Shown here: piece after piece, positions 1 through 62,034 of the stretch
How positions within the stretch are numbered: position 1 is the first letter of the stretch
How the letters are laid out: each line of letters starts with the position of its first letter
Assembly (NCBI GenBank): GCA_022562495.1
Contig: JADFPE010000003.1
Location: 1 to 62,034, forward strand
Origin: Acidobacteriota bacterium
GTDB lineage: Bacteria > Acidobacteriota > Vicinamibacteria > Vicinamibacterales > UBA8438
Direction: 5' to 3'
Length of the DNA stretch: 62,034 nt
Notes under the pieces: generated by a model
What the model was told of the DNA's origin: nothing
Database searches by the model: none
Seen by the model: only the letters and a program-made list of their open reading frames with translations
Position numbers and translations under genes: made by a program

Positions 1-84
1 CACCTCGCAAATATTCCCCATACCCAAGCCCAGATTACGCTTGATCTGGACAAGCTCGCACCCACTAAGAGTCTCGCTAGATTT

Positions 85-852
85 ATGAACGATCCTCGCC
101 AACAGCAGTTTCTAGTAAGGAGGATAAAGGCCTTCAAAACTGTATATCTGGATGGTTCAGATGAATTCGTTACTGGAATTATGCAGCTTCTCCCAGGTTT
201 GCAGCTGTACCAACCGCCTGAACAAGAAATAACACCAGTTGAGGTTGGAACCAGTATTGATCAATATGTGGTGGAAGAGGAACTAGCTAGAGGGGGCATG
301 GGTGTAGTCTATCGCGTGAAAGATCGTGAAACAGGAAAGACATTTGCTCTGAAGCAGATGCTTGGGACTGATATTGATGATGACCGGCTGCGATTCCAAA
401 GAGAAGCCCAGCTAGGGCTCTCAGAACACCCAAATATAGTGAGCTTGGTAAACGCAGTTATGGCAGGGCCCAGGCCATATATCGTCATGGAGTACGTCAA
501 AGGTAAAACTCTCAGGGACATAATGAAAAAAGAAGGTTTAGGCGTTCGAGAGGGACTTGAGCTCTTAGTAAAAGTGGTAGATGGCCTACAGCATGCCCAT
601 AGCCATGGTGTCGTCCATAGAGATGTCAAACCGGACAATATCATGGTAACCCCAGGCGGACAGGTGAAGGTTTTAGACTTCGGGCTGGCCAAGGCGTTTC
701 AGCCGGATGCCAGCGCCCCGAATATGTCGGCGTCTCCGACGATCTCACTCACGGCGGCCGCCACGCAGATGGGCGTCATCATGGGGACGGCGGCGTATAT
801 GTCACCCGAGCAGGCACGAGGGAAGGCGACAGATGGAAGAGCCGATATCTGA
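85..852 (+). pseudogene. Ser/Thr protein kinase, catalytic-domain fragment (truncated, compositionally chimeric)
   Basis: 255-aa ORF with GGMGVVY glycine loop, FALKQ, HRDVKPDNIM, DFGLAK and YMSPEQ. It stops at ...GRADI*, where kinases normally continue DIWS.G. Nt 1-~680 are roughly 40-50% GC; downstream is >60%. Confidence 0.75.
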
Positions 853-926
853 TCCCCTGTACGCGCCCGCTTAAACGGCGTCGCTGTTTTCCGCCTCTGT
901 TGCCCGTTGATTCAACGGAGGAAGCC

Positions 927-1157
927 GTGAAGACCTGCCCGTACTGCGCGAAGGAGATTCAGGATGCGGCGATCGTCTGCAAGCACTGCGGACGGGATCT
1001 GGAGCACGGATTCGAGCGGAGACGGGCCGACCGGAGACAGGCCAAGCGGAGACAGGCCGATCGGACAGTGCTCGCAGGCCTAGGCCAGCGACCCCGATCC
1101 GAGCTGGACGGACCACATCTGGAACATCAAGGAGCTACTGTCAGCAGCGAAAAATGA
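927..1157 (+). CDS. small zinc-ribbon protein with Arg-rich repeat tail
   Basis: CPYC..(12 aa)..CKHC motif. GTG at 927 lies 5 nt after GGAGG; the ORF track opens at 900 (TTG). The tail RRRADRRQAKRRQADR is encoded by a 15-bp tandem repeat. Confidence 0.5.
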   Translation: MKTCPYCAKEIQDAAIVCKHCGRDLEHGFERRRADRRQAKRRQADRTVLAGLGQRPRSELDGPHLEHQGATVSSEK

Positions 1158-1324
1158 CCGAGACGCCATCCGATCGTCGGCAATTTCCACGTGTGCCGGT
1201 CAGCTTCGACGTTGACGTGGAGGTCGAGCCCGCCGGCAGGCCAGCGCGAACTATGGTCGGGCGCCTCGCGGATCTCAGCGCCGGCGGAGCCTTCCTTGAA
1301 CTAGCCGGGTTACTGGAACCATGA
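1154..1324 (+). CDS. PilZ-domain N-terminal fragment (56 aa, below ORF-track cutoff)
   Basis: Hand translation MTETPSDRRQFPRVPVSFDVDVEVEPAGRPARTMVGRLADLSAGGAFLELAGLLEP* contains RxxxR (RQFPR) and DxSxxG (DLSAGG), the c-di-GMP-binding motifs. It is only about half a PilZ domain. Its stop overlaps the next ATG (ATGA). Confidence 0.45.
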   Translation: MTETPSDRRQFPRVPVSFDVDVEVEPAGRPARTMVGRLADLSAGGAFLELAGLLEP

Positions 1325-1575
1325 AAGAAACGCAGACACGTTGGCTGACGTGTGGGGAGCGTCAATTCAAGGTGATCCTTGGCGATGAAAGGCCGGAGAA
1401 GCCGGACTGGCGGGTCACTGCGATGGTCCAGGACATGAGCGACCCCGACCAGCCAGTAACAATTGAACGACTGGCCCCGACGCAGGAAATGACCTTTCTG
1501 ATGATCAAGAGTCGCTTGCAAGGTCAGTTCGGCGAGTGTGACGAGGTGGGTTCTCAAGAGCCTTACTCAAACTGA
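1321..1575 (+). CDS. hypothetical protein (84 aa)
   Basis: ORF track. ATGA overlap with the PilZ stub suggests translational coupling. No recognisable motif. Confidence 0.35.
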   Translation: MKETQTRWLTCGERQFKVILGDERPEKPDWRVTAMVQDMSDPDQPVTIERLAPTQEMTFLMIKSRLQGQFGECDEVGSQEPYSN

Positions 1576-1600
1576 CCCACTACGAGAGAGAGGCCGTGTG

Positions 1601-1816
1601 ATGAAGATCGACCTTCACGTTGACACTGACAATCTCCCGGACGACGTGATCGTGATCGAGCGCTCCAAAGGTCCGCAGGGATGGGTGATCCGACGCAAGG
1701 GTCAACGGACCGATCGGCCACCCGAGGTGCACAGGCGGCTGGACCTGGCTATCGTCTACGCGGGCCAAGCGCCAGCCGGCGGGCCCTCCACGTTAATCGT
1801 CTGTGAGTTCTCATGA
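1601..1816 (+). CDS. hypothetical protein (71 aa)
   Basis: Internal ATG of ORF 1538..1816, preceded by a GAGAGAGG purine tract. No motif. Confidence 0.35.
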   Translation: MKIDLHVDTDNLPDDVIVIERSKGPQGWVIRRKGQRTDRPPEVHRRLDLAIVYAGQAPAGGPSTLIVCEFS

Positions 1817-1823
1817 GGGCCAC

Positions 1824-2090
1824 ATGAAGTCCTGGTTTCGCTTCCACATTCATCCGGATCCGAATATCGGCAAGATTAGCTGTGTGGCCGTTTGGGACGG
1901 CGTGCAGTACTCGGCCTCGGTTGTCGAGCCAGAGGGCGAACGCCGCGTCCGTGGCCGGGTCAATTGCGGGGATGACGAGGATGCGGCAAGACAGCGGGCA
2001 GACCAACTTCTGATGGACGCCTACACCCATGATTGTCAGACGCAGCAGTGCGAGCCCTGGCGTGCGTTCGGCGTCGGCGGCCCTGGCTAG
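1824..2090 (+). CDS. hypothetical Cys-containing protein (88 aa)
   Basis: Internal ATG (MKSWFRF...) of ORF 1803..2090, 8 nt after the preceding stop. No motif. Confidence 0.35.
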   Translation: MKSWFRFHIHPDPNIGKISCVAVWDGVQYSASVVEPEGERRVRGRVNCGDDEDAARQRADQLLMDAYTHDCQTQQCEPWRAFGVGGPG

Positions 2091-2214
2091 CAACACCCCG
2101 TTAGCCCACTGCCCTGCAGCTGTCGGGTCAACGCGAGTCGGACATGACGAATAAGGTCCTCCCCTTCGCACGCCCGGCCAGGCGCCAACCGAGACCTCGA
2201 TCTCTCTGACAGCG

Positions 2215-2598
2215 ATGGTCAGTATCGAGTGGGTGATCCTGTGCAAGAACGTCCAGGAGGACGTAGATGGGTTGCTGTGCATCGATGGAATAATCGACAC
2301 CTTCACTGTGCCAGAGGTGCCGATCTCCGGCCACGGCACCATCGTGTTCCGACTGCGAGGCAACCCGAATCAGGAGGTTGAGCTGAGGATCGAGCTACGC
2401 GGACCCACTGGTACGTGGCTGGCTGAGATACCGCCCGCCACGATGACAATCAACGAGAACGGTCTCGCGGTTAACTCAGTCGCGGCTCGGCTGCCGTTTG
2501 CACAACCAGGGCGCTACGAATTGCGTGTCTTCGCCAACGAGCAGACGTGCGTCTTGCCGTTCACGGTGGAGCTGTCGAGTCCGACCGTGGTGCATTAG
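2215..2598 (+). CDS. hypothetical protein (127 aa, predicted all-beta)
   Basis: ORF track. Codon composition looks like host genes. No motif recognised. Confidence 0.45.
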   Translation: MVSIEWVILCKNVQEDVDGLLCIDGIIDTFTVPEVPISGHGTIVFRLRGNPNQEVELRIELRGPTGTWLAEIPPATMTINENGLAVNSVAARLPFAQPGRYELRVFANEQTCVLPFTVELSSPTVVH

Positions 2599-2619
2599 AG
2601 GTCGGCATACAGAGCGCCT

Positions 2620-3195
2620 ATGCGTGGAGTGTACCACTGCATGTCTAACAAGATCCTCACGTCCGCCAAGGTTCTCCCCTGCGCACGGCCGGTCCCTCGC
2701 ACGTCGCAGCCGGAACCCTCGATGGTGACCCGCGAAGAGACCGCGGGCGGGGGCCTCTCGTTCACCTTGGCCATCGGCACGGAGGCCATCGCGCGCGCGA
2801 CGGTCGACGCGGCTACGCGTGAGTATGTGAACCAGTTACCTCGCATCATTGGCCGTGCCGTGGCGCAACGGTATGCACGTCGTCTGCCGGAATATCGTGA
2901 GGCAGCCGATCGCTTCGACGCGCTCAGGGCAACGCTCAACGCCGCGCCATCTGTGGATACTGAGGACGCAGAACTACTGCTGCACGTGGCAGAAGAAGAA
3001 TCGGCGTCGGGGAGGGCGTACGAGGCTGCGGCAGCCGCCGTCATGGCAGCGCTGGATAGCGCGAAAAGCACACGACGACGAGCCAGAGAAGAAAGGCGGG
3101 GCGTGATGGGCGACGAACGTGTCTCATTGCTGCCCGATCCCCTGGAGCGCCGCCTGCTCACGGCGTTTCGGTCCCGAACCGGCTGTCGGTCGTAA
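2620..3195 (+). CDS. hypothetical Ala/Arg-rich protein
   Basis: ORF track. The start is uncertain (ATGs at 2620, 2641, 2722). It is shadowed by a long antisense ORF. Confidence 0.3.
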
Positions 3196-3254
3196 AAACC
3201 GTCGAGGGCTGGCCGGCAGGACGACGCGGCGGCCGCGCCCGAGGAGGAACGCTG

Positions 3255-4946
3255 GTGTCGCTCGAAGAACAGTACGACGAAGTCCGGCAGCTCATTGAGC
3301 TCGGCAAGGAGAAGGGGTACCTGCTCTATGACGAGGTGAACGAGCTGCTTCCCCCCGACATCACCACGTCCGACGCGCTGGACGAGCTGTTCACCGCCTT
3401 CGGCCACGCCGGTATCGAGGTGGTTGACTCCGAACAGACGTACCGGGAGCAGAAGCTGCTCGACCGGCGCAGTGAAGGCTCGGACGACATCGGGCTGGAT
3501 CTGACTCCGAGCGCAATCGACAAGACCAACGACCCGCTCCGGATGTATCTGCGCCAGATGGCGACGGTGCCTCTGCTGACCCGCGAGGGCGAGGTCGAGA
3601 TCGCCAAGCGGATCGAGCGAGGGAAGCTGTCGGTCCTCAAGGCGATCTCGCGGACGCCGACCATCGCCAAGGCGGTCGTCCGGATGGGCGAGCAGCTGAA
3701 GAGCCGTGACCGCACGATCCGGGAATTGGTGATCTTCCGGGACGACGAGGTGACCGAAGAGCGGATCGGTCGCCTCGCCGGTGACGTGATAGCGCAGATC
3801 GAGACGATCCGGAAGACCCGTCTGGACGTGGTGCGCCGCGCGAAAAAAGTCGGGACGATCCCCAAGCGCGAGAAGCAGCGCTATCGGCGGAACTACCGCA
3901 ATCTGCTGCGGGCCCAGGTCACACTGTCGCGGCTGATCCGTGGCATCGACTTCACCGAGCCGGTGAAGCGGCGTCTCGTCGACGACGTCAAGGAGATCAC
4001 CGAGGGCGTACAGCGCATCCGGCTCGAGATCGAGCATCTCGACCGCCAGGTGAAGGCCAAGACCCGCCGGGGGATCACGGACGAGGAGAAACGGCGCATC
4101 ACGGGGCGTCAGCGCGAGCTCCGGGCCCTGCTCCGGAGCCGCATCGAGGAGCTGGAACAGCCGGCGGCCGCGCTGGAGCGAACGCTCCACACCATCCTGC
4201 GCGGCGAGATGCTGGCCGAGATCGCCAAGAAGGAGTTGGTGGAAGCGAATCTCCGGCTCGTGGTGTCGATCGCGAAGAAATACACCAACCGCGGGCTGCA
4301 GTTCCTCGACCTGATCCAGGAGGGAAACATCGGGCTGATGAAGGCGGTCGACAAGTTCGAGTATCGCCGCGGCTACAAGTTCTCGACCTATGCCACCTGG
4401 TGGATCCGCCAGGCGACCACCCGCGCGATTTCCGACCAGGCCCGGACGATCCGGATCCCGGTCCACATGATCGAGATGATCAACAAGGTGATCCGGACAT
4501 CGCGCGCGCTCGTGCAGGAGCTGGGCCGCGAACCGACGTCGGAGGAGATCGCGAAGCGGATGGACATCCCGGTGTCCAAGGTGCGAAAGGTGCTCAAGAT
4601 TGCCCAGGAGCCGATCTCACTCGAGACGCCGATCGGGGAGGAAGAGGACAGCCATCTCGGCGATTTCATCGAGGACCGGCAGGAGGTCTCGCCGGCTGAG
4701 GCCGTGATCAACCTCAACCTCAAGGAGCAGACCGAAAGCGTGTTGAGGACCTTGACGCCACGCGAGGAGAAGGTGATCAAGATGCGGTTCGGCGTCGGGG
4801 ACGGGAGCGAGCACACGCTGGAGGAGGTCGGGCAGAACTTCGCGGTCACACGCGAACGGATCCGCCAGATCGAGGCCAAGGCGCTACGCAAGCTGCGGCA
4901 CCCATCGCGCAGCCGGCATCTGCGGGCGTTCATGGAAGGCACGTAG
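3255..4946 (+). CDS. rpoD: RNA polymerase primary sigma factor (sigma-70)
   Basis: 563 aa with region 1.2 ([10 protein letters not shown]), region 2 ([45 protein letters not shown]) and region 4 ([29 protein letters not shown]). Confidence 0.97.
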
Positions 4947-5036
4947 CAGTCCGCTCCGGAGGCGGCAGTCCCGCCGGCTGGCGCCAGCGAGCGGGTCTTC
5001 GGGCCCGCGCCGGAATTCGGGAAGTATCGAGTGCCC

Positions 5037-5112
5037 GGGCCCATAGCTCAGCGGTCAGAGCCGCCGGCTCATAACCGGTCTGTCCCAGGTTCGAATCCTG
5101 GTGGGCCCACCA
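5037..5112 (+). tRNA. tRNA with CAT anticodon (elongator Met or lysidine-modified Ile2), CCA encoded
   Basis: Hand-folded cloverleaf: acceptor GGGCCCA/TGGGCCC, D stem GCTC/GAGC, anticodon stem GCCGG/CCGGT with loop CTCATAA, T arm CCAGG-TTCGAAT-CCTGG, then ACCA. G1:C72 is paired, so it is not an initiator. Confidence 0.93.
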
Positions 5113-5222
5113 CACGACGGAGTCGACATGGTCGCACACACGACACGCCTTGACGACCGCCACGCGCCGTGCGCGGAGACGACGCCCCGTGTTCGGCCGG
5201 GCTGGTCCACCGGCCTGTCACA

Positions 5223-5314
5223 CAGCCCGTGGTGCACGTACCGCTGCATTCGAATGGCGCGGCCGCCGGCCCCTCGCCGATCTCGGTGCAACGTGGGACG
5301 TGCACCACGGGTTG
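5223..5314 (+). repeat. family-A palindromic repeat, short form (outer arms only, central core missing)
   Basis: CAGCCCGTGGTGCACGT...CTGCATTCGAATGGCG // CGATCTCGGTGCAACG...ACGTGCACCACGGGTTG. These arms match the outer stems of the full copies. Confidence 0.6.
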
Positions 5315-5337
5315 CGAGCGACCTGGTGGCTGTGTGT

Positions 5338-5366
5338 GCCCCGCCCCGATGGTGGGGCTTTTTTTT
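5338..5366 (+). terminator. Rho-independent terminator after tRNA
   Basis: GCCCC-(11 nt)-GGGGC followed by T8. This is the only clear stem plus long T-tract I found in the window. Confidence 0.7.
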
Positions 5367-5419
5367 GCTCGGGCCCCTCGCCACCGGACACTCGGACGAC
5401 CGTCGAGACGTGACACACG

Positions 5420-6166
5420 ATGCTGCCAGACCTTGAACGATTGATCCAGCTGCAACGACTCGACACCGCGGCCGACGAGGCGCGACGCACGGTCGACGGG
5501 ATCCCGTCGCGCATCGAGGATCTCGACACCCGTCTGACCGCCAGCACCACGGCGGTCGATGCGGCCAGGACGTGTGTCGAGGACAAGAAGAACGAGCGCC
5601 AGGCAGGTGAGAAAAGCCTTGCCGAGGTGCAGGGGCGCCTGTCGCGGTTCAAGGAACAGCTGATGGCGGTCAAGACCAACAAGGAATACACGGCGGTACA
5701 GCATGAGATCGCCACCGCCGAAGCCGAGGTCCAGCGGCTCGAGGACACCATCCTGGAGCACATGCTGGAAGCCGACGACCTGGCGGCCAATGTCGAGGCG
5801 GCCGAGCGCGCCCTGCAGGCCGATCGGGTGGAAATCGAGCGCGACCGTGCGGCGCTCGAGACCACACGCGCTGAGATGGAGCGCACGCTGAGCGGCACCT
5901 CGAACGAACGGGTGACGCTGACTGGGCACATCGGCGCGGCGGCACGCGAGCTGTTCGAGGCGGTCGCGAGACAACGGGGAGGTATCGCGGTGGTCGAGGC
6001 GCGTGACGGGCATTGCACCGTGTGCCACGTACGACTCCGCCCGCAAGTCTTCAACCAGATCCTCCGAAACACCGAGCTGATCCAGTGTGAGAGTTGTATG
6101 CGGATCTTGTATCACGACCCGAACGACGGAGGGGCGCGGGCACGCGAACACGACCCGGCCCGATGA
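5420..6166 (+). CDS. coiled-coil protein with C-terminal C4 zinc ribbon (COG1579/DUF164-like)
   Basis: Long heptad-rich N-terminus, KTNKEYTAVQHEI motif and C-terminal CTVCH..(19 aa)..CESC. It is paired with an RNase H gene, as in many genomes. Confidence 0.85.
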   Translation: MLPDLERLIQLQRLDTAADEARRTVDGIPSRIEDLDTRLTASTTAVDAARTCVEDKKNERQAGEKSLAEVQGRLSRFKEQLMAVKTNKEYTAVQHEIATAEAEVQRLEDTILEHMLEADDLAANVEAAERALQADRVEIERDRAALETTRAEMERTLSGTSNERVTLTGHIGAAARELFEAVARQRGGIAVVEARDGHCTVCHVRLRPQVFNQILRNTELIQCESCMRILYHDPNDGGARAREHDPAR

Positions 6167-6684
6167 CATCGGCCCGCGTGGTGGCCAATAGCGACGGCGG
6201 CGCACGGGGCAATCCTGGCCCCGCGGGGTACGGCGTCCGAATAGAACACGCGACCGGCGAGCTCACACACGAGTTGCACGCCCCGATCGGCGTGGCGACA
6301 AACAACCTCGCCGAGTATCGCGGCGTGATCGCAGCGCTGTCCTACCTGGCGGAACACGGCTACGATGACACGCCGATCCGCTCGGACTCGCAACTCTTCG
6401 TGCGCCAGATGCAGGGACGCTGCCGCATCCGGCATCCTGGTCTGCCACCCCTCTATCGGCAGGCCAAGGCATTCGCAGCCCAGCTCGGGCACGTGAGGCT
6501 CGAGCACGTGCGCCGCACCGAGAACCCAGAGGCGGACCTGCTGTCCCACGTCGCGATGGACGTGCAGGAGGCACGGGTGGGCGAACGCGCGAAGGAGTCA
6601 GCAGTCGGAAGTCAGACATCAGAAGAAGGCCGGCGGGCTGCACCGTCTTCTGGTCGAGCCTCGGGCTCCCCATCGACTGAATAG
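6163..6684 (+). CDS. ribonuclease H family protein with repeat-encoded C-terminal tail
   Basis: Internal ATG overlapping the upstream stop (ATGA). SDGGARGNPGPAGYG...TNNLAEYRGVIAAL...SDSQL motifs match RNase HI-type catalytic D/E/D positions. About the last 30 codons run into a heptad array. Confidence 0.85.
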   Translation: MTSARVVANSDGGARGNPGPAGYGVRIEHATGELTHELHAPIGVATNNLAEYRGVIAALSYLAEHGYDDTPIRSDSQLFVRQMQGRCRIRHPGLPPLYRQAKAFAAQLGHVRLEHVRRTENPEADLLSHVAMDVQEARVGERAKESAVGSQTSEEGRRAAPSSGRASGSPSTE

Positions 6685-6902
6685 CCCCTGTTCACCACGG
6701 ATGACCAGCCCACCCACAGACGCGGTACGCGCTCTCACTGTCTCGATCCTCACGCCGGACACCTCGCGGCGCCGGCTCGGGCAACGCCAGTTACATCGGC
6801 GCCGTCGACCCCGACAGACCGTCTGCTGGCGAGGCCCTCCGCTGTTCTCCTACCGTCCACCTTCTACCTGCGGCCTTCTGCGTTCTGCCTTCTGACTGCT
6901 CG
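6594..6902. repeat. family-B heptad arrays in inverted orientation flanking a ~230-bp spacer
   Basis: GGAGTCAGCAGTCGGAAGTCAGACATCAGAAGAAGG (6594-6629) and CCTTCTACCTGCGGCCTTCTGCGTTCTGCCTTCTGACTGCTCG (6860-6902). Confidence 0.55.
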
Positions 6903-7085
6903 AGCATTGGCCGGGGAACCTGCCGTTGACATTCCACCCAGGACGCTCCGCTCCCGCGTCGAACGTGAGCTCGGCAACCCCAAATCGCACAGGCAGTTGG
7001 CGCCGTCCAGCGACCGACGGCCAGTGTGGCCGACGCCTTGCATCCATGCCGGTCCAGCAGATACCAGACGCGAGGAGGATGACGG

Positions 7086-7403
7086 ATGATCCAACTGGAC
7101 GAGACGGTCGCGATCAACGTCCTTCCGGCCGATGACAGGGGTCCGGCAGGTAAGCTGGCCGACATGGAGCTGCACTTCACCGCCGGAGCCCTGGAAGGAC
7201 TCAAGCTGCTTGGGTTCACGGTGTGGGAGGGCCGGGGCGGCAAGGGCCCAAGCCTGAGCCTGCCGTCCCGCCAGTACGTCGTCAACGGGGAACGCCGCAG
7301 CTACACGTTGCTCCGGCCGAGCGGCGAGGCGCCTGCGCAGGACACGTTGCGCGACACCCTCCTGGCGGTATTCGCGGACCACGTGCCGGACGCGGCGTCC
7401 TAG
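7086..7403 (+). CDS. hypothetical protein, tentatively SpoVG-like
   Basis: GAGGAGGA precedes the ATG. The pattern KLAD.EL.F....L.GLKL.GF.VWE..GG.G.S.S.PSRQY..NGE.R.Y.LLRP loosely resembles the SpoVG core (memory-based alignment only). Confidence 0.55.
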   Translation: MIQLDETVAINVLPADDRGPAGKLADMELHFTAGALEGLKLLGFTVWEGRGGKGPSLSLPSRQYVVNGERRSYTLLRPSGEAPAQDTLRDTLLAVFADHVPDAAS

Positions 7404-7445
7404 CAGCCGAGGCTGTCGGTAGCCTGCCAGCGCGCCTTCGGCGCT

Positions 7446-8654
7446 TCACTCGGCGTGCTGCCTGAGGAACGCGGGTACGTCGAGATCGGACTCCAATGTC
7501 GCGTCGACGTCCAGCACGGTCTTACCGGCCTCGTCCGTGTGGCTCGACGCCAGCACCGGCAGCTCGATCAGCGCCCGCCGGGACACCGTGAACCGCGTAC
7601 CTGCGGCGCGCTCGAGCGGCTCCTCCTGTTGCCAAGACGCGTATTGGTGAAGGTCGACCGGCGTCTTCGCGGTGGCGCGTTCGGTCGCGGGCTCGGCGCC
7701 CTCCCGGTCGAAGCCGGTCGCGATGACGGTGATCTTGACCTGGCCTGTCATGTCCGGGTCGATGACGGCGCCGAAAATGATGTTGGCGTCCTCATGCGCC
7801 GCAGCCTGGATGATGGAGGTGGCCTCGCTGACCTCGAAGAGCGACAGATCCGGTCCACCGGTCACGTTGATGATGACCCCGCGTGCGCCCTCCACCGACG
7901 CGTCCTCCAGCAGCGGGCTCGAGATGGCCTTGGTCGCGGCGTCGACCGCCTTGGTCTCGCCGTGACCGACTCCCGTGCCCATGATGGCCAGCCCCATGCC
8001 GGACATGATAGTCGTCACGTCGGCGAAGTCGAGGTTGATGAGCCCCGGCACGAGGATGAGGTCCGAGATGCCCTGGATCGCCTGCCGGAGCACGTCATCG
8101 GCAGCGGCGAAGGCATCGGACATGGTCGTCGAGCGGTCGATCGAGGCCAGCAGCCGCTCGTTTGGTATCGTGATGACGCTGTCGACGCACGCCCGGATCT
8201 CTTCGAGCCCCCGCTCCGCCTGCACGGCGCGCCGGCGTCCCTCGAACGGGAACGGCTTGGTGACGACGGCTACGGTCAACGCGCCCAACTCACTCGCCAG
8301 GTTCGCGATGACCGGTGCCGCCCCGGTGCCAGTGCCGCCACCCAGCCCGGTCGTGACGAACACCATATCGGCCCCGTCGAGGGCAGAGATGATCTGCTCG
8401 GTGTCCTCGAGCGCTGCCCGCCGACCGACGTTCGGGTCACCGCCGGCGCCGAGCCCATTGGTGAGCTTGGCGCCGATCTGCAGGCACAGGGGCGCCGCAT
8501 TGTGGCTCAGCGCCTGTGCGTCCGTGTTCACCACGATGAACTCGACGCCACCGAGCCCCGAGGCCACCATCCGGTTCACCGCGTTGCTCCCGCCGCCTCC
8601 CACACCGACGACCTTGATCCGCGCGCCAGAGTGGTCAGTGTCCTCGATCGTCAT
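7446..8654 (-). CDS. ftsZ: cell division protein FtsZ
   Basis: [17 protein letters not shown] and [15 protein letters not shown] tubulin signatures. Start chosen at MTIEDTDH (codon 42 of ORF 7446..8777); an alternative start is at 8732. Confidence 0.96.
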
Positions 8655-8879
8655 GCGTAGGTCCTGGTCCCGCTCGGATCCCGGGCGAGTCACCGCGTCA
8701 CCGAGTCGATCCGTCAACCCTGTAGGTTCCATCTGCCCCCCTTGTGCTCGTCGATGGCGAGTCGCCAAACGTGCCACTCCGACATGCCCTCCCTACCACC
8801 GAATCGCCTTGTCCGTCCTTGTCCTGCTGAACGCTGCCAAGCTGGACATCGTGCTCTCTCCCGACGCCGGAAGATGTCG

Positions 8880-9113
8880 GGCCCCGCGTCGCGGGGCTGT
8901 GAGGTATGCCCTCTCGCGATGCGGCGCCGAACCGTGGCGACGTGGTTCGCGGCCCAGCATCGCTAGCCGTGTGTGACCAGGTCTCATCTGAACGCCTTGG
9001 TCACATGTCGCCGGCAACACACGGCGAGCCCCCGCGTAGCGGGGCTGTGAGGTATGCCCTCTGGCGATGTGGAGCCGACACATGTCGAGTGGTTTGTGGC
9101 GCAGCATCGCTAG
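8880..9113. repeat. two ~85-bp direct repeats in the ftsA-ftsZ spacer
   Basis: 8880-8966 and 9027-9113 both contain CCCCGCGT(C/A)GCGGGGCTGTGAGGTATGCCCTCT(C/G)GCGATG...GCATCGCTAG. Each unit holds internal hairpins. A separate inverted repeat lies between them (GTGTGACCAGG...CCTTGGTCACAT). Confidence 0.75.
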
Positions 9114-10345
9114 AGGAAGTCCTTGAACAGCCCCTTGACACGCCCGGCCAGACGGCTGAGCGTCCCGACACCGACCAGCCGCTCTTGCTCCCGCAGCTGG
9201 TTGCGATGGGCATACTTGACGAGTCCGACGCTGGTCGCAAAGGACGGGCTGCTCACATGGTCGGTGAGCCCCCCGATGTCGACCGGACACCCGCGGCGAA
9301 TCGGCAGGTCGAAGATTTGCTCTGCGATCTCGGCCATCCCCTCCAGCAGGGCGCCACCGCCGCACAGCACGAGGCCGGAATGCAACGACCGCTCGTATCC
9401 GGCGCGGCGAATCTCGTCCCACAGCGCGTGGAAGATCTCCTCGGCCCGGGGTTGCAGGACCTCCGAGAGAATCCGACGGGACATGACACGAGGCTGACGG
9501 CCACCGACGCTGGCGACCTCGATCGTTTGATCCTCGTCGACCAGCGAGGCCAGCGCGCACCCGGAGCGACGCTTGGTCTTCTCCGCGTCCGGGATCGGCG
9601 TCCGGAGCCCGACCGCGATGTCGTTGGTGAAGTGATCGCCGCCCATCGCGACCACACCGGTGTGCCAGAGGCTGCCGTGCTCGAAGATCGCGAGGTCGGT
9701 GGTGCCGCCGCCGATGTCCACCAGCGCCACACCCAATTCCCGCTCATCGGCGGTCAACACCGATTCGCTGGCGGCGAGCTGCTCGATGACCGTGTCGACC
9801 ACCTTGACCCCCGCCCCGTTCACGCACGCGACGATGTTCTCCGTCGTCGAGGTGCTGCCGGTGACGATGTGCACGTTCACCTCGAGCCGGGTCCCCATCA
9901 TCCCGACCGGGGCCCGGATGCCATCCTGTTCGTCGACCACGAAGTCCTGGGGCAGGACGTGCAAGATCTCGCGGCCCGCCGGCAACGCCACCCCCTTGGC
10001 AGCGTCGATGGCCCGACGCACGTCGTCGCGTGTGATCTTGCGGTTCTTGCCGGCCACCGCCACCACGCCGCGACTGTTGAACGCCTTCAGATGCGCCCCG
10101 GACAGCCCCAAGTGCACGGCATCGATTTCGACACCGGCGGTCAGTTCGGCCTCCTCGATCGCCTTCTTGATCGATTCGACCGCCGCCTCCAGGTTGACCA
10201 CGACCCCACGACGAATACCCTGAGCCTCCACCACTCCAATGCCGATGATGTCCAACCGTCCCTCCTCGAGAGCCTCGGCAACGATGGCGGCCATCTTCGA
10301 GGTGCCCACATCGAGCCCAACGAGATAATGCTCCTTGCGTGCCAC
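9110..10345 (-). CDS. ftsA: cell division protein FtsA
   Basis: 411 aa, actin-like ATPase motifs (VGLDVGTSK, DIGGGTTD), located between ftsQ and ftsZ. Confidence 0.95.
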   Translation of the reverse strand: MARKEHYLVGLDVGTSKMAAIVAEALEEGRLDIIGIGVVEAQGIRRGVVVNLEAAVESIKKAIEEAELTAGVEIDAVHLGLSGAHLKAFNSRGVVAVAGKNRKITRDDVRRAIDAAKGVALPAGREILHVLPQDFVVDEQDGIRAPVGMMGTRLEVNVHIVTGSTSTTENIVACVNGAGVKVVDTVIEQLAASESVLTADERELGVALVDIGGGTTDLAIFEHGSLWHTGVVAMGGDHFTNDIAVGLRTPIPDAEKTKRRSGCALASLVDEDQTIEVASVGGRQPRVMSRRILSEVLQPRAEEIFHALWDEIRRAGYERSLHSGLVLCGGGALLEGMAEIAEQIFDLPIRRGCPVDIGGLTDHVSSPSFATSVGLVKYAHRNQLREQERLVGVGTLSRLAGRVKGLFKDFL

Positions 10346-10379
10346 GCATCCTCCGTTCGCGGCCCCACGCCGCGTCTGT

Positions 10380-10547
10380 GTGTCTCGAGTCAGCAGCTCG
10401 CGAACATGTCATCCCGCCGTGGCGGTGGTGGGCGTGTCGCTCAGCAGGGTTGAATACTGCCGGTGTACTCGTCGCGCCGTGCGATGGCCAGACGCGACAT
10501 CAGTGCGACGCCGGAACATGTGTCCGCGAGTTGCTGACTCGGGACAC
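10380..10547 (+). repeat. family-A palindromic repeat (copy B)
   Basis: Arms GTGTCTCGAGTCAGCAGCTCGCGAACATGT / ACATGTGTCCGCGAGTTGCTGACTCGGGACAC around a diverged core (...TGAATACTGCCGGTGTACTCGTCGCGCC...). Overlaps the last 48 nt of ftsQ. Confidence 0.75.
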
Positions 10548-11417
10548 GACCGCACCACGGCCGACGCCCGGATCAACTGAGTGCGGGACCCCGGCGCTCG
10601 CCGGTGCCGGGTGTCCGACCGGCCCGACATACACCCGAGGGTCGAACCGCAGGTCGACGTAGTCGATGTCGGCCACACGCGATCGGAGCGCGGGCCTCAG
10701 CTCGGCATAGAATCGCAACCGCTCGAAAAATCGGTCGCCGCCCAGGTGCAACAGCGCCGGATCGTCGTTGAGCAGCACCACGGCGTCATACGGGTCCGAC
10801 ACGTCGATCTGCGAGATGAGGTCGAGCACCTCCGGGTGGGGAGCCAGCTGCTCCAGCAACCGTGTGACCAACGCCATGCGACCCGGATCGACGACCGTGG
10901 CCCCCGTGTCAGGGACGGCGAGACCGTCGATGATCGGCAGGTCGAACTCGGCGAATCGCGGCCCGTGACGGTCGATGACCGTACCCCGCTCGTCGACAAG
11001 ATAGAGCTGATCGGCGAACCGGGCGGCGGCGATCGGACGACGCTCCGTCACCCGCACCTCGACCGTCGACGGCAAGATGCGCCGCAGGGTCCCGTCGCGC
11101 AGCCAGGGCGACGCCATGAGGTGCTGCCGGTGGGTCTCCAGATCGACGGCCAGGATGTTCTCGCCGAGGAGCCCCGACACCAGCGCCAGCACCTCGCTCT
11201 CCGACAGCTGGTCGTTCCCGCGCACGATGATGTGGTCCACGACCAAGAACGGCGCCACCAGCAGCCGCGCCACCGCCTGATACCCGCCGACGACGAGTGC
11301 GCCGATCAGACAGCATCGCCGAGCCATCCGCAGCCACCGCCGGGCCGCGCCGCGGGTGCGTCGCGCCGGGCGTCTGGCCCGTCGAAAGCGTCTGTCGGTG
11401 TGCATGTGGACGCTCAT
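10500..11417 (-). CDS. ftsQ: cell division protein FtsQ (POTRA domain)
   Basis: N-terminal Arg-rich segment plus TM helix, then VVDHIIVRGNDQLSESEVL POTRA-like region. ATGA overlap with murC. The C-terminal ~16 codons lie inside repeat copy B. Confidence 0.85.
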   Translation of the reverse strand: MSVHMHTDRRFRRARRPARRTRGAARRWLRMARRCCLIGALVVGGYQAVARLLVAPFLVVDHIIVRGNDQLSESEVLALVSGLLGENILAVDLETHRQHLMASPWLRDGTLRRILPSTVEVRVTERRPIAAARFADQLYLVDERGTVIDRHGPRFAEFDLPIIDGLAVPDTGATVVDPGRMALVTRLLEQLAPHPEVLDLISQIDVSDPYDAVVLLNDDPALLHLGGDRFFERLRFYAELRPALRSRVADIDYVDLRFDPRVYVGPVGHPAPASAGVPHSVDPGVGRGAVVSRVSNSRTHVPASH

Positions 11418-12901
11418 CGCGTCTCCGGTCGCTTCGCGTCGGGGTGACCCGCCCCGCCCACCTTCCGCCCGAGGGCCTCGATGAGCCGGCCAGCGACATC
11501 GCCAACCGACCCGGCGCCCAACGTCAGCACCAGATCGCCGGACCGCGCCAGGTCGGCGACCAGCGCGACCACCTCGTCGAGGGTCTGCACCTGGTGCACG
11601 GCTCCGTCCGTGTGACGACGCACGGCCTCCGCAAGGCGCGTCGCCGTGACACCTGGGATCGGCATCTCGCCGGCGGCGAAGATGTCGGTCAGGACCACCA
11701 CGTCGGCGGCTGCCAGCACACGCGCGAAGCGGTCGAGGAAGCGGGCGGTCCGCGAATACCGATGCGGCTGGAAGACCACCACCAAACGCGTGTGCGGCTG
11801 CCGGCGCGCGGTCGACAACACGGCGGCGATCTCCGTCGGGTGGTGACCGTAGTCATCGATCACGGTCACGCCGCCGGCGACGCCCCGGCACTGGAAACGT
11901 CGATCCACGCCGGCGAACTGGCCAAGCGCCGCCGCGATCCGTGCCGGCGCGAGCCCGATCTCCAACCCGACCGCGAACGCGGCGAGGGCATTGAGGAGGT
12001 TGTGCCGACCCGGCACGCCCACGCTGAGCAGCACGGTCTCGGTGCGGTGGTCGCGGGTAAATCGCACGCGGCAGCGGGACCCGGCCGCGTCGAGTTCGGC
12101 GGCGCCGCCGACGACGTCGGCGGTCGTGGGCTCGATCCCGTAGGTGACGACCCGCCGCATGATGCGGCCGCGCAGCCGGGTCAGCTCAGGATCGTCGGCG
12201 CACACGACGACCGACCCGGCCTCGGTCACCCGGTTCGCGAAACCGGCGATGGTGTCCCGCAGCCGCGCGAACGTGCCGTACTGATCGAGGTGCTCCTCCT
12301 CGAGATTGGTGAGGACGGCGATCTGCGGAGTGAGCTCCAGCAACGAGGGCTCGCTCTCGTCCGCCTCGACGACGAAGTACCGCCCCTGCCCGACCCGGGT
12401 GTTGCTCCCGAAGGCGACGACACGTGCGCCGATCACCGCCGAGGGATCCAGACCGCATTCCACCAGCACGACCGCCACCATCGCCGCCGTCGTGCTCTTC
12501 CCGTGAGAGCCGGTGACCGCAATGGTCGACCTGGACCGCGCCAATCCGGCCAGCATCACGCCACGTCGCATGACCGGCAGGTGGCGCCGCCGCGCCTCGA
12601 TCACCTCGGGGTTACCCTCCGACACCGCAGCCGAGACAACGACCGCTTCGGCGTCACCCACCCAGCGGGTGTCGTGCCCGATCTCGACGGCGATGCCGAG
12701 CCCGCGCAGCCGCGCCGTCACTGCGGACGCCGTCAGGTCAGACCCGCTGACCTCGTATCCGAGACAGCTCATCAACTCAGCGATACCGCTCATCCCGATG
12801 CCACCCACACCCACGAAGTGCACACGACGGGTGCCGTGTGGCAACCCGTGCCCCTCTCTCGCCCATTCCATAAGTACCGTCGCATTCGGACGCCGATCCA
12901 T
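11414..12901 (-). CDS. murC: UDP-N-acetylmuramate--L-alanine ligase
   Basis: HFVGVGGIGMSGIAE and TGSHGKSTT Mur-ligase motifs, in dcw context. Confidence 0.95.
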   Translation of the reverse strand: MDRRPNATVLMEWAREGHGLPHGTRRVHFVGVGGIGMSGIAELMSCLGYEVSGSDLTASAVTARLRGLGIAVEIGHDTRWVGDAEAVVVSAAVSEGNPEVIEARRRHLPVMRRGVMLAGLARSRSTIAVTGSHGKSTTAAMVAVVLVECGLDPSAVIGARVVAFGSNTRVGQGRYFVVEADESEPSLLELTPQIAVLTNLEEEHLDQYGTFARLRDTIAGFANRVTEAGSVVVCADDPELTRLRGRIMRRVVTYGIEPTTADVVGGAAELDAAGSRCRVRFTRDHRTETVLLSVGVPGRHNLLNALAAFAVGLEIGLAPARIAAALGQFAGVDRRFQCRGVAGGVTVIDDYGHHPTEIAAVLSTARRQPHTRLVVVFQPHRYSRTARFLDRFARVLAAADVVVLTDIFAAGEMPIPGVTATRLAEAVRRHTDGAVHQVQTLDEVVALVADLARSGDLVLTLGAGSVGDVAGRLIEALGRKVGGAGHPDAKRPETR

Positions 12902-12926
12902 CCCGCACGCGCCACGCTGGGGTTAC

Positions 12927-13023
12927 GGTGCAGCGGGGTCGCATCCCGCCGGTCTGCTCTTTCCTCGCGTAGGGTGGAACGACCGCGACACTGCGGAGCG
13001 GGCGCGCGCTGCGTCACTGCACC
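12927..13023 (+). repeat. family-A repeat, degenerate/short copy (D)
   Basis: GGTGCAGCGGGGTCGCATCCCGCCGGTCTGCTCTTTCCTCG...GCGCTGCGTCACTGCACC retains the GCATCCCGCC block and self-complementary ends. Confidence 0.45.
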
Positions 13024-13093
13024 TGTGACGCGGACCACGTCGCCCGCTCCGTCGTGCGCCCGTCACTCTCCGTCGGACCGCTCGACCCGTGGC

Positions 13094-14188
13094 TCACCAC
13101 CGCATCAACTGCTCGGCCCGGTCGACGATGACCCGGGCCGCATCCGGCCGGGCCAGCCCGCGGGCCGCCGCCGCCATGCGTCGGCGCCGCTCCCCGTCAC
13201 CCGCGAGCTGCAGCAGACGCTCAGCCAACAGTGCGCCCGTCATCCCCGCCTGCGGCATCACATCCGCCGCCCCAGCCCGGACGAACACGTCGGCGTTCAG
13301 CCGCTGGTGCCCATCCGTCGCTCCCGGCAACGGCACCAGCAACGCCGCCCGGCCCACGGCGGCGATCTCGGCCAGCGTGGTCGCGCCCGCCCGGCACACC
13401 ACCACATCGGCGTCACGCATGGCGTCGGCCATGTGCTCCAGGAACGGCTCGACCCGCGCCGTCAGCCCTGCGGCGGCATACACCTGCCGGACTGCGCTGT
13501 GATCCCGCTCGCCGGTCTGGTGCGTCACGACGAAGGGCGTCGGCGCCCCGACCAGGAGCGGGGCCGCCGCCATCATCGCGACGTTGATGGGATGGGCACC
13601 CTGCGACCCGCCGAGCACCAACAGATGCACCTCGGCGCGCTGCGCGGTCGGCGGCAGCGCCGTCTCGAAGAACCCGGCCCGCACCGGGTTGCCACTGACA
13701 AACCCCTTGCCGTGAAAGTGCGGCAACACCGGTTCGTGTGACACCGCCGCGGCCGTGACGAACGGCGCCAGCACCCGGTTCGTGATGCCGGGCAGCGCGT
13801 TCTGCTCGAGCACCAGCGTCGGGATACCGCGCAACGCCGCGATCAGCACGACGGCACCCGACGAGTACCCGCCCAGCCCGATGACGACGTGGGGCGCGAC
13901 CCGGGTGATGACTCGCCACGCGTCCCAGGCGCTGAGGGGCAACATCGACAGGCCACGGACCAGCGCACCGGCCGACTTGCCCTTGAGCCCGGCGCTGCGC
14001 ACCCGCTCGAGATCGAAGGCCAGCCGCTCGAGCGCCGCCAGCTCCAGGTCGCGTCCGGTGCCGGCGAACACCACCCTGGACCGTGGGTAGCGCCGTCGGA
14101 TCTCCTGCGCGACCGCGATCCCTGGGTAGAGATGCCCGCCGGTGCCGGCACCGCTCATCAAGACCCTGGGCGATCGCTGATCCGCCAT
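13094..14188 (-). CDS. murG: UDP-N-acetylglucosamine--N-acetylmuramyl-(pentapeptide) pyrophosphoryl-undecaprenol GlcNAc transferase
   Basis: SGAGTGGHLYPGIAVA N-terminal G-loop, 364 aa, in dcw context. Confidence 0.95.
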   Translation of the reverse strand: MADQRSPRVLMSGAGTGGHLYPGIAVAQEIRRRYPRSRVVFAGTGRDLELAALERLAFDLERVRSAGLKGKSAGALVRGLSMLPLSAWDAWRVITRVAPHVVIGLGGYSSGAVVLIAALRGIPTLVLEQNALPGITNRVLAPFVTAAAVSHEPVLPHFHGKGFVSGNPVRAGFFETALPPTAQRAEVHLLVLGGSQGAHPINVAMMAAAPLLVGAPTPFVVTHQTGERDHSAVRQVYAAAGLTARVEPFLEHMADAMRDADVVVCRAGATTLAEIAAVGRAALLVPLPGATDGHQRLNADVFVRAGAADVMPQAGMTGALLAERLLQLAGDGERRRRMAAAARGLARPDAARVIVDRAEQLMRW

Positions 14189-14191
14189 CTC

Positions 14192-14351
14192 GTGTCCAGG
14201 GTGAGGAGTTCATGAACATCTTCCGGGCGGGGCAGCCCGCCTGCCGGCGTTGCTCCTCGGTCAAATACTGCCGATATGCTCCCTCGTCGCGCCTTGCCAG
14301 CCGGGCACCGCGCGCCGGTTCATGTGTCCGCGAGCTCCTGACCCGGAACAC
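14192..14351 (+). repeat. family-A palindromic repeat (copy E)
   Basis: Core GGCGTTGCTCCTCGGTCAAATACTGCCGATATGCTCCCTCGTCGCGCCTTGCCAGCCGGGC. Arms GTGTCCAGGGTGAGGAGTTCATGAAC / GTTCATGTGTCCGCGAGCTCCTGACCCGGAACAC. Begins 4 nt upstream of the murG ATG. Confidence 0.8.
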
Positions 14352-14535
14352 GAGTGGCACAACGCGCGAGCCGTGCTTGCACGGCTGATACGGTGGACAC
14401 ATCGGTCAACTGTTCCCCGTAACCCCTGGCTAAGGCGCGACCGCTTCGGCACTCGCGCAGACTCGTCACGCAGCACAGCTGTCCCCAGGACTCGTCGGTT
14501 CGAGGCGGAGCTTCGTGACTCGTGTCCACTCAGAT

Positions 14536-15636
14536 TCATGCGTCCGCCGACGCGTGCTGGGAGACATTCAGAAGAATGCCCATCCCGAGCAGGCTGATCA
14601 GGAGCGACGACCCACCGGCGCTGACGAACGGCAGCGGGATCCCATTGGTCGGCATGAGACCCAACACGACGCTGATGTTGACGAAGGCTTGCAACGCGAC
14701 CATCATGGTGATCCCCAGCGCCAGAAACGCACCGAACCGGTCGGGCGCCGCCGCCGTGATGTGCAGCCCGCGCCAGATGATCACGCCGAAACACAGGAGG
14801 ACGGCCGTGGCGCCCAGCAGACCGGTCTCCTCGGCAATAACGGCGTAGATGAAGTCTGTGTGCGGGGCCGGCAGATAGAACAGCTTCTGGACGCCCGCCA
14901 TCAGCCCCTGGCCGAATAGCCCACCAGTGCCGACCGCGATCTGCGACTGGATGATCTGGAAGCCGTCGCCCAGCGGGTCCGCCCACGGGTCGAGAAAGGC
15001 GAGCAGCCGCCGGCGCCGGTAGTCGGCGCTGGCCAACACGACGAGCAGCAGTGGCACCACGACCACCGTCAGCCCAACCACGTAGCGATAGTGCAGACCT
15101 GCCGCGAACACCATGACGGCCACGATGAGCAGCACCGTGAACGCCGTCCCGAAGTCCGGCTCCGCCACGATCAGTCCACAGATGAGGCCGGTGACGACGG
15201 CGATCGGCACCAGCGTGGTCATCTGGTCGATCCTGTCCATCCGGCGATCGAGCACCGCTGCAGTGAAGATGATCACTGCGATCTTGGCGAACTCGGAGGG
15301 CTGCACGCCGATGCCGCCCAGCGCCAACCACCGGCGCGTGCCGTTGATGGGCGGCCCGAAGAAGACGACGGTCAAGGCGGCCGCGGACACACCCAGCGCG
15401 GTCCAGATCACGACCGGCTGTTTGAGACTTCGGTAGTTCACTCGCATGGCCAGGCTCAGCAGGCAGACACCGAGCACCGCCCAGGTCACCTGTTTGAAGA
15501 GAAAAAAATAGGGCGGTTGCTGAAACCGGTCCATGGCCAGGACCGCTGACGCGCTGTAGACCATCACGACGCTGGCGCAGACCAGCAGCAACGTAGCCAG
15601 GAACAGCAGCTTGTCCGATTTCAGTTTTCGCGCCAT
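14536..15636 (-). CDS. ftsW: lipid II flippase / SEDS glycosyltransferase FtsW
   Basis: Start chosen at MARKLKSDKLLFLATLLLV (codon 59 of ORF 14536..15810). Multi-TM SEDS family protein in dcw context. Confidence 0.93.
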   Translation of the reverse strand: MARKLKSDKLLFLATLLLVCASVVMVYSASAVLAMDRFQQPPYFFLFKQVTWAVLGVCLLSLAMRVNYRSLKQPVVIWTALGVSAAALTVVFFGPPINGTRRWLALGGIGVQPSEFAKIAVIIFTAAVLDRRMDRIDQMTTLVPIAVVTGLICGLIVAEPDFGTAFTVLLIVAVMVFAAGLHYRYVVGLTVVVVPLLLVVLASADYRRRRLLAFLDPWADPLGDGFQIIQSQIAVGTGGLFGQGLMAGVQKLFYLPAPHTDFIYAVIAEETGLLGATAVLLCFGVIIWRGLHITAAAPDRFGAFLALGITMMVALQAFVNISVVLGLMPTNGIPLPFVSAGGSSLLISLLGMGILLNVSQHASADA

Positions 15637-15826
15637 ACTCGCCTGCCACCGAGACGCGGGCCGGATCACACAACGGTGCGCGACCCGTACCCTGTCGCGC
15701 ACCGCAGCGCCGTGTGCTGGACCGTGCCGGCCCTCTCCCAGTGCCACCAGGGAGCAGCCGGAGCGTGGATCAGCCCGTGCTAATGTCCGGGACGCTTCGA
15801 CCCGACACACTGGCTACAACCGGACC

Positions 15827-15953
15827 GTGAGCAGTCAGCAGTCACCAGTCGAGCTTGAGGTGAAGACATCGACCTCGCAGACCGGGGCAGCCTGCGTTCC
15901 CAGCGGCCGACTCTTCACCGCCGCTACCCGACTGGTGACTGCTCACTGCTCAC
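15827..15953. repeat. family-B heptad-arm palindrome
   Basis: GTGAGCAGTCAGCAGTCACCAGTCGAGCTTGAGGTGAAGAC ... GACTCTTCACCGCCGCTACCCGACTGGTGACTGCTCACTGCTCAC. Arms show 7-nt periodicity (GAGCAGT CAGCAGT CACCAGT). Contains the murD stop codon. Confidence 0.7.
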
Positions 15954-17322
15954 GCGTCTCGCCGACCTCCTCCTCGAGGTGGGCTACCGCCTGCGTAAAC
16001 ACCCGTCCACGCTCGGCGTAGTCCCGGAACATGTCCAGGCTGGCGCATGCGGGCGCCAGCAGCACGGTGCCGCCGGGCGACGCCAGCCCGTAGGCCACCC
16101 GGACCGCGTCGGCGAGCGACCCGGTCTCGACCACACGCACGACCGCGCCGAGCGCGTCTCGGATCCGTCCGCACGCCTCGCCGATCACGACGACCGCATC
16201 GGCCCGGGACGCGAACAGGGGCGCCAACGTCTCGAGCGAGCCTCCCTTGAAGCGGCCGCCCATGATCACCACCACGTGGTCGCCGCAGCTCTCTACCGCG
16301 TGTCTGGCCGCCTCGACGTTGGTGGCCTTCGAGTCGTTGACGAACCGCACACCCCCTACCTCGCCGACCCGCTGCAGGGCGTGCTCGAGCCCAGTGAACC
16401 GGTCCACGGCCCGCGTCATGTCCCCGGCCGACACGCCAACCAGGTTCGCGACGGCACTGGCCGCCAGGACATCTCCGAGCAGATGGCGACCCAGCAGATG
16501 CACCGCCGATAACGGAACGAGCGGCTCGTCGCCGGCCGGACTCCGGCGCACGATCGTGTCGCCAGCCACCACCACGCCCTCGGTGAGCGGCTCGCTCAGC
16601 GCAAAGGACACCCGCCGCGCCGCACTGTCCCGCGCCAGCCTCAGCACCTCGGGATCATCAGCGTTGACGACGAGGGTGTCCGACGACTGCTGGTTCGCGA
16701 ACACCCGGGCCTTGGCCGCCGCGTACGCCTCGATGTCGGCGTGGCGGTCGAGATGATCCGCATACAGGTTCAGGAACACCGCGATCCACGGTCGGAACCT
16801 CGTGGTCAGCTCGAGCTGGAAGCTCGACACCTCGACCACGTGGATCACGTCCGCCGTGGACTGCTCCACTTGGGTGCTCAGCGCCGTCCCGACATTGCCG
16901 CCCACCAGCACCAGACATCCCCCCGCCTCGAGCATCCGTCCAAGGAGCACGACTGTTGTCGACTTGCCCTTCGTACCGGTCACGGCCACGACCCGACCAC
17001 GGAGCCAGCGTGACGCCAGCTCGATCTCGCTGATGATGGGAACCCGCGCCCGGCGGGCCGGCTCGAGCGCGGCCAGCGACGGGGGCACACCGGGGCTGAG
17101 CACCACCAGATCGGCACGCTCGAAGGTCTCGGGCCGGTGCCCGCCGAGCTCGAGGTCGACACCCAGCTCAGACAACCGCTCGACCTCCGCGCCGACGTTG
17201 CTCCGCATCTCGGTGAGGGTGACGCGCGCCCCGCGGCCGGCCAGCAACCGGGCCGCGGCGACACCGCTGCGCGCGGCACCGACCACGACGACGTTGGACC
17301 CGCGCACGGAGAACTCGGTCAT
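15943..17322 (-). CDS. murD: UDP-N-acetylmuramoylalanine--D-glutamate ligase
   Basis: Starts MTEFSVRGSNVVVVGAARSG (codon 213 of ORF 15943..17958). GTKGKSTT motif. ATGA overlap with the mraY stop. Confidence 0.95.
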   Translation of the reverse strand: MTEFSVRGSNVVVVGAARSGVAAARLLAGRGARVTLTEMRSNVGAEVERLSELGVDLELGGHRPETFERADLVVLSPGVPPSLAALEPARRARVPIISEIELASRWLRGRVVAVTGTKGKSTTVVLLGRMLEAGGCLVLVGGNVGTALSTQVEQSTADVIHVVEVSSFQLELTTRFRPWIAVFLNLYADHLDRHADIEAYAAAKARVFANQQSSDTLVVNADDPEVLRLARDSAARRVSFALSEPLTEGVVVAGDTIVRRSPAGDEPLVPLSAVHLLGRHLLGDVLAASAVANLVGVSAGDMTRAVDRFTGLEHALQRVGEVGGVRFVNDSKATNVEAARHAVESCGDHVVVIMGGRFKGGSLETLAPLFASRADAVVVIGEACGRIRDALGAVVRVVETGSLADAVRVAYGLASPGGTVLLAPACASLDMFRDYAERGRVFTQAVAHLEEEVGETREQ

Positions 17323-18413
17323 CGCAGTTTCAGCGTCGCGAGACTGAAACAGGCGAACACCACCGCGACGATCAGAAACCGGCTGATCACCTTCGGCTCG
17401 CTCCATCCCATCAGCTCGCAGTGATGGTGGAGCGGCGCCATCCGGAACACCCGCTGTCCGGTGAGCTTGAAGGACGCGACCTGGATGACCACCGAGAGGA
17501 ACTCCATGAGGAAGACGGCGCCCACAATCGGCAGCAACAGCTCTTGTTTGATCAGGATCGCGACGGTGCCGAGGGCGCCGCCTAGAGCGAGGGACCCGAC
17601 GTCGCCCATGAACAGCTCGGCGGGATACGAGTTGTACCAGAGGAAGCCCAGCCCGGCGCCGACCAGCGCCCCGCAGAAGACCGTGAGCTCGGCCGCCGGC
17701 GAGAACCGGACCAGCAGCAGATACTCGGCGAAGACCGCGTGTCCGGTGACATAGGCCAGCGCCGTGAACGCGGCCGCGGCAATGGTAAAGGTGCTGATCG
17801 CGAGACCATCGAGCCCGTCGGTCAGGTTGACCGCGTTCGAGGAGAACACCAGGACGAGCACCGCGAACGGCACATACAGCCACCCGAGGTCCGGGGTGAA
17901 CTGCTTGAAGAACGGGAAAATCAACTCGGTACTGTAGAGACCCTGTTCGGTCAGCCACAGCAGCGAGAGCCCGACCGCCGTGCCCACTGTCCCCTGCCCG
18001 ATCAGCTTGTATAGCGGCCGGAGCCCACGATGCGTCTTGCGCACCACCTTCAGATAGTCATCCACGAAGCCGACCAGGCCGAACGCCAGCGTCGAGATCA
18101 TCGCTATCCGGACATATGCGTTCGTGAGGTCGACCCACAACAGCGTCGGCACGATCGCCGCGACCAGGATGAGCACCCCGCCCATCGTGGGGGTACCGGC
18201 CTTGGACTGATGGGTGGCCGGCCCGTCGTCACGTACGACCTGACCAATCTGGAACCCGCGCAGTGTGCGGATCGTCCACGGTCCCATCGTCACGCTGATC
18301 ACGAAGGCGGTCAGTCCGGCGGCCGCCGTGCGGAACGTGATGTACTGGATCACGTTGAGCGCCGAGAACTGGGTGTGCAGCGGATACAGCAGGTGATACA
18401 GCATCACGAGCAC
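17319..18413 (-). CDS. mraY: phospho-N-acetylmuramoyl-pentapeptide transferase
   Basis: 364 aa, with NAVNLTDGLDGLA and PAELFMGDVGSLALGG signatures. Confidence 0.97.
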   Translation of the reverse strand: MLVMLYHLLYPLHTQFSALNVIQYITFRTAAAGLTAFVISVTMGPWTIRTLRGFQIGQVVRDDGPATHQSKAGTPTMGGVLILVAAIVPTLLWVDLTNAYVRIAMISTLAFGLVGFVDDYLKVVRKTHRGLRPLYKLIGQGTVGTAVGLSLLWLTEQGLYSTELIFPFFKQFTPDLGWLYVPFAVLVLVFSSNAVNLTDGLDGLAISTFTIAAAAFTALAYVTGHAVFAEYLLLVRFSPAAELTVFCGALVGAGLGFLWYNSYPAELFMGDVGSLALGGALGTVAILIKQELLLPIVGAVFLMEFLSVVIQVASFKLTGQRVFRMAPLHHHCELMGWSEPKVISRFLIVAVVFACFSLATLKLR

Positions 18414-19837
18414 TCCGCTTCGAGCCGCGCCACCACGAGATCGGTCCGCACGCCCCGCGACCCCTTCACGAGCACCACATCATCGGCTTGCAGCATCGCC
18501 GTGAGCCGCGTCGCCGCTGCCTCGCTCACCTCGCAGTGGATGACCCGGTTCTCCGGCATGCCGGCCTCCACCGCTGCGGCGCCCAGCGCCTGGGCCGCCT
18601 CTCCCCCGACCGTCAGCAGCAGCCCCAGCCCGGCGGCGGCGGCGGCACGGCCGGTCGCCCGGTGCAAGACGTTCGCCCGCGCCCCGAGCTCGAGCATCTC
18701 ACCCAACACCGCGACACGGCGCCCGACACGGCGGTCGCGTGACAGTGTCTCGAGCGCGGTGACAACCGCCAGCGGGTTGGAGTTGTACGAATCGTCGACG
18801 ACTACCACGCCGCGCGCCAGCCGGCGTATCTGGCCGCGATGAGGCGGCGCGTCCACCGCCGCGACCCGCTCGGGGATCGCCGCCAGCGGCACCTGGAGCT
18901 GCAACGCCACCGTGACCGCCGCCAAAACATTCGCCAGGTTGCCGCGACCAAGCAACGGCGTGGTGACGGCGGTCGCGCCGACGGGCGTCCGGACCCGCGC
19001 TCGAGTGCCGTCGAGCCCGAGGTCCTCGACCTCGGTCGTGGTCACCTCGGCCTCCGCCTCGACCCCGAAGGTGGCGACCCGGCCGGGGAATCCAGACACA
19101 CGGGTCATAACCAGGTCATCCGCCGCGTTGGCGACGACGACGGTGTCCGGCGTCGCGCGTTCCAGGATCTCCGCCTTCGCGTCGGCGATCGCCGCGATCG
19201 AGGGGAAGAACGCTGTGTGCACTTCGGCGACGTTCGTCCAGACTCGCAGCTCCGGCTCGGCGATCTCGACGAGTCGGCTGATCTCCCCGGGTCCGTTCAT
19301 CCCGAACTCCACCACCGCGACCTCGGGCCGCGTCCGCAGCTCCAGCAGCGAGAGCGGCAGCCCGATGTGGTTGTTCAGGTTGCCGCGGTTCCGGAACACG
19401 CGGTATCGCGCCCCCAACAATGCCGCGGTCAGTTCCTTGGTCGTGGTCTTCCCCACACTTCCAGTGATCGCGACGACCCGTGCCTTCGACGCGCGGCGGA
19501 TGTACCGGCCCAACGCCTGCAGGGCCCGCACCGTGTCGTCCACCACCACCCCGATCGCCGGCGACGACCCGAGCGCGGCCGCGTCACTGACAATCGCGCC
19601 ACAGGCGCCCCGCCCGAACGCGTCGGCCACAAACGCGTGACCGTCGAAGCGGTCGCCGCGAATCGCGACGAACAGGTCACCCCGACTGAGTGACCGCGAG
19701 TCTATGGAGAACCCGTCGATCGGGGTCTCCGCCGCGCCGGCCATCACCCGCCCGCCGACGGCCTGCGCGAGATCGCCCAGCGTCACCGGTAGCCGTTCGC
19801 GCATCGCCCTCGCCACTTCGTGTGCCGGGCGGGGCAT
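18404..19837 (-). CDS. murF: UDP-N-acetylmuramoyl-tripeptide--D-alanyl-D-alanine ligase
   Basis: DSRSLSRGDLFVAIRG and TGSVGKTTTKE motifs. An alternative start is at 19804 (MRERLPVTL). The first ~8 codons of the long form resemble the family-A left arm. Confidence 0.92.
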   Translation of the reverse strand: MPRPAHEVARAMRERLPVTLGDLAQAVGGRVMAGAAETPIDGFSIDSRSLSRGDLFVAIRGDRFDGHAFVADAFGRGACGAIVSDAAALGSSPAIGVVVDDTVRALQALGRYIRRASKARVVAITGSVGKTTTKELTAALLGARYRVFRNRGNLNNHIGLPLSLLELRTRPEVAVVEFGMNGPGEISRLVEIAEPELRVWTNVAEVHTAFFPSIAAIADAKAEILERATPDTVVVANAADDLVMTRVSGFPGRVATFGVEAEAEVTTTEVEDLGLDGTRARVRTPVGATAVTTPLLGRGNLANVLAAVTVALQLQVPLAAIPERVAAVDAPPHRGQIRRLARGVVVVDDSYNSNPLAVVTALETLSRDRRVGRRVAVLGEMLELGARANVLHRATGRAAAAAGLGLLLTVGGEAAQALGAAAVEAGMPENRVIHCEVSEAAATRLTAMLQADDVVLVKGSRGVRTDLVVARLEAECS

Positions 19838-19925
19838 CCCGCCTGGACGGCGTTACTCTTCGGTCGACTCCAGCCCGTCTGCTCCCTCGTCGCGCTTTGC
19901 ACTGGCCGGGCGCGGCATGCGTACG
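19834..19925 (+). repeat. family-A repeat, partial copy (G)
   Basis: GCATCCCGCCTGGACGGCGTTACTCTTCGGTCGACTCCAGCCCGTCTGCTCCCTCGTCGCGCTTTGCACTGGCCGGGCGC. Fills the murE-murF spacer. Confidence 0.6.
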
Positions 19926-19963
19926 ACGCCGGCAACCGTCACCGGTTCACCCCGTACGGTTCG

Positions 19964-21478
19964 CTACGACACGCATGAACGGGCTCGCCTCCGGGCGAGC
20001 GCCGCCCGGGCCACGAGTCGATCATCGAACGGACGACGCGTGTCGCCGACGACCTGGTAGGTTTCGTGCCCCTTTCCGGCAATGACGACTGCGTCACCCG
20101 GTTCCGCCTCGCCGATGGCACGCTCGATCGCCGTGCCACGGTCGGCGATCGCCAGATACGGCGGTCCCGTGGCGGTCGTCGTGGACGAGTCGATGCCCCG
20201 GCGGATCTCGTCGATGATGTGGTCTGGATCCTCGGACCGCGGGTTATCCGACGTCACCACCACCAGGTCGCTCAGACGAGCCGCGACCGCCCCCATCAAC
20301 GGCCGCTTGGCCGTGTCGCGATCGCCGCCGCAGCCGAAGACACTGATGATCCGTCCGTCGCACAGCTCGCGCACCGCTCCGAGCACCGCCCGGAGTGCGT
20401 CATCGGTGTGCGCGTAATCGACCAGCACGCTCACGTCGTCGTCCGGGGACGACACCATCTCGAATCGACCCGGCACACCCTCGAGCCCGGCCACCCCGTG
20501 CTCGATCGCCTGAAACGGCACGTCGAGCGCGACCGCCACCGACACCGCCGCCAGCGCGTTGTACACGTTGAGCCGACCAGGCAGCGCGGATCTGATCTGC
20601 AGCCTCCCGCGCGGGGTACGCACGTCGATCGAGGTGCCAGAGAGCGATGACTCGATCCGTTCCGGAGTCACATCCGCCGCCCGATCGATCGCGTAGGTGA
20701 CCGGACGGCCGACAGCCTCGACGAGCTGGAGGCCGAACGGGTCATCGGTGTTGATGATGGCCGGCGCCCCGGCCGGCAGCATGTCGAACAGCCGCCGCTT
20801 CATCCCGAAGTAGTGCCCCATGTCGGGGTGATAATCGAGGTGGTCCCGCGTGAGGTTCGAGAAGACCGCGGCGGCGAACCGGGTCCGGTCCACGCGGCGC
20901 ATCGCGAGCGCGTGGGAGGAGACCTCCATCACACACGTTGCGCGCTGGTGCTGGACCATCTCGCGCAGCAACGCCTGCACCTCCGGCGCTTCCGGGGTCG
21001 TGCGCTCCGCGTCCCGCGTCGTTCCACCGGTGTCGTACCCCACCGATCCGATCCGGCCACATGGCCACCCGGCCGCGTCGAAGATAGCCGCCAGCAGATA
21101 CGTCGTTGTGGTCTTGCCATTCGTACCGGTGACACCAACTACGGTGAGGTCGTGGCTGGGGTCGTGGTAAAAGGCGACGGCCAGCTCCGCCAGGGCGAGA
21201 CGCGCGTCCTCCACCATCACCCACGCCACCCGTCCCTCGACGGGTGGAGGCGACGCGGACACGACCAGCACGGCCCCACGGGTTACGGCGTCGGCGGCAA
21301 ACGCCGCCCCGTCGAAGCGCTGCCCGGCGACCGCCACGAAGATCGCGCCCGCCGTTGCCCGACGGGAGTCGTAGGCGATCGCGGTCACCGCCCGGTCCTG
21401 GACATCGGCACCGAGCCCCGGCATCCCCGCAGGCGCGACGACGCCGGACAGGCGCGGCACCAGATCTCCGACCGTCAT
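19964..21478 (-). CDS. murE: UDP-N-acetylmuramoyl-L-alanyl-D-glutamate--2,6-diaminopimelate ligase
   Basis: 504 aa with TGTNGKTTT and the DNPR motif (VTSDNPRSEDP). Confidence 0.95.
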   Translation of the reverse strand: MTVGDLVPRLSGVVAPAGMPGLGADVQDRAVTAIAYDSRRATAGAIFVAVAGQRFDGAAFAADAVTRGAVLVVSASPPPVEGRVAWVMVEDARLALAELAVAFYHDPSHDLTVVGVTGTNGKTTTTYLLAAIFDAAGWPCGRIGSVGYDTGGTTRDAERTTPEAPEVQALLREMVQHQRATCVMEVSSHALAMRRVDRTRFAAAVFSNLTRDHLDYHPDMGHYFGMKRRLFDMLPAGAPAIINTDDPFGLQLVEAVGRPVTYAIDRAADVTPERIESSLSGTSIDVRTPRGRLQIRSALPGRLNVYNALAAVSVAVALDVPFQAIEHGVAGLEGVPGRFEMVSSPDDDVSVLVDYAHTDDALRAVLGAVRELCDGRIISVFGCGGDRDTAKRPLMGAVAARLSDLVVVTSDNPRSEDPDHIIDEIRRGIDSSTTTATGPPYLAIADRGTAIERAIGEAEPGDAVVIAGKGHETYQVVGDTRRPFDDRLVARAALARRRARSCVS

Positions 21479-23493
21479 GACTTCGACCTCGAGCCGGTGC
21501 CGGCCACGCCCGCGCGCTCGAGCCGCAGGATGAGCGTCTGCCCTCTGGTGATCGCGCTACCGGGCTCCAGCGTCTGGCCGACGACGAACCCGTCGCCGCG
21601 TACCCGTGTGATCAAGCCGAGATCGGTCGCGACCGCGAATGCCGCCCGCGCGCTGAGCCCCCCCAGATCCGGCATCAGTCCGCGCTGGGGACCGGTCCAC
21701 CCGGAGGGCTCGAGCGGCACCTGCGCATGCACCGGCGTCAGCCGTGCGCGTAACGCCGACGGCGGGTCGGCTGACACCAGAATGGGGGGCGGCGCATCAA
21801 CATTCGGCGGCACACCGAGATGCCGAAGCGTGGCCTCGGCGATCCGCTGGAACACCGGCGCCGCCACGGAACCGCCGAACTGCGCCACGTCGTCGATCAC
21901 AACGAGGATGGTCACCTCCGGCCTGGTGGAAGGGGCGAACCCGACGAACGACGCAACATGGCGGGTCTGGGAATAGCGGCCACCGACAATCTTCTCCGTC
22001 GTGCCGGTCTTCCCGGCGACGGTGTAGCCGGCAAGCCGGGCAGCACGCCCGGTTCCCCGGGACACGACGTCCTCGAGTATCCGCGTCATCGTGGCGGCCG
22101 TCTCGGGCGAGATCGCGCGCCGGATCACGCGCCGCGGCACCTCGAGACGTCCCGGCTCGCTCAGCAGCGCTCGGACGAGACGCGGCTCGACCAGCTCGCC
22201 GCCGTTGGCCACCACACTCATCGCCGCCGCCATCTGCAACGCGGTGACCGAGATGTTGTAGCCGATCGACACCGATGCCAGTTCGCTGTCAGGGAGCCGC
22301 GACGGGGGATGCACGATCCCGCGGCTCTCCCCGGGAAAGTCGCGCGAGATCGTCTGCCCGAACCCGAACCGTCGGACATAGCGAATGAGCCGCTCTGGAC
22401 CGAGCTCGACGCCAATCTTGCTGGCGCCGACGTTGCTCGACTTCACGACCACGTCGGCGAACGACAGGACGCCGTAGTTGCGCACATCCTCGATCCGGTG
22501 CGAACCGAAGCGCACCACGCCCGGGCTGACGTCGATCGCTAGATCCGGGTGAAACACGCCCTCCTCGAGCGCGGCCGAGGCGGTGACGATCTTGAAGGTG
22601 GAGCCGGGCTCATAGACGTCCTGGGTCGCCCGATTGCGTCGTGCGTTTTCGTCCGACAGCAAGAAGGTGTTGGGATTGAACGTGGGCTCGTTCGCCAGGG
22701 CGAGGATCTCGCCGGTGACGGGGTGCATGACAACGACACTACCTCCGGCCGCGTGGTGCTCCCGCACAGCGGCGCGCAGCTCCCGCTCGACGATGTACTG
22801 GATGTACAGATCGATGGTCAGCTCGAGGGTGACCCCGGCGGTCGGCGGGCGCTCGACCCGACTGGTGAACGCGCGGTTGAGCCCGTCGGTCTGGATGAGC
22901 ACCCTGCCGGGTCGCCCGCTGATCTCCTCGTCATAGCTCGATTCGAGCCCGCCCAGGCCCTGATTGTCGATGCCGACATAACCGATGAGATGGGCCGCCA
23001 GCTCTCGGTTCGGGTAGAACCGTGCGTTCTCCTTCAGAAACCCGATGCCCTCGAGATCGAGCTCCCGGATCCGACGCGCGGTGTCGATCGACACCTGCCG
23101 CTGCACCGGCGCGAACAGTCTGTCTGTGTCGAGCCGCGCCTGGATGAGGTCCCGCTGCGCGTCGCTACACGTGAGCACCTCGCAGAGCCGCCGGGTGGTC
23201 TCGACCGGATCATCGACGTCGACCGGGTATGCGACAACGGTCTCGAGGTCAACGCTGTAGGCGAGCACCCGACCCTGGCGGTCGATAATTTCGCCGCGCT
23301 TGGGGTGCAGGTCGATCGTGTGCGACTGCTGCCGCTGGGCACGCTCGACGAGTGTGTCGTACCGGAAGACCTGCAGCTGGACGAGCCGGGCCTCGATCGC
23401 GATCGCCCAGAGCGTCATCGCGCAGGCGGTGACCGCCACGCGGCGGCGCACGACGTCGCGCCAGCGGTTGGGGGACGAGGAGGTCGTTGCCAT
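21475..23493 (-). CDS. ftsI: penicillin-binding protein (FtsI-type transpeptidase) with C-terminal PASTA-like domain
   Basis: Starts MATTSSSPNRW (codon 26 of the ORF). STFK, SSN and KTGT motifs. The C-terminus LMPDLGGLSARAAFAVATDLGL...GQTLEPG resembles PASTA. Confidence 0.92.
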   Translation of the reverse strand: MATTSSSPNRWRDVVRRRVAVTACAMTLWAIAIEARLVQLQVFRYDTLVERAQRQQSHTIDLHPKRGEIIDRQGRVLAYSVDLETVVAYPVDVDDPVETTRRLCEVLTCSDAQRDLIQARLDTDRLFAPVQRQVSIDTARRIRELDLEGIGFLKENARFYPNRELAAHLIGYVGIDNQGLGGLESSYDEEISGRPGRVLIQTDGLNRAFTSRVERPPTAGVTLELTIDLYIQYIVERELRAAVREHHAAGGSVVVMHPVTGEILALANEPTFNPNTFLLSDENARRNRATQDVYEPGSTFKIVTASAALEEGVFHPDLAIDVSPGVVRFGSHRIEDVRNYGVLSFADVVVKSSNVGASKIGVELGPERLIRYVRRFGFGQTISRDFPGESRGIVHPPSRLPDSELASVSIGYNISVTALQMAAAMSVVANGGELVEPRLVRALLSEPGRLEVPRRVIRRAISPETAATMTRILEDVVSRGTGRAARLAGYTVAGKTGTTEKIVGGRYSQTRHVASFVGFAPSTRPEVTILVVIDDVAQFGGSVAAPVFQRIAEATLRHLGVPPNVDAPPPILVSADPPSALRARLTPVHAQVPLEPSGWTGPQRGLMPDLGGLSARAAFAVATDLGLITRVRGDGFVVGQTLEPGSAITRGQTLILRLERAGVAGTGSRSKS

Positions 23494-23509
23494 CGTCGTC
23501 TCGATAGTC

Positions 23510-23914
23510 CTACGGCCGTTGACCGCGTGACGCCACCATCGAGCGGTCGGGCGGCGGCGCGGGGGCAATCCGCTCGATGACCTGCGCCTCGGCGGGGGTC
23601 GGGGCCACCAGGTGCAGCTCCTCGGTGGCGATCTGCTCGATGCGTTGCGGCGCGCGCAGCGTCTCGATCTCCAGCCGCAGATGCCGGTTCAGCTCGAGCT
23701 CGCGCGCCCGCGCCTGCTCCATCTGCTCGATCTCATACCCGTGACGGAGCAGCTCGAAGTGCTGCCAGGCCGAAAACAGCAGTACCGCCACGAGACAGAC
23801 CCCGACGGCACCCGACCGCCAGAGCTCGCGCTGCCGTGCCCGGTCAATCTCCCGCACGATCGGGGTGTTGCGAATGTCCCGCGTGATGTCGTACTCCACG
23901 TCGAGTCGGCTCAT
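23510..23914 (-). CDS. ftsL: cell division protein FtsL-like
   Basis: Starts MSRLDVEYD (codon 130 of ORF 23510..24301). One TM helix then a coiled coil. ATGA overlap with the rsmH stop, in the canonical dcw position. Confidence 0.75.
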   Translation of the reverse strand: MSRLDVEYDITRDIRNTPIVREIDRARQRELWRSGAVGVCLVAVLLFSAWQHFELLRHGYEIEQMEQARARELELNRHLRLEIETLRAPQRIEQIATEELHLVAPTPAEAQVIERIAPAPPPDRSMVASRGQRP

Positions 23915-24798
23915 GACGTCCGCTCGGTCACGCGCAGCTTGGCTGACCGCGCTCGTGGGTTGTGGGCCACCTCGTCGCGCCCCGGACGAATCGGCTTTCG
24001 GGTCAGCGCGTGCATCGCACGCTCGCCGCCCCGCTCGAGCTCCCGGAACGTGTATTTCACGATCCGATCCTCCAGGGAATGAAAGCTGATGACCGCCAGC
24101 CGCGCCCCTACCGTCAGACGCCTGGCCACCATGCGCAAGAACGTGTCGAGCCCGTCGAGCTCCTGGTTGACCCAGATCCGTAGCGCCTGAAACGTCCGGG
24201 TGGCCGGGTGGATGCGCGGGCGGCTGCGAACCGGCACCGACCGGCTGACCACGGCGGCGAGATCGGCGGTGGTCGCCAGGCCGCCGCGGTCGCGGGCCCA
24301 CACGATCCCTCGAGCAATCCGGCGCGAACGCCGCTCCTCGCCGTACTCGAAGATCACGTCCGCCAGGGTGGCGGGTGTGACCTCATCGAGCAGCTCGGCG
24401 AGTGTCCGCCCCTGGGACCGGTCCATGCGCATATCGAGCGGATCGGCGCGACGAAAGCTGAACCCTCGGCCCTCGGCGTCGAGCTGGACCGAGGAATGCC
24501 CGAGGTCGGCGAGCGCGCCGTCGATCTGCTCGATGCCGCGCCGGTCGAGCACCTGGTCGAGCCGTCGATAATCTGCGTGCACCAGTTCTACGCGGTCCTT
24601 CCAGACCGCCAGACGCTGACGCGCCAGCGGCAGCACCTCGGCATCCCGGTCGAGACCGAGCACCCGGGTCGCGCCGGCCTCGAGCAGCGCTTCGGTGTGT
24701 CCGCCGGTCCCAACGGTGCAATCGACGAACACGCCTCGTCCCGCCGGCGCGAGCTGCTCGACTGTCTCCCCCAGAAGGACTGGCTCGTGTAAGATCAT
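23911..24798 (-). CDS. rsmH: 16S rRNA (cytosine1402-N4)-methyltransferase
   Basis: HEPVLLGE, DCTVGTGGHT and SFHSLEDR motifs. Confidence 0.95.
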   Translation of the reverse strand: MILHEPVLLGETVEQLAPAGRGVFVDCTVGTGGHTEALLEAGATRVLGLDRDAEVLPLARQRLAVWKDRVELVHADYRRLDQVLDRRGIEQIDGALADLGHSSVQLDAEGRGFSFRRADPLDMRMDRSQGRTLAELLDEVTPATLADVIFEYGEERRSRRIARGIVWARDRGGLATTADLAAVVSRSVPVRSRPRIHPATRTFQALRIWVNQELDGLDTFLRMVARRLTVGARLAVISFHSLEDRIVKYTFRELERGGERAMHALTRKPIRPGRDEVAHNPRARSAKLRVTERTS

Positions 24799-24804
24799 TG
24801 CGGA

Positions 24805-25245
24805 TCAAATGCCGTACTCGGCGAGCGCACGGGCGTCGTCGTCGGTGAACGGCTCGCCGGCGAGCCGTTTCGTGAAGCGTTCGTGGTTCCAGACATCGAG
24901 GTGGTCGTATTGACCGAAGACGTCCACGTTTCCGACCATGGCCGCGGGGTCTCGAAGCCGCGGGTGGATTGACACCCGGCCCTGTTTGTCGAACTCTCCC
25001 GGTTGGCCGAAGTAGTTCACCCGGTCGACGTACTTGGCACGGGCGGGAAGCGTGGAGGGAACCGCTGCGAGCTTGCGCTCGACCTCCATCCAGACCGGCA
25101 TCGGGTAAATGAGGACCAGCGCGCCGGTCAGGCTCGTGATGAACAGTTGTGTCCCATATCGGTCCTCGATTGCAGCTCGGAACAGCGTTGGGATCTTCAG
25201 GCGACCCTTGTCGTCGATCTTGGCTGAGAAGTTTCCTCGTAACAC
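24805..25245 (-). CDS. mraZ: transcriptional regulator MraZ
   Basis: GTG start gives VLRGNFSAKIDDKGRLKIP (classic MraZ N-terminus), with GGAG 8 nt upstream. 146 aa. Confidence 0.9.
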   Translation of the reverse strand: MLRGNFSAKIDDKGRLKIPTLFRAAIEDRYGTQLFITSLTGALVLIYPMPVWMEVERKLAAVPSTLPARAKYVDRVNYFGQPGEFDKQGRVSIHPRLRDPAAMVGNVDVFGQYDHLDVWNHERFTKRLAGEPFTDDDARALAEYGI

Positions 25246-25253
25246 TCTACTAC

Positions 25254-25278
25254 TCCATCTAAGTCCAGAAAAATCCAC
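25254..25278 (-). promoter_or_regulatory. candidate MraZ operator: three direct pentamers at exact 10-bp spacing
   Basis: The minus strand reads GTGGAtttttCTGGActtagATGGA (plus-strand TCCAT 25254, TCCAG 25264, TCCAC 25274). It lies between the predicted -10 box and the mraZ start. The layout resembles the E. coli TGGGN x3 operator. Confidence 0.5.
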
Positions 25279-25282
25279 TGCG

Positions 25283-25311
25283 ATGGTAAGAGGCAGTCGG
25301 CCCCGTGTCAA
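25283..25311 (-). promoter_or_regulatory. sigma-70-type promoter of the dcw cluster (Pmra)
   Basis: The minus strand reads TTGACA-17 nt-TACCAT in a locally AT-richer patch upstream of mraZ. Confidence 0.6.
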
Positions 25312-25433
25312 CAGACAAAAACAGTCGAGTGAGTGTCGTGCGGCTAGCGCTCGCCCGTAGTGTCGCCGTTGTGCGCAGTTGGGGGCCGTGTGCGAGCCAC
25401 AGACGCGAGACGGCTCCCACGGACCGCTAGAGC

Positions 25434-26516
25434 ATGCTGCGCGCCGCCCTGATCGGGTTCCCTTCGACAGGCAAGACGACGCTGCTCCGGCTGCTGAGTC
25501 GCGCCGGCGATCCGCCCGGCCAGACCGGCGGTCGTCAGGAAGCGCACGTCGGTGTCGCCCAGGTCCCCGACCCGCGGCTGGACCGTCTGACCGAGCTCTT
25601 CGAACCGCAGCGACGGGTGCCGGCCACCGTCGAGATCGCCGAGCTCGCGGGGCACGGCGGCACCCGTTCCCTGATCGACGTGACCGCGTTCCGTAATGCC
25701 GACGCGCTGCTGCACGTGTTACGGATGTTCCGGGACGACACGGTACCGCACGTGGCCGGCGAAGTGGATCCGGCGCGCGACGCCACGCAGATGGAGGACG
25801 AGCTGATCCTGGCCGACCTCGGCGTCGCTGAGCGACGGCTCGAACGGATTCGACAGGACGCGAAAAAGGGCAAGAGCCGCGAGCGGGACGAGGAGGCGCG
25901 GGTCATCGAGTTGTGCCGGACCGCCCTGGAGGACGGCCGGCCGCTTCGGGCGCTCTCGCTGGACGGTGACGATGCGCGGCGGCTCCGCGGGTTCAGCTTC
26001 CTCTCGGCCAAACCGGTGCTCGTCGTCCTGAACCTCGACGAAGCCGACGTTGGCGACCCGGCCGGTGCGATCGCGCGGGCCGGGATCTCGGAGTTCCTGT
26101 CCGGCGCCGCCACCGAAGCGGTGCCGGTCTGTGCCAAGATCGAGCTGGAAATCGCCGAGCTGGCCGACGACGACCGGGCGGTGTTCTTGGCCGACCTCGG
26201 GCTGACCGATTCCGGCCTCGACCGGGTGATCCGGGCAAGCTATCATCTTCTTGGGTACATCTCGTTCTTCACGACGGGCAAGGACGAATGCCGTGCCTGG
26301 TCGGTGCCGCGTGGCACATCGGCGCAAGATGCAGCCGGTCAGATCCATAGCGACATCGCCCGTGGGTTCATCCGAGCCGAAGTAATCCACTACGACGCGC
26401 TGACCGCCAGACGCGGTTCCCTCGCAGCCTGCCGCGAGCACGGGGAAGTACGGCTGGAAGGCAAGGAGTACGAGGTGCAGGACGGCGACGTCATCAACTT
26501 CCGGTTCGCGACCTAG
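25434..26516 (+). CDS. ychF: redox-regulated ATPase YchF
   Basis: GFPSTGKTTL P-loop. C-terminal TGKDECRAW...HSDIARGFIRAEV...EGKEYEVQDGDVINFRF (TGS/YchF C domain). Confidence 0.93.
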   Translation: MLRAALIGFPSTGKTTLLRLLSRAGDPPGQTGGRQEAHVGVAQVPDPRLDRLTELFEPQRRVPATVEIAELAGHGGTRSLIDVTAFRNADALLHVLRMFRDDTVPHVAGEVDPARDATQMEDELILADLGVAERRLERIRQDAKKGKSRERDEEARVIELCRTALEDGRPLRALSLDGDDARRLRGFSFLSAKPVLVVLNLDEADVGDPAGAIARAGISEFLSGAATEAVPVCAKIELEIAELADDDRAVFLADLGLTDSGLDRVIRASYHLLGYISFFTTGKDECRAWSVPRGTSAQDAAGQIHSDIARGFIRAEVIHYDALTARRGSLAACREHGEVRLEGKEYEVQDGDVINFRFAT

Positions 26517-26645
26517 CAGGTTGCCGAAACACGCGCTGAGGTTGCTCCTTACTCCTGCCTGCCCTGAGCGGGGCGCGTCGTGGCGTCGTCGAAGGGGGAG
26601 CGGGCCGGGGTGAGGGCCAACGGTCATCGAGACAAGAGGACGCGC

Positions 26646-27623
26646 ATGAAGACGCTCATCACCGGCGGAGCCGGCTTTATCGGCTCGCACCTCGCCCAGG
26701 CGCTGCTCGATGCCGGGCATGACGTGTTCGTTCTGGACGACCTGTCCACCGGGTCGATTGACAACATCGAACCGCTCAAGACCCACTCCCGATTCGACTA
26801 CGCGATCGACACGATCACCAACCAGCCGGTGCTGGCGGAGCACATCGACCGGTGCGATGTCGTCTTCCATCTGGCGGCGGCCGTGGGTGTCCAGCTCATC
26901 ATCGACGCGCCGGTCCGCACCATCGAGACCAACGTGGGCGGCACCGAAGTCGTGCTGAAGCACGCCGCGAAAAAGCGGAAACTGGTGGTCATCGCTTCTA
27001 CCTCGGAGGTCTACGGCAAGAGCACCGCGATCCCATTTCGGGAGGACGCCGACCTGGTGCTGGGCTCGACGCGTCAGCACCGGTGGGCCTATGCCTGCAG
27101 CAAGGCGATCGACGAGTTCCTCGCCCTCGCCTATTGGAAAGAGCGCCGGCTGCCGGTCATCATCCTGCGGCTGTTCAACACGGTCGGTCCGCGTCAGACC
27201 GGCCGTTACGGCATGGTGATTCCGACCTTCGTGCGACAGGCGCTGGCCGGTGACCCGATCACGGTGTTCGGCACCGGGACGCAAACGCGCAGCTTCGGCT
27301 ACGTCGGCGATGTGGTGCGGGGCATGATGGCGCTGGTCGACGAACCCCGAGCGGTGGGCGATGTGTTCAACCTCGGCAACAGCGGCGAGATCACGATCCG
27401 CGAGCTGGCGGAACTCGTCAAGACGATGGCCAAGAGCGATTCGGAGATCGTCACGATCCCCTACGCGGAGGCGTACGAGCGTGGGTTCGAGGACATGCCC
27501 AGACGCGTGCCGGATCTGACCAAGATCAAGCATCTGGTCGGCTACGAGCCGCGTGTCCAGCTGCCGGACATCCTGACGGGGGTCATCGAGCACCACCGTG
27601 CCCAGCGGAAGGAATACGTGTAG
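26646..27623 (+). CDS. NAD-dependent epimerase/dehydratase (UDP-sugar decarboxylase/dehydratase-like SDR)
   Basis: Starts MKTLITGGAGFIGSHL after AAGAGGA. The catalytic YxxxK is present as YACSK. 325 aa. Confidence 0.85.
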   Translation: MKTLITGGAGFIGSHLAQALLDAGHDVFVLDDLSTGSIDNIEPLKTHSRFDYAIDTITNQPVLAEHIDRCDVVFHLAAAVGVQLIIDAPVRTIETNVGGTEVVLKHAAKKRKLVVIASTSEVYGKSTAIPFREDADLVLGSTRQHRWAYACSKAIDEFLALAYWKERRLPVIILRLFNTVGPRQTGRYGMVIPTFVRQALAGDPITVFGTGTQTRSFGYVGDVVRGMMALVDEPRAVGDVFNLGNSGEITIRELAELVKTMAKSDSEIVTIPYAEAYERGFEDMPRRVPDLTKIKHLVGYEPRVQLPDILTGVIEHHRAQRKEYV

Positions 27624-27796
27624 GACGCGCCCGCATCCGATTCGCCTGCGGGCCGTGGGCGTCGGGCTTCACCCTTCAGGACGCTGGCGGCGGAACCCTC
27701 CCGCCTTCGCCAAGGCTTCGGCGGACAGGCCGGCTGCTCCTGTCTCCTGCCTGCTGAGCCTGCTGTGTGCGAGCCGTTCGTCGTATACTGTAAACG

Positions 27797-28561
27797 ATGG
27801 TGAGCAACGCTTTCAGGTGGGGTGGGAGACATGCAGCCGTTGGTGTGCTCGTAGCGGCACTCACGGCGCCGCTGGCCGCAGCCAGCCGGCTCGAGCTGTC
27901 GATGAACAACGGCCGCGTCACGATCCGTGCCCAGGACACCCTGATCACGGACATCCTCGCCGAATGGGGCCGGGTCGGGAACACCGCAATCATCGACGCC
28001 GACGAGTTGGCCGACCAGACGGTGACGATCGAGCTCGTTGACGTGCCGGAAGCGAAGGCCCTGCGTACGCTGCTCCGCACGGCCAGCGGCTACATGGCGG
28101 CTCCCCGGGCAGCCATGAGCGACGGCGTCTCGCGCTTTGATCGCATCCTGATCCTGGCCACCAGCAAGCCGGCCACCCAGTTCTCCACCGTGGCCTCACC
28201 AGGCAGGGCGGCGGCCTCGCCCCCTCCGGCCAGCGGCGCGTTTGGGCAGCGGCTCGGAATCGTCCCCGATGCTCCGGGCGGTCGGACGCCGTTCACGGTG
28301 AGCCCGGCACAACAGGACCAGCTCGATCAACTGCAGCGCCTGCTGCAGCAGTCCGATGACGCACGGGCCGAACCACCGCAGCCGGTCACAGCGCAGCCGG
28401 TGTTCGGCAGCGTGCCGGCGGCCCGTCCGGGGATGCCGATGGGGAACGCCGACCCGAGCCAGACGACTGTGGGCGTTCCGATCGGCCCCTTCGGCTCGAT
28501 CACGCCCGTGCCCGAGACCAACGGCACGGCTGTGACCGCCATCCCCTCCCCCCGACCGTAA
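27797..28561 (+). CDS. secreted protein with Pro/Ala-rich C-terminal half
   Basis: Signal-peptide-like AAVGVLVAALTAPLAAAS. The N-terminal ~80 aa weakly resemble an STN/secretin-N-type domain. The C-terminus is low-complexity. Confidence 0.55.
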   Translation: MVSNAFRWGGRHAAVGVLVAALTAPLAAASRLELSMNNGRVTIRAQDTLITDILAEWGRVGNTAIIDADELADQTVTIELVDVPEAKALRTLLRTASGYMAAPRAAMSDGVSRFDRILILATSKPATQFSTVASPGRAAASPPPASGAFGQRLGIVPDAPGGRTPFTVSPAQQDQLDQLQRLLQQSDDARAEPPQPVTAQPVFGSVPAARPGMPMGNADPSQTTVGVPIGPFGSITPVPETNGTAVTAIPSPRP

Positions 28562-28640
28562 CCGTGCGGCGAGCGGTGGGTCTGTAGGCACCCGCCACCA
28601 GGGGCGCTTGGAGTCTGTCCGGCTTCGGTGAGGAGATGTC

Positions 28641-28813
28641 CAGCGGTCCGTGGTGACCATCCAGTCGCATTCGACCGGCGCTGCATCTCGCCGGCCTAGG
28701 TTGCTCCTCGGTCACATAGTGCCGGTCTGTGTCCTCGTCGCGCCCTGCCGGTCGAGCGCGGCATCGATCACGACGAGTCTCGGTGGGACACAGGACGTTC
28801 ACCACCGGCTGCC
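28641..28813 (+). repeat. family-A palindromic repeat (copy K)
   Basis: CAGCGGTCCGTGGTGACCATCCAGTCGCATTCGACCGGCGCTGCATCTCGCC...GGTTGCTCCTCGGTCACATAGTGCCGGTCTGTGTCCTCGTCGCGCCCTGCC...GTTCACCACCGGCTG. Located in a convergent spacer. Confidence 0.8.
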
Positions 28814-28820
28814 AGGCGGC

Positions 28821-29561
28821 TCAGAGAAGCGGTACCCCTTCAAGCCCCAGCAGGGTCCGTTTGGTCCCCAACCCACCAGTAAACCCCCCGAGGCGTCCGC
28901 TCTGCGCGATGACGCGATGACAGGGGATGATGATCGGGACCGGGTTGCGTCCGAGCGCCCCACCGACAGCGCGGCTTGCGCCGGGTGACCCGATCCGTGC
29001 GGCAAGCGCCCCATAGCTCGTCACCTGGCCGAACCGGATGTTCCGTGTCTCCCGCAACACCCGTGCCGTGAACGGGGTCACCCGGCGGAGGTCCACCGGC
29101 AGCGAAAACCGGGTCAGCTCCCTGGCAAAATACGCCCTCAATTCCTCTGTCACCTCGGCCAGTCCAGTGTCATCCCGCCAGACCTCCGGCGACCGCCGCA
29201 GCAGACGCTCACGATAGCGCCGCTCCGAGGACTGACCGAACGTCACGTCGCAGACGCCCTGGTCGGTCGCGCCCACGAAGAGGATCCCGACCGGTGTCTG
29301 GAGCCGCACGAACCGGATCACCGGATGACCGGCCCGGTCGAACGCCGACCGCAGCAGGGCGCGCGCCCGCCGGACGGCCCTGGCATCAGGCTCGTCGTCG
29401 GCCACGGTCACCAGCACGTCTCGGAGCCCGTGCATGCGGCCCCATTCCAGACCGCAGGGGCCGCAGCCGGCGGCGTGCCGTCGCATCACCGCCACGGTCG
29501 TCACACGCAGGTCTCCGGTCAGCAGCCGATCGAGCTGCCGCACGAACAGGTCGCAGATCAT
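28821..29561 (-). CDS. fusion protein: ZAS-type (zf-HC2) anti-sigma domain + methylated-DNA--protein-cysteine methyltransferase (Ogt/MGMT)
   Basis: Starts MICDLF (codon 63 of ORF 28821..29747) after AGAGGGGGA. Zinc ligands C3-x25-H29-x3-C33-x2-C36 (RRHAAGCGPC). MGMT N-domain plus C-domain with active-site IPCHRV. No TM segment. Confidence 0.85.
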   Translation of the reverse strand: MICDLFVRQLDRLLTGDLRVTTVAVMRRHAAGCGPCGLEWGRMHGLRDVLVTVADDEPDARAVRRARALLRSAFDRAGHPVIRFVRLQTPVGILFVGATDQGVCDVTFGQSSERRYRERLLRRSPEVWRDDTGLAEVTEELRAYFARELTRFSLPVDLRRVTPFTARVLRETRNIRFGQVTSYGALAARIGSPGASRAVGGALGRNPVPIIIPCHRVIAQSGRLGGFTGGLGTKRTLLGLEGVPLL

Positions 29562-29582
29562 CGTGTCCCCCTCTGGAGATGT

Positions 29583-29761
29583 GTAGCAGTCCGTGGTGAC
29601 AGTCGCGCGTCGCACCGAGGGTCGTCGCGATCGACGCCGCGCCGGGCCCCTGCAAGACGTGACGAGGGAGCATATCGGCAATATTCGACCGCGGAACAAC
29701 GCAGGCGGGGCGGATGCAGCGCCAGCCGGTTGCAGCAGGACATTCACCCCGGGCTGCTCAG
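29583..29761 (-). repeat. family-A palindromic repeat (copy L)
   Basis: The reverse complement carries ...GCTGCATCCGCCCCGCCTGCGTTGTTCCGCGGTCGAATATTGCCGATATGCTCCCTCGTCACG... Ends are GTAGCAGTCCGTGGTGAC / TTCACCCCGGGCTGCTCAG. Sits between the sigma and anti-sigma genes and supplies the sigma gene's last codons and stop. Confidence 0.8.
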
Positions 29762-30259
29762 CTCCCGACGCAGACGACGGACCGCCTGGTAGACGTTGGC
29801 CCGCGCCGCCGCTTCGCTACACCCGATCGCGGCGCCGACCTCACGGTAGCTGAGACCGTGCAGCTGCCGCTGCATGAACGCCGCCCGCTGTCGCCGGGGC
29901 AACCTGCCGATAGCCAGGCGCAGGGCGGCGAGCGCTACCGCGCCATCGTGCGCCGTCGAGGGCGATGCCCCGTTGCTGGGCAGCTCGGGTGTGAGGGCGA
30001 CCTCGACGCGACGACCATCAGAGCGGCGATGGTTGAGAAACAGGTTGGTCGCGATGCGATAGAGCCAGGGGCGATGGTTCGAGCCGGGTCGCAGCCGGGT
30101 GAACCCACCGAACGCCCGCAGAAAGGTGTCCTGGAACAGGTCCTCCGCCGTCGTGGGGTTGCCTGTGAGCCGGCGCAGGTAGCGCAGGATTTCGGTCTGG
30201 TGGATATCCACCAGCTCGCCAAAGTCGCGGGGAGGATGCCTGACCCGTGTCGTCGCCAT
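29744..30259 (-). CDS. ECF-family RNA polymerase sigma factor
   Basis: Starts MATTRVRH (codon 32 of the ORF). Region 2 (AEDLFQDTFLRAF...RPWLYRIATNLFLNHRR) and region 4 (LPRRQRAAFMQRQLHGLSYREVGAAIGCSEAAARANVYQAVRRLR). Confidence 0.88.
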   Translation of the reverse strand: MATTRVRHPPRDFGELVDIHQTEILRYLRRLTGNPTTAEDLFQDTFLRAFGGFTRLRPGSNHRPWLYRIATNLFLNHRRSDGRRVEVALTPELPSNGASPSTAHDGAVALAALRLAIGRLPRRQRAAFMQRQLHGLSYREVGAAIGCSEAAARANVYQAVRRLRRELSSPG

Positions 30260-30558
30260 TGCGCTAGGCCGTGTGGGGTGCAGCTTCGCTAGCCGGCCGT
30301 GGTGGGCCGACGATGTGACGATTCGCACACGTTCTGACGGGTCGTCCAGCACGGCTCGTGTCTATCACCCCTGAGTCACGCGGATGTGAAACCGGCGTCA
30401 CGGGGTCGCGCCGCCCACGTATGGTACGCTGATTCGAGTGGTCTGTTGTGGGTGAATCAGGGGCGGTCGTTGGGGGACGGCGCCCAACTGGCCAGGCGCG
30501 GCACGAGTACGACGCGGGGACTTGTGCACCAAACCTCTGAGACAGGACGCTCGCGACG

Positions 30559-32211
30559 ATGAAGCCCTCCGAGCCGGCCGCGCCCGCGGCGGCGTCCACC
30601 GCACCCGCGACCGGCCTTCACCCATCCGGCACCGCTGTGGCAGGCTCGGCCGCCGTGATCGGCGTGGCGACCATGACCAGCCGCGTCCTCGGGTTAGGGC
30701 GGAATCTCGTGTTCGCGTCCCTCTTCGGCGCGAGCAGCGCGATGGACGCCTTCTTCGTCGCTTTTCGCATCCCAAACTTGATGCGCGACCTCTTCGCCGA
30801 AGGGGCTATGAGCGCGGCGTTCGTCCCGACCTTCACGCGGCGATTGACCACCGAAGGCCGCGCCGCCGCCTGGCGGCTGGGTACTCAGCTGATCAACGCA
30901 CTGATCGTCATCACCGGAGTCCTGGTGCTTGCCGCGATCATTTTTGCCGAGCCGCTGACCCGGCTGTTCGCACGGGACTTCGCCGAGGTGCCAGGGAAGC
31001 TCGAACTGACGGTCCGCTTGACCCGCGTGATGCTCCCCTTTCTGACCCTGGTCGCGGTCGCCGCCGCCTGCATGGGGATGCTCAACTCGTTGCGACGGTT
31101 CTTCATACCGGCGCTGTCCCCGGCGATGTTCAACGTCAGTGTCATCCTGAGCGGCCTGCTTCTGGTGCCGCTGATGCCGCAAGCAGGGTTCGAGCGGATC
31201 ATGGCGATCGCGTGCGGCGTCGTGCTGGGCGGCATCGGCCAGATAGCCATCCAGTACTGGATGCTGCACCGGGAGGGGTTTCGGTATCGGTTCACGCTGG
31301 ACCCGACGGATCGCGGCCTCCGCGAGGTGTTGAGGCTGATGGGCCCAGCCACGATCGCCGGCGCGGCGTTGCAGGTCAACCTGGTGGTCACCACGATCCT
31401 CGCTACCAGCCAGGGCACTGGGGCGGTCTCGTGGCTCACCTATGCGTTCCAGGTGATGTATCTCCCGATCGGGGTGCTCGGTGTCTCGATCGCGACCGCC
31501 GCAATACCGGTGCTGTCCAGACATGCCGCACTCGGCGAGCTCCACCAGATGCGGCGGACCATCTCGCACAGCCTCCGGCTCATGCTGATGCTGATGGTGC
31601 CAGCGACGGTCGGGCTGGTCGTCCTGGCCGTACCGATCGTCCGTCTGCTCTTCGAGCGACGGGCCTTCACCCCGGCAGACACCCAAGCGACGGCGCTGGC
31701 CCTGGCCTGCTACGCGCCAGGCATGGTCGGGTACTCTGTGGTGCGTCTCGCGGTTCCCAGCTTCTACGCACTCGGGACCAGCCTGACCCCTGCCCTCGTC
31801 AGTGCCGGGACTGTCGGTCTCAACATCGTGCTGAACCTGGTGCTGGTCCGGGTGATGGGCTACCAGGGGCTCGCGCTCGGCAACGCCATCGCGGCACTGA
31901 GCAACGCCGCGCTGCTGCTGGCGCTCCTTCGGCGGCGGCTCGACGGTTTGGAAGGTGCCAGCATCGCCGACAGCTTCGCCCGGATCACCGTCGCCGCGGC
32001 GGTGATGGGCGTTGCCGTTTGGCAGGCCAACCTCTGGATGACGGCGCTCTGGCCAGGGACCGGGGTGTGGACACAGCTGCTGATCGTCGCGAGCGATATC
32101 GGTGTGGGTCTGGCGGTCCTTGGCGCCGCAGCGCGGGTACTCGGTCTCGCCGAATACAACCAGGCAAAGGATCAGATCCTGGCCCGGTTGACCCGCACCC
32201 GCTCACGCTGA
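30559..32211 (+). CDS. murJ: lipid II flippase MurJ (MviN)
   Basis: MTSRVLGLGRNLVFASLFGASSAMDAFFVAFRIPNLMRDLFAEGAMSAAFVPTF. 550 aa, polytopic. Confidence 0.93.
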   Translation: MKPSEPAAPAAASTAPATGLHPSGTAVAGSAAVIGVATMTSRVLGLGRNLVFASLFGASSAMDAFFVAFRIPNLMRDLFAEGAMSAAFVPTFTRRLTTEGRAAAWRLGTQLINALIVITGVLVLAAIIFAEPLTRLFARDFAEVPGKLELTVRLTRVMLPFLTLVAVAAACMGMLNSLRRFFIPALSPAMFNVSVILSGLLLVPLMPQAGFERIMAIACGVVLGGIGQIAIQYWMLHREGFRYRFTLDPTDRGLREVLRLMGPATIAGAALQVNLVVTTILATSQGTGAVSWLTYAFQVMYLPIGVLGVSIATAAIPVLSRHAALGELHQMRRTISHSLRLMLMLMVPATVGLVVLAVPIVRLLFERRAFTPADTQATALALACYAPGMVGYSVVRLAVPSFYALGTSLTPALVSAGTVGLNIVLNLVLVRVMGYQGLALGNAIAALSNAALLLALLRRRLDGLEGASIADSFARITVAAAVMGVAVWQANLWMTALWPGTGVWTQLLIVASDIGVGLAVLGAAARVLGLAEYNQAKDQILARLTRTRSR

Positions 32212-32251
32212 CCCGTCTCGTCCAGGCGGTCCTGGGACCGTGGTACGATAA

Positions 32252-32409
32252 GGGTCCGGTCAAGAATACGTTCGCAATCTTGTGGGCGTCGAGGCGCCCG
32301 GCTGGTAAGACGCGAGGAGGGAGCATACCGGCAGTATTCGACCGACGAGTAACGCCACCAGATGGGATGGATCGGCGGCCGGAAATGTGAAGTTGTTCTT
32401 GACCGGGCC
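32252..32409 (-). repeat. family-A palindromic repeat (copy M)
   Basis: The plus strand carries GCGCCCGGCTGGTAAGACGCGAGGAGGGAGCATACCGGCAGTATTCGACCGACGAGTAACGCC. Copy-specific arms GGTCCGGTCAAGAATACGTTCGCA / TGTGAAGTTGTTCTTGACCGGGCC. Confidence 0.8.
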
Positions 32410-32420
32410 CCAACGTTCAG

Positions 32421-33200
32421 ATGCGTCGCGCCTACCCCCACGGCCCCGCCCAGTTCTCGTTCGGCCCGGGCATGATGACCCCAGCCGTGAAGTTGCTGAT
32501 CTGGGCCAACATCGGCGTCTTCGTGGCGGGCACCCTGATCCCGCCGCTGGGCCGTCTGCTCATCGACCTGTTCGGGCTCCGTCCGCAGGCGGTAGTCTCG
32601 GGGCTGCGGATCTGGCAGCCAGTCACCTATCTCTTCCTCCACGGCGGCTTCAGTCACATCTTGCTCAACATGCTCGTCCTGTGGATGTTCGGGGTGCAGC
32701 TCGAGCGTCTATGGGGGTTGCCCTACTTTCTGCGCTACTACTTCATCACGGGGATCGGCGCCGGGGTGGCGACGATCGGCGCGGGGCTGCTGCCGTTCGC
32801 CTTCAGCGAACCGACATACTTCGCGGTGACCATCGGGGCGTCAGGCGCCATTTACGGTCTGCTCATGGCGTTCGCGATCTACTACCCGAACACACCGATT
32901 CTGATGTTTTTCCTCTTCCCGGTACCGGCGAAGTACTTCGTGATGATCATCGGCGCCATCACGTTCCTGTCGGTGCCGCGCAGCGGCGGCGTTGCGCACG
33001 TTGCCCACCTCGGTGGGCTCGTCGTCGGCTATGTCTATCTGAAACGCAGCAGCGGCGGGGCCGGTCTGGGTCGCTTCGGCCGGTTCGGCGTGATGGCCGA
33101 GATCAAATACCGGTATTTACGCTGGAAGATGGGCCGGCTGCGCCGGAAGTTCAAGGTCTACCCCGGTGGCGGCGACGACTGGAACGGGCGAGTGCATTAG
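32421..33200 (+). CDS. rhomboid family intramembrane serine protease
   Basis: HGGFSHILLNM, GASGAIYG (catalytic Ser) and HLGG (catalytic His) motifs. Confidence 0.9.
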   Translation: MRRAYPHGPAQFSFGPGMMTPAVKLLIWANIGVFVAGTLIPPLGRLLIDLFGLRPQAVVSGLRIWQPVTYLFLHGGFSHILLNMLVLWMFGVQLERLWGLPYFLRYYFITGIGAGVATIGAGLLPFAFSEPTYFAVTIGASGAIYGLLMAFAIYYPNTPILMFFLFPVPAKYFVMIIGAITFLSVPRSGGVAHVAHLGGLVVGYVYLKRSSGGAGLGRFGRFGVMAEIKYRYLRWKMGRLRRKFKVYPGGGDDWNGRVH

Positions 33201-33207
33201 CGAGTGC

Positions 33208-33376
33208 TCTCAGAAGTCAGGAGGCAGAAGACAACTCGAGGCCGCCGCGGGTGTCACAGGCGGCAACGCCCAGAACCGCTCCGGGCTGCGGCCTACGTGA
33301 GCAGCAGGGCGGTGATAGAAGCTGGTGAAGCCTTCATTGTTCTTCTGACTTCTGACGTCCGACTTCTGACGTCTCA
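33208..33376. repeat. family-B heptad arrays in inverted orientation (convergent gene ends)
   Basis: CTCAGAAGTCAGGAGGCAGAAGACAAC (33208-33235) and GTTCTTCTGACTTCTGACGTCCGACTTCTGACGTCTCAG (33339-33376), flanking ~100 bp. Confidence 0.7.
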
Positions 33377-33744
33377 GCGGCTGCTCCGAGCCATTCCGAA
33401 CGAACCGGGCTAAACAGGTCGAGCTCGAACGTATCCGCGAGTGCCTCGGTCTGGTGCGGCACGCCGGAAGGAATCCGCACGACCTCGCCATCGCGCACAA
33501 GAACCTCCTCTCCATCGATCCGAACCTTCAGCATGCCGTCGAGCACGTAGGTCAGCTGCTCGCTCTCGTGGCTGTGCAGCGGCACGAGGGCGCCGCGCTT
33601 CAAATAGACCTGGACGAGCATCTGCCGGTCGCCGGCGACCACCTTGCGCGAGATCAACTCGGTGACCTTTTCCAGGTCGAGCTCGTCCCATCCGATTACC
33701 GAACCACCCGGCGCCGACGACATGCTCATGATTCCAGTTCTCAT
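33334..33744 (-). CDS. cupin domain protein
   Basis: GALVPLHSHESEQLTYVLDG...VVRIPSGVPHQTEA two-motif cupin signature. The C-terminal ETSEVGRQKSEEQ is encoded by the heptad array. The start is uncertain (M1/M6/M8). Confidence 0.75.
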   Translation of the reverse strand: MRTGIMSMSSAPGGSVIGWDELDLEKVTELISRKVVAGDRQMLVQVYLKRGALVPLHSHESEQLTYVLDGMLKVRIDGEEVLVRDGEVVRIPSGVPHQTEALADTFELDLFSPVRSEWLGAAAETSEVGRQKSEEQ

Positions 33745-33875
33745 GTAGATACAACGAGTTACATGGTGTTGCGTCGGCGGTCGTGGCAGACAACAGCCGT
33801 GCTATATAATTTACGCGCAATGCGGGCCACACGCCAACCGCCCGGAGCACTGCCGGCGCGCAGGACTCCATCATC

Positions 33876-36014
33876 ATGAAAGGTCCGACGGTCTCAGACG
33901 GTGCGAACACCGCGCCGCAAACGCAGCCCTATGAGGGGCTGTCGCGCGACGAGCTCCTCCGGCTGTATCGCACGATGTTACTGTCGCGGCGTCTGGACGA
34001 CAAGGAGCTCCAGCTCAAGAACCAGAGCAAGAGCTTCTTCCAGATCAGCGGGGCAGGGCACGAGGCGATCCTCGTGGCAGCCGGGATGCAGCTCAGGCCG
34101 GGCCGCGACTGGTTCTTTCCCTACTACCGCGACCGCGCGTTGTGTCTCACCCTGGGGCTGACGCCATACGAGATGCTCCTCGCGGCGGTGGGCGCGAAGG
34201 CAGACCCGACCTCCGGCGGGCGACAGATGCCGGCGCACTGGAGCAAGCCGGACCTACATCTCGTCTCCGCGTCGAGCGCGTGCGCCACCCAGTGTCTCCA
34301 CGCGGTCGGGTGCGCTGAGGCGAGCCAGTTCTACCTGCGGTTCCCGGACGTCGCCGCCGAGGCGGCCGCCTGCTCGGAGGGCGACGTCGTGTATGTATCC
34401 CTCGGCGACGGATCGACCAGCGAGGGCGAGTTCTGGGAGTCGCTCAACACCGCCTGCACGAGACGACTGCCGGTCGTGTTCCTCGTCGAAGACAACGGTT
34501 ACGCCATCTCCGTCCCGGTGGAGATCCAGACCCCGGGTGGCGACATTGCACGGCTGGTGTCGGCGTTCCCCGGGCTCGAGGTGATCCGCGTGGACGGGAC
34601 CGATGCGCTGGCCAGCTATGCTGCGATGCGTCGCGGCCTCGCGTATGCCCGCGGTGGACATGGTCCGGTGCTGGTGAAGGCCAGCGTCGTACGGCTGTAC
34701 TCGCACTCGATGTCAGATGACGAGCGCCAATACAAGAGCGAGGCGGAGCGCGACGAGGAACGCACGCGTGACCCGCTCGGCCGCTTTTCGGCGTTCCTGA
34801 CCCGCGAACAGCTGGGCAACGACAGCACCTTGGCGCAGATCGCGAGCGAGGTGGATGACGAGATCCAGGACGCGGCCGACCGGGCGGTGGCGGCGGCAGC
34901 CCCGGATCGATCCACCGTGCTCGACTACGTGTATTCGCCCGATGTGGACCCGGCCTCGGACGCGTTCGACGTCTCCGGTACGCCGGAGGGCGACCCGATC
35001 ACGATGGTCGCCGCCATCAACCGCACGCTCAAGGACGAGATGGCGCGGAACCCGCGGATCGTGGTGTTTGGCGAAGACGTCGCGGACTGCAGCCGGGCCG
35101 AAGCCTTGTCGACAGTGCAAGGCAAGGGCGGCGTCTTCAAGGCCACGCTGGGCCTGCAACGCGCCTACGGACGCGAACGGGTGTTCAACTCACCGCTCGC
35201 CGAGGCGAACATCGTCGGTCGCGCCATCGGGATGGCCCTGCGCGGGCTCAAGCCGGTCGTCGAGATCCAGTTCTTCGACTACATCTGGCCCGCCATGATG
35301 CAGATCCGCGACGAGTTGACAATGCTGCGGTATCGGTCGAACAACGCCTATTCCTGCCCGCTCGTGATCCGGGCGCCGATCGGCGGGTATCTGCGTGGCG
35401 GCTCGCTGTACCACAGCCAGTCGGGTGAGAGCATCTTCGCGCACTGCCCGGGGTTGCGGATCGCCTATCCGAGCGACGCCGCCGACGCCGCCGGTCTGCT
35501 CCGAACGGCGATCCGGTGCGACGACCCGGTCCTGTTTCTCGAGCACAAGCATCTGTATCGTCAGACCTACAACAAATCGATCTACCCAGGACCGGACCAC
35601 CAGATCCCATTCGGACGCGCGTGTGTTCAGCGGGACGGCACCGATGTTGTGGTGATCACCTGGGGTGCCCTCGTGCAACGGACGCTCATCGCGGCCGAGC
35701 GCGCCGCCCAGCGGGACATCAGCGTGATGGTGATCGACCTCCGCACTCTGGCACCCTACGACTGGTCTGCCATCGCCGAGGCGGTCTGCCGAACCAGCCG
35801 CGTCGTGGTGGCGCACGAGGACCACTTGACGTGCGGGTTCGGCGCCGAGTTGGCCGCGCGCATCGCCGATGAGCTCTTCGAGTATCTGGACGCGCCCATC
35901 AAGCGGGTGGGCGCGCTCGATTGCCCCGTGGCGTATCACCCGATTCTCGAAGAGGCGATCCTGCCGCAGACGGAGGACATCCTGCAGGTCATCACCACCA
36001 TCAGTGAATACTAG
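33876..36014 (+). CDS. 2-oxoacid (branched-chain/pyruvate-type) dehydrogenase E1 component, fused alpha+beta subunits
   Basis: 712 aa. The N-terminal half has the TPP motif ([15 protein letters not shown]). The C-terminal half is E1-beta-like (VFGEDV...[12 protein letters not shown]...). Confidence 0.9.
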
Positions 36015-36134
36015 CAGCCCCCCCCGTCACGTGGCTGTCAGAAAAACTTCTGCGAGCGAGGCTGCGCTCGTCGGTGTAAGGCGCCGTGTCGCCAGCAGCC
36101 CGTCGTCCGGACGTCCGGTTATGCTGGGGTCGAC

Positions 36135-37142
36135 ATGAGGCGGGCGTGCTCTGCGGTCGTGCTGGTGCTCGCGGTCGCCTCCGGGGAAGCCTCCGACGTT
36201 GAGATCCTCCGCTCGACCGGCGGTCTGGCCGCCGACGTGGTCGGGCTGCTCCGGGAACCGGCGGCATTCCAGCGGGCCCCGGACGGCAGCTACCTCGTGC
36301 TCGACCGCCGGGGCCATGTGGTCTACCGCGTGCGGTCGTCCGGAACCGACGCCATCAAGATCGTCCAGATCGGTCCTGAATCTGGCCGCATCATCGGACC
36401 CAGCGCCCTCGTTCTGGCGGGGAGTCGTTTCATCGTCGCCGATGGGCCCGGGCGGCGCGAGCGGGTGCAGCTGTTCGACCTCGACGGGACCCGGGTGTCC
36501 GGGTTCTGGCTCCCCGGTCGCGCCACGCCGCGGATTACCCTCGGTGCGCTCACGCTGAGCGGTGTCAGCTCGCTGCAGTGGACCGGCCGGTCGATCCTGA
36601 TGAACCAACCGGAGCTCGGCGGGCTGATGACCGAGTTCACCCTCGGGGGACAGCCGTATCACACGTTCGGCGCATTCCGGTCCACCGGGCATGAGGCCGA
36701 CCGCGACGTGCACCTCGCCCTGAACAGTGGACTGCCGCTGGTCGACCCCGCCGGCGGCTACTACTTCGTGTTCCAGGCGGGGCTCCCGATGTTCCGGAAA
36801 TACGACGCTGACGGCCGACTGCTCTTCGAGCGTCACATCGAGGGTCCCGAGCTCGACGCCATGATCCAGACCCTACCCACCATCTGGCCGCGACGCCAGG
36901 ACGAGACGGGACGCGAGCTGCCGCTGATCCTGCCGACAGTTCGTGCCGCCGCGGTCGCTCCGAATGGCGACCTCTGGGTATCGCTGAGCGTGCCCTACAC
37001 CTACGTGTATGACCGGCACGGTGAGAAGATCCGGACGATTCAGTTCCAGGCCGCCGGCACGGTATCACCCGACAGCTTGTTCTTCGACAGCCGCGACCGG
37101 CTGCTGGTCACGCCCGGGTGCTACATCTTCACGGTGTCGTGA
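36135..37142 (+). CDS. secreted beta-propeller-like protein (NHL-like repeats, tentative)
   Basis: Signal peptide MRRACSAVVLVLAVASGEA. Recurring ...G.L.V.D...RV..FD.DG... blades. Confidence 0.6.
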   Translation: MRRACSAVVLVLAVASGEASDVEILRSTGGLAADVVGLLREPAAFQRAPDGSYLVLDRRGHVVYRVRSSGTDAIKIVQIGPESGRIIGPSALVLAGSRFIVADGPGRRERVQLFDLDGTRVSGFWLPGRATPRITLGALTLSGVSSLQWTGRSILMNQPELGGLMTEFTLGGQPYHTFGAFRSTGHEADRDVHLALNSGLPLVDPAGGYYFVFQAGLPMFRKYDADGRLLFERHIEGPELDAMIQTLPTIWPRRQDETGRELPLILPTVRAAAVAPNGDLWVSLSVPYTYVYDRHGEKIRTIQFQAAGTVSPDSLFFDSRDRLLVTPGCYIFTVS

Positions 37143-37393
37143 CGACGCTCGTATCGGGCTCTCGCAGCCCGTGTCAAGCTCGGGGCGAAGACCCGGGAGA
37201 CGACGTCGAGCTCGGGCGCAGCCGATCGGCTCGTCACGATGACACCGCGGTTGGACAGGCGCCTGAGGGCGCCACCAACACACAGACCGCGGCGGGGTCG
37301 CCGCCGAACCGCCTGTCTATGAACGCGTCCACCTGTGTGATGACCTGTGACCCATGCAGCTCCTCTCGCGTAGGGATGAACGAGGTCGCTCGT

Positions 37394-37423
37394 TTGCCAT
37401 CCTCTGGCCCGGCCTGTTATGAT
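37394..37423 (+). promoter_or_regulatory. candidate sigma-70 promoter of the atp (F0) operon
   Basis: TTGCCA-18 nt-TATGAT, followed at 37429-37448 by a perfect hairpin GTTTCCCG-AGAG-CGGGAAAC just before atpZ. Confidence 0.5.
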
Positions 37424-37455
37424 GCGGTGTTTCCCGAGAGCGGGAAACGGCACTC

Positions 37456-37728
37456 GTGCGGGCGTCCCCGCTGCTGGCTCGTCGCATGCCCGACCCGAGC
37501 GACCATTTTTTCGCAAGATCGCTCCAGGCCTGGCAGGAAAATGTCCGCCGGGCAGGTCCGGCCGCCTCAGCTGGCTACACACTGATCGGCGCTATTCTCG
37601 GGCTAGGTGGGGTGGGTCATCTGGTCGACCGGTGGGCTACGACCTCGCCCTGGTTCCTGCTCACGGGTTTACTGGTGGGTCTCGTCATCGGCTTCTACGA
37701 GCTGGCGAAAACGGTCTGGAAGAGATGA
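37456..37728 (+). CDS. AtpZ/AtpI-family small membrane protein
   Basis: GYTLIGAILGLGGVGHLVDRWATTSPWFLLTGLLVGLVIGFYE matches the ATPase_gene1 pattern. An alternative ATG is at 37486. Confidence 0.7.
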   Translation: MRASPLLARRMPDPSDHFFARSLQAWQENVRRAGPAASAGYTLIGAILGLGGVGHLVDRWATTSPWFLLTGLLVGLVIGFYELAKTVWKR

Positions 37729-38102
37729 AGCTGTCAGGGATGCTGGTGGCGGTGTGTGTGATCTCGTGTGGTCTGTGCACCCTCGTCCTGGCACCGGACG
37801 TCGCCGGAGCCACGTTCCTCGGCATGACCGCTCCGCTCGTGGTCGGGCTGGCGACGATCCGGCTTGTCGAGCAGACCGTGCGCACCCATATCCAGACCCT
37901 GACCGCGCGCATGACGATGGCGTTCATCGTCAAGATGATGTTCTACCCGGTGTATGTCTCGATCGTGCTCGGGGTACTGGCCATCGACCCGGTCCCGTTC
38001 GCCGTCAGCTTCACCCTGTATTTCGTGGCGCTCCAGATCACCGTGGCGCTGTATTTCAAGACCCTGTTCGCGAGGACCGCCACGCTCGCTCCCATCAACT
38101 GA
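37725..38102 (+). CDS. atpI: ATP synthase protein I-like membrane protein
   Basis: ATGA overlap with the upstream stop. 125 aa with four hydrophobic helices, positioned directly before atpB. Confidence 0.6.
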   Translation: MKLSGMLVAVCVISCGLCTLVLAPDVAGATFLGMTAPLVVGLATIRLVEQTVRTHIQTLTARMTMAFIVKMMFYPVYVSIVLGVLAIDPVPFAVSFTLYFVALQITVALYFKTLFARTATLAPIN

Positions 38103-38139
38103 GCCGACCGACCCACACCGTCGTCGCTACCGTCATCTG

Positions 38140-39093
38140 ATGCAGCTCGCCGAAGAAGCGCAGGCCCCCGCGGTACACGCCGCCGAGGCAGACCACGGCG
38201 CCGGTGAGGCGTTCAACGCCGCCGAGGTGATCATCGAGCACGTCTCGAACAGCTCGCTCGAGCACCCGATCCTGCATCTGCCGCACATCGCGGGCATCGA
38301 CTTCTCGGTGACCAAGCACGTCATGATGTTGTGGCTGGTGGCCGGAACCCTGTTTCTGGTCATCACGTTCGCCACGCGGCGGTATCTGAGCCAGCACCGG
38401 CGGATTCCGACCGGATTCATGAACGCGCTGGAGTGGTTGGTACAGGCCATCCGCGACTCGATCGTGCTCCCCAGCGTCGGTGCGAAGTTTGTCAACGTCT
38501 GGACGCCCCTGATCCTGACGCTGTTCGTGTTCATCCTCGCCTCGAACGCGATCGGGTTGATCCCGATATTCGACGTGCTCGGGCTGCTGGACCGGTTCCT
38601 GCTGCACACCGAGCCCGAGTCGCTGGTCAACAGAGTGCTACACGGCGGGACGACCGCCACGGCGAACTACAACGTGACCGCCGGGCTGGCGATCATCACG
38701 TTCGTCGCCATCATCGTGGCCGGCACCATGGCGCACGGCTTCCTGGCGCACTGGAAGAACCTGGTGCCGTCCGGGCTGGCGTGGCCGGTCTACATCCTGC
38801 TGATCCCGATCGAGATCATGGGCATGTTCGTCAAGCCGTTCGCGCTCACGATGCGATTGGCCGCCAACATGACCGGCGGACACATCGCGATTCTCTCGAT
38901 CCTGTCAATGGTCTTCATCTTCAACCAGGTGTTCGAGAGCGCGCCGCTCGGGATCGGGGTCGGGCTCGTGGTGGCCATGCCGCTTGCGGTCGGCATCTCC
39001 GCCCTCGAGATCATCATCGTCATGGTTCAGGCCTATGTGTTCACCTTGCTGACATCGGTGTTCATCGGCATGGCCATCAACGTGCATCATTAG
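38140..39093 (+). CDS. atpB: F0F1 ATP synthase subunit a
   Basis: Starts MQLAEEAQ (codon 63 of ORF 37954..39093). Conserved LTMRLAANMTGGH (essential Arg) and QAYVFTLL. Confidence 0.93.
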   Translation: MQLAEEAQAPAVHAAEADHGAGEAFNAAEVIIEHVSNSSLEHPILHLPHIAGIDFSVTKHVMMLWLVAGTLFLVITFATRRYLSQHRRIPTGFMNALEWLVQAIRDSIVLPSVGAKFVNVWTPLILTLFVFILASNAIGLIPIFDVLGLLDRFLLHTEPESLVNRVLHGGTTATANYNVTAGLAIITFVAIIVAGTMAHGFLAHWKNLVPSGLAWPVYILLIPIEIMGMFVKPFALTMRLAANMTGGHIAILSILSMVFIFNQVFESAPLGIGVGLVVAMPLAVGISALEIIIVMVQAYVFTLLTSVFIGMAINVHH

Positions 39094-39127
39094 GGACAAC
39101 GACTCACTCACACGGAGGTTTAGCTGA

Positions 39128-39352
39128 ATGGAAACCCTGTACATCGGCTTTGTCGCGATCGGTCTCGGGTTGGTGGTCATCGGGGCGGGTCTAGGTATCG
39201 GTCGGTTCGCCGCCGCCGCCGCCGAGGGCATCGCCCGTCAGCCGTCCGCCGCCGCGGAGATCACCGGCGCCGTGCAACTCCCGCTCTTCCTCCTCGAGGG
39301 CGTGGCGATTCTGGCTGAGGTGTTCGTCTTCATCGTCGTCCTGATGCGGTGA
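39128..39352 (+). CDS. atpE: F0F1 ATP synthase subunit c
   Basis: 74-aa hairpin protein with the ARQP loop and carboxylate-bearing LLEGVAI helix. Confidence 0.95.
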   Translation: METLYIGFVAIGLGLVVIGAGLGIGRFAAAAAEGIARQPSAAAEITGAVQLPLFLLEGVAILAEVFVFIVVLMR

Positions 39353-39405
39353 CTGTCTGGTGCAACCGACCCCACGTCGCGTGAGATCGTCAACGAGAGC
39401 GTTTC

Positions 39406-39909
39406 ATGGATAATCCGCTGGTCCAGCCAGATCCAGGACTCTTCATCTGGACCATCCTCACCTTCTTGGTGCTGCTCGGTCTGCTGGCCAAGTTCGCCTG
39501 GGGCCCGCTGCTGAAGGCGCTCGATGAACGGCAGGAGACGATCCGGAAGTCGCTGGACGACGCCGACGAGGCCACGCGCGAGCTGGAGCGGCTGCAACAG
39601 GAGTCGGCGCGGATTATCGCCGAGGCTCACGCCGAGGCACAATCGATCGTCGCGAAGAGCCGGGCCGCGGCGGAAACGGTCCGGGAAGACCTGAAGCAGA
39701 AGGCCAAAGAAGAGGCGGGCACCCTGGTCCGCGGCGCCCAACGTCAGATTCAGCTCGAGACGGCCCGGGCGATCCAGCAGATCCGCCACGAGGTGGTCGA
39801 CCTGTCGCTTACGGTCGCGTCGAAGCTGATCAAGAAGAACCTGACGCAGGAAGACAACGACGCGCTGATCCAGGACTCGCTCAGCCAGATCGACGCGTCG
39901 CGGAACTGA
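39406..39909 (+). CDS. atpF: F0F1 ATP synthase subunit b
   Basis: N-terminal TM helix, then a long charged helix (LLKALDERQETIRKSLDDA...). Confidence 0.9.
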   Translation: MDNPLVQPDPGLFIWTILTFLVLLGLLAKFAWGPLLKALDERQETIRKSLDDADEATRELERLQQESARIIAEAHAEAQSIVAKSRAAAETVREDLKQKAKEEAGTLVRGAQRQIQLETARAIQQIRHEVVDLSLTVASKLIKKNLTQEDNDALIQDSLSQIDASRN

Positions 39910-39916
39910 GGCGGGT

Positions 39917-40175
39917 CACTTCAAGAAGTCAGAAGGCAGAAGAAAATCGGCGGCTACGCCAGCTTTCTTCAACCGTTTTTCAACAACGCTACTCTCGCCC
40001 GGGCCGGCGACCGTGCTGGTCCCGGCTCAACCTGGTCTCTCCCGCGTCCACGCCGAACCGACCCGGTCGGGGGAAACGTCCGGTAGCGCGAAGCACAACC
40101 CTGAACAGATAGTCGGCGACGCCCTTGAGCTTCCCCTGACTTCTGACTTCTGACTTCTGACTTCTGACTTCTGAG
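39917..40175. repeat. family-B heptad arrays in inverted orientation; right arm is a near-perfect 7-bp tandem repeat
   Basis: CACTTCAAGAAGTCAGAAGGCAGAAGAAAATC (39917-39947) and (CTGACTT)x5.7 at 40136-40175. Lies between the convergent atpF and nuoN. Confidence 0.8.
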
Positions 40176-40178
40176 AGC

Positions 40179-41657
40179 CTATTGCCCCCCCACCACCGTG
40201 GCGGCGGTAATCCCCTGGAGGGTGCGAGCGGCCACCTCGGCCTGCTCGAAGAGAAACTGCGGGTAGATCCCGAGCACGACCGTGCCGAGCAGCGCGACAC
40301 CGAGCGCGACTTTCATGGCGGGACCGATGACGATCGGTGACCCCACCGGCTCCTCCTGGTTGATCCACATGAAGACGACGACCCGGATGTAGTAGTAGAT
40401 CGACAATGCGCTGTTGGCGACGGCGATCACCGCGAGCCAGATGAAGCCGGCATCGATAGCGGCGCCAAACAGCCACATTTTGCCCATGAACCCGGCGGTC
40501 GGCGGGATGCCACCCAGTGACAACATGAAGAACCCCATCGCAAACGCGGCCAACGGGTTGCGCTTCGACAACCCGCTGAGGTCCTTCAGCTCGTCGCCGA
40601 TGATGTCGCTGCGACGCTGCGCCGTCACGATGGCGAACGCGCCGAGCTGCATGAACAGGTAGACCCCCAGATACAGGAGCATCGCGGCCACGCCACGCTC
40701 GGTGCGGACCACCACCCCGATCAGCAGATACCCGACGTGGGCGATCGACGAGTAGGCGAGCATCCGCTTCAGGTTGCTCTGGGTCAGCGCGGCAATGTTC
40801 CCGACCGTCATGCTGATCACGGCGAGCACGTAGAACAGCAGCGACCATTCCTGCGCGAGTGCCGGCAGTCCCACGACGAAGATCCGTAGCAGCATCGCGA
40901 ACGACGCCGCCTTGGACCCGACCGACAGGAACGCCGTCACCGGCGTCGGCGCACCCTCATACACGTCCGGCGCCCACATATGGAACGGCACCGCGGCGAT
41001 CTTGAACCCCATGCCGGCACCGACGAGGATCACCGCCAGCACGAGCACCAGGCTCGTGTCCTGCCCGCGCAACGCCGCCGCGATGCCCGCCAGGCTGGTC
41101 GTGCCGGTCACCCCGTAGATCAGCGACATGCCATAGAGCAGGATGCCCAGCGAGAACCCCCCGAGCAGGAAATACTTGACGGCCGCCTCGTTCGAACGCG
41201 GGTTCGGTTTGAGAAAGCCCACCAGCACGTAGAACGACACCGCCATCGTCTCGAGCCCGATGAACAGCGTGATCAGCTCGACCCCGCTCGCCATGAACAT
41301 CATGCCGACCGTGGCGCACAGAATCAGGAAGTAGTACTCGCCTACCCTGATCCCCTCGACCCGCAGATACGGCGCCGACATCAACAGCGTCAACGCGGCC
41401 GACAGCAGCACGATCACCTTGAAGAACGCCGCGAAGCTGTCGATCGCGAGCAGCCCGCGAGCCGCGGTCACATCGAGACCGAAGAACCTGACCACGAGCA
41501 CCAGCGTGACCGCCACGGTGGCGAGCGCCGTCCACAACAGCAGCCCGTCGCGCCGCGGCACCAGCACCGACAGCGACAGCAGCAGCATCGCGCCGCCGAT
41601 CAGCACCAGCTCGGGCAGGATGTAGAGGAAGTCGGCAGCGGAAAACCCGGCGGGCAT
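40179..41657 (-). CDS. nuoN: NADH-quinone oxidoreductase subunit N
   Basis: 492 aa, antiporter-like polytopic protein, last gene of the nuo operon. Confidence 0.93.
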   Translation of the reverse strand: MPAGFSAADFLYILPELVLIGGAMLLLSLSVLVPRRDGLLLWTALATVAVTLVLVVRFFGLDVTAARGLLAIDSFAAFFKVIVLLSAALTLLMSAPYLRVEGIRVGEYYFLILCATVGMMFMASGVELITLFIGLETMAVSFYVLVGFLKPNPRSNEAAVKYFLLGGFSLGILLYGMSLIYGVTGTTSLAGIAAALRGQDTSLVLVLAVILVGAGMGFKIAAVPFHMWAPDVYEGAPTPVTAFLSVGSKAASFAMLLRIFVVGLPALAQEWSLLFYVLAVISMTVGNIAALTQSNLKRMLAYSSIAHVGYLLIGVVVRTERGVAAMLLYLGVYLFMQLGAFAIVTAQRRSDIIGDELKDLSGLSKRNPLAAFAMGFFMLSLGGIPPTAGFMGKMWLFGAAIDAGFIWLAVIAVANSALSIYYYIRVVVFMWINQEEPVGSPIVIGPAMKVALGVALLGTVVLGIYPQFLFEQAEVAARTLQGITAATVVGGQ

Positions 41658-43258
41658 TATCTGGCGCCCCCGCGCACGGGAATCTCGATGACGTCAGAAA
41701 CGTCGCCGTCCAGCGCCGGCAGCTCGGCCGCGTCCTGGCCGTCGTCGTGCAGGACGTTGCGCGGCGGATAGACGCTGCTCACCCTCGCCATGACGCGGTC
41801 CACGGAGGTCTCGAGCCGGTCCAGGAACGGCTTCGGATACAACCCGATCCAGACCGCAAGAATCAGCAACGGTGCGAACGTCGCCCACTCCCGCAGGTTC
41901 AGGTCTGGCAGATGCTCGTTCTTCGGGTTATCCACCGTCCCCCACATCGTGCGCTGATACAACCACAACATGTAGGCCGCGCTCAGCACGATCCCGGTCG
42001 CCGCGAAACCGGCCCAGACCTTGTTGACCACAAAGATCCCCTGCAGGATCAACACCTCACCGATGAATCCGTTCAGTGTTGGCAGCCCGATCGACGACAT
42101 CGTCAGCACGAGGAACACCGCGGCATAGGCCGGCATGACCTTCGCCAGTCCGCCATACTCGGAGATCTCACGGGTGTGCCGGCGCTCGTAGACCACACCG
42201 ACCAGCAGGAAGAGCCCGCCGGTGGCGATCCCGTGGTTGATCTGCTGCAGGATGCTGCCGGTGATGCCGACCGGCGTCAGCGCGAACAGCCCCAGCATCA
42301 CCAGGCCCATGTGGCTGACGCTCGAATATGCCACCAGCCGTTTCCAGTCGGTCTGGGCCATCGCCACCAACGCACCGTAGATGATACCGATGATGCACAA
42401 TGCCACGACCCACGGGACGGCGTTCCGCGTCGCCTCCGGCAAGATCGGCAACGAGAACCGGATGAACCCGTAGGTGCCCATCTTCAGGAGCACGGCCGCC
42501 AGAATGACCGACCCGGCGGTCGGCGCGTCGGTGTGCGCGTCCGGCAGCCAGGTGTGAAACGGGAACATCGGTACCTTGACGGCGAACCCGAGGAAAAACG
42601 CCAGGAACACCCACGTCTGCAGCTCGATCGGCATGTTCAGCTCGTGGAACCGTGTGATGTCGAACGTATACACGCCGGTCACCTCGTGGTTATAGAAGTA
42701 GACCGCGAGGATGCCGAGCAGCATGATGACGCTGCCGACCAGCGTGAACAGGAAGAACTTGATCGCCGAGTACAGCCGGTTGGCGCTGCCCCAGATCCCG
42801 ATGAGGAAATACATCGGCACCAGCATGACCTCCCAGAAGACGAAGAACAGCAGGAAGTCGAGCGACACGAAGGCGCCGATCATGCCGGCCTGCAGTACAA
42901 GCAGGAAAATGTAGTACTCCTTGAGCCGCTCCGTGATCGCGGTCCAGGACGACAGCACCGCAATCGCGCCCATCAGGGTGGCGAGCAGGATCAACAACAC
43001 GCTGAACCCGTCGACCCCGATGAAATACTCGGCGCCAATCGACGGAATCCACTCGTGCCGCTCGACGAACTGCCAGTCCGGGCTGGTTGTGTCGAGCCAG
43101 AACCAGAGCGGCAGCGAGACCAGAAAGCCGAGCATGGCGAACCCGTTCGCGATCCAGCGGATGGCGTTCGGCTTGCTCACGAACAGCAGCACCCCTGCGC
43201 CCACCAGCGGCGTGAACATAATCAGTGACAACAGCGGAAAGTTGGCGGTGTTGCTCAT
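41657..43258 (-). CDS. nuoM: NADH-quinone oxidoreductase subunit M
   Basis: 533 aa, with the antiporter-like motif PFHTWLPDAH. Confidence 0.94.
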   Translation of the reverse strand: MSNTANFPLLSLIMFTPLVGAGVLLFVSKPNAIRWIANGFAMLGFLVSLPLWFWLDTTSPDWQFVERHEWIPSIGAEYFIGVDGFSVLLILLATLMGAIAVLSSWTAITERLKEYYIFLLVLQAGMIGAFVSLDFLLFFVFWEVMLVPMYFLIGIWGSANRLYSAIKFFLFTLVGSVIMLLGILAVYFYNHEVTGVYTFDITRFHELNMPIELQTWVFLAFFLGFAVKVPMFPFHTWLPDAHTDAPTAGSVILAAVLLKMGTYGFIRFSLPILPEATRNAVPWVVALCIIGIIYGALVAMAQTDWKRLVAYSSVSHMGLVMLGLFALTPVGITGSILQQINHGIATGGLFLLVGVVYERRHTREISEYGGLAKVMPAYAAVFLVLTMSSIGLPTLNGFIGEVLILQGIFVVNKVWAGFAATGIVLSAAYMLWLYQRTMWGTVDNPKNEHLPDLNLREWATFAPLLILAVWIGLYPKPFLDRLETSVDRVMARVSSVYPPRNVLHDDGQDAAELPALDGDVSDVIEIPVRGGAR

Positions 43259-43358
43259 GAGCAGCGTCTCGATTAACTGGACGGCGCCGCGCTTCGTCGA
43301 ACCCCGCGCGGCCTCGGGCGGGCCTACAGGCCGTTGCTACGACCGGCGCGCGCGGCGT

Positions 43359-45476
43359 CTACCCGACATACCGGGCAATCAGATACATGGTCACGAAGGC
43401 GAACACTCCGAAGAGCGTCGCCACGGCGTAGTTCTGGATCAACCCGGTCTGGACCCGGCGGAAGACGTAGCTCCCTTCCGTGCAGACCCAGGCCAGCAGG
43501 TTGAACATCCCGTCGACGAGGTACTTGTCAAAGACGTGCGAGACCCAGGCACACGCGCGGGTCAGCCAGCCGGCCCCGTTCACGGCGCCGTCGACGACGT
43601 GTCGGTCCACGGTCCACAGCCCGCGTGCGCTGCCTATGGTGCCCTTGATGGCGGTCGCGCCGTACAGCTCGTCGACATAGTACTTGTTGGTCAGCCAACG
43701 ATGGGCGCCGGCCCAGTGTTTCGCCAGCTGCTCGGACCGCTCCGGCCGCCGCACGTAAAAGTGATACGCCAGGGCGATCCCGGCGATGGCGATCAGCACG
43801 GAGAAGCCCATCAGCCCCCACTCGAGCAGGTGCGACTCGGCGTGCTCGGTCGCCTCGTGGGCCGCTCCGGCCGTGAAGCTGGGCTCGAGGAACGGCTCAA
43901 TCAGGTTCCGGAAGCCGAACGCCGCAGGGATCCCGACCAAGCCGGCGACACTCGCACCGACCGCCAGCATCCACAACGGCCCCGTCATCAGACCCGGTGA
44001 CTCGTGCGGCCCGTGCCAGGCATGCCCCTGGGCATCCGCGTCATGACCATCATCGGCAGCGGCGTGCGCCTCGGCGTGGTCCTCGCCCTCCTGATGGCCC
44101 CATGACGGCCCGCGATACTCGCCGAAGAACGTCATGAAGATGAGCCGGAACATGTAGAACGCGGTCATCCCGGCGGTCACCACCGCCAGCCCCCACAACA
44201 GCTTGTTGTTGAGGTACGTCCGGTAGAGGATCTCGTCCTTGCTGAAAAAGCCGGAGAACGGCGGGACCCCGGCGATCGCGAGCGACCCGACGAACATGGT
44301 GATGAAGGTGACCGGCATGTAGAGCCTCATGTTGCCCATCCGCCGCAGGTCCTGCTCGTCGTTCATGGCGTGGATGACCGACCCGCTGCCGAGGAACAAC
44401 AGCGCCTTGAAGAAGGCGTGGGTCATCAGGTGAAACGCGGCGGCGCCGAACGCGCCGACGCCGGTCGCCAGGAACATGTAGCCAAGCTGCGATACCGTCG
44501 AGTAGGCCAGCACCTTCTTGATGTCGGTCTGCACCAGCCCGATCGTGGCAGCCAGCAGCGCGGTCAGCACCCCGACCCACGCCACCACCTGCATCACCAT
44601 CGGGGCGTGCGAGAACAGCACGGCGTTCCTCCCGACCATGTACACGCCGGCCGTCACCATCGTCGCAGCGTGAATCAGCGCCGACACCGGCGTGGGGCCC
44701 TCCATTGCGTCCGGGAGCCAGATGTGGAGCGGAATCTGTGCACTCTTGCCCACGGCGCCGACGAACAGCAGGAGACAGATGGCCGACAGCACGCCGAACC
44801 CCCCTACTTCGACCGGCATCTCGGCCGCCGCCTCGGCGACGGCGCGGAAATCGAGGGTGCCGAACGTGAAGAAGATCAGGAAGATGCCGAGCATGAAGCC
44901 CCAGTCGCCGACCCGGTTGACGATGAACGCCTTCTTGCCGGCGTCCGACGCGCTCTGCTTGTGATACCAGAACCCTATCAGCAGATACGAGCAGAGCCCG
45001 ACCCCCTCCCACCCCACGAACATGACGAGGAAAGTGCTGCCGAGCACCAGCATCAGCATGAAGAAACAGAACAGGTTCAGATAGCAGAAGAACCGCGCGT
45101 AGGCGCCCCGCGACTCGTGGTCCATGTAGGCAACGGAGTACAGGTGAATCAGGAACCCGATGCCGGTCACGATCAGGATCATCATCCCGGACAGCGGGTC
45201 GAGCCGGAACGCCCACGGCACCTCGAACGCGCCGATCTCCCCGGACGCCGTCGCCAGCGGGATCGGCGGGATCCACTGCGCCACGGTGACGACATGCTCG
45301 CGATGCTCGGCGCCGAGCAGCTGATAGAACGCGCCGATTGACAGCAGCAGTGCCCCGCCCATCGTCACGCAGGCGACGCCGGCCGCCACCCGCTTGCTGA
45401 AGTAGCGCACACCCAGCAGACCGTTGAGGGCGGCACCGATGCCGGGCAGCAGAGGGATGAGCCAGATGAGATCCAT
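43359..45476 (-). CDS. nuoL: NADH-quinone oxidoreductase subunit L
   Basis: Starts MDLIWLIPLLPG (codon 22 of the ORF). PLHIWLPDAMEGPTPVSALIHAATMV. Contains a His/Asp-rich insert (HQEGEDHAEAHAAADDGHDADAQGHAWHGPH) before the C-terminal lateral helix. Confidence 0.93.
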   Translation of the reverse strand: MDLIWLIPLLPGIGAALNGLLGVRYFSKRVAAGVACVTMGGALLLSIGAFYQLLGAEHREHVVTVAQWIPPIPLATASGEIGAFEVPWAFRLDPLSGMMILIVTGIGFLIHLYSVAYMDHESRGAYARFFCYLNLFCFFMLMLVLGSTFLVMFVGWEGVGLCSYLLIGFWYHKQSASDAGKKAFIVNRVGDWGFMLGIFLIFFTFGTLDFRAVAEAAAEMPVEVGGFGVLSAICLLLFVGAVGKSAQIPLHIWLPDAMEGPTPVSALIHAATMVTAGVYMVGRNAVLFSHAPMVMQVVAWVGVLTALLAATIGLVQTDIKKVLAYSTVSQLGYMFLATGVGAFGAAAFHLMTHAFFKALLFLGSGSVIHAMNDEQDLRRMGNMRLYMPVTFITMFVGSLAIAGVPPFSGFFSKDEILYRTYLNNKLLWGLAVVTAGMTAFYMFRLIFMTFFGEYRGPSWGHQEGEDHAEAHAAADDGHDADAQGHAWHGPHESPGLMTGPLWMLAVGASVAGLVGIPAAFGFRNLIEPFLEPSFTAGAAHEATEHAESHLLEWGLMGFSVLIAIAGIALAYHFYVRRPERSEQLAKHWAGAHRWLTNKYYVDELYGATAIKGTIGSARGLWTVDRHVVDGAVNGAGWLTRACAWVSHVFDKYLVDGMFNLLAWVCTEGSYVFRRVQTGLIQNYAVATLFGVFAFVTMYLIARYVG

Positions 45477-45553
45477 ACTTAGTTGGGGCTTCGCCCCACA
45501 CCCCACGCGGTCGCTTGCGGGGACCCCAACGCCCCGCACCGCGCCCGGTCGTC

Positions 45554-45862
45554 CTACCAGCGCATCACGTTCATCTCGTCGATGTTCACGGTCTCCTTAT
45601 TCCGGAAGAACGCCAGAAGGATCCCGAGCCCGACCGCGGCCTCGGCCGCGGCCACCGCGATCACGAACACGACGAACACTTGACCCACCAGGTTCTCGAG
45701 ATGCCGGGCGTTCGCAACGAGGTTGATATTGACCGCGTTGAGTATCAGTTCGATCGACATGAAGATGATGATGATGTTGCGACGCACCAACACGCCGACC
45801 ACCCCGATGATGAACAGCGCGGCGGAGAGAAGTGCATAGTGCGCCGGTGTGATCTCCATCAC
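45554..45862 (-). CDS. nuoK: NADH-quinone oxidoreductase subunit K
   Basis: 102 aa, three TM helices, [10 protein letters not shown] motif. Confidence 0.95.
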
Positions 45863-45892
45863 GGCTCTGTCGTCTCCCAGTCGTCCAACGGG

Positions 45893-46408
45893 TTACAACT
45901 CACGCTTGGCCAACACGATGGCGCCAACCATGGCGACCAGCAGCAGCACCGACGCCACCTCGAATGGAATCAGATAGTCGGTGTAGAGCAGCCAGCCGAT
46001 CTGCTCGACATTGCCCTGGACCGGTGACGCCGCGGCGGCCGCCACCGGCGCCGACGGTTCTCGGCTGTAGCTGTAGACCACGATGCCGGCCAGCTCGAGC
46101 AGCACCGCCCCGGCCAGCGCCAACCCGACCAGACTGAGCCGCCGCGGGTCCTGGTGTGCCTCAGGATCGCGCTTCAGGTTCACCAGCATGACCACGAAGA
46201 GATACAGCACGACGATGCCGCCGGCATAGACCAGCACCTGGATCACTGCCAGGAACTCCGCCTCCAGGACGACGTAGATCACCGCCACACAGAGGAAGTT
46301 CATGACGAGAAACAGCACGCTGTGCACGGTGTTCGGGGTGGTGATGACCGCCACCCCCAGACCGAGGATCAGTGCCGAGAGCGTGTAGAAGACGATGGTT
46401 TCGACCAT
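45893..46408 (-). CDS. nuoJ: NADH-quinone oxidoreductase subunit J
   Basis: 171 aa, VYAGGIVVLYLFVVML motif. Begins 3 nt after the nuoH stop. Confidence 0.92.
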   Translation of the reverse strand: MVETIVFYTLSALILGLGVAVITTPNTVHSVLFLVMNFLCVAVIYVVLEAEFLAVIQVLVYAGGIVVLYLFVVMLVNLKRDPEAHQDPRRLSLVGLALAGAVLLELAGIVVYSYSREPSAPVAAAAASPVQGNVEQIGWLLYTDYLIPFEVASVLLLVAMVGAIVLAKREL

Positions 46409-46411
46409 GGG

Positions 46412-47449
46412 TTACAACAACCACACCTTCACGACGGCGGTCACCACGATGTTGGCAAGGGCGATCGGGATCAGGACCTTCCAGCCGATTCGCATCAACT
46501 GGTCGTAGCGGTACCGCGGCAACGTGGCCCGGATCCAGATGAAGAGGTACAGAAACACGAACATCTTGCCGAAAAACCAGACCCAGCTCGGGATCAGGTC
46601 CAGAAACGCCAGGTTCAGGAACGACAGCGCGCCGACGCTCGGGAACAGCGCGTCGACGCTCGGGAACGGTCGCAGCCAGCCGCCCCAGAACAGCGCAGTG
46701 ACCACCGCCGCGATGACGATCATGTTCGCGTATTCCGCCAGGAAGAACAGTGCGAACCGCATCCCGCTGTACTCCGTGTGGAACCCGCCCGTCAGCTCCT
46801 GCTCCGCCTCGGGCAGATCGAACGGGATACGATTGGTCTCGGCCAACCCGCCGATGAACACCAGCACGAACGCCACCGGCTGCACGAACCCGAACCAGAA
46901 ACCGGTCTCCTGCTGCGCCTCGACGATCCCCACCATGCTCAACGTGCCGGCGGTCAGGATGACGCTGACCAGCGTCATCGTGACGGCGATCTCGTAGCTG
47001 ATGAGCTGCGCGGCCGCTCGGAGACTCGCGAGCAGCGGGTACTTGCTGTTGGAGGCCCAGCCGGCCAGGATGATCCCGTAGACGCCGATCGACGTCACCG
47101 AGATGATGAACAGCAGCCCGACGTTGATGTCGGTGATGTAGAACAGCGCGTCCCCGCCGAACGGCACCACCGAAAAGACGACCAGCGCCGGCACCAGCGA
47201 CAGAATCGGCGCCAGGGTGAACATCCACTTGTCGGCCTTCGTCGGAGTGATGTCCTCCTTCAGGATCAGCTTGATCGGGTCCACGATCGCCTGCAGCACG
47301 CCCCAGGGCCCGACCCGCATCGGCCCGAGCCGTGACTGCGCCCACGCGATGACCTTCCGCTCGAGCAGGACCATGAAGGTGACCGACACGAGCACGCCGT
47401 TCAGCACCACCGCGATCTTGAACAACGGAATGATGACGAGGTCGATCAT
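46412..47449 (-). CDS. nuoH: NADH-quinone oxidoreductase subunit H
   Basis: Starts MIDLVIIPLF (codon 62 of ORF 46412..47632). LERKVIAWAQSRLGPMRVGPWGVLQ and FDLPEAEQELTGGFHTEYSGM motifs. Confidence 0.94.
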   Translation of the reverse strand: MIDLVIIPLFKIAVVLNGVLVSVTFMVLLERKVIAWAQSRLGPMRVGPWGVLQAIVDPIKLILKEDITPTKADKWMFTLAPILSLVPALVVFSVVPFGGDALFYITDINVGLLFIISVTSIGVYGIILAGWASNSKYPLLASLRAAAQLISYEIAVTMTLVSVILTAGTLSMVGIVEAQQETGFWFGFVQPVAFVLVFIGGLAETNRIPFDLPEAEQELTGGFHTEYSGMRFALFFLAEYANMIVIAAVVTALFWGGWLRPFPSVDALFPSVGALSFLNLAFLDLIPSWVWFFGKMFVFLYLFIWIRATLPRYRYDQLMRIGWKVLIPIALANIVVTAVVKVWLL

Positions 47450-47457
47450 CGCGAGGA

Positions 47458-47609
47458 CCCGGACGGAGATACGTGTGCCACGTCTGAACGTCGAGGCGCC
47501 CGCCCAGCAAGGCGCGAGGAGCGCGCATGCCGGGAGCATGTAAGCGACGAGCAACGCAGCTGGACGGGACGGATCGGCGGCCAGACTGGCACAGTTGTCT
47601 CCGTCCGGG
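47458..47609 (-). repeat. family-A palindromic repeat (copy N)
   Basis: The plus strand carries GGCGCCCGCCCAGCAAGGCGCGAGGAGCGCGCATGCCGGGAGCATGTAAGCGACGAGCAACGC. Copy-specific arms CCCGGACGGAGATACGTGTGCCA / TGGCACAGTTGTCTCCGTCCGGG. Fills 152 of the 163 nt between nuoD and nuoH. Confidence 0.8.
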
Positions 47610-47612
47610 TCT

Positions 47613-48734
47613 TCACCTGTCGACCTCGCCAATCACGACGTCGATGGTGCCGATCAGCGCCACCACGTCGGCGACCAGATGCCCGATGATCAGCGGCTTG
47701 AGCCCCTGCAGATTGCAGAACGACGGCGGTCGGACACGCAGCCGATAGGGGTTGGTCGAGCGTCCGTCGCTCACGATGAAATACCCGAGCTCGCCCTTCG
47801 GTGACTCGATCGCATGATACGTCTCACCCGCCTTCGGCTTGATGAGCCGCGGCACCTTGCCCATCACGGGGCCGTCGGGCATCCCGTCGACCGCTTGGCG
47901 GATGATGCGAAGCGACTGCCGGAACTCCTCCAGCCGGATGAGATACCGGTCATAGGTGTCCCCATTCGTGCCGAGCGGCACGTCGAACTCGAACTCGTCA
48001 TAGGCGGCGTAAGGTTCGTCTTTCCGCACGTCCCGGTAGACCCCAGACCCGCGTAGCGGCGGGCCACAGAGACCGAGTGCGGTCGCCGCCTCGCCGGAGA
48101 TCACCCCGATCCCGCGGGTGCGCTCGAGCCAGATCCGGTTGTTGGTGAGTAGCTCCTCGTACTCCGGAATCCTGGAGTCCATGACATCGCAAAACGCACG
48201 CACCTTGCGACCCCATCCGGTCGGGATGTCGAGCGGGAGCCCGCCGATCCGCATGCAGTTGTAGGTCAACCGGGCGCCACAGTACTCCTCGAACAGATCG
48301 AGAATGAGCTCACGCTCACGAAAGGCGTACATGAAGACCGTCATCGCCCCGATGTCCATGGCGTGCGTGCCCAACCAGAGGCAATGACTGGCGACCCGCT
48401 GGAGCTCGGCGAGGATGGTGCGGATGTATCGTGCCCGCCGGGGCACCTCCACCTCCATGAGCTTCTCGACCGTCTCGCAGTAGCCCAGGTTACTGGTGGC
48501 GGCGGAGACGTAGTCCATCCGGTCGGTCAGCAGGATGATCTGGGTCCAGTCCCGGTTCTCGGTCAGCTTCTCGATGCCCCGATGGATGTATCCAATGACC
48601 ACATCGGCGTCGACGACCCGTTCGCCGTTGAGCCGCAGGATCACGCGGAGCACCCCATGGGTGCTCGGGTGTTGCGGGCCCATGTTGAGGACCAGCTCGT
48701 CGGTGTCGAACATCGGCGCTGCTTCGATGGCCAT
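47613..48734 (-). CDS. nuoD: NADH-quinone oxidoreductase subunit D
   Basis: [32 protein letters not shown] and GEVDR C-terminus. Confidence 0.96.
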
Positions 48735-48889
48735 GACTCGCTGACCTCGCTAGGTGTGGCTCGCAGCCCGCGGCGAACGTCGCGCCGCATCCCGGCTGAC
48801 TCCGTTGCGTCCCGGTCGCATCCTGCGGATATTCTCCCTCGTCACGCCGTGTCCGCCGAGCTCGGCGTCGACCATGCACGGTGGATCGG
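48735..48889 (+). repeat. family-A repeat (copy O), preceded by a terminus fragment ending in CTAG
   Basis: GACTCGCTGACCTCGCTAG | ...CGCAGCCCGCGGCGAAC...GCATCCCGGCTGACTCCGTTGCGTCCCGGTCGCATCCTGCGGATATTCTCCCTCGTCACGCC... Occupies the whole nuoC-nuoD spacer. Confidence 0.65.
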
Positions 48890-49588
48890 CTATTCGATCT
48901 CCGTCTCGTCCGTCATGTTCCGCAACCGCAGCCACTCCATCGGGCTCTCCAACAGGTACTCGCCCGGCCCTTCGAGCGGGTAGTCCTTCCGTTGCGGATG
49001 CCCCTGCCAGTTCTCGGGCATCAGGATCCGGCGCAGATCGGGGTGCCCGGTGATCGTCACCCCGAACATGTCCCACAGCTCGCGCTCGAGCCAGTTGGCG
49101 GCCGGCCACAACCCGGTCACCGACGGCACCGGTTCGTCCTCGCCCGCCCGCACCTTGATGCGGACCCGGTGGCGGCGGCGGATGGAGTACAGACAGTAGA
49201 TGACGTCGAAGCGCTTCTCCCGCGGCGGCCAGTCGCTGGCCGTGACGTCCACGCAGTAGTCGAACGACCCTTCGTCCGACTCCTTCAGGAAACGGGCGAC
49301 GTCGAGCAGCGACGTCGGCGACACGATCACGGTCCAGTCGCCGACCCAGTAGCTGAGCTGCTCCACCGCTTCGGGCAACGCCGTCTGCAGCGCGACCAGG
49401 AACGGCGGCCGCTCGAGGTCGTCGGGTGGAGGCGGATCGGTCGGCCCCTTGGGGGCCTCAGGCGGCGCCTTGGGCCTGGGCTTGGGTCTGGGCTTGGGTC
49501 TGGGCGCCCGCGCGGCCGAGGCAGCCGGCGTCTGGTCGGCGGATGACGGGTCAGCCGTGTTGTCGCCCGGTTTCGTTTCGTCTGCCAT
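48890..49588 (-). CDS. nuoC: NADH-quinone oxidoreductase subunit C with Pro-rich N-terminal extension
   Basis: Core ...[10 protein letters not shown]...[34 protein letters not shown]. About 65 aa of N-terminal extension include [12 protein letters not shown]. Confidence 0.93.
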
Positions 49589-49624
49589 GGAACGGTGTGG
49601 TCACCCAGACACGTTGGCCGACTT

Positions 49625-49790
49625 CGAGCAGCCCGTGGTGAAAGTCCAGCTGCATTCGACCGGCGCTGCATCCCGCCTGTCTACGTTGCTCCTCGGTCAC
49701 ATACTGCCGGTATTTTCCATCGTCGCGCCTTGACAGACAGGCGCATCACCGGTCTCGGTGCAACGCTGGACTGTCACCTCGGACTGCTAG
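49625..49790 (+). repeat. family-A palindromic repeat (copy P, near-consensus)
   Basis: CGAGCAGCCCGTGGTGAAAGTCCAGCTGCATTCGACCGGCGCTGCATCCCGCCTGTCTACGTTGCTCCTCGGTCACATACTGCCGGTATTTTCCATCGTCGCGCCTTGACAGACAGGCGCATCACCGGTCTCGGTGCAACGCTGGACTGTCACCTCGGACTGCTAG. The terminal CTAG contains the nuoA stop. Confidence 0.85.
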
Positions 49791-50143
49791 ACCCAGTCCA
49801 GCGCGCCCTTGCGCCATGCGTATACGTAGCCAAGCACCAGGATGAAGAGAAAGACCAGCATCTCAATCAACCCGAACAGGGCCAGCTCGTCCATGATGAC
49901 GGCCCAGGGAAACATGAACACGGTCTCGACGTCGAAAATGACGAAGAGCATCGCAATCAGGTAATAGCGGACACTGTAGCGACCACGCGCGTCCGTGTCC
50001 GGCTCGATCCCGCACTCGTACGGCTCGAGCTTCACCTTGTTGTAGCGCGAGGACTGGACCAGCCCGGAGATGATCAGGGTGAAGATGGCGAAGCCGATCG
50101 CGACCAGCACGAACAGCATCACCGGGATGTATGCGTCAGGCAT
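49787..50143 (-). CDS. nuoA: NADH-quinone oxidoreductase subunit A
   Basis: 118 aa, with YECGIEP, FVIFDVE and YAWRKGALDW. Confidence 0.95.
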   Translation of the reverse strand: MPDAYIPVMLFVLVAIGFAIFTLIISGLVQSSRYNKVKLEPYECGIEPDTDARGRYSVRYYLIAMLFVIFDVETVFMFPWAVIMDELALFGLIEMLVFLFILVLGYVYAWRKGALDWV

Positions 50144-50280
50144 GGACGGTTATTCTACAGCGAGACGAACCGACAGCGAGTCCCCTCAACGTACACGCAC
50201 CTCGATTCACCCGGAAAGCTCAGATGCGGCAGGGTTGGTCGTGGCCGATGACTCGACCTGCGGGCCTAGAAACCGGGCGT

Positions 50281-50310
50281 TTTATAGCACGCGCCTTCTG
50301 GGGGTGTCAA
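50281..50310 (-). promoter_or_regulatory. candidate sigma-70 promoter of the nuo operon
   Basis: The minus strand reads TTGACA-18 nt-TATAAA, about 130 nt upstream of the nuoA ATG. Confidence 0.55.
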
Positions 50311-50429
50311 GGAACGCGAGGCCGATGCCGAGGCGCACCGGACAATCGACAACCTCAGTGTTTGCTGTGGGTTCACCCACGCGCCCCGGCACGCCGCCGT
50401 GGACCGTCCGGAACCCCGATGCCGGCGCC

Positions 50430-50658
50430 CTTGCAGCCGGTGGTGACAGTCCGGCGTCACACCGGTCCTCGAGGTCGACGCCGCGCACGACCCGTGCACG
50501 ACGTGAGGAGGGAGGAGACCGGCAGGATGTGACCCCGTTGCGCGACACGCCCAGCGCAGTCCCCTGCGGAGGCAGCGGCCTTCGGCAGGCTCGGGGCGTC
50601 GCAAGGGCATCGAGGGGCGCCACCTGAAGACAGCTGGACTGTCACCACGGGCTACGAG
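50430..50658 (-). repeat. family-A palindromic repeat, long variant (copy Q)
   Basis: Ends CTTGCAGCCGGTGGTGACAGTCC / GGACTGTCACCACGGGCTACGAG. The plus strand has the reverse core ...GACGTGAGGAGGGAGGAGACCGGCAGGATGTGACCCCGTTGCGCGACACGCC... Confidence 0.7.
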
Positions 50659-50827
50659 GACCGCGTGGAACGGGATTACCGCTATACTTTCCTGAGCAGG
50701 CTGCTGATGGAACTCACAGCGTGCCGGGTTCCGGGATCCGGGTTGGCATCGATGGCGCGCGAGACGACCGGGGCGCCCACCACCTCGAATCCCACACCCC
50801 GAAACCCGAATCCCAAGAACGCTAGAG

Positions 50828-51781
50828 GTGCACCCGCACATGCTCGCGGCTCAGCGACGTCGTGATCCCAGCGCGCTTCGCCTACTGGCGGCCATCGGTC
50901 TCGTGAGCCTCGCGGCGCTGGACCAGACTCAGGACGTGCTACAGGCACAGAGCCGCGAGCGAGCGATGTTCGTCAGCGTCCTCGACTCACATGGAGCGCC
51001 CGTCGAGGGGCTGGCGACCGCCGATTTCGTGATCGAGGAGGACGGGACCGAGCGCGAAGTGCTACGCGTGGGGCGTGCGACCGCGCCGATGCAGCTGGCA
51101 GTGCTCGTCGACACGAGCGGGTCGGCGACCTTCGCCATCCGTGACATCCGGAACGGACTCGAGGCGTTCGTCTCCGGGGTGCTCGAGGGCAACAGAATCG
51201 CCCTGGTCACCTTCGGCGGCCCCCCTCGTGTCCTGGTCGAGTCGACCGACCAGATCGACCGTCTGCGGGATGGCATAGGACGCATCTTCGCCTTCTCGGA
51301 CAGCGCCGCGTATCTGCTCGACGCCCTCATCGAGACCACCCGCGGGTTCGAGCGGCGCGCATCGCCGCGACCGGTCATCGTCATCGTGACGAGCGAAGGC
51401 CTCGACTACAGCACACACGACGCCAGGCAGGTGCTCGAGACGCTGCAGGCCAATCAGGTGGCGACTCACGCGATCGTGCTGAAGGACCAGGCGCTCAGCA
51501 TGGCGCTGCGGGCGTCGCGGTTCGAGGGCGGCAACCTCCTGGATGGCCTGTATCAGCGGGACCTGGTGCTCGAACGGGGCCCGAAGACCACCGGCGGTCA
51601 ACGACGCGACCTGCTGATGAGCACCACGACGAGGGATGCGCTCGACCGGCTGGCCGGCATCCTCACCAGTCAATACGAGGTGGTGTACTCGCGACCCGCC
51701 AGCCTGATCCCGCCCGAGGAGATCGCGGTGCGGATGCGACAGGACGACCTGACGGCGCAGGGGATCCCCGTCAAACGGTGA
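50828..51781 (+). CDS. VWFA-related Acidobacterial-domain protein
   Basis: Signal-like N-terminus, FVSVLDSHGAPV...DFVIEEDG, MIDAS-like VDTSGS. The start is GTG 50828 or ATG 50840. Confidence 0.8.
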   Translation: MHPHMLAAQRRRDPSALRLLAAIGLVSLAALDQTQDVLQAQSRERAMFVSVLDSHGAPVEGLATADFVIEEDGTEREVLRVGRATAPMQLAVLVDTSGSATFAIRDIRNGLEAFVSGVLEGNRIALVTFGGPPRVLVESTDQIDRLRDGIGRIFAFSDSAAYLLDALIETTRGFERRASPRPVIVIVTSEGLDYSTHDARQVLETLQANQVATHAIVLKDQALSMALRASRFEGGNLLDGLYQRDLVLERGPKTTGGQRRDLLMSTTTRDALDRLAGILTSQYEVVYSRPASLIPPEEIAVRMRQDDLTAQGIPVKR

Positions 51782-51816
51782 GGGCCCGGTCATGACCGGA
51801 CCCGTAGGAGGCTAGC

Positions 51817-52758
51817 ATGACGCGTTACCTGCCCGGACACACCACTGGAGCGGCGGCGGCCCTGGCGGTCACCCTCGCGGTGGCGACCCCCGTCGCGCAG
51901 CAGCCGGACCAGCCGGCGTTCCGGACCGGCGTCGACCTGGTGTCGCTCAACGTGACGGTGACCGACGGCGACAACCGCTATGTGACCGACATCGAACAGG
52001 CCAGCTTCCAGCTCTACGAGGACGGCGCGCTACAGGACATTACGTTCTTCACACGCACGCAGCTGCCGATCGCGCTGGCGTTGCTGATGGACACGAGCGC
52101 GAGCATGACCGACAAGATGTCCACGGCACAGGAGGCTGCGATCGGATTCGCCGAGCGGTTGCGAGACGAGGATCAGGCCAGCGTCATCGACTTCGACAGC
52201 CGGGTCAACATCTTGCAGGACTTCACCAACTCCCTCGACGATCTCACGGCCGCGATCCGGCAGACCTCGGCGGGCGGGTCGACGTCGCTCTACAACGCCA
52301 TCTACATTTCGCTCAAGGAGCTCGGGAAGGTCGGCGCGACCACGGTCGACGAGATCCGGCGTCAGGCGATCGTGATGCTCTCCGACGGCGAGGACACGTC
52401 GAGTCTCGTTGATTTCGACGAGGTACTCGAGCTGGCGAAGCGGTCCAACACGGTCATTTACTCGATCGGGCTACGGTCGCGGGACATCCGCACGCGACGC
52501 GGGTTCCGCGAGGCCGACTTCGTGTTGCGCCAGCTCGCCCAGGAAACCGGGGGTCGGGCCTTCTTTCCCGAGCGGGCAGACGATCTCCCGGAGATCTATG
52601 AGCGCATCTCGGATGAGCTCTCCAGTCAGTACACGCTGGGGTACATCTCGAAGAACCCGCTGCAGGACGGTCGGTGGCGTCGCATCGTCGTGCGTGTCGA
52701 CCGTCCCAACGTCGCCGCCCGGACAAAGCAGGGCTACTACGCGCCGTCCATCAGGTGA
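51817..52758 (+). CDS. VWFA-related Acidobacterial-domain protein (TIGR03436-like architecture)
   Basis: FRTGVDLVSLNVTVTD...FQLYEDG...LLMDTSASM (MIDAS DxSxS)...GGSTSLYNAI...MLSDGEDTSS...TGGRAFF...YTLGYISKNP..DGRWRRIVVRV. Confidence 0.88.
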   Translation: MTRYLPGHTTGAAAALAVTLAVATPVAQQPDQPAFRTGVDLVSLNVTVTDGDNRYVTDIEQASFQLYEDGALQDITFFTRTQLPIALALLMDTSASMTDKMSTAQEAAIGFAERLRDEDQASVIDFDSRVNILQDFTNSLDDLTAAIRQTSAGGSTSLYNAIYISLKELGKVGATTVDEIRRQAIVMLSDGEDTSSLVDFDEVLELAKRSNTVIYSIGLRSRDIRTRRGFREADFVLRQLAQETGGRAFFPERADDLPEIYERISDELSSQYTLGYISKNPLQDGRWRRIVVRVDRPNVAARTKQGYYAPSIR

Positions 52759-52800
52759 GGGGCGACGGCGCCACCGCCGCTCGACCCATTAGGTAGACCG

Positions 52801-53622
52801 ATGACCATGCTCCCGCTGCTGCTCTACACCATCGCCGGTGTCGCGTACGCATTCTCCTTCGCGCGACGGAGTCAACGCACCGGGCGCCTCGCCACGGCGT
52901 CGCTGGCCGGCGCCGCGCTCATCCACACCTTCGTCATCGGGATGCGCACCGTGGAGGTGGGTCAGCTGCCGTTCGTGGGGACGGCCGCGGCGATCTCGGC
53001 GTTCGTCTGGCTGCTCGCCGTCGCGTATCTCTACACCGAGGTCACGACCGACGAGCGCGCCATGGGTGTCTTCATCGTCCCACTGTTGGTGGTGCTCGAG
53101 GGCGTGTCGGCGTTGAGCGATCGGGTCATCGAGCCAGCCCCGGTGCTCGACAGCCCCTGGTTCGCTGTGCACGTGTCGTCGCTCCTGTTCGCCTACGCGG
53201 CGTTCGCGCTGGCCTGCGTCATCGGGATCACCTACGTGCTGCTGTTCCGGGAGCTCAAGTCCAAGCGACTGGGGTTCTTCGCCGCGCGGCTCCCGTCGCT
53301 GCAGGTGCTCGACGCGATGAACGGACGTGCGGTGAGCGTGGGCTGGCTGTTTCTGACCGCGGGACTGGCTGTCGGGGCAGTCTGGCTGTTTCAGCTGCAA
53401 CCGGAGACCATGGACCCGCGGGTCCGCGCCATGTCGTTGTTCGACCCGAAGATCTCGGTGGTCGTGCTGAGCTGGTTGGTGTACTCGTTCGAGATCTACG
53501 CCCGCCGCGCCATCGGCTGGAGCGGCAAGCGGGCGGCCTGGCTCTCGGCGGTCGGGTTCTCGATCATCCTGCTGAACCTCGTCCCGGTCGGGTATTTCCT
53601 GACGGACAGCCACAACTTCTGA
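52801..53622 (+). CDS. cytochrome c assembly (CcsA) family membrane protein, HemX-like
   Basis: 273 aa, 8 predicted TM helices, directly upstream of hemA as in the B. subtilis hemAXCDBL logic. It lacks an obvious Trp-rich WGxxWxWD heme-handling motif (only ...LFDPKI...). Confidence 0.75.
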   Translation: MTMLPLLLYTIAGVAYAFSFARRSQRTGRLATASLAGAALIHTFVIGMRTVEVGQLPFVGTAAAISAFVWLLAVAYLYTEVTTDERAMGVFIVPLLVVLEGVSALSDRVIEPAPVLDSPWFAVHVSSLLFAYAAFALACVIGITYVLLFRELKSKRLGFFAARLPSLQVLDAMNGRAVSVGWLFLTAGLAVGAVWLFQLQPETMDPRVRAMSLFDPKISVVVLSWLVYSFEIYARRAIGWSGKRAAWLSAVGFSIILLNLVPVGYFLTDSHNF

Positions 53623-53693
53623 GGAGGCCCGAGAAGTCAAGAGTCAGAAGCACGTCGGACGGCGTCGCCGGCTTCCACTTGACACCACGCACA

Positions 53694-55046
53694 ATGGACC
53701 TGCTGTTACTGGGCATGAGCCACCACACGGCGCCGGTCGACCTGCGAGAGCGGGTCGATTTCTCGAGGCGTGGCGTGAGCGAGGCGTTGCGGGAGCTGGC
53801 CGCGTGCCCGTCTCCGACCGAGGCCGTGGTGCTGACGACCTGCAACCGCGCCGAGATTTACGTCGCCTGCGAGGACAGCGAGACCACCCGACACGGCCTG
53901 GAGCGGTTCATGAGCCGGTTCCACGATGTGCCCGAGCACGACCTCGCGCCGCATCTCTACGTCCACACCGGCGCCGACGTCGCGCGGCACCTGTTTCGCG
54001 TGGCGGCGGGTCTCGACTCGCTGGTCGTGGGCGAACCGCAGATCTTCGGACAGATCAAGGACGCGTATGCCGTCGCGTCGCGCGAGCGGCGGACCGGCGC
54101 CCTGTTGAACAAGCTGTTCCCCTGGTCGTTCGCCGTCGGCAAGCGGGTGCGAGCCGACACCGGTCTGGGCGAAGGGGCGGTGTCGGTCAGCTACACGGCG
54201 ATTTCGCTCGCACGAAAGATCTTCGGCAGCCTGAAGGCGCTGAGGGTGCTCGTGGTCGGCGCCGGCGAGATGGCCGAGCTGACCGCCACGCATCTACGGT
54301 CACAACAGGTGGGACGGATCGGCGTGACCAGTCGAACCCGGGCCCGGGCCGACGCGCTGGCGCGCAAGGTTGACGGGACCGCGGTCGACTGGACGGCGGT
54401 CGACGACGAGCTGCTCGAGGCCGACATCGTCGTGACCGCCACCGGCGCCTCGACGCCGATCATCAGTACGACCACCATCGACCGTATCATGCGCGCCCGG
54501 CGCAACCGACCGTTGTTCATCATCGACATCGGTCTGCCACGCGACGTGGAACCGGACGCCGGCGACCTGGAGCAGGTGTTCCTCTACAACATCGATGACC
54601 TGCGCTCGATCGTCAGCGAAAACCTCGCGCGGCGGCAGGAGCAGACCGCCCGGGCCGAAGCGATGGTCTCCAACGAGGTCGAGGCGTTCGTGGTGTGGCT
54701 ACGGTCACGCGGCACGATTCCGACCGTGGTGGCCCTGCGACGCCGGTTCGAGTCGATTCGGCAGGCCGAACTGAAGCGCTTCGAATCGAAGCTGAGCGGG
54801 CTGTCGCCGGAGGCGCGCGCACGGGTCGACGAGGTCACCCAGCTCCTGGTCCAGAAGCTGCTGCTCACGCCGACGGAGCGGCTGAAGACGGCCGCCGACG
54901 AGGCCACGGCCGCCCAATACGCGGAGATCATCACCCAGCTCTTCGGTCTGGCTGCTGACGCGCCGACCGACGCGCCCGCCGCCGCACCGGCCACCCGCGC
55001 ACCCTCGCCATCACCCTCGACATCGAAGACCCCGGTAGCGTCGTGA
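53694..55046 (+). CDS. hemA: glutamyl-tRNA reductase
   Basis: MDLLLLGMSHHTAPVDLRE, TCNRAEIY and VVGAGEMAE motifs (the ORF track opens at TTG 53679). Confidence 0.93.
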   Translation: MDLLLLGMSHHTAPVDLRERVDFSRRGVSEALRELAACPSPTEAVVLTTCNRAEIYVACEDSETTRHGLERFMSRFHDVPEHDLAPHLYVHTGADVARHLFRVAAGLDSLVVGEPQIFGQIKDAYAVASRERRTGALLNKLFPWSFAVGKRVRADTGLGEGAVSVSYTAISLARKIFGSLKALRVLVVGAGEMAELTATHLRSQQVGRIGVTSRTRARADALARKVDGTAVDWTAVDDELLEADIVVTATGASTPIISTTTIDRIMRARRNRPLFIIDIGLPRDVEPDAGDLEQVFLYNIDDLRSIVSENLARRQEQTARAEAMVSNEVEAFVVWLRSRGTIPTVVALRRRFESIRQAELKRFESKLSGLSPEARARVDEVTQLLVQKLLLTPTERLKTAADEATAAQYAEIITQLFGLAADAPTDAPAAAPATRAPSPSPSTSKTPVAS

Positions 55047-56038
55047 CCCCGTTCAGGCTCGGCACCCGCGGCAGCGACCTCGCGCGCTGGCAAGCCAACA
55101 CGGTCGCCGCTGCGGTCCGCCACGCGAGCGGGCGTGACTGTGAGCTGGTGGTCATCACGACGACCGGCGACCGCCTGACCGAGGTATCAGTGTCCACGGT
55201 CGGCGGCAAGCGGATGTTCGTCAAGGAGATCGAGCAGGCGCTCACACGCGGAGACATCGACCTCGCGGTGCACAGCGCCAAGGACATGCCCGCCGACCTG
55301 CCGGACGGGCTGACGATCGCAGCGGTCCTGCCCCGTGCGGATCCGCGGGACGCGGTCGTGTTGTCCGTGGGCGCCACGCCGGCACCGGACCTGTCGATGC
55401 TCGAGCTGGTGGCGGCACAGGGCAGGGCGCCACGCATCGGCAGCGGCAGCGTCAGACGGGTCGCCCAGCTGAGACGGCTGTTACCGACCGCTCAGTTTCA
55501 CCTCGTGCGCGGCAACGTCGGGACCCGTCTCCGCAAGCTGGACGACGGCGGATACGATCTGCTGATCCTCGCCGCCGCCGGTCTCAAGCGGCTCGGGTTC
55601 GCCGACCGCATTTCGGCAACCATCGACGTGGCTGCCTGCGTGCCGGCACCCGGTCAGGGCATCATCGCGATCGAAACACGCGCGGATGACCAGGAGACGC
55701 TCGTGGCGCTGGCGCCCGTCAACGACCCCGCGGCGAGCGCCGCGCTCACGGCGGAACGCGCGGTGGTGAGAGCGCTCGGGGGCAGCTGTCAGGTGCCGAT
55801 CGGAGCCTTCGCCGACACCCGGGACAACCGGTTGCATCTGCGAGCGGTGGTGGCGTCGCTCGACGGGTCGCAGATACTGCGACGCGAGGCCAGTCACCCG
55901 CTGGCGTCGGCCCACGCACTCGGGGCCGCGGTCGCGGAGGGTCTGCTCGAGGATGGGGCGGGACCGATGCTGCAAGCCGCGCAGGACAGCGCGGCGCAGG
56001 ATACAGGAGACGGGAGACAGGAGACCGGAGCCACCTGA
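55043..56038 (+). CDS. hemC: hydroxymethylbilane synthase (porphobilinogen deaminase)
   Basis: LGTRGSDLARWQA, HSAKDMP and RGNVGTRLRKL motifs. GTGA overlap with the hemA stop. The C-terminal tail QDTGDGRQETGAT comes from a heptad array. Confidence 0.93.
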   Translation: MTPFRLGTRGSDLARWQANTVAAAVRHASGRDCELVVITTTGDRLTEVSVSTVGGKRMFVKEIEQALTRGDIDLAVHSAKDMPADLPDGLTIAAVLPRADPRDAVVLSVGATPAPDLSMLELVAAQGRAPRIGSGSVRRVAQLRRLLPTAQFHLVRGNVGTRLRKLDDGGYDLLILAAAGLKRLGFADRISATIDVAACVPAPGQGIIAIETRADDQETLVALAPVNDPAASAALTAERAVVRALGGSCQVPIGAFADTRDNRLHLRAVVASLDGSQILRREASHPLASAHALGAAVAEGLLEDGAGPMLQAAQDSAAQDTGDGRQETGAT

Positions 56039-56114
56039 TGGCTTCGCCGTCATCCTGTCGTGTCACCGGCTCGCCGGTCGTCGGCCAGCCCGGCTCCAAG
56101 GCAACGCGCGTCAG

Positions 56115-57665
56115 ATGACCGAGGCCCGGATCTACCTCATCGGCGCCGGACCGGGCGACCCATCACTGCTGACGCTCAAGGGACACCGGTATCTGACAAC
56201 GGCGGACGTCGTGGTGTACGACCATCTCGTACATCGGCGGATGCTGAGCCTCGTCCGGCCGGACGCCGAGCAGATCGACGTCGGCCCGGCCGCGCCGCGC
56301 CCGCTCGATCAGGAGGCGATCTGCCTGCTGCTCGCCGAGAAGGCGCGGGAAGGGAAGACGGTCGCCCGGCTCAAGTGGGGCGACCCGTTCGTGTTCGACA
56401 GCGGTGGGAAGGAGGCGCTGTTTCTCCACGAGCAAGGGCTGTCGTTCGAGGTGGTGCCCGGCATCCCCGCCACGATCGGGATTCCGAGCTACGCCGGGAT
56501 CCCGGTCACCTATCCGGAGGCGGGCGACACGCTGACGCTGGTCCGGGGACACGAGGGAGAGTCCAGCGTGCCGCCCAAGGTGGACTGGAGCGGTCTGGCC
56601 CGAGTGAAGGGCACCATCGTCACCTACGCCGACGGGCCCCAGCTGGCCGCGATGGCGAAGGCGCTGCGACGTCACGGACGGCCGGCCCACGAGCCGGCGG
56701 CGCTCATCTACCGCGGCACACTCCCGAGCCAGCGCACGATTCGGGGAACGTTGGAAGAGATCGAGCAGCTCGTGAGCCGGGCCGATCGGCGCGAAACCGC
56801 GGTGCTGGTCGTCGGTCGGGTCGTGGCGCTGCGGGACCACCTGCGGTGGTATGACACGCGTCCGCTGTTCGGTCGTCGGATCGTGGTCACCCGGCCGCGG
56901 GCGCAGGCCGCCGAGCTGGTGACGCGGCTCGAGCAGCTGGGGGCGGACCCGATTGAGGTGCCGACCATTCAGGTCGTGGCACCGGAAGACCCGACGCCGC
57001 TCGCCCGCGCCTGCGCCCAGATCGGCGAGTTCGACTGGGTGGTGTTCACCAGCGCCAACGCGGTCTCGCACCTCATGCGCCGTCTACTTGCGGGTCCAGG
57101 GGATGTCCGCGATTTGAAGGGCGTGAGGCTGTGCGCCGTCGGTCCGGCAACGGCAGAAGCACTGTCGCAGTACAGCATCAGGATCGATCTGGTGCCAAAG
57201 GAGTATCGCGCCGAGGGGGTGGTCCGCGCGTTGCGTCAGAACCGGGATCTGACCGGCACGCGCATTCTGCTGCCGCGCGCCGACCTCGCGCAGGACCTGC
57301 TCCCGACGGAGCTGCGGCAGGCGGGCGCCGACGTGACCGCGGTCACCGCGTACCGGACGACTCCGGTCGACCTGGAAGCCACCGGCGGTCCGGACATCTA
57401 TGGTCTGCTGCTCGAACGACAGATCGACATCGTCACCTTTACGAGCGGGTCCAGCGTCACGAACTTCGTGAGGGCGCTTGGCACAGACCAGGCAGCCGAC
57501 CTGCTCAAACGGGTCGATGTCGCGTGCATCGGCCCGGTGACGGCTGACGTGGCCACCCAACTGGACATTTCGACCACAATCATGCCGTCCGACTACACCG
57601 TACCCGCGATGGTGCGGGCCATCGTGGACCACGTGACCGCGCGCAAGCGCCACGAAGAGCACTAG
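56115..57665 (+). CDS. cobA/hemD: uroporphyrinogen-III C-methyltransferase / uroporphyrinogen-III synthase fusion
   Basis: Starts MTEARIYLIGAGPGDPSLLTLKG (codon 55 of the ORF). The C-terminal half is HemD-like (RIVVTRPRAQAAELVTRLEQLGA...). Confidence 0.9.
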   Translation: MTEARIYLIGAGPGDPSLLTLKGHRYLTTADVVVYDHLVHRRMLSLVRPDAEQIDVGPAAPRPLDQEAICLLLAEKAREGKTVARLKWGDPFVFDSGGKEALFLHEQGLSFEVVPGIPATIGIPSYAGIPVTYPEAGDTLTLVRGHEGESSVPPKVDWSGLARVKGTIVTYADGPQLAAMAKALRRHGRPAHEPAALIYRGTLPSQRTIRGTLEEIEQLVSRADRRETAVLVVGRVVALRDHLRWYDTRPLFGRRIVVTRPRAQAAELVTRLEQLGADPIEVPTIQVVAPEDPTPLARACAQIGEFDWVVFTSANAVSHLMRRLLAGPGDVRDLKGVRLCAVGPATAEALSQYSIRIDLVPKEYRAEGVVRALRQNRDLTGTRILLPRADLAQDLLPTELRQAGADVTAVTAYRTTPVDLEATGGPDIYGLLLERQIDIVTFTSGSSVTNFVRALGTDQAADLLKRVDVACIGPVTADVATQLDISTTIMPSDYTVPAMVRAIVDHVTARKRHEEH

Positions 57666-57818
57666 CGAGGCTCCGCCTCGTTCGCTGAGCTTTTTTCACA
57701 GCCCCGCTATGCGGGGATTAGACTCCGTGAACGGAAGCTATCGTGGTGAGAGCAAAAGAAACGCGACCGAAACTCGACGCAATTGTCACGAGACACGTTG
57801 TTCAAGGAGTCTAGTGAG

Positions 57819-58895
57819 ATGGTGACGAAAGACGAACGACCGGCCCCTGACACGGCCGACCGCGACGTGCCGGCAGACGACACGGACCGGCTCGCGCTGA
57901 TGCGCCGGCCCCGTCGGCTGCGCCGCACGGCGGGGATCCGCGCCCTGGTGCAGGAGACGCGGCTCTCGGCGGACATGCTCGTTTACCCCCTGTTCGTTTG
58001 TGACGGCACCGGTGTCCGGCGCGAGGTCGTGTCGATGCCGGGGGTCCACCAGCTGTCGGTCGACGAAGCGGTGCGAGAAACCCTCGCCGCGCGTGACGAC
58101 GGGGTGCGGGCGGTGCTGCTGTTCGGGCTGCCGGCGCACAAAGACGAGACCGGCTCGTCTGCCGCGGACCCCGCCGCACCGGTGCAGTCGGCGATCCGCG
58201 CGATCCGCGACCAGCTCGACGACGTGACGGTCATCACGGACGTGTGTCTGTGTGAATACACCTCACACGGGCACTGCGGCATTCTCGAGGGAGAACGGAT
58301 CCTCAACGACGTCACGGTCACTCATCTCGTCGCGACGGCGATCTCCCACGCCGAAGCGGGCGCGCACATCGTGGCACCTTCCGACATGATGGACGGCCGC
58401 GTCGGCGCGATCCGCCGCGGACTGGATGCGCGCGGGTTCGAGGAAGTCGCCATCATGTCGTATGCGGCGAAGTACTGCTCCGCCTTCTATGGGCCGTTCC
58501 GGGATGCAGTCGACTCGGCGCCGGCGTTCGGCGACCGGCGCACTCATCAGATGGACCCGGCCAACGTCGAGGAGGCTCTGCGTGAAGTGGAGCTCGACCT
58601 CGACGAGGGCGCGGACATCGTCATCGTCAAGCCGGCGATGCCGTATCTGGACGTGATCCGTCGGGTGAAGAGCACATTCCACCAGCCGACGGCCGGCTAT
58701 CAGGTGAGCGGCGAGTACGCGATGCTGAAGGCGGCGGGGCGTCTCGGGTGGATCGAGGAGTCGCGTGCCATGCTGGAAAGCCTGACCGCCATCCACCGGG
58801 CCGGAGCGGATATCATCATCACCTACTACGCGCGCGAGGCGGCGCGGGCCCTAGCAGGCGCTCCGAGTTCTCCCTCAGGGAGAGAGCCGGGGTGA
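57819..58895 (+). CDS. hemB: porphobilinogen synthase (delta-aminolevulinate dehydratase), Zn-type
   Basis: ATG after AAGGAG. RRPRRLRR, Cys-rich DVCLCEYTSHGHCG, catalytic Lys context VKPAMPYLD. Confidence 0.94.
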   Translation: MVTKDERPAPDTADRDVPADDTDRLALMRRPRRLRRTAGIRALVQETRLSADMLVYPLFVCDGTGVRREVVSMPGVHQLSVDEAVRETLAARDDGVRAVLLFGLPAHKDETGSSAADPAAPVQSAIRAIRDQLDDVTVITDVCLCEYTSHGHCGILEGERILNDVTVTHLVATAISHAEAGAHIVAPSDMMDGRVGAIRRGLDARGFEEVAIMSYAAKYCSAFYGPFRDAVDSAPAFGDRRTHQMDPANVEEALREVELDLDEGADIVIVKPAMPYLDVIRRVKSTFHQPTAGYQVSGEYAMLKAAGRLGWIEESRAMLESLTAIHRAGADIIITYYAREAARALAGAPSSPSGREPG

Positions 58896-59026
58896 GGGCC
58901 AAGGGCATGCTCGAACACGCTGATCGGCCATACCGCGGCGACGACGTCCAGTGACCCGGGGAAGCGTGACCTCCCCCGAGCCTGTCCTTGTCTGCACCGC
59001 CGCCCGCCGAGTGGGCTCCACCGGTG

Positions 59027-59506
59027 TCACTCGGCGGCGACGATCAGAATCATGTCGAGGGCCGTCTTGTCGGCCGGTAGCTCCGTCTCGCCTGCCGGGT
59101 AGTCGTTGGCGTCGAGCAGATACGCCACGACGTCGGTGTACTCCTCGTCGGTGAGGCGGCCGGGCCCATCCTCCGGCATCGACACCCTGATCCGCTCAAA
59201 CAGCGTTCCGACCGGCAACTCGGTCCAGAACACGATGAAGTCGCTGCCGGCGATGCTGGGCGCCATCTCGCCACCCTTCAGTTCGGGACCGTGACACGAC
59301 TCGCAGTTCTGGGTGTAGACTCGGCGCCCGCGGCGCGCCTGCGCGGCGGTGAACACCCCATCGAGCACGGTGCTGGTCGTCTCCTGCAGACCGGCCAGGG
59401 CTCCCTCTGCGGTCGCGGCCGCGGCGGCGCTCTCGGTTGCCAGTCCGCTCACCGACGCCCACGCCAGCACCAGCCCGACACACCCTGCGGTCAGCATTCT
59501 CTTCAT
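59027..59506 (-). CDS. c-type cytochrome (monohaem, secreted)
   Basis: Starts MKRMLTAG after GGAGAGGAGAG. Signal peptide, a single CESCH haem-binding motif, and a downstream Met candidate (SMPEDGPG). Confidence 0.85.
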   Translation of the reverse strand: MKRMLTAGCVGLVLAWASVSGLATESAAAAATAEGALAGLQETTSTVLDGVFTAAQARRGRRVYTQNCESCHGPELKGGEMAPSIAGSDFIVFWTELPVGTLFERIRVSMPEDGPGRLTDEEYTDVVAYLLDANDYPAGETELPADKTALDMILIVAAE

Positions 59507-59689
59507 CCGTTCTCTCCTCTCCATCAGCCGAACAGACAGCCGATCCACGTCGTTCCCGTGTCATTCTGGCATTCCGAATCGGACCCAATCAACCCGCCGA
59601 CACCTTGGCGGAGGCAGGCGCCAGCAAGAATCATGTCCCGGTGGCCCGAGGCTCCGCATGCGTGGACCCCATGATATCGTTCCACCCTG

Positions 59690-61042
59690 ATGAGTCCAGT
59701 CCACCGCGGTGCATCCCGCCGCCTGTTCATCGAGGCGAAACGAATCTTGCCCGGCGGCGTCGACAGCCCGGTCCGCGCGTTCTCGGCGGTAGGCGGCACG
59801 CCGCCGTTCATCCGGCGGGCGCGCGGCGCGCGAATACTGGACGAGGACGGTCGGTCCTACGTCGACTTCGTCATGTCCTGGGGTCCGCTCATTCACGGTC
59901 ATGCGCCGGCCGGACTGATCACGGCGCTCGCTGACGTGGCCGCCCGGGGCACGAGTTTCGGCGCACCGACCGCGCTCGAGGTCGACCTCGGGCTCGCCGT
60001 GCGCCGGCTGATGCCCTCGGTCGAGCGCGTCCGGTTCGTGAACTCCGGCACCGAAGCGACAATGAGCGCCCTGCGTGTGGCACGTGCCGCCAGCGGTCGC
60101 GACCGGGTCATCAAGTTCGCCGGGTGCTATCACGGTCACTGCGACGCTTTCCTCGTCCAGGCGGGCTCGGGAGCGACCACGCTCGGTGTGCCAACAAGCC
60201 CGGGCGTCTCGCGTGCCGTGGCGGCCGACACCCTGGTCGCCCACTATAACGACCTCGGCTCGGTCGACCGGCTCTTCCGGGCGCACCGGGCTCAGATAGC
60301 GGCCCTGATCGTCGAGCCGCTTGCGGGCAACATGGGGGTCGTGCCCCCCGCGGCCGGATTCTTGGAGGGTCTCAGAACGCTGTGCGACCGCCACGGGACC
60401 ATCCTGATCTTCGACGAGGTGATCTCCGGCTTCCGGGTCTCGCCCGGCGGCGCACAGGAACGGTTCGGGGTCAGGCCCGACTTGACCTGTCTGGGCAAGA
60501 TCATCGGCGGCGGGTTGCCGGTCGGCGCCTACGGCGGACGGACAGACCTCATGGAGCAGGTTGCGCCTGCGGGCCCGGTGTATCAAGCAGGAACACTCTC
60601 GGGCAACCCGCTCGCAATGACCGCCGGGCTCTGGGCGCTGTCGCAGCTCTCACCCGCCCTCTACGCACGTCTGGATCGACTGGGACAACGGCTGGCGACC
60701 GGGCTGGCCGATGCCGCCCGGCAGGCTGGACTCGACCTCCAGGTGAACGCCCACGGCTCGGTGCTCACACCGTTCTTCACCGCCAGTCCGGTGCGCGACT
60801 ACCAGAGTGCGACCCGGACTGACACCGCCGCCTATGCGCGGTTCTTCCGGGGCATGCTCACCCGCGGCATCTACCCGCCGCCCTCGCAGTTCGAGGCGTG
60901 GTTCCTGTCCGGGGCGCACACGACCCGTCACATCGACCTCGCGATCGAGGCCGCCCGGGCCACGATGCACGCGATGCGCCGACGGGCGAGAACGGCCCGG
61001 AAGAAGAGTGGAGCCAGGAGGCAGGAGACAGGAGACGCATGA
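59690..61042 (+). CDS. hemL: glutamate-1-semialdehyde 2,1-aminomutase
   Basis: GGVDSPVRAF, FVNSGTEATM, LIFDEVISGFR and LGKIIGGG (PLP Lys). The extra basic tail ends ...RRQETGDA, encoded by a heptad array. Confidence 0.95.
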   Translation: MSPVHRGASRRLFIEAKRILPGGVDSPVRAFSAVGGTPPFIRRARGARILDEDGRSYVDFVMSWGPLIHGHAPAGLITALADVAARGTSFGAPTALEVDLGLAVRRLMPSVERVRFVNSGTEATMSALRVARAASGRDRVIKFAGCYHGHCDAFLVQAGSGATTLGVPTSPGVSRAVAADTLVAHYNDLGSVDRLFRAHRAQIAALIVEPLAGNMGVVPPAAGFLEGLRTLCDRHGTILIFDEVISGFRVSPGGAQERFGVRPDLTCLGKIIGGGLPVGAYGGRTDLMEQVAPAGPVYQAGTLSGNPLAMTAGLWALSQLSPALYARLDRLGQRLATGLADAARQAGLDLQVNAHGSVLTPFFTASPVRDYQSATRTDTAAYARFFRGMLTRGIYPPPSQFEAWFLSGAHTTRHIDLAIEAARATMHAMRRRARTARKKSGARRQETGDA

Positions 61043-61169
61043 AGGCGTCGCCAGCGTCTGTGTCACAGCCCGCGGTGCCCGCCACCAAGAGGGAACGCGA
61101 ACAGGACTCCCGACACCTGCTGCAACCGTCCCGGTCGGTCCCGACGCCAGTGATATCATCCTGGTAGCC

Positions 61170-61335
61170 CTAGCAGCCCGTGGTGAAAGCCCCGCTGCAT
61201 TCGAACGGCGCTGCATCCCGGCTGGCGGCGTTGCTTCTCGGTCGAATACAAGCCGGTATTCTCCCTCGGCGCGCCTTGTCAGCCGGGCGCATCGCCGTAC
61301 TCGGTGCGACGCGGGGTTTCACCACGGACTGCTAG
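61170..61335 (+). repeat. family-A palindromic repeat (copy R, near-consensus)
   Basis: CTAGCAGCCCGTGGTGAAAGCCCCGC...GGCGTTGCTTCTCGGTCGAATACAAGCCGGTATTCTCCCTCGGCGCGCCTTGTCAGCCGGGCGC...GCGGGGTTTCACCACGGACTGCTAG. Confidence 0.85.
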
Positions 61336-61432
61336 CAGCCCGGGGGTGAAGGTCCCGCCGCATTTGGCTGGTGCTGCATCCGTCCCGACGGCGTTGTTCC
61401 TCGGTCGAACACTGCCGGCATGTTGCCCTGCG
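61332..61432 (+). repeat. family-A repeat, left half only (copy S), abutting copy R through a shared CTAG
   Basis: CTAGCAGCCCGGGGGTGAAGGTCCCGCCGCATTTGGCTGGTGCTGCATCCGTCCCGACGGCGTTGTTCCTCGGTCGAACACTGCCGGCATG, then unrelated sequence. Confidence 0.7.
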
Positions 61433-61456
61433 TATCGGCGAGAGTGTGCGAAATTG

Positions 61457-61726
61457 GTGAGCATCGTGATAGGAACACTCACCGCACAGATCGCCGATTG
61501 CGTCGACGATACCGGCAGGGTGGACAGTTGCGGTGCTGGGAACCAGGTGGGTTTCGCGCTGGGCGCGGCGGGGATCTATGCCGCGATCGGTACCGCCATC
61601 GATGCGTTGATCCAGGGGCGGACTACGCTTTACGAAGCCCCTGCTGCGAGTTCAGCACGTCAGGATCGATTCGAAGGACGCCCAAGCTCCGCAATCAGCG
61701 CCCTGAGCGCAACGTTCAGTTGGTAG
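61457..61726 (+). CDS. hypothetical small Gly/Ala-rich (glycine-zipper-like) protein
   Basis: GTG inside ORF 61304..61726, whose 5' part is repeat-derived. GFALGAAGIYAAIGTAIDALI segment. Weak evidence. Confidence 0.3.
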   Translation: MSIVIGTLTAQIADCVDDTGRVDSCGAGNQVGFALGAAGIYAAIGTAIDALIQGRTTLYEAPAASSARQDRFEGRPSSAISALSATFSW

Positions 61727-61847
61727 CGATCGCCTGCGAAAGCCGGCAATCGGTGGCGAAAGTCCCGCGTCGCACACGAGCCGAGACCGGTGTGGCTACG
61801 GCCCGGTCTGTACCGGCTGATCGACACCGACCCATTCATCGGTGGGG

Positions 61848-62019
61848 CCTTAGTGGTCCCGGTCATAATTACGGTACCGCACCGAGGGTGGCGAGGCGCC
61901 CGGCTGGCAAGGCGCGACGAGGGAGCAAATTGGGGGATTTGTGACCGAGGAGCAACGCCGTCCAGGCGGGATGCATCGCCAGCCGAATGCTACCGTAATT
62001 ATGACCGGGGCCACTTAGG
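61848..62019 (-). repeat. family-A palindromic repeat (copy T)
   Basis: The plus strand carries GGCGCCCGGCTGGCAAGGCGCGACGAGGGAGCAAAT...GTGACCGAGGAGCAACGCCGTCCAGGCGGGATGCATCGCCAGCCGAATGC. It is flanked by a ~29-bp copy-specific inverted repeat CCTTAGTGGTCCCGGTCATAATTACGGTA / TACCGTAATTATGACCGGGGCCACTTAGG. Confidence 0.85.
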
Positions 62020-62034
62020 AAGACCGGATGACAG

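Follow-up and report, generated by a model that had tools for sequence, protein, structure and literature searches.

A stop-codon-targeting family of hairpin-forming MITEs in the operon spacers of Vicinamibacterales

Described elements of similar build

Among the closest described counterparts of the repeats reported here are ERIC (enterobacterial repetitive intergenic consensus) and the Correia (nemis) elements of Neisseria. These MITEs are imperfect palindromes about 100-160 bp long, bounded by terminal inverted repeats around a conserved centre, and are located in transcribed intergenic regions, operon interiors included. Correia elements also have alternative terminal-repeat variants. The ERIC and Correia hairpins are co-transcribed, and their processing, by RNase III for Correia and by RNase E for ERIC, alters the mRNA level (PMC10969869). 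Chunjie, a MITE from Geobacter uraniireducens, is 178-235 bp long and has both conserved terminal repeats and direct repeats. Duplications of 2-3 bp, rich in TA, are typical of the PHIS (PIF/Harbinger-ISL2EU) superfamily (PMC4482050, PMC12730594), and PHIS/IS5 members, including the eukaryotic NuwaII group, are documented to insert into C|TNA|G and to duplicate 3 bp (PMC4482050). REPs and BIMEs are likewise abundant extragenic palindromes within transcription units and are thought to affect mRNA stability.

The family described here (family A) was found in a 62,034-nt stretch of DNA from an Acidobacteriota bacterium (GCA_022562495.1, JADFPE010000003.1:1-62034), called the window below. It resembles ERIC and Correia in overall build, palindromy, terminal repeats, conserved centre and location, but it shows no evident sequence relationship to them, comes from another phylum, and its RNA hairpins are predicted. 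It duplicates TNA in C|TNA|G or CTAG, whereas ERIC and Correia duplicate plain TA; it further differs in placing at least four terminal-repeat classes on one interior, in having a candidate DDE partner and in the 9:1 orientation bias measured here. From Chunjie it differs in host, sequence and size, in its far higher density, with seven copies within two essential operons, and in the use of stop codons as targets. The C|TNA|G target with its 3-bp duplication is exactly that of NuwaII. The terminal inverted repeats, the TNA/CTAG duplication and the ends in common with a DDE insertion sequence (IS) identify family A as a MITE rather than a REP or PATE. The fuller proposal, a MITE family moved in trans by DDE transposases, inserted at stop codons and spacers and subject to an orientation bias at the transcript level, is in our judgement probably correct.

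Copies in the window and their anatomy

The initial annotation had listed 15 copies of an imperfect-palindrome repeat with a shared core, in both orientations. Four full copies were used to build a profile HMM, which recovered all 15 (E 5e-54 to 1e-4) and one further fragment (61745..61796, minus strand), the right end of a type I copy as defined below, so that the window holds 16 dispersed copies or fragments per 62 kb, or about one per 4 kb; together they make up about 2.3 kb, 19% of its non-coding DNA. The common core is visible in a computed multiple alignment, and a 33-nt degenerate core pattern matched seven copies and nothing in 100 shuffles. Both orientations are present, and complete copies fold as single long hairpins (z -3 to -9). 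The absence of a mobilising gene from the window was borne out by Pfam, which found no transposase domain among the window ORFs, and by tblastn with the partner transposases introduced below (best E 0.3). Nor could the element be matched to a named family: Rfam returned tRNA-Met alone at the gathering threshold and nothing overlapping a copy at E<=10 in 47300-50800, the core pattern had no match in viral contigs, and family A is previously undescribed in Rfam, the plasmid and phage collections and the literature searched.

The sequence comes from a metagenome assembly, and unrelated GC-rich hairpins occur in the spacers of relatives, both of which would fit an assembly or binning artefact or a set of independent GC-rich low-complexity palindromes, such as convergent terminator hairpins. 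Such an origin has a negligible probability in our estimate, as the same copies are present in six independent assemblies (ENA, JGI, Logan), several Vicinamibacterales MAGs contain about 100 homologous copies between them (E down to 1e-48) and the shuffles gave no match. Terminator-like U-tracts are absent as well, and a promoter and terminator scan yielded nothing beyond shuffle expectation.

Full copies fall into discrete sizes of 158, 169 and 182 nt (classes 156-160, 167-171 and 177-184 nt). Each is bounded by a perfect terminal inverted repeat of about 22-25 nt, the terminal 12 nt being 88% complementary within copies, and the interior is partly self-complementary, so that the whole unit forms one long hairpin. 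The repeat arms were delimited by explicit arm-to-arm extension alignment; MFE folding of 281-nt pieces, also tried for the hairpin limits, spilled into flanking genes. An alignment of 57 full copies from at least five MAGs, chimeras included, distinguishes at least four terminal-repeat classes (I to IV) around one common interior, whose centre GGTCRAATACTGCCGGTATKYTCCCTCSTCGCGCC is asymmetric and almost invariant, although ascertainment accounts for part of the core conservation in the MAG loci, which were fetched by the core pattern. The arms of different types cannot be aligned with one another, for which reason RNAalifold on a MAFFT alignment found a weak consensus (-9 kcal/mol); covariation between the arms was in any case judged uninformative, as the two ends of a MITE must co-vary for the transposase. 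Subfamily structure (different ends, one core), insertion at stop codons and orientation bias did not figure in the initial annotation.

The dcw and nuo clusters lie on the minus strand, with gene assignments upheld by Pfam, and the lengths first given for their seven inflated spacers proved exact. In the dcw cluster, the ftsQ|ftsA spacer (154 nt) is occupied by a type II copy with ends GTGTCTCGAGTCAGCAGCTCGCG... (10380..10547, plus strand), within which the ftsQ reading frame terminates at 10500; the murG|murC spacer (192 nt) by a degenerate copy with a recognisable core and decayed ends (12872..13023, plus); the ftsW|murG spacer (347 nt) by a further type II copy (14192..14351, plus), which stops 3 nt short of the murG start codon; and the murE|murF spacer (126 nt) by a core-only remnant lacking terminal repeats (19828..19925, plus). 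All four are antisense to transcription. So are two nuo copies. The nuoA|nuoC spacer (198 nt) holds an intact type I copy of 158 nt (49629..49786, plus), whose flanking CTAG supplies the nuoA stop codon; the nuoC|nuoD spacer (155 nt) holds a type I copy in partial decay (48764..48889, plus), which adjoins the nuoC stop codon (48890-48892). The nuoD|nuoH junction (163 nt) is filled by a type III-like copy of 159 nt in sense orientation (47454..47612, minus), adjoining the nuoD stop TGA (47613-47615) at one end and lying 4 nt before the nuoH ATG (47447-47449) at the other.

Outside these junctions, a short 92-nt type I derivative (5223..5314, plus), with tRNA-Met and gene 5420 as its neighbours, retains the two terminal inverted repeats, CAGCCCGTGGTG... 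and ...CACCACGGGTTG, but not the conserved centre. A type I copy of 171 nt with slightly decayed ends (28641..28811, plus) is located between the convergent genes 27797-28561(+) and ogt 28821-29576(-), and one of 170 nt (29587..29756, minus), among the few sense copies, between ogt and an ECF sigma factor gene. The murJ|rhomboid spacer contains an antisense type III copy of 159 nt with ends GGGCCCGGTCAAGAAC... and ...TTCTTGACCGGACCC (32252..32410, minus) and flanks TTG / TTA, while a long type I variant of 221 nt with a different left interior (50434..50654, minus) occupies the divergent region upstream of nuoA. Towards the end of the window, an intact type I copy of 158 nt (61174..61331, plus) has CTAG on both sides and the best hairpin (-108 kcal/mol); a truncated type I copy (61336..61432, plus) is inserted head to tail with it, the CTAG at 61332-61335 being common to both. 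The last, a type IV copy of 160 nt with ends TGGCCCCGGTCATAATTACGG... (61854..62013, minus), is flanked on both sides by CTAAG, a TAA target-site duplication.

Target sites, mobility and a candidate partner

A true target-site duplication accompanies the copies: TNA inside C|TNA|G, or CTAG, the latter being occupied by type I. The 3-mer beside the repeats is the same on both sides in 13 copies (TAA, TTA, TGA, TCA, ATA) and the complement in none. What is duplicated on insertion is TNA within C|TNA|G, or TA/CTAG. The duplication coincides with the stop codon of a neighbouring gene in 17 of 58 full copies (29%). The genome is 66% GC; CTAG was counted 32 times against about 192 expected and is nine times denser outside gene interiors. 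Target motifs are rare within genes and concentrated at stop codons and spacers, which is probably why copies land at gene ends. Insertion there, with the duplication restoring the stop codon, would likewise account for the tolerance of copies in the tight dcw and nuo junctions. The family offers a clear case of a transposon that colonises tight essential-operon junctions, where it hits TA-containing motifs, scarce at such a GC content and present as stop codons, which it would regenerate.

That such spacers are normally tight agrees with the orthologous junctions in relatives, where nuoC|nuoD measures 25, 7 and 7 nt and nuoD|nuoH 2, 0 and 0 nt. Two near-identical strains (L002 and L003; 98.6-99.5% identity) do not carry the nuoA|nuoC copy, window positions 49624-49781 being missing. 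Their 'empty' allele retains CTAGCAGTC, the first bases of the element, and, rather than predating the insertion, it more likely results from a secondary deletion between AGTC repeats of 4 nt. Further filled/empty pairs were found between MAG loci, whose orthologous flanks are about 82% identical and too diverged to read duplications; there are two better pairs besides. No orthologous copy kept between species was found among the compared MAG loci, and the copies at loci L045 and L050 are independent insertions. Family A thus combines the features by which MITEs are recognised, namely small non-coding units (MITEs span about 50-800 bp) with inverted repeats (10-15 bp or more in MITEs) and target duplication, multiple copies with polymorphism and, for type I only, the matching ends of an autonomous element.

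Those ends come from about 25 soil metagenome loci at which type I ends lie 1.24-1.92 kb apart, flanked by CTAG and enclosing an ORF of 450-480 aa. The ISs so delimited measure 1.44-1.58 kb, mostly given as 1.45-1.5 kb, and carry the type I end CAGCCCGTGGTGAAAG; the contigs are metagenome fragments with no taxon label. The end matches over 16-19 nt, and similarity between IS and MITE is limited to the terminal 17-19 nt; the MITE interior has no counterpart in the IS, from which the conserved centre is absent. The ORF contains DUF772 and DDE_Tnp_1, both above Pfam cut-offs, and its best NCBIfam matches are IS1182 (NF033551; 174.9 bits, E 2.8e-51, below the 270-bit equivalog cut-off) and IS5_4 (85 bits, below the cut-off of 140). 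The partner transposase is therefore related to IS1182 but no curated member; its scores lie below both cut-offs, and family A, unlike these ISs, itself encodes nothing. A GenBank relative at 52% identity is annotated 'IS5 family transposase', and annotated relatives at this identity have a related end, CAGGCCGTTGACGAAG, in CTA(A/G) sites. It is likely, on sequence grounds, that these DDE (IS5/IS1182-like) ISs mobilise the type I copies. The ends and target are seen, and from them we infer that DDE transposases of the IS5/IS1182 superfamily, which is PIF/Harbinger-like, mobilise the copies in trans. A 523-bp fold-back of an IS left end was also seen and shows a route to hairpin derivatives. 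Searches for long terminal-repeat pairs and all-against-all repeats detected no autonomous IS, either in the window or across MAG loci with the MITE that total about 590 kb, and no IS partner was found for type II ends or for the types III and IV, which duplicate TNA.

Mobilisation by RAYT or IS200/IS605 transposases, which the initial annotation had raised, finds no support. On that reading the family would be a REP/BIME spread by a RAYT (Y1/HUH), or a set of IS200/IS605 palindrome-associated elements, moving as single-stranded DNA with a bias set by replication direction; the intergenic hairpins, the lack of a nearby transposase and the marked orientation bias would all suit this origin, which is nevertheless very unlikely. 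REPs are 20-40 nt long, have GTAG/CGTC heads, show neither inverted repeats nor duplication and are moved by Y1 enzymes (PMC3733652, PMC2817692), whereas full copies of family A measure 158-182 nt with repeats of 22-25 nt. Further against a RAYT, a DDE IS with identical ends exists. IS200/IS605-type elements are not known to make a target duplication or to have inverted repeats, against which the TNA duplication of family A stands at 13:0. The terminal inverted repeats, the TNA/CTAG duplication and the ends common to a DDE IS all point instead to the MITE reading.

For the Vicinamibacterales (Acidobacteria subgroup 6), abundant soil bacteria that are genetically almost unstudied, family A provides a defined and abundant mobile element with a candidate transposase, of use in strain typing, in understanding assembly and MAG fragmentation and possibly as a genetic tool.

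Orientation bias and the conserved centre

Between co-directional genes, the two orientations stand at 32:7 across several MAGs, and strict criteria give 27:3 (p = 8e-6). The strand complementary to the element as oriented here folds 7.9 kcal/mol more stably (p = 2e-6), so that the favoured transcribed strand is the one with the more stable hairpin, in which purine-rich (GGAG-like) internal loops are predicted to be exposed. That the better-folding strand is the transcribed one suggests selection at the transcript level. Replication direction was rejected as the cause, the bias being too strong and flipping with gene direction: 90% is more than the correlation between gene strand and replication could yield, and the copy at 32252 lies on the minus strand between plus-strand genes, both of which also speak against movement of the REP/RAYT kind. 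Co-transcribed in the operon mRNA, the element would form a hairpin of -80 to -108 kcal/mol. The counter-selected strand would expose CUCC(C)UC, a C-rich, anti-Shine-Dalgarno-like sequence, and might disturb translation of the neighbouring cistrons or promote polarity. By analogy with ERIC and Correia hairpins, the favoured hairpin is probably an mRNA processing or stability element. The 9:1 bias gives a clean, testable signature of the fitness effect of a hairpin MITE at the transcript level.

The occurrence of the same centre on several end types raises the question of whether it serves the element or the host. Family A might primarily be a functional structured RNA or a protein-binding cis-regulator, a domesticated 'wiring' element whose centre is selected and whose mobility is secondary. 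This would explain why the central ~40 nt are nearly invariant across terminal-repeat classes and species and absent from the IS, why a comparable centre, GAATAC-N5-GTATTC between pyrimidine-rich flanks, is found again in diverged MITEs sampled by their ends rather than their core, and why the 27:3 bias puts the better-folding strand into the transcript. We regard it as unlikely, since the family bears selfish hallmarks (target duplication, decay and truncation of copies, insertion in tandem or into one another, strain polymorphism), its neighbours are unrelated genes, Rfam gives no match, no two species were found to keep a copy at an orthologous site, the bias can result from the loss of copies in the harmful orientation alone, and the core conservation is in part ascertainment. 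We suggest with considerable reserve that the centre, a GAATAC-N5-GTATKC mini-hairpin between two GGAG-containing purine loops of the transcribed strand, could be a functional site for an RNA-binding regulator, the ribosome or an RNase, spread by several transposase/end systems into hundreds of operon junctions. If so, it would represent MITE-distributed post-transcriptional control of cistron stoichiometry in Vicinamibacterales, dcw and nuo included. Short motifs resembling a tRNA T-arm or RNase P were judged coincidental, Rfam support being absent. Family A has no conserved ORF, and the ATG of the centre reads ATT in many copies.

Structure and gene context of family A

A search profile built from four full-length copies recovered all 15 family A sites listed in the initial annotation, with E-values from 5e-54 to 1e-4, as well as an additional fragment at 61745-61796. 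The common core that had been noticed by eye is also seen in the computed alignment, and a 33-nt degenerate core pattern matched seven window copies and 0/100 shuffles. Pfam bore out the gene map, placing on the minus strand both the dcw cluster (ftsZ, ftsA, ftsQ, murC, murG, ftsW, murD, mraY, murF, murE, ftsI, rsmH and mraZ) and the nuoA-C-D-H-J-K-L-M-N cluster, and each of the seven spacer lengths quoted for these operons was exact. Family A accounts for 19% (~2.3 kb) of the non-coding sequence in the window, whose GC content is 66.4%. The statement that the window carries no mobilising gene also held, as transposase domains are absent from all its ORFs and a tblastn search using the transposases of the partner insertion sequences (ISs) described below returned only noise. 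The nuo cluster (40179-50143) lacks nuoB, E, F, G and I, with an identical order in three relatives (L007-L009). A 99-nt 'tRNA-Pro' called by ARAGORN within the murF coding region (19511-19609, minus strand) is unsupported by Rfam and is probably a false positive.

Complete copies are each predicted to fold into one single hairpin of -60 to -137 kcal/mol, and the distance between their terminal repeats falls into discrete classes of 156-160, 167-171 and 177-184 nt. Alignment of 57 full copies revealed three zones, namely terminal inverted repeats, a moderately conserved and partly self-complementary interior, and a centre. The terminal repeats are perfect over ~22-25 nt and belong to several classes: type I reads CAGCCCGTGGTGAAAGTCC, type II, found in the window, GTGTCTCGAGTCAGCAGC, type III GGGCCCGCGCAAGAAT or GGGTCCGGTCAAGAAT and type IV TGGCCCCGGTCATAAATACGG; there are several rarer types, and a loose terminal motif G-nnG-CCCG is common to all. 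The asymmetric centre GGTCRAATACTGCCGGTATKYTCCCTCSTCGCGCCTTG is near-invariant across every end class, a conservation that is partly by construction in loci from metagenome-assembled genomes (MAGs), which were fetched by the core pattern, and that is likewise found in the window copies, which were located by eye. Some copies are chimeric: L036 combines type I on the left with type III on the right, and L030 combines type III on the left with type IV on the right. Short derivatives consisting of ends only occur at window 5223-5314 and in locus L052.

The initial annotation could not match the element to a named family, and our searches agree: no Rfam model matched family A, either at the gathering threshold or, for 47300-50800, with the limit relaxed to E<=10, collections of plasmids, phages and viral contigs contained none, and literature searches found no MITE or intergenic repeat described in Vicinamibacterales. 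A REP/RAYT or IS200/IS605-derived identity is ruled out by the size, the inverted repeats and the target duplication, and we classify family A as a MITE. It probably works like ERIC, Correia and Chunjie, to which it is unrelated in sequence and host, and differs from them in its duplication (TNA or CTAG), the several end classes on a single interior, a candidate IS5/IS1182-like partner and a quantified 9:1 orientation bias.

Insertion sites and target duplication

In 13 copies of types III and IV, the three bases flanking the inverted repeats are identical on both sides (TAA, TTA, TGA, TCA or ATA); they are complementary, as expected for plain extension of a palindrome, in none. Types III and IV thus carry a true 3-bp target-site duplication, in which the TNA of a C|TNA|G site is doubled. 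For type I the insertion site is CTAG, and because this site is palindromic a TA duplication is indistinguishable from a CTAG one.

Comparison with related loci gave three pairs of filled and empty sites, L014 (TTCTAG|CAGCCCG) with L044 (TTCTAATG), L045 (GAGTAA|GGGTCCG) with L050 (GAGTAAGGCT), and L032 with L061. The claim that the copies inflate normally tight operon spacers is substantiated by relatives with NuoD 89-95% identical, in which the nuoC-nuoD junction measures 25, 7 and 7 nt and the nuoD-nuoH junction 2, 0 and 0 nt. At the latter junction the window element falls, in the alignment, precisely on the ancestral stop codon (GACAGATAG.CGATG vs GACAGGTGA[159 nt]CGCGATG). Two strains (L002 and L003) are without exactly window 49624-49781; their junction keeps the element's initial bases, CTAGCAGTC, and is delimited by an AGTC repeat of 4 nt, so that we read this absence as a probable secondary microhomology deletion rather than a virgin site. 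Judged from these sequences, family A appears to transpose or to have once transposed.

The duplication coincides with the stop codon of the adjacent gene in 17 of the 58 full copies. The window holds 32 CTAG sites where its base composition predicts ~192, and their density is nine-fold higher outside gene interiors (1.83/kb) than inside (0.20/kb). Target availability and regeneration of the stop codon would together account for the strictly intergenic, operon-junction placement of family A. The ftsQ frame reads 48 nt into a type II element (10500-10547) and stops there, and the last ~15 codons and stop codon of FtsQ therefore appear to be supplied by the MITE. The ATG of murG lies 3 nt from the element edge at 14192 (14186-14194) and that of nuoH 4 nt from the edge at 47454 (47447-47454), which places their ribosome-binding regions within the terminal repeat that forms the hairpin base; translation of both genes could be coupled to unwinding of the hairpin by an upstream ribosome.

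A candidate mobiliser and a possible origin of the hairpin

Metagenomes were scanned with a pattern combining the type I end with two positions that exclude the family A subterminal sequence; it matched 0/17 known MITE ends that fit the plain TAG plus inverted-repeat pattern. The scan yielded >120 loci, ~25 of which contain a pair of type I ends separated by 1.24-1.92 kb (mostly 1.44-1.51 kb), with (C/T)TA(G/A) flanks and an ORF of 450-480 aa between them. One such element, L143:3292-4780, is near-identical in two further loci (L119 and L124). Its protein (464 aa, L143:3353-4747) contains DUF772 and DDE_Tnp_1 domains, and among NCBIfam models it scores best with IS1182 (175 bits, cut-off 270) and IS5 (85 bits, cut-off 140); falling below both cut-offs, it is placed in the IS5/IS1182 superfamily and in neither curated family. 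The transposases of these elements are mutually 43-100% identical. Annotated relatives with ~52% identity are found on the Sphingobium plasmid pCHQ1 and plasmid pLB1 ('IS5 family transposase'), as 1,457-bp ISs that are inserted at CTA(A/G) sites and end in CAGGCCGTTGACGAAGTC, identical to the type I end at 13/18 positions. In the PIF/Harbinger-IS5 superfamily, the NuwaII group uses a C|TNA|G target with a 3-bp duplication, the same as family A types III and IV (PMC4482050). Based on their shared ends, the type I-ended ISs are candidate mobilisers of the type I copies of family A. The sequence overlap is confined to the terminal 17-19 nt, the MAG loci that carry the MITE yielded no IS, and no IS partner was found for the ends of types II to IV.

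Sampling by ends also retrieved other ~160-nt hairpin MITEs with type I termini. One group (L120, L154, L174, L183, L184 and L080) has a diverged interior and retains the central design, a GAATAC-N5-GTATTC mini-hairpin with flanking pyrimidine-rich runs on one strand; this central module was not found in the ISs. A second MITE family from metagenome loci (L121, L127, L158, L172, L181 and L185) comprises 147-171-nt hairpins with type I ends and CTAG flanks, and its interior (…GCACGCTCGAGCG…GGCCACCTCCGCC…) is unrelated to family A. Locus L126 (614-1136) holds a 523-bp non-autonomous inverted duplication of an IS left end, with arms 74% identical; the duplicated stretch takes in ~60 N-terminal codons of the transposase. 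It shows that long-hairpin derivatives of this IS group can form through fold-back of one end. An origin of this kind is possible for family A; its present interior has no IS counterpart.

Orientation bias, distribution and other intergenic repeats

With orientation set by the asymmetric centre of each copy, 32 copies between co-directional genes are antisense and 7 sense, and the ratio becomes 27:3 when both genes are required within 400 nt (binomial p = 8e-6). The direction of the bias is the same in four sources (DQNS 10:3, DASCQF 5:0, JASLOY 4:0 and the window 7:0); by our own reading, the window has two sense copies, at 29587 and 47454, which automatic gene calls missed and which lie outside the 7:0. 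The bias is too strong to be tied to replication, and in the window the element flips with gene direction, as in the copy at 32252, on the minus strand between plus-strand genes. We infer instead that it reflects selection at the transcript level. The strand expected in the mRNA, the complement of the model strand (...GGCGCGACGAGGGAGCAUACCGGCAGUAUUCGACCGAGGAGCAAC...), has a predicted RNA fold that is on average more stable by 7.9 kcal/mol (Wilcoxon p = 2e-6, n = 58), because mismatches between the arms (for instance, all left repeats have GCCC and all right repeats GTCC) give G.U there and C.A on the other strand. The rare orientation would form a weaker hairpin exposing C-rich, anti-Shine-Dalgarno-like CUCCUC and CUCCCUC loops, and may impair translation of the adjacent cistron or cause polarity. 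The common orientation would give a near-perfect long hairpin, by analogy of the kind processed in Correia and ERIC transcripts, whose hairpins are acted on by RNase III or RNase E (PMC10969869). A scan for promoter-like and terminator-like signals gave nothing above the shuffle expectation.

The same locus is present in six independent metagenome assemblies (ENA, JGI and Logan) at 98.6-99.8% identity. Locus L073 of a Vicinamibacterales MAG shares synteny with window 22336-27624 (82-85% identity), indicating that the window derives from Vicinamibacterales. A core-pattern scan of genomes representing one species each gave 64 loci, nearly all from Vicinamibacterales/Acidobacteria MAGs, with carriers including SZUA-1123, Fu_MAG_63, Arabian11_MAG_46 and the complete chromosome OY759970.1; a profile search of these loci added ~100 family A copies. 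Core-pattern density in the window (7 in 62 kb) is far above that of any of these genomes (<= ~27 per MAG), which suggests either a burst specific to the lineage or a hot spot at this locus.

Other repeats share the intergenic space. Downstream of nuoN, heptamer arrays in inverted orientation (CTTCTGA, complement TCAGAAG; 39924-39968 and 40107-40180) surround a stretch of ~138 nt, and a similar array follows the rhomboid gene (33342-33382). They appear to represent another type of intergenic repeat able to form hairpins. At L069:3050-3540, inverted heptamer arrays (CAGGAGG)n ... (CTCCTGT)n form an intergenic hairpin with a family A copy in its loop; the orthologous site in L021 has the arrays and lacks the MITE. 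The unusually long 333-nt ftsA-ftsZ spacer contains a 59-nt direct repeat, 86% identical and starting CCCCGCGTCGCGGGGCTGTGAGGTATGCCC (8882-8940 and 9030-9088), that is unrelated to family A. The relative L007, with NuoD 95% identical, has a nuo operon free of family A, in which the nuoK-nuoL and nuoL-nuoM spacers (12972-13227 and 15371-15572) are enlarged by another GC-rich hairpin repeat, GGCGCGCAxxTGCGCGCC ... GGGGCGCAGCCCC. In this lineage, repeats at operon junctions seem to be a recurrent feature.

Follow-up and report, generated by a model that had tools for sequence, protein, structure and literature searches.

What are the heptanucleotide arrays that recur at gene borders in this stretch of 62,034 nucleotides (the window)? 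A first-pass annotation described them as inverted pairs at gene 3′ ends, a repeat family of the STRR kind without T-tracts, and thought of terminators or insulators. The 7-nt periodicity is real: scanning the window for (CAGRAGN)x3 with ≤2 mismatches, we saw 16 matches versus 0.00 in 100 shuffles, and TRF called period-7 arrays at 6860-6894, 15830-15850, 15938-15953, 33342-33374, 39924-39942, 40136-40174 [(CTGACTT)x5.6, 100% matches], 55997-56030 and 61010-61036. Across the 4.7-Mb Vicinamibacterales genome (G000) there were 334 (CAGRAGN)n arrays, 289 of them intergenic; most scrambled motifs gave 1-13 arrays genome-wide, and one GC-rich variant up to 84. Three units (n = 111), four (n = 102) and five (n = 98) were common, six rare (n = 17). 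Units in G000 include CAGGAGA, CAGGAGG, CAGAAGT and CAGAAGG; GGG runs are absent from all four, so the four G-tracts of a quadruplex are not available. The same elements were found at orthologous sites of independently assembled MAGs, a finding that speaks against artefacts of assembly; between G000 and its relatives G003 and G004 the number and type of units in orthologous arrays vary. With tandem 7-nt units, intergenic location and ORF-proximal polarity, the arrays are heptamer SSRs of the STRR kind, as proposed, and our literature search found no paper on such repeats in Acidobacteria.

The basic unit is polar: three to five purine-rich heptamers, preceded on the 5′ side by a loose RTGCTC box, are followed at a fixed +8/+9 nt by a GC hairpin (GAAGCC-GGAG-GGCTTC-GCCRGCTTCTG). 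A core of the GGCTTCGCC type was present in 159 of the 334 arrays, at the +8/+9 position in 132 of the 159, and the consensus module folds at -24 to -27 kcal/mol (z = -4 to -6). This hairpin locked to the arrays had been overlooked in the first-pass annotation. In a solo module the array leads to the GGAG loop and then to a short degenerate complementary arm (GGCTTCGCCRGCTTCTG); a hairpin variant with a nested insert has ~77 copies in G000. The copies have decayed from one consensus, with no compensatory changes in the hairpin and only 2 of 221 cores exact, i.e. no recent identical copies. A facing partner within 300 nt was seen for 93 of the 334 arrays genome-wide (~28%); neighbouring arrays form 44 facing (+,-) pairs versus 3 (-,+) pairs, and the unit types of the two arms within pairs are correlated (r = 0.67). 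The inventory of G000 comes to one gene-bearing copy, ~45 gene-less inverted pairs and ~240 collapsed solo modules (~300 gene-less remnants overall).

All copies in the window are gene-less, i.e. devoid of the PF05635 gene discussed below. Of the seven inverted pairs listed in the first-pass annotation, four stand as pairs (6592-6626/6860-6901, 15827/15953, 33211-33238/33334-33375 and 39923-39950/40132-40173); in the other three the supposed right arms (53671-53683, 56047-56069 and 61045-61066) are not arrays, being the descending strand of each array's own hairpin. The left arm of the first pair (6592-6653, plus strand) is a degenerate 5-unit array (AAGGAGT CAGCAGT CGGAAGT CAGACAT CAGAAGA) with a decayed hairpin (GGCCGGCGGGCTGCACCGTCTTCTGG), located within the 3′-terminal part of an RNase H-like ORF (6094-6684); in its G004 orthologue this site is occupied by (CAGAAGT)x4 together with a near-consensus hairpin. 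The right arm (6815-6901, minus strand) has its array at 6860-6901 (minus-strand GAGCAGT CAGAAGG CAGAACG CAGAAGG and so on), then the core CGGAGGGCCTCGCCAGC at ~6824-6841. The pair at 33211-33375 is made of arrays at 33211-33238 (plus strand), starting 11 nt past the stop codon of a rhomboid gene, and at 33334-33375 (minus strand, core GGCTTCACCAGCTTC); in its MFE fold the element is closed by the two arrays, which are base-paired for most of their length. The pair at 39923-40173 lies between convergent atpF (stop 39909) and nuoN-like (stop 40179) genes, with an array (39923-39950) and hairpin (39938-39970) on the left and (CAGAAGT)x5.6 on the minus strand (40132-40173) on the right; here only the outer stretches of the arrays pair in the MFE fold. 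Both window pairs fold better than shuffles, but the margin is modest (z = -1.5 and -2.4). At the atpF/nuoN-like site G004 has the right half only (44-nt spacer) and G003 has (CAGGCTN)x3; in this comparison of filled and short orthologous sites at 39.9 kb a target-site duplication was not visible.

The solitary arms reported near 26540-26570 and 27735-27765 are present on the minus strand (26544-26564 and 27736-27756), but degenerate or short. The first, in the ychF/epimerase spacer, has three degenerate units (GGGCAGG CAGGAGT AAGGAGC) and no recognisable hairpin core; in relatives, this spacer holds plus-strand arrays in G004 and G003 and none in G002. The second (CAGCAGG CAGGAGA CAGGAGC) belongs to a minus-strand solo module (27691-27756), where the nested-insert hairpin variant follows the array (AGCCGGCCTGTCCGCCGAAGCCTTGGCGAAGGCGGGAGGG...). 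The remaining solo modules are on the plus strand. One of them (53631-53684; array 53631-53651, hairpin 53647-53675, GAAGC...GGCGTCGCC...GCTTC) occupies the entire 56-nt ccsA-like/hemA spacer, and its orthologues are five units with a consensus hairpin in G003 and a decayed copy in G002. At the hemC/cobA-hemD junction (55997-56059) the array, 55997-56030, makes up the final codons of hemC, and the hemC TGA (56036-56038) is in the loop of a hairpin at ~56009-56059 (-31.9 kcal/mol). Similarly, at the end of hemL, a class-III aminotransferase gene, the stop codon (61040-61042) is inside the hairpin of the module 61008-61062 (array 61008-61036, hairpin with the GGCGTCGCC core).

The pair at 15827-15953 (unit CAGCAGT) does not belong to the dispersed repeats; it is a covarying, conserved RNA hairpin of 127-134 nt that occurs in single copy (15822-15955, minus strand). 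It separates murD, whose stop codon (15943-15945) falls within the 5′ arm, from ftsW, which starts at 15810, and 7-nt periodicity is seen in its arms too (GAGCAGU GAGCAGU CAUCAGU). In the alignment covariation is seen at 26 of 49 pairs, with 96% of cells paired; 39 of 41 genomes in the family and 21 of 21 sampled genomes of the order have the hairpin (98-146 bits), which has no match in Rfam. Its separate nature as a conserved RNA had also escaped the first reading.

With respect to genes, the outer end of each array adjoins an ORF regardless of ORF strand, and arrays most often lie 11-15 nt past the stop codon (83 of 174 cases). The described concentration at gene borders, often as facing pairs, is borne out. 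A preference for sites after stop codons holds for 138 unpaired intergenic arrays, which are in sense and adjoin a stop codon, and fails for 64 antisense ones, which adjoin a start codon. The supposed frequency between convergent genes is no enrichment: the share of spacers with an array is 9.6% for convergent, 9.4% for co-directional and 5.5% for divergent genes.

One could speculate that the modules, placed at gene 3′ ends, terminate transcription intrinsically without a U-tract or insulate in both directions. A stable GC-rich hairpin does lie directly past many stop codons, T is mildly enriched past the stem, and a search of 26-46 kb for canonical hairpin-plus-U-tract terminators gave 8 where 7.3 were expected by chance, so some other terminator type may be needed. 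However, the lack of T-tracts is confirmed: just 4 of the 159 modules have ≥5 T in the 8 nt past the stem. Where genes are co-directional, ~31% of sense solos end ≤60 nt short of the next start codon; start-codon distances are soft throughout, as genes were called with a home-made codon-usage caller. Modules in the window fill junctions within the haem-biosynthesis gene run ccsA-hemA-hemC-cobA/hemD; the 64 antisense solos, a third of the total, are just upstream of start codons; neither a bias to convergent spacers nor compensatory change in the hairpin is seen. As a set, the modules are not located at ends of transcription units, and we find the terminator or insulator interpretation improbable.

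The modules are abundant extragenic hairpins, occur as inverted doublets and singlets, are often in contact with stop codons and persist at orthologous sites, in all of which they resemble REP/BIME/REPIN elements (PMC3116915, PMC3733652, PMC6006769). They might then be REP/REPIN hairpins copied by a RAYT (Y1 HUH) transposase, with the arrays as a lineage-specific appendage; the decay of copies from the consensus, the decayed singlets beside doublets and the lower frequency in divergent spacers would fit, and REP termini have been reported to adjoin or supply stop codons (PMC3733652). Yet the modules have no GTAG or CGTC tag, their 5′ side and arms are tandem heptamer arrays, and no repeat-flanked RAYT goes with them: the REP that flanks the sole RAYT-like gene in G000 (C130:28031) is another one (GCAGGCCTGAAGGCCTGC). 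The four Y1 loci in G000 are all free of arrays out to 1.4 kb, and just one has an array within 3 kb; in ten array-rich genomes none of 30 Y1 loci has an array within ~1.5 kb; G004 and G033 are array-rich with no Y1 gene. Copying by RAYT is, in our estimate, very improbable.

The gene that does accompany the arrays belongs to PF05635 (23S-rRNA-IVS protein, a four-helix bundle). G000 has one such gene, C57:6669-6970, which is frameshifted, its PF05635 match being split over two frames (52.7 + 45.3 bits). AAGGAGACAGGAGTCAGGAGTCAGGAGACAGGAGA stands on one side of it (6617-6651) and the complement of this sequence on the other (7004-7037); the arrays of this cassette (C57:6617-7037) are inverted CAGGAGN, and in the predicted RNA fold (-181.7 kcal/mol, z = -6.45) they pair into a closing stem of ~40 bp. 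The orthologous cassette in G003 is intact: the 5′ array begins 6 nt past the upstream stop codon, the ATG is 7 nt past the last AGGAGG and the 3′ array stops 6 nt short of the next ATG. In 14 other Acidobacteriota genomes we examined 30 PF05635 loci: complementary period-7 arrays flank the gene on both sides in 18, at ~200-300 nt from its centre, at least one flanking array is seen in 24, and CAGRAGN units occur in 9. In a control set of 30 Y1-transposase loci, not even a 2-unit CAGRAGN array was present. A copy in a low-GC Cyanobacteriota MAG (67% protein identity) has (GGAGTCA)x5.1 spanning the upstream stop codon to the ATG and (CTCCTRA)x9.7 at the end, i.e. the same CAGGAGT arms, indicating that the arms travel with the gene. 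In this copy and in G003 the 5′ array is at the expected RBS position and the 3′ array contains the end of the reading frame. The cyanobacterial arms recur in a metagenome copy; a Planctomycetota MAG copy has the 3′ array only. All copies examined are between or at ends of protein-coding genes, and none is in 23S rRNA helix 25 or 45. G004 gave no PF05635 match (89% complete genome), though its modules are many.

We consider, on balance, that the (CAGRAGN)n arrays are probably the terminal arms of an IVS-like cassette family, a link to PF05635 that the first-pass annotation did not make. From the shared arms, not from alignable internal sequence, we infer that the window copies descend from the gene-bearing cassette. 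The solo hairpin core (GGAGGGCTTCGCC) is genus-specific and absent from the gene-bearing cassette; solos may therefore be a separately amplified derivative. A MITE interpretation would call for a parent IS that encodes a transposase; the parent with the same arms encodes a four-helix-bundle protein, not a known transposase. Neither a target-site duplication nor a transposition enzyme was found, which counts against the cassette.

Alternatively, the arrays could be an independent host feature (slippage-born SSRs or host-factor sites), with PF05635 cassettes using array-hairpins as landing sites. Solos are far more numerous than gene-bearing copies and have no facing core (0/128); the plateau at 3-5 units, with the fall to 17 arrays at six, resembles a length constraint; and unrelated heptamers of Xanthomonas and Nostoc obey the same positional rule with no cassette noted (PMC4692102). 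However, each PF05635 gene has a heptamer unit of its own, differing from gene to gene even within a single genome, the low-GC cyanobacterium has the same arms on its gene, and the fit of both arrays to RBS and frame end in the G003 and cyanobacterial copies also points to the arms being part of the cassette. Besides, the units offer no G-runs for quadruplexes, and CsrA is absent in all five genomes of the genus. A host feature is unlikely in our view. CsrA-binding GGA repeats (CsrB-like) were ruled out, as PF02599 is absent from these five genomes.

A complete cassette runs from a purine-rich heptamer array through a small PF05635 gene (for a bAvd-like four-helix bundle) to a complementary (NCTYCTG)n array, the last AGGAGG units of the 5′ array occupying the expected ribosome-binding position of the internal gene. 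The cassette is placed exactly in a gene junction, a few nt past the upstream stop and a few nt short of the downstream start. By analogy with the Coxiella burnetii IVS (PMC4990558), the two arms in the transcript of a pair would form a stem of 20 to ~40 bp, the hairpin would form in that of a solo, and host-encoded RNase III (gene at C142:6822-7211 in G000) would cut the arm stem. Such cutting would allow inserts within operons, leaving flanking genes unblocked; array length would drift via slipped-strand mispairing.

The C. burnetii IVS encodes S23p, forms a 28-bp stem from terminal inverted repeats, has tandem heptamers (GACAGAT), in strain-variable number, downstream of a putative SD (AGAAGA), and is cleaved by RNase III at the first repeat (PMC4990558); cutting of the stem is a feature of that IVS and a prediction for the elements of G000. 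Like 23S rRNA IVS with an S23p ORF (C. burnetii helix 45, Leptospira; PMC4990558), the cassette has terminal inverted repeats that form a long stem and enclose a small PF05635 ORF, just 5′ of which lie an SD-like purine tract and tandem heptamers; heptamer numbers vary between strains or species, and the ORF decays (the frameshift in G000). Unlike them, the elements of G000 are in protein-gene junctions, including operons, and not in rRNA, have hundreds of copies per genome, mostly gene-less, and have arms that are far longer arrays, with 3-5 or more units on both sides.

Rehm et al. (2015) described intergenic heptamers GGGAATC in Xanthomonas and GGGGA(C/T)T in Nostoc (PMC4692102), the latter being STRR1 by our own rotation and complementation. 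These too are tandem, mostly intergenic, rarer between divergent genes, near an ORF of any orientation on the 5′ side of the repeat, and kept between species with length changes; convergent inverted pairs are likewise common in Xanthomonas (70-75 pairs). The arrays of G000 differ in having units without G-runs, hence no quadruplex, and in the array-locked hairpin and gene-bearing parent cassette, no such link being reported there. The TAACTGA repeats of Beggiatoaceae, Cyanobacteria and Bacteroidetes (MacGregor 2015, PMC4679880) are also abundant intergenic tandem heptamers at ORF borders, patchily distributed across phyla; unlike our arrays, they are forward-oriented just 5′ of start codons, almost never form inverted pairs, and have no hairpin or cassette described.

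More tentatively, and with the odds rather against it, one could speculate that STRRs, the Xanthomonas GGGAATC repeats and perhaps the Beggiatoa TAACTGA repeats are all arms or orphaned arms of cross-phylum, junction-seeking PF05635 cassettes excised by RNase III, the bAvd-like protein of which may bind the heptamer arms; bAvd is a pentamer, a number that we set beside the 3-5-unit plateau of the arrays. If so, the long-known intergenic tandem-heptamer arrays of bacteria would share one origin, insertion into operons would be tolerated as RNase III cuts the double-stranded arms from the mRNA, and the order-wide murD-ftsW hairpin, heptamer-periodic as well, would be a domesticated copy of the cassette.

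The 7-nt arrays that the first-pass annotation had described in the window proved to be real: TRF found a period of 7 at most of the places named there, for instance (CTGACTT)x5.6 with 100% matches at 40136-40174 and (CAGGAGA)x4.9 at 55997-56030. Searching the window for (CAGRAGN)x3 with at most two mismatches, we saw 16 matches versus 0.00 in 100 dinucleotide-preserving shuffles. The source genome (G000), a draft MAG of 4.74 Mb and 66.8% G+C with the window on contig C266, contained 334 arrays matching at least 16 of 18 specified positions; rearranged motifs mostly gave 1-13 matches there, one GC-rich variant giving 84. Chance or composition as a source of the arrays is ruled out by these scrambled-motif controls together with the shuffles. 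The commonest period-7 units detected by TRF in this genome were CAGAAGT (66), CAGGAGA (65), CAGGAGG (55), CAGGAGT (37) and CAGAAGG (32).

Every array in G000 was polar. A GGCTTCGCC-type core was located 3' of 159 of the 334 arrays on the strand reading CAGRAGN (at exactly +8 or +9 nt in 132 of the 159). The consensus of array and GC hairpin, hereafter a module, was ...CAGRAG-GAAGCC-GGAG-GGCTTC-GCC(A/G)GCTTCTG; it forms a nested hairpin in which the descending CTTCTG pairs with the last units of the array (-24 to -27 kcal/mol, z -4 to -6). The 22-nt core itself occurred 221 times in G000 at five or fewer mismatches versus 11-38 times for its shuffled versions, and an array, strict or degenerate, was almost always situated 5' of it. 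No Rfam family was found for any module. We also observed a variant, a hairpin within a hairpin, in which a 25-nt insert, CCGCCGAAGCCTTGGCGAAGGCGG, is nested between array and GGGAGGGCTTCGCC core (window positions 27691-27735, ∼77 sites genome-wide). A second repeat family of ∼78 copies in G000 (e.g. C264:9796 and C72:6548) has the form (stop codon)TAGAC-GGGGCTTCGCCCCGAACCCC..CGCGG..GCGCTC..GCGGGGCCC; the mini-hairpin GGGGCTTCGCCCC is common to this family and the heptamer modules.

As the hairpin is locked to the arrays, the 'right arms' of three supposed inverted pairs in the window (53671-53683, 56047-56069 and 61045-61066) are the descending strand of the hairpin rather than arrays. Genuine facing pairs do occur, so the inverted pairing claimed at first stands in part: within 600 nt we counted 44 neighbours in (+,-) orientation versus 3 in (-,+) in G000. 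Facing pairs take in only 93 of the 334 arrays. Unpaired modules (solos) are true halves; a facing core was seen in 0 of 128, which rules out solos being decayed full elements. Unit type was correlated between the two arms of a pair (r = 0.67), and own arms were slightly more alike than permuted ones (p = 0.004); over the inner 30 nt, own arms matched no better than permuted arms, and long-range pairing through this part is thereby ruled out. For both alternative pairings of the hairpin, the paired fraction equaled the expectation under independence and deviations from the consensus were uncompensated. The former rules out a structure maintained at each locus separately; given the lack of compensation, module copies look like decaying descendants of a master sequence, not structures selected locus by locus.

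Most arrays of G000 (289 of 334) were intergenic, judged by a home-made codon-usage gene caller with exact stop codons and soft start codons. The outer (5') end of an array was at a median of 12-17 nt from the neighbouring ORF, at its stop codon if the ORF was on the same strand or at its start codon if on the opposite strand, with ∼110 nt from the hairpin side to the next gene. Spacing between a stop codon and the array after it had a sharp peak at 11-15 nt (83 of 174 cases, measured to the first unit); stop-codon usage was that of the genome background, which rules out that the element brings one particular stop codon with it. Among unpaired arrays between co-directional genes, 102 were sense and 41 antisense. 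In solos on contigs longer than 15 kb the purine-rich strand coincided with the locally G-rich one in 74 of 105 cases, among them 20 of the 33 solo arrays antisense to the neighbouring gene; this hints at a bias of the purine strand linked to replication, for which the local GC skew of draft contigs is a weak proxy. Arrays were present in 9.6% of convergent, 9.4% of co-directional and 5.5% of divergent spacers; thus, the preference for convergent genes proposed earlier was absent.

Location after stop codons had suggested terminators, even though the annotation had itself remarked on missing T-tracts. The latter remark was correct: five or more T in the 8 nt after the stem were present in only 4 of 159 modules. 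In the window, a solo at 53631-53684 takes up the whole 56-nt gap that separates a cytochrome-c-assembly gene from hemA; another at 55997-56059 covers the last hemC codons and has the stop codon of this gene in its hairpin loop, cobA-hemD being directly downstream; a third at 61008-61062 overlaps the end of hemL. Efficient termination by modules inside such junctions would silence downstream genes. For ∼31% of sense solos the distance to the next start codon, hairpin included, was 60 nt or less. With the U-tract missing and many copies within operons, intrinsic terminators are ruled out; a generic terminator scan of the window gave chance level. Further modules and elements in the window are situated at 6592-6653, in the tail of an RNase H-like ORF, and at 39923 and 40173, 3' of atpF and of a nuoN-like gene. 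The ORFs of hemC (55043-56038), hemL (59690-61042) and the RNase H-like protein (6094-6684) read through an array and reach a stop codon only within the repeat hairpin or past it; the repeat thus encodes their C-terminal tails, which differ among species. Annotation should take into account that such tails and stop codons come from repeat DNA.

A cassette underlies the arrays, which form its inverted arms. A profile search found one gene in G000 for PF05635 (the four-helix-bundle S23p protein of 23S rRNA intervening sequences, IVSs), a frameshifted gene at C57:6669-6970. Its 5' arm, AAGGAGA CAGGAGT CAGGAGT CAGGAGA CAGGAGA, is at C57:6617-6651 and the complementary array at 7004-7037; in the predicted fold of the transcript the two arrays make a nearly perfect closing stem of ∼40 bp (-181.7 kcal/mol, z = -6.45). 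The orthologous cassette of the congeneric genome G003 (L240:1440-1862) is intact, its gene being at L240:1474-1860. Here, the upstream stop codon is followed by 6 nt, (CAGGAGG)x4, 7 nt and ATG; the reading frame of ∼129 codons ends inside the 3' array, and 6 nt remain to the ATG of the next gene. With this spacing the last AGGAGG units are at the position expected for a ribosome-binding site, and the cassette fills the gene junction from stop codon to start codon.

We then considered 30 PF05635 loci in 14 other Acidobacteriota genomes. In 18 of the 30, complementary period-7 arrays flanked the gene on both sides at ∼200-300 nt from its centre; 24 had an array on one side or both. The CAGRAGN unit was seen in nine of these loci; units were otherwise cassette-specific (GGGATCA, AGTGATA, GAGTGAC, GGTTTCT, CAGGCGA, CGGGATT and others). 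The PF05635 family is very large (at least 7985 homologues at E <= 1e-10 among at least 8000 scored candidates) and very similar across phyla, with 66-67% protein identity to proteins from Cyanobacteriota and Planctomycetota MAGs. In a low-G+C Cyanobacteriota MAG, the TAG of the upstream gene leads directly into (GGAGTCA)x5.1 and this array into the ATG; the reading frame closes in (CTCCTRA)x9.7. Another copy, from a metagenome, has (AGTCAGG)x3.3 and (ACTCCTG)x7.9 and is situated upstream of a DnaE-type polymerase gene. In L271 and L272 the gene-bearing cassette is immediately 5' of a DnaE-type polymerase gene; in G000 (C57:6617-7037) and G003 (L240:1440-1862) the gene downstream of the cassette has a PHP-like N-terminus, MYIELHASSAFSF... 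We infer that the junction in G000 and G003 is of the same kind as that of the metagenome copy, before a DnaE-type gene; with these neighbours, the cassette may recur at an imuB/dnaE2-type junction.

The IVS of Coxiella burnetii offers a published precedent: it has an S23p ORF, and the inverted repeats at its ends make a 28-bp stem. A purine tract resembling an SD precedes tandem GACAGAT heptamers, which vary in number among strains, and the first repeat is the site of RNase III cleavage (PMC4990558).

Since the cassette occupies the junction, its arms adjoin the ORFs at both sides. Pairs and solos that lack the gene have retained this position, hence the contact between the outer end of an array and an ORF on whichever strand; sense arms are in excess after stop codons since a 5' arm has the same sense as the gene upstream. 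We propose that in mRNA the arms, or the solo hairpin, would form double-stranded RNA of 20 to ∼40 bp, and that RNase III would cut the paired-arm stem, so that an insert could be tolerated inside operons; slipped-strand mispairing would alter unit number. An RNase III gene is present in G000 (C142:6822-7211). Minimum free energy folds of pairs in the window close through the arrays and are only modestly better than shuffles. For the module family, no transposase, target duplication or recent identical copies were found.

Could the modules be REP elements, moved by a cognate Y1 transposase (RAYT)? In G000, three of the four Y1 loci had no array within 3 kb and the fourth had one ∼1.5 kb away; none of 30 Y1 loci in ten array-rich genomes, control loci scored for CAGRAGN arrays only, had one within ∼1.5 kb, and two array-rich genomes had no Y1 gene at all. 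The single RAYT-like gene of G000 is flanked by a different REP, and a REP/RAYT origin of the modules is ruled out on these grounds. This gene (C130:27683-28614, at a contig end; HLH motif, YVLNNPVRA) thus has its own repeat, GCAGGCCTGAAGGCCTGC, with ∼128 matches genome-wide, a third and unrelated family. The targets of CsrA in CsrB are CAGGAxG repeats, which CAGGAG units resemble, but the genus has no CsrA, so that binding sites or a sponge for CsrA are ruled out; G-quadruplexes are ruled out as well, the units having no G-runs. An all-against-all BLASTP of 521 neighbouring genes yielded ordinary paralogue families only, and no gene family recurrently beside arrays.

The facing arms at 15827-15953, listed earlier among the dispersed pairs, belong to something else: a single-copy RNA hairpin of 127-134 nt between murD and ftsW (minus strand, 15822-15955, including a 127-nt palindrome at 15827-15953), with the murD stop codon inside its 5' arm. 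Of 41 genomes in the family, 39 carry it. When 38 sequences were aligned, 96% of cells were paired, and double changes were observed in 26 of 49 pairs versus 14.4 +/- 2.0 in shuffles (0 of 500 reaching the observed value); with partners slid by 1-3 columns, pairing was only 30-47%. A covariance model gave one match each, at 98-146 bits, in 21 of 21 sampled genomes of the order Vicinamibacterales, far lower antisense scores and nothing convincing elsewhere in the phylum. The gene order murD-hairpin-ftsW is kept in another family of the order, and Rfam has no matching family. As its arms are 7-nt periodic, one may speculate that it is an anciently fixed relative of the heptamer elements.

In syntenic contigs of three congeneric species (genes at 80-92% nucleotide identity) the same spacers hold elements, with orthologous elements differing in unit number and even unit type. 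After nuoN, G000 has (CAGAAGT)5.6, its congener G004 has (CAGGAGN)3 within a 44-nt spacer and no left arm, and G003 has (CAGGCTN)3. The site at 33.2 kb holds a full element with the consensus hairpin in G004, a decayed element in G000, a (GGCTTCN) array in G003 and nothing in a further congener, G002. Retention in the same spacers with changed units shows that the elements are old and subject to loss and remodelling, and that their arrays change quickly.

Among 31 relatives, an array with GGGCTTCGCC was present only in the genus of the window, and the solo hairpin of this genus may have amplified separately. Of 301 Acidobacteriota genomes in 186 genera, 36 genomes in 31 genera had the (CAGRAGN)x3 motif alone, heavily so in about nine unrelated families; it is also present in a Pyrinomonadaceae MAG (122 matches) and another MAG (290 matches), with lineage-specific inter-arm sequence. 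The reversed control, (GARGACN)x3, had 756 matches in one Acidobacteriota genome (G134) and was also seen in G251, G100 and G299; thus, heptamers of other kinds have undergone massive expansion in other lineages. A MAG labelled Chlamydiales, of 50% G+C (L032, 7560-7750), has a complete facing pair, (CAGAAGG)n ... GGGGCTTCGCCCC ... (NCTTCTG)n, directly 3' of a tRNA gene; either the repeat crosses phyla here or the bin contains a contaminant.

REP-like hairpins and rRNA IVSs are already known, as are heptamer arrays bordering genes. Tandem heptamers in this position have been catalogued for decades, from the cyanobacterial STRRs (about 1990) to the repeats of Xanthomonas/Nostoc and of Beggiatoa (2015); to our knowledge, their origin and mechanism have not been known so far, and rRNA IVSs with an S23p gene are called elements of unknown origin. 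In the literature we found no paper on CAGRAGN arrays or on heptamer arrays in Acidobacteria, nor one linking dispersed heptamer arrays with PF05635 cassettes. Rehm et al. described the same polarity rule for GGGAATC in Xanthomonas and GGGGAYT in Nostoc, as well as depletion between divergent genes and frequent convergent pairs (PMC4692102); CAGRAGN arrays have the polarity rule, the divergent-spacer depletion and the convergent pairs in common with those repeats.

The present analysis joins gene-border heptamers with S23p IVSs: in Acidobacteriota and at least one cyanobacterial MAG the arrays are inverted arms of cassettes. S23p-type cassettes fit gene junctions exactly and have left behind hundreds of remnants lacking the gene, which accounts for the outer end touching an ORF whatever the strand of the latter. 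A cassette origin further offers a mechanism open to direct test, the cutting of paired arms by RNase III, and a candidate role for a very large 'four helix bundle' protein family (at least 7985 homologues at E <= 1e-10).

Follow-up and report, generated by a model that had tools for sequence, protein, structure and literature searches.

Family A is a non-autonomous, MITE-like element and part of a large superfamily in the Vicinamibacterales (Acidobacteriota). The reading that we favor, with a probability of roughly 65%, is that of a MITE superfamily with IS5-like targeting and a conserved purine-rich apex, in which selection maintains a single-stranded hairpin of one fixed polarity. What was not expected is that the fold is strand-specific without regard to the direction of host transcription.

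The window, that is, the whole 62 kb stretch of DNA analyzed here, comes from a soil Acidobacterium of the order Vicinamibacterales. Family A is a non-coding mobile hairpin element of ~160–170 bp (about 165 bp) that is dispersed in this window, where nhmmer together with reading of the sequence gave ~15 copies, at a density of about one copy per 4–6 kb. The core-box pattern matched five times (0.05 expected by chance), and the covariance model gave 11 matches in the window, 6 in 20.8 kb of L220 and 0 in L224. Across 99 sources, 113 covariance-model matches were obtained at E < 1e-10, and nhmmer found 9 matches in 1.5 Mb from 80 other species. The abundance of Family A is a lineage-specific bloom. 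These findings add an uncharacterized, very abundant repeat superfamily to a major, poorly studied soil phylum, and its copies will interfere with the assembly and binning of Vicinamibacterales MAGs and with the annotation of their intergenic regions.

Anatomy of the element and its copies in the window

The element is one long imperfect palindrome, inserted as a unit at Py-T-A-G with YTAG on both sides. Very frequently the C-TAG at the insertion site belongs to a stop codon, which explains the role of C-TAG stop codons as insertion hot spots in this high-GC genome. From the outside inward, ~9 weakly conserved terminal bp are followed by ~45 bp per arm in which the sequence is free so long as the arms pair, by a conserved inner stem, and by a conserved purine-rich apex in which two tandem G.A/A.G steps flank one covarying Watson-Crick pair. 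An AAC bulge, a G.U pair that is likewise conserved, and a small hairpin that varies complete the apex. For the 8 full-length copies of the window, median identity was 0.43 (arms) and 0.72 (core); among 82 full-length copies from all sources the values were 0.37 and 0.71, where metagenome copies were picked by the core pattern and conservation at those positions is partly built in.

Full-length copies were found at 32246..32414 (+ strand; also numbered 32252), with the conserved motif GTGGTACGATA on one side and the start codon of the rhomboid gene on the other, at 47450..47616 (+; also 47455), where the copy fills the nuoD-nuoH gap, and at 14188..14356 (−; also 14192), with the ends CTCGTGTTCCGGG / CCCTGGACACGAG and a diverged inner left arm. 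The full-length copy at 61850..62018 (+; also 61848) has direct TTAG repeats at 61850-61853 and 62015-62018, arms at 61854-61890 and 61976-62014, a left apex box CAAGGCGCGACGAGGGAGC at 61908-61926, an apical hairpin at 61925-61942 and a right box GACCGAGGAGCAACGCC at 61943-61959, all on the + strand. The best-preserved canonical copy (61169..61337, −) reads CTAG-CAGYCCGTGGTGAAA ... TTTCACCACGGRCTG-CTAG and adjoins a truncated copy (61333..61423, −), the CTAG being common to both; a segment of 700 bp or more that is missing from strain L217 starts with the truncated copy. Another canonical copy (49624..49792, −; also 49627) directly follows the nuoA stop codon (GTC TAG). Core-only partial copies lie at 19828..19909 (−) and at 48782..48860 (−), the latter in the gap upstream of nuoD, and Family A copies occupy four intergenic gaps of the nuo (complex-I) operon.

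The remaining copies depart further from this plan. Three copies that the preliminary description of this DNA had listed under its first arm type turned out to be degraded or atypical: a degraded canonical-type copy at 28639..28803 (−; also 28641; folding z −1.7), a degraded canonical-type copy TAGCAGTCCGTGGTGA.. at 29581..29761 (+; also 29583 or 29584; z −1.1), and a long atypical copy at 50433..50650 (+; also 50430), which has canonical-type arms and the 3' half of its core replaced or expanded. The site of copy 28639 is the same 259-nt intergenic gap in the strain-level contigs L218 and L219, and copy 29581 has 2–8 uncompensated differences among strains. The copy with GTCGTGTCCCGAGTCAGCA.. 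arms (10372..10558, −; also 10380) has a degraded core and the ends TCG..CGA, not TAG..CTA, and was absent among the covariance-model matches listed at E <= 1. A weak partial copy at 12854..12988 (−) comprises the right half of the core (covariance model E 0.059). The core had also been placed in a copy at 5223; it was present at the other positions given, but 5223..5320 (−) is a short ~100-bp derivative with canonical-type arms (..CCCGTGGTGCACG / CGTGCACCACGGG..) and inner GCACCGAG / TTCGAATGC segments kept and the conserved apex missing.

The initial view of a conserved core with variable, self-pairing arms was real in its main part, as the identity values above and the pairing of 77–87% of left-arm positions with the right arm in copies 32246, 47450, 49624, 61169 and 61848 indicate. 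It was overstated in taking the arms as unrelated types of 20–30 nt. The paired arms measure ~50–60 nt and run out to the YTAG tetranucleotide on each side (those of 10380 and 14192 extend outward to GTCGTGTCCCGAG/CTCGGGACACGAC), and a single covariance model fits all arm types, the ends (C/T)TAG-G(T/G)G..CC(C)G forming a weak terminal consensus. The arms of 32252 and 47455 are alike at 14 of 20 aligned positions, with the differences matched on the opposite arm, and have the ATACGT/AGTTGT imperfection in common. For copy 61848, L130 contains a paralogue that is 94% identical but flanked by other sequence, and L088 and L174 contain relatives at 74–82%.

Family A resembles bacterial MITEs in being small (<~300 bp), non-coding and present in many dispersed copies. 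The terminal inverted repeats of MITEs correspond here to the entire element, whose 14-pair outer helix is 82% paired, and presence/absence polymorphism with empty sites was seen between species. The usual flank is CTAG...CTAG, as in the CTAG[element]CTAG of L220, and direct target-site duplications (TTAG...TTAG) occur in the seven copies listed (61848, L088, L090, L121, L138, L139:1847 and L195). Some ends are complementary and not direct repeats (GA..TC in 47455, TCG..CGA in 10380 and 14188). Because CTAG is itself palindromic, the duplication length is ambiguous among 2, 3 and 4 bp; a 2-bp TA duplication is IS630-like and a 3-bp TTA duplication IS1031/PIF-like. No transposase or autonomous partner with Family A ends was found among the selected ORFs checked in the window, and no such partner in ~2.9 Mb of related DNA, where a long-range search for inverted ends returned only unrelated IS701-like and RAYT-like units.

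Empty, filled and re-used insertion sites

At atpB-atpE, L220 carries CTAG[160 bp]CTAG at a stop-codon CTAG, a whole hairpin with its arms, and the window has a single TAG. Copy 47455 sits between the nuoD stop and the nuoH start; of the 16 closest species, 14 have 0–5 nt or an overlap there, and the remaining 2 have spacers of 14 and 25 nt with no arm-like palindrome. The site of copy 32252 is empty in L222 and L224, with a short non-palindromic spacer, and filled by an orthologue in L220.

These sites bear on two explanations that had been offered for the private arms of each copy. According to one, the palindromes were there first and a small mobile core entered their loops, in the way that IS1397 and ISKpn1 insert into REP sequences. 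Apart from the first impression that each copy has its own self-complementary flanks, nothing speaks for it: the search of relatives for sites carrying only the outer palindrome yielded empty sites and no palindrome, the arms stop at YTAG and are homologous between loci, the core encodes nothing and has no ORF, and the core-less derivative 5223 retains its arms. It is refuted where tested, and we give it almost no credence; IS1397/ISKpn1-type insertion was rejected on the empty sites without a palindrome and the core without an ORF. According to the other, host flank is copied by fold-back and lengthens the palindrome outward, so that the arms derive from their own neighborhood. Template switching is able to extend inverted repeats (PMC13100816), and in L220 the CACCA with which a gene ends ahead of CTAG is by chance complementary to TGGTG of the element. 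However, the arms are homologous across loci (61848 and L130 are 94% identical despite different flanks), the conserved flank GTGGTACGATA at 32252 is not copied into the right arm, and the hairpins of most copies end at the YTAG boundary, all of which makes flank copying very improbable.

Comparison of filled sites showed where the arm diversity comes from. The sole truly orthologous copy (32252 and its counterpart in L220) has hardly changed (identity 0.91, compared with 0.77–0.85 at third codon positions of the flanking genes). Orthologous sites in related species often hold different subfamilies: in L220, the sites of 28641 and 29584 are taken by members of other subfamilies (identity 0.46 and 0.59), and at the nuoA stop codon the elements of the window and of L075 have opposite orientations and different arms. 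Thus, the arm diversity predates insertion, and the copies coexisting in one genome belong to many old, diverged subfamilies, hence their arm differences. Presence or absence of copies also varied among strains that are 98.6–99.8% identical. Strains L082 and L083 lack copy 49624 (49627) and retain CTAGCAGTC; in this "empty" allele, 9 nt of the left end are still there and the junction is at an AGTC microhomology, so that it has the appearance of a deletion more than of a virgin site. One larger insertion was seen between strains.

Covariation of the arms and the favored strand

In the alignment of 113 copies, 85–90% of cells paired, compared with 63% in shuffles and ~32% with partners slid, and 838–986 cells were changed on both sides, compared with 262–332 in shuffles (0 of 500 shuffles reached the observed value). 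This excess, far above the shuffles, bore out another proposal of the preliminary description, a long hairpin with compensatory change. All 14 pairs of the outer helix have changes on both sides, and between L088 and copy 61848, 10 pairs are doubly changed and 0 broken. Three copies that had been credited with unique arms folded with z-scores of −5.2, −12.4 and −11.6 as RNA and −3.3, −6.7 and −8.4 as DNA. A pairing constraint on the arms is therefore supported.

Two routes to matching changes were visible as polymorphisms. The pair 32306-32357 of copy 32246 occurs in all three states, T-A, T.G and C-G. In copy 47450, left-arm ATACGT (47469-47474) stands opposite right-arm AGTTGT (47593-47598), and three strains instead have ACAACT in the left arm, which complements the right arm exactly; the changes at 47470, 47472 and 47473 are a 3-nt cluster that converts ATACGT to this complement. 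Fold-back templating inside the element was thus seen once, in the 47470-47473 cluster, and template-switch mutation is an established route to create and repair stems (PMC8794818). Matching changes may then arise stepwise through wobble pairs and, in addition, in one event when fold-back during replication leads to a template switch. Family A is in this respect a natural experiment in which long stems stay paired during sequence turnover, with the stepwise wobble path and the one-step templated change both caught.

The same events could be taken to mean that fold-back template switching or arm-to-arm conversion alone keeps the arms alike, as it would in any long inverted repeat whose spacer is short, the stem being functionless and the covariation a by-product of mutation. 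The clustered change in copy 47450, the predominance of double transversions (51) over double transitions (28) among compensated changes, and the complementary variation of the supposed target-duplication ends (GA..TC, TCG..CGA) are in its favor, and the mechanism is documented (PMC8794818, PMC8604942 and PMC13100816). Such homogenization should nevertheless remove mismatches, yet the tandem G.A steps, the AAC bulge and the G.U pairs persist family-wide, and the T.G intermediate allele at 32306/32357 shows a stepwise path. It would also be strand-blind, whereas the core+ strand was more stable in 69 of 82 copies (opposite in 12; median difference −8.1 kcal/mol, p = 2e-11) and was favored by the outer 30+30 nt alone (59 vs 14, p = 6e-8). 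We consider homogenization as the whole explanation unlikely.

The preference for the core+ strand was reflected in individual oppositions. T/C mismatches in the arms had been noted as G-U pairs on one strand only, which was correct and proved to be a systematic bias: G.T-type oppositions numbered 97 and A.C-type 34, and one zone had 121 purine-purine and 23 pyrimidine-pyrimidine oppositions. The two conserved G.U pairs were G.U in 66 and G-C in 30 copies, and G.U in 51 and G-C in 8, respectively; the apex pair among invariant purines was G-C in 78 and C-G in 31.

In another reading, each copy is kept as a hairpin for the sake of its host transcript, for example by stabilizing mRNA, as a processing site or in coupling translation from a stop codon to the next start codon within operons. 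Copies do fill gaps inside operons, including the four nuo gaps (nuoD-nuoH measured 0–5 nt before insertion), the orthologous copy 32252 is more conserved than third codon positions, and the T-A, T.G, C-G series is found in the sense strand; RNA-level effects of this kind are described for ERIC and Correia elements (PMC3184786). The favored strand, however, tracks element polarity and not host transcription: copy 47450, antisense to nuo, still folds better on core+ (−110.6 vs −102.0), and orientation relative to flanking genes is unbiased, with 6 sense and 6 antisense (by crude gene calls that left 53 of 113 copies uncalled). In addition, many copies are degraded or deleted with no visible consequence, unrelated subfamilies re-use the same sites, and no T-runs follow the hairpins. 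A host-level structured RNA is thus distinctly improbable.

Selection of the element itself for a fixed polarity is the reading that we prefer. Element lineages would be selected for a single-stranded hairpin of the core+ strand, which would act, as ssDNA or RNA, as a transposition intermediate or an element-derived transcript. The target duplication points to a double-strand DDE mechanism, in which a strand-specific single-stranded hairpin has no obvious role. No internal promoter was apparent in the element, and GNRA or UNCG apical loops occurred in only 1 of 110 copies; the RNA reading is therefore without positive support. Tentatively, and against the odds as we judge them, the apex with its tandem G.A steps, covarying pair, AAC bulge and G.U pair may be the recognition module of this hairpin. 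If so, a protein could recognize the tip of a folded ssDNA or RNA intermediate and cut at the foot of a stem that is free in sequence, and elements with target duplications are not known to move in this way; alternatively, the core+ transcript would be an abundant, undescribed structured RNA of Acidobacteria. A fold that reflects a single-stranded intermediate would also bear on the recognition of MITEs without conserved terminal repeats.

Comparison with known repeats

The ERIC/IRU elements of Enterobacteriaceae (127-bp imperfect palindromes), which have a conserved central inverted repeat, resemble Family A in being long, imperfect, intergenic and co-transcribed, with TA-containing flanks. 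Family A differs from them in its phylum, its far more diverse arms, its GA-rich non-Watson-Crick apex and its strand-specific fold independent of host transcription. In ERIC-type MITEs, TIRs and target duplications are accompanied by a 5'-TA-3' motif at each end (PMC3184786). Homology of Family A to ERIC, REP or BIME was rejected, since a blastn search of 5,426 E. coli genomes gave no match to it. The bcr1 elements of the Bacillus cereus group and the Correia elements (CREE) of Neisseria, the latter with TA flanks, are likewise non-autonomous, strain-polymorphic repeats of ~100–160 bp. In bcr1, compensatory changes keep an RNA-level double-stranded structure (PMC3184786). The terminal repeats of both are conserved, whereas Family A is inverted in this respect, with a conserved apex and arms of ~37% identity; bcr1 also has 5-bp direct repeats, unlike Family A.

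REPINs, which are moved by RAYT transposases by a mechanism that is not expected to duplicate the target, have invariant arms and a variable spacer, the reverse of Family A (arms 0.37, apex 0.71). This hairpin-forming REP doublet is thought to act as single-stranded DNA, and compensatory changes are common in its hairpin (PMC3116915). Membership in the REPIN/RAYT system was rejected on the lack of conserved arms and of a linked RAYT: no RAYT gene was present among the selected ORFs checked in the window, and a RAYT-like ORF in L120 has ends unrelated to Family A. Integron attC sites have conserved boxes at the stem base and a variable centre and lie beside cassettes and an integrase; they were rejected, as Family A is conserved at the apex and not at the stem base and its copies are dispersed between housekeeping genes. 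Described structured RNA families were also set aside, since no curated covariance model of Rfam 15 was matched by Family A; the scan returned only a tRNA at gathering score, and the sub-threshold matches were chance matches to miRNA hairpins. IS5 duplicates a Py-T-A-Pu tetranucleotide, most commonly CTAG (PMC5493358). The 4-bp targets of the IS5 family include the CTAG and TTAG flanks of Family A, although no IS5-like transposase or matching ends were found for Family A. Among bacterial repeats of a known kind, Family A is a form with a conserved apex and drifting arms, and it stands out because one strand, as DNA or RNA, is clearly kept foldable.

Copies, hairpin fold and conserved apex

The preliminary description of family A held that a conserved core is flanked by arms that differ between copies and still pair within each copy, and this pattern was confirmed. 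Searches with nhmmer and direct reading found about 15 copies in the window, and the covariance model found 11; the core-box pattern gave 5 matches against 0.05 expected. Each full-length copy, 160–170 nt in size, folded into one long hairpin. Between copies, arm identity was 0.43 and core identity 0.72 in the window (0.37 and 0.71, respectively, over 82 copies from all sources), and 77–87% of the arm positions were paired within the same copy. Folding both as RNA and as single-stranded DNA, as had been suggested, gave z-scores of -5.2 and -3.3 for copy 32246 (named, like the others, by its start, which differs by a few nucleotides between analyses), -12.4 and -6.7 for 47450, and -11.6 and -8.4 for 61848. 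The core was generally shared by the copies listed earlier, except that 5223 lacked it and 28641, 29583 and 50430 were degraded or atypical.

The arms themselves had to be redrawn. They had been taken as 20–30 nt long, whereas the paired arms measured 50–60 nt and reached a YTAG tetranucleotide; GAGTCAGCAGC, listed earlier as the arm type of 10380 and 14192, extends outward to GTCGTGTCCCGAG. Nor were the arm types unrelated, as one model fitted all copies, with consensus ends (C/T)TAG-G(T/G)G..CC(C)G. The outer arms of 32252 and 47455 aligned at 14 of 20 positions with matched differences, and an ATACGT/AGTTGT imperfection was common to both. Likewise, the supposedly unique arm type of 61848 had a 94% identical paralogue with different flanks (locus L130) and further relatives at 74–82%.

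We refer to the strand reading CAAGGCGCGA[C/G]GAGGGAGC ... GACCGA[G/C]GAGCAACGC as core+. The apex was read from alignment column counts, and conservation is quoted only beyond the columns forced by the search pattern; among these, CAAGG, G96, G100, A191, C193 and G218 (alignment columns) were 87–99% conserved (98–112 of 113 rows). From its base, the apex consists of G-C and C-G pairs and a 3'-strand AAC bulge, followed by G-C, C-G and a tandem G.A/A.G, a single covarying Watson-Crick pair (G-C 78, C-G 31, other 2), a second tandem G.A/A.G, and two G-C pairs. Two purine oppositions and a conserved G.U (66 G.U, 30 G-C) come next, and the top is a covarying stem of 5–7 bp with a loop of 3–7 nt (11 nt in one case) whose sequence is not fixed. 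The G.A steps can be formed by the core+ strand only. No Rfam family was assigned to the apex, either at gathering score or at E <= 10, and GNRA or UNCG apical loops, a signature of RNA, were absent. A K-turn reading of the apex was rejected on inspection, because the G.A pairs have the 3-nt bulge on the wrong side, at a distance of two base pairs.

Compensatory change and strand polarity

Three readings of the arms had been proposed: a hairpin kept by compensatory change, a core inserted into old palindromes, and fold-back copying of flanks. The first was supported by covariation. In 113 copies aligned to a model, a procedure that favours the structure by construction, 90.0% of cells were standard pairs (63.7% when shuffled, 28–38% with partners slid), and 838 cells were changed on both sides versus 262 when shuffled, a value reached in 0 of 500 shuffles. 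Under a structure of 49 pairs, 14 of which form an outer helix, 84.9% of cells were paired, 986 were doubly changed versus 332 when shuffled, and double changes occurred at all 14 outer-helix pairs. However, a plain MAFFT alignment had also shown compensatory changes in 30 of 35 pairs by RNAalifold. Between L088 and copy 61848, both sides differed in 10 pairs and one side in 2, which remained paired; no pair was broken.

The fold was also strand-specific. Of 82 copies, 69 gave a more stable fold on core+ than on the complementary strand (median difference -8.1 kcal/mol, p = 2e-11), and in the variable outer 30+30 nt alone core+ was favoured 59 to 14 (p = 6e-8). Oppositions of the G.T type outnumbered those of the A.C type (97 vs 34), and purine-purine outnumbered pyrimidine-pyrimidine oppositions both in the outer 35 nt (101 vs 33) and further in (121 vs 23). 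Orientation relative to flanking genes showed no bias (6 sense, 6 antisense, from crude gene calls that left many copies uncalled), and even copy 47450, antisense to nuo, favoured core+. The strand bias rules out a double-stranded process as its source, indicating that a single strand of fixed polarity, either ssDNA or RNA, is what stays foldable. Neither a promoter nor RNA-typical loops were found that would support RNA.

Matched changes appear to have more than one origin. The pair 32306/32357 is T-A in the window and L208, T.G in L207 and C-G in L209–L216, a stepwise path with a wobble pair as the core+ intermediate. At 47455, strains L082, L083 and L085 carry T>C at 47470, C>A at 47472 and G>C at 47473, so that ATACGT becomes ACAACT and is exactly complementary to the opposite AGTTGT. 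This cluster is characteristic of fold-back template switching (PMC8794818); it could also have come by ectopic conversion from another copy. Between related copies, compensated changes comprised 51 double transversions and 28 double transitions, which does not fit a purely wobble-mediated route. In degraded copies, uncompensated differences were also common. The sole truly orthologous pair, 32252 and L220:9814 in a related species, was 0.91 identical, with 48 pairs unchanged, 3 singly changed and still paired, 1 doubly changed and 4 broken. Since third codon positions of the genes neighbouring 32252 were only 0.77–0.85 identical, change in place is slow. For the most part, copies inherited their arm types from distinct source elements, and the pairing constraint must act mainly on propagating lineages.

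Insertion sites and ends

No empty site, whether of 47455, of 32252 or in atpB-atpE, contained a pre-existing palindrome, which refutes insertion of the core into old palindromes at the sites compared; the arms arrive together with the core. The 47455 site was compared in the 16 closest species: 14 have ...GACAGA TAG (0–5 nt) ATG or overlapping genes, and the spacers of the other two, 25 nt (L011) and 14 nt (L015), were unrelated to the arms. The site of 32252 is empty in L224 (CCGTGGTACGATA-GTTATCCA-ATG) and in L222 (GTGGTACGAT-(26 nt)-ATG), and filled in L220 by the orthologous element directly after GTGGTACGATA. The atpB-atpE gap is filled in L220 (CACCA[CTAG]-160-bp hairpin-[CTAG]TCACTCACACGGAGG) and empty in the window (CATCAT[TAG]GGACAACGAC-TCACTCACACGGAGG). 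Fold-back copying of flanks was not supported either: the arms end at YTAG and are homologous across loci with different flanks, and the conserved left flank of 32252 has no mirror on the right. L082/L083 were rejected as a virgin empty site for 49627, a deletion at AGTC microhomology being preferred. The nuoD-nuoH gaps of more distant species held unrelated tandem repeats and hairpins, and synteny was lost in GTDB loci downstream of the aminotransferase.

The usual flank was CTA|G...C|TAG, and direct TTAG...TTAG was found in seven of the copies listed (61848, L088, L090, L121, L138, L139:1847 and L195). The target duplicated by IS5 is Py-T-A-Pu, with CTAG the most frequent, followed by CTAA and TTAG (PMC5493358). 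Target duplication points to double-strand DDE transposition, an uneasy fit with a strand-specific hairpin. Two end variants, GA..TC (47455) and TCG..CGA (10380, 14188), were complementary rather than direct, so that the outermost positions too behave as stem. Many target sites were stop codons after C (nuoA, E1 dehydrogenase, atpB). The nuoA stop was re-used, the window and L075 elements having different arms and opposite polarity, and 'scars' TAGTGTCCG or TAGCAGTC followed it in L002, L008, L082 and L083. Re-use was also seen in L220, where elements of other subfamilies occupy the sites of 28641 (identity 0.46) and 29584 (0.59).

No transposase was found by Pfam on candidate ORFs of the window, including the stretch after 61335 and the low-GC window start, and about 2.9 Mb of related DNA held no TA-G...C-TA inverted ends 0.6–3.2 kb apart with family-A ends. 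The inverted-end matches obtained, IS701-like (L117), RAYT-like (L120) and chance pairs, were set aside because their ends were unlike family A. The L117 element spans 1.4 kb (4714–6092), and the L120 one is a 658-bp unit (6341–6998) with TAGGGTGCGTC.. inverted ends and a RAYT-like (IS200-type Y1) fragment; both contigs also carry family-A copies.

Several features were observed beside these sites. GTGGTACGATA (32239–32249), upstream of the rhomboid gene and conserved in four species, resembles an extended -10 promoter element. The start codon follows after copy 32252, which would thus be part of a 5' UTR and be transcribed with core+ as the sense strand. The E1 dehydrogenase stop (TAC TAG; 36011–36110) is followed by CTAGCAGCCCCCCCCGTCACGTGGCTGTCAG, which may be a decayed canonical end missed by the covariance model; at the corresponding CTAG in L220 (13598–13758) sits a complete element whose arms are quite different. 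Everything after the CTAG at 61332–61335 (61336–62034) is missing in the 99.1% identical strain L217 (2812–3382), where CTAG is followed by about 90 nt and an ispG-like gene. This strain-specific stretch, at least 700 bp and running off the window end, holds a truncated copy, an arm fragment at about 61750–61790 (GGTGGCGAAAGTCCCGCGTCGCAC) and copy 61848; its ORFs had no Pfam match.

Distribution, gene setting and comparison with known elements

A core-only pattern gave at least 120 loci on metagenome contigs without assigned taxonomy, and nhmmer found the core in 85 of the 120 listed. Where readable, full-length metagenome copies carried the core at the tip of a hairpin of about 160–165 nt with locus-specific arms. 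In L099, L102, L127, L158 and L188 a composite form of about 210 bp had the same apex hairpin, then a second small hairpin (..CCCTTCGGG..), within longer outer arms. In other Vicinamibacterales species, 80 orthologous nuo loci (1.5 Mb) gave only 9 matches; 6 were found in 20.8 kb of a 90%-related species, 1 in an 88% relative and none in an 86% relative. Family A is therefore old and widespread in Vicinamibacterales, with lineage-specific blooms.

The G+C content of the window was 57–72%. Its NuoD-like protein reached no more than 90% identity with those of GTDB species representatives, which were exclusively Vicinamibacterales (Acidobacteriota) MAGs, and contigs 98.6–99.8% identical to the window occurred in several metagenome and MAG assemblies. 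With genes called by codon-position G+C, the copies fell in intergenic gaps, four of them within the 11-subunit nuo operon on the minus strand. This complex-I operon (40179–50143) has A, B/C-like, D, H, I/J-like, K, L, M and N genes, with no nuo E, F or G seen in that interval; its second protein (233 aa) has a Pro/Lys-rich N-terminus and a 27-bp in-frame strain indel (49532). Compared with the window, strain L083 has 128 bp of extra GC-rich sequence (4855–4982; window about 45547) inserted between the nuoK-like and nuoL-like genes; this is a further polymorphic intergenic element, with no relation to family A by eye. The rhomboid-cupin gap is flanked by inverted heptamer-like runs TCAGAAG/CTTCTGA, as in CTTCTGACTTCTGAC (33200–33240 and 33330–33370); such runs are also present in L220 (10780–10950) and L224 (10850–10880), and a 14-nt indel, TCAGAAGTCAGAAG, distinguishes strains at 40174. 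These repeats appear to be a short-repeat family of their own. The interval 5037–5367 holds a tRNA (5037–5109), a core-less short copy, and a GC-rich hairpin with eight T's (about 5340–5367) that looks like an intrinsic terminator. Positions 1–2600 have a lower G+C (0.57) and a composition unlike the remaining window, with ORFs for a Ser/Thr protein kinase domain (85–852) and DUF6941 (2215–2598). Look-up of the protein at 13094–14188 found no record.

We filed family A as a MITE-like hairpin repeat. Its canonical copy had no blastn match among plasmids and E. coli genomes, and it has no sequence in common with E. coli repeats or plasmids. Compensatory change is known in the hairpin repeat bcr1 (PMC3184786) and in REPIN spacers (PMC3116915), and ERIC-type MITEs have TA at both ends (PMC3184786). 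Family A differs from bcr1, ERIC-type MITEs and REPINs in its inverted conservation, its GA-rich apex and its intrinsic strand bias.
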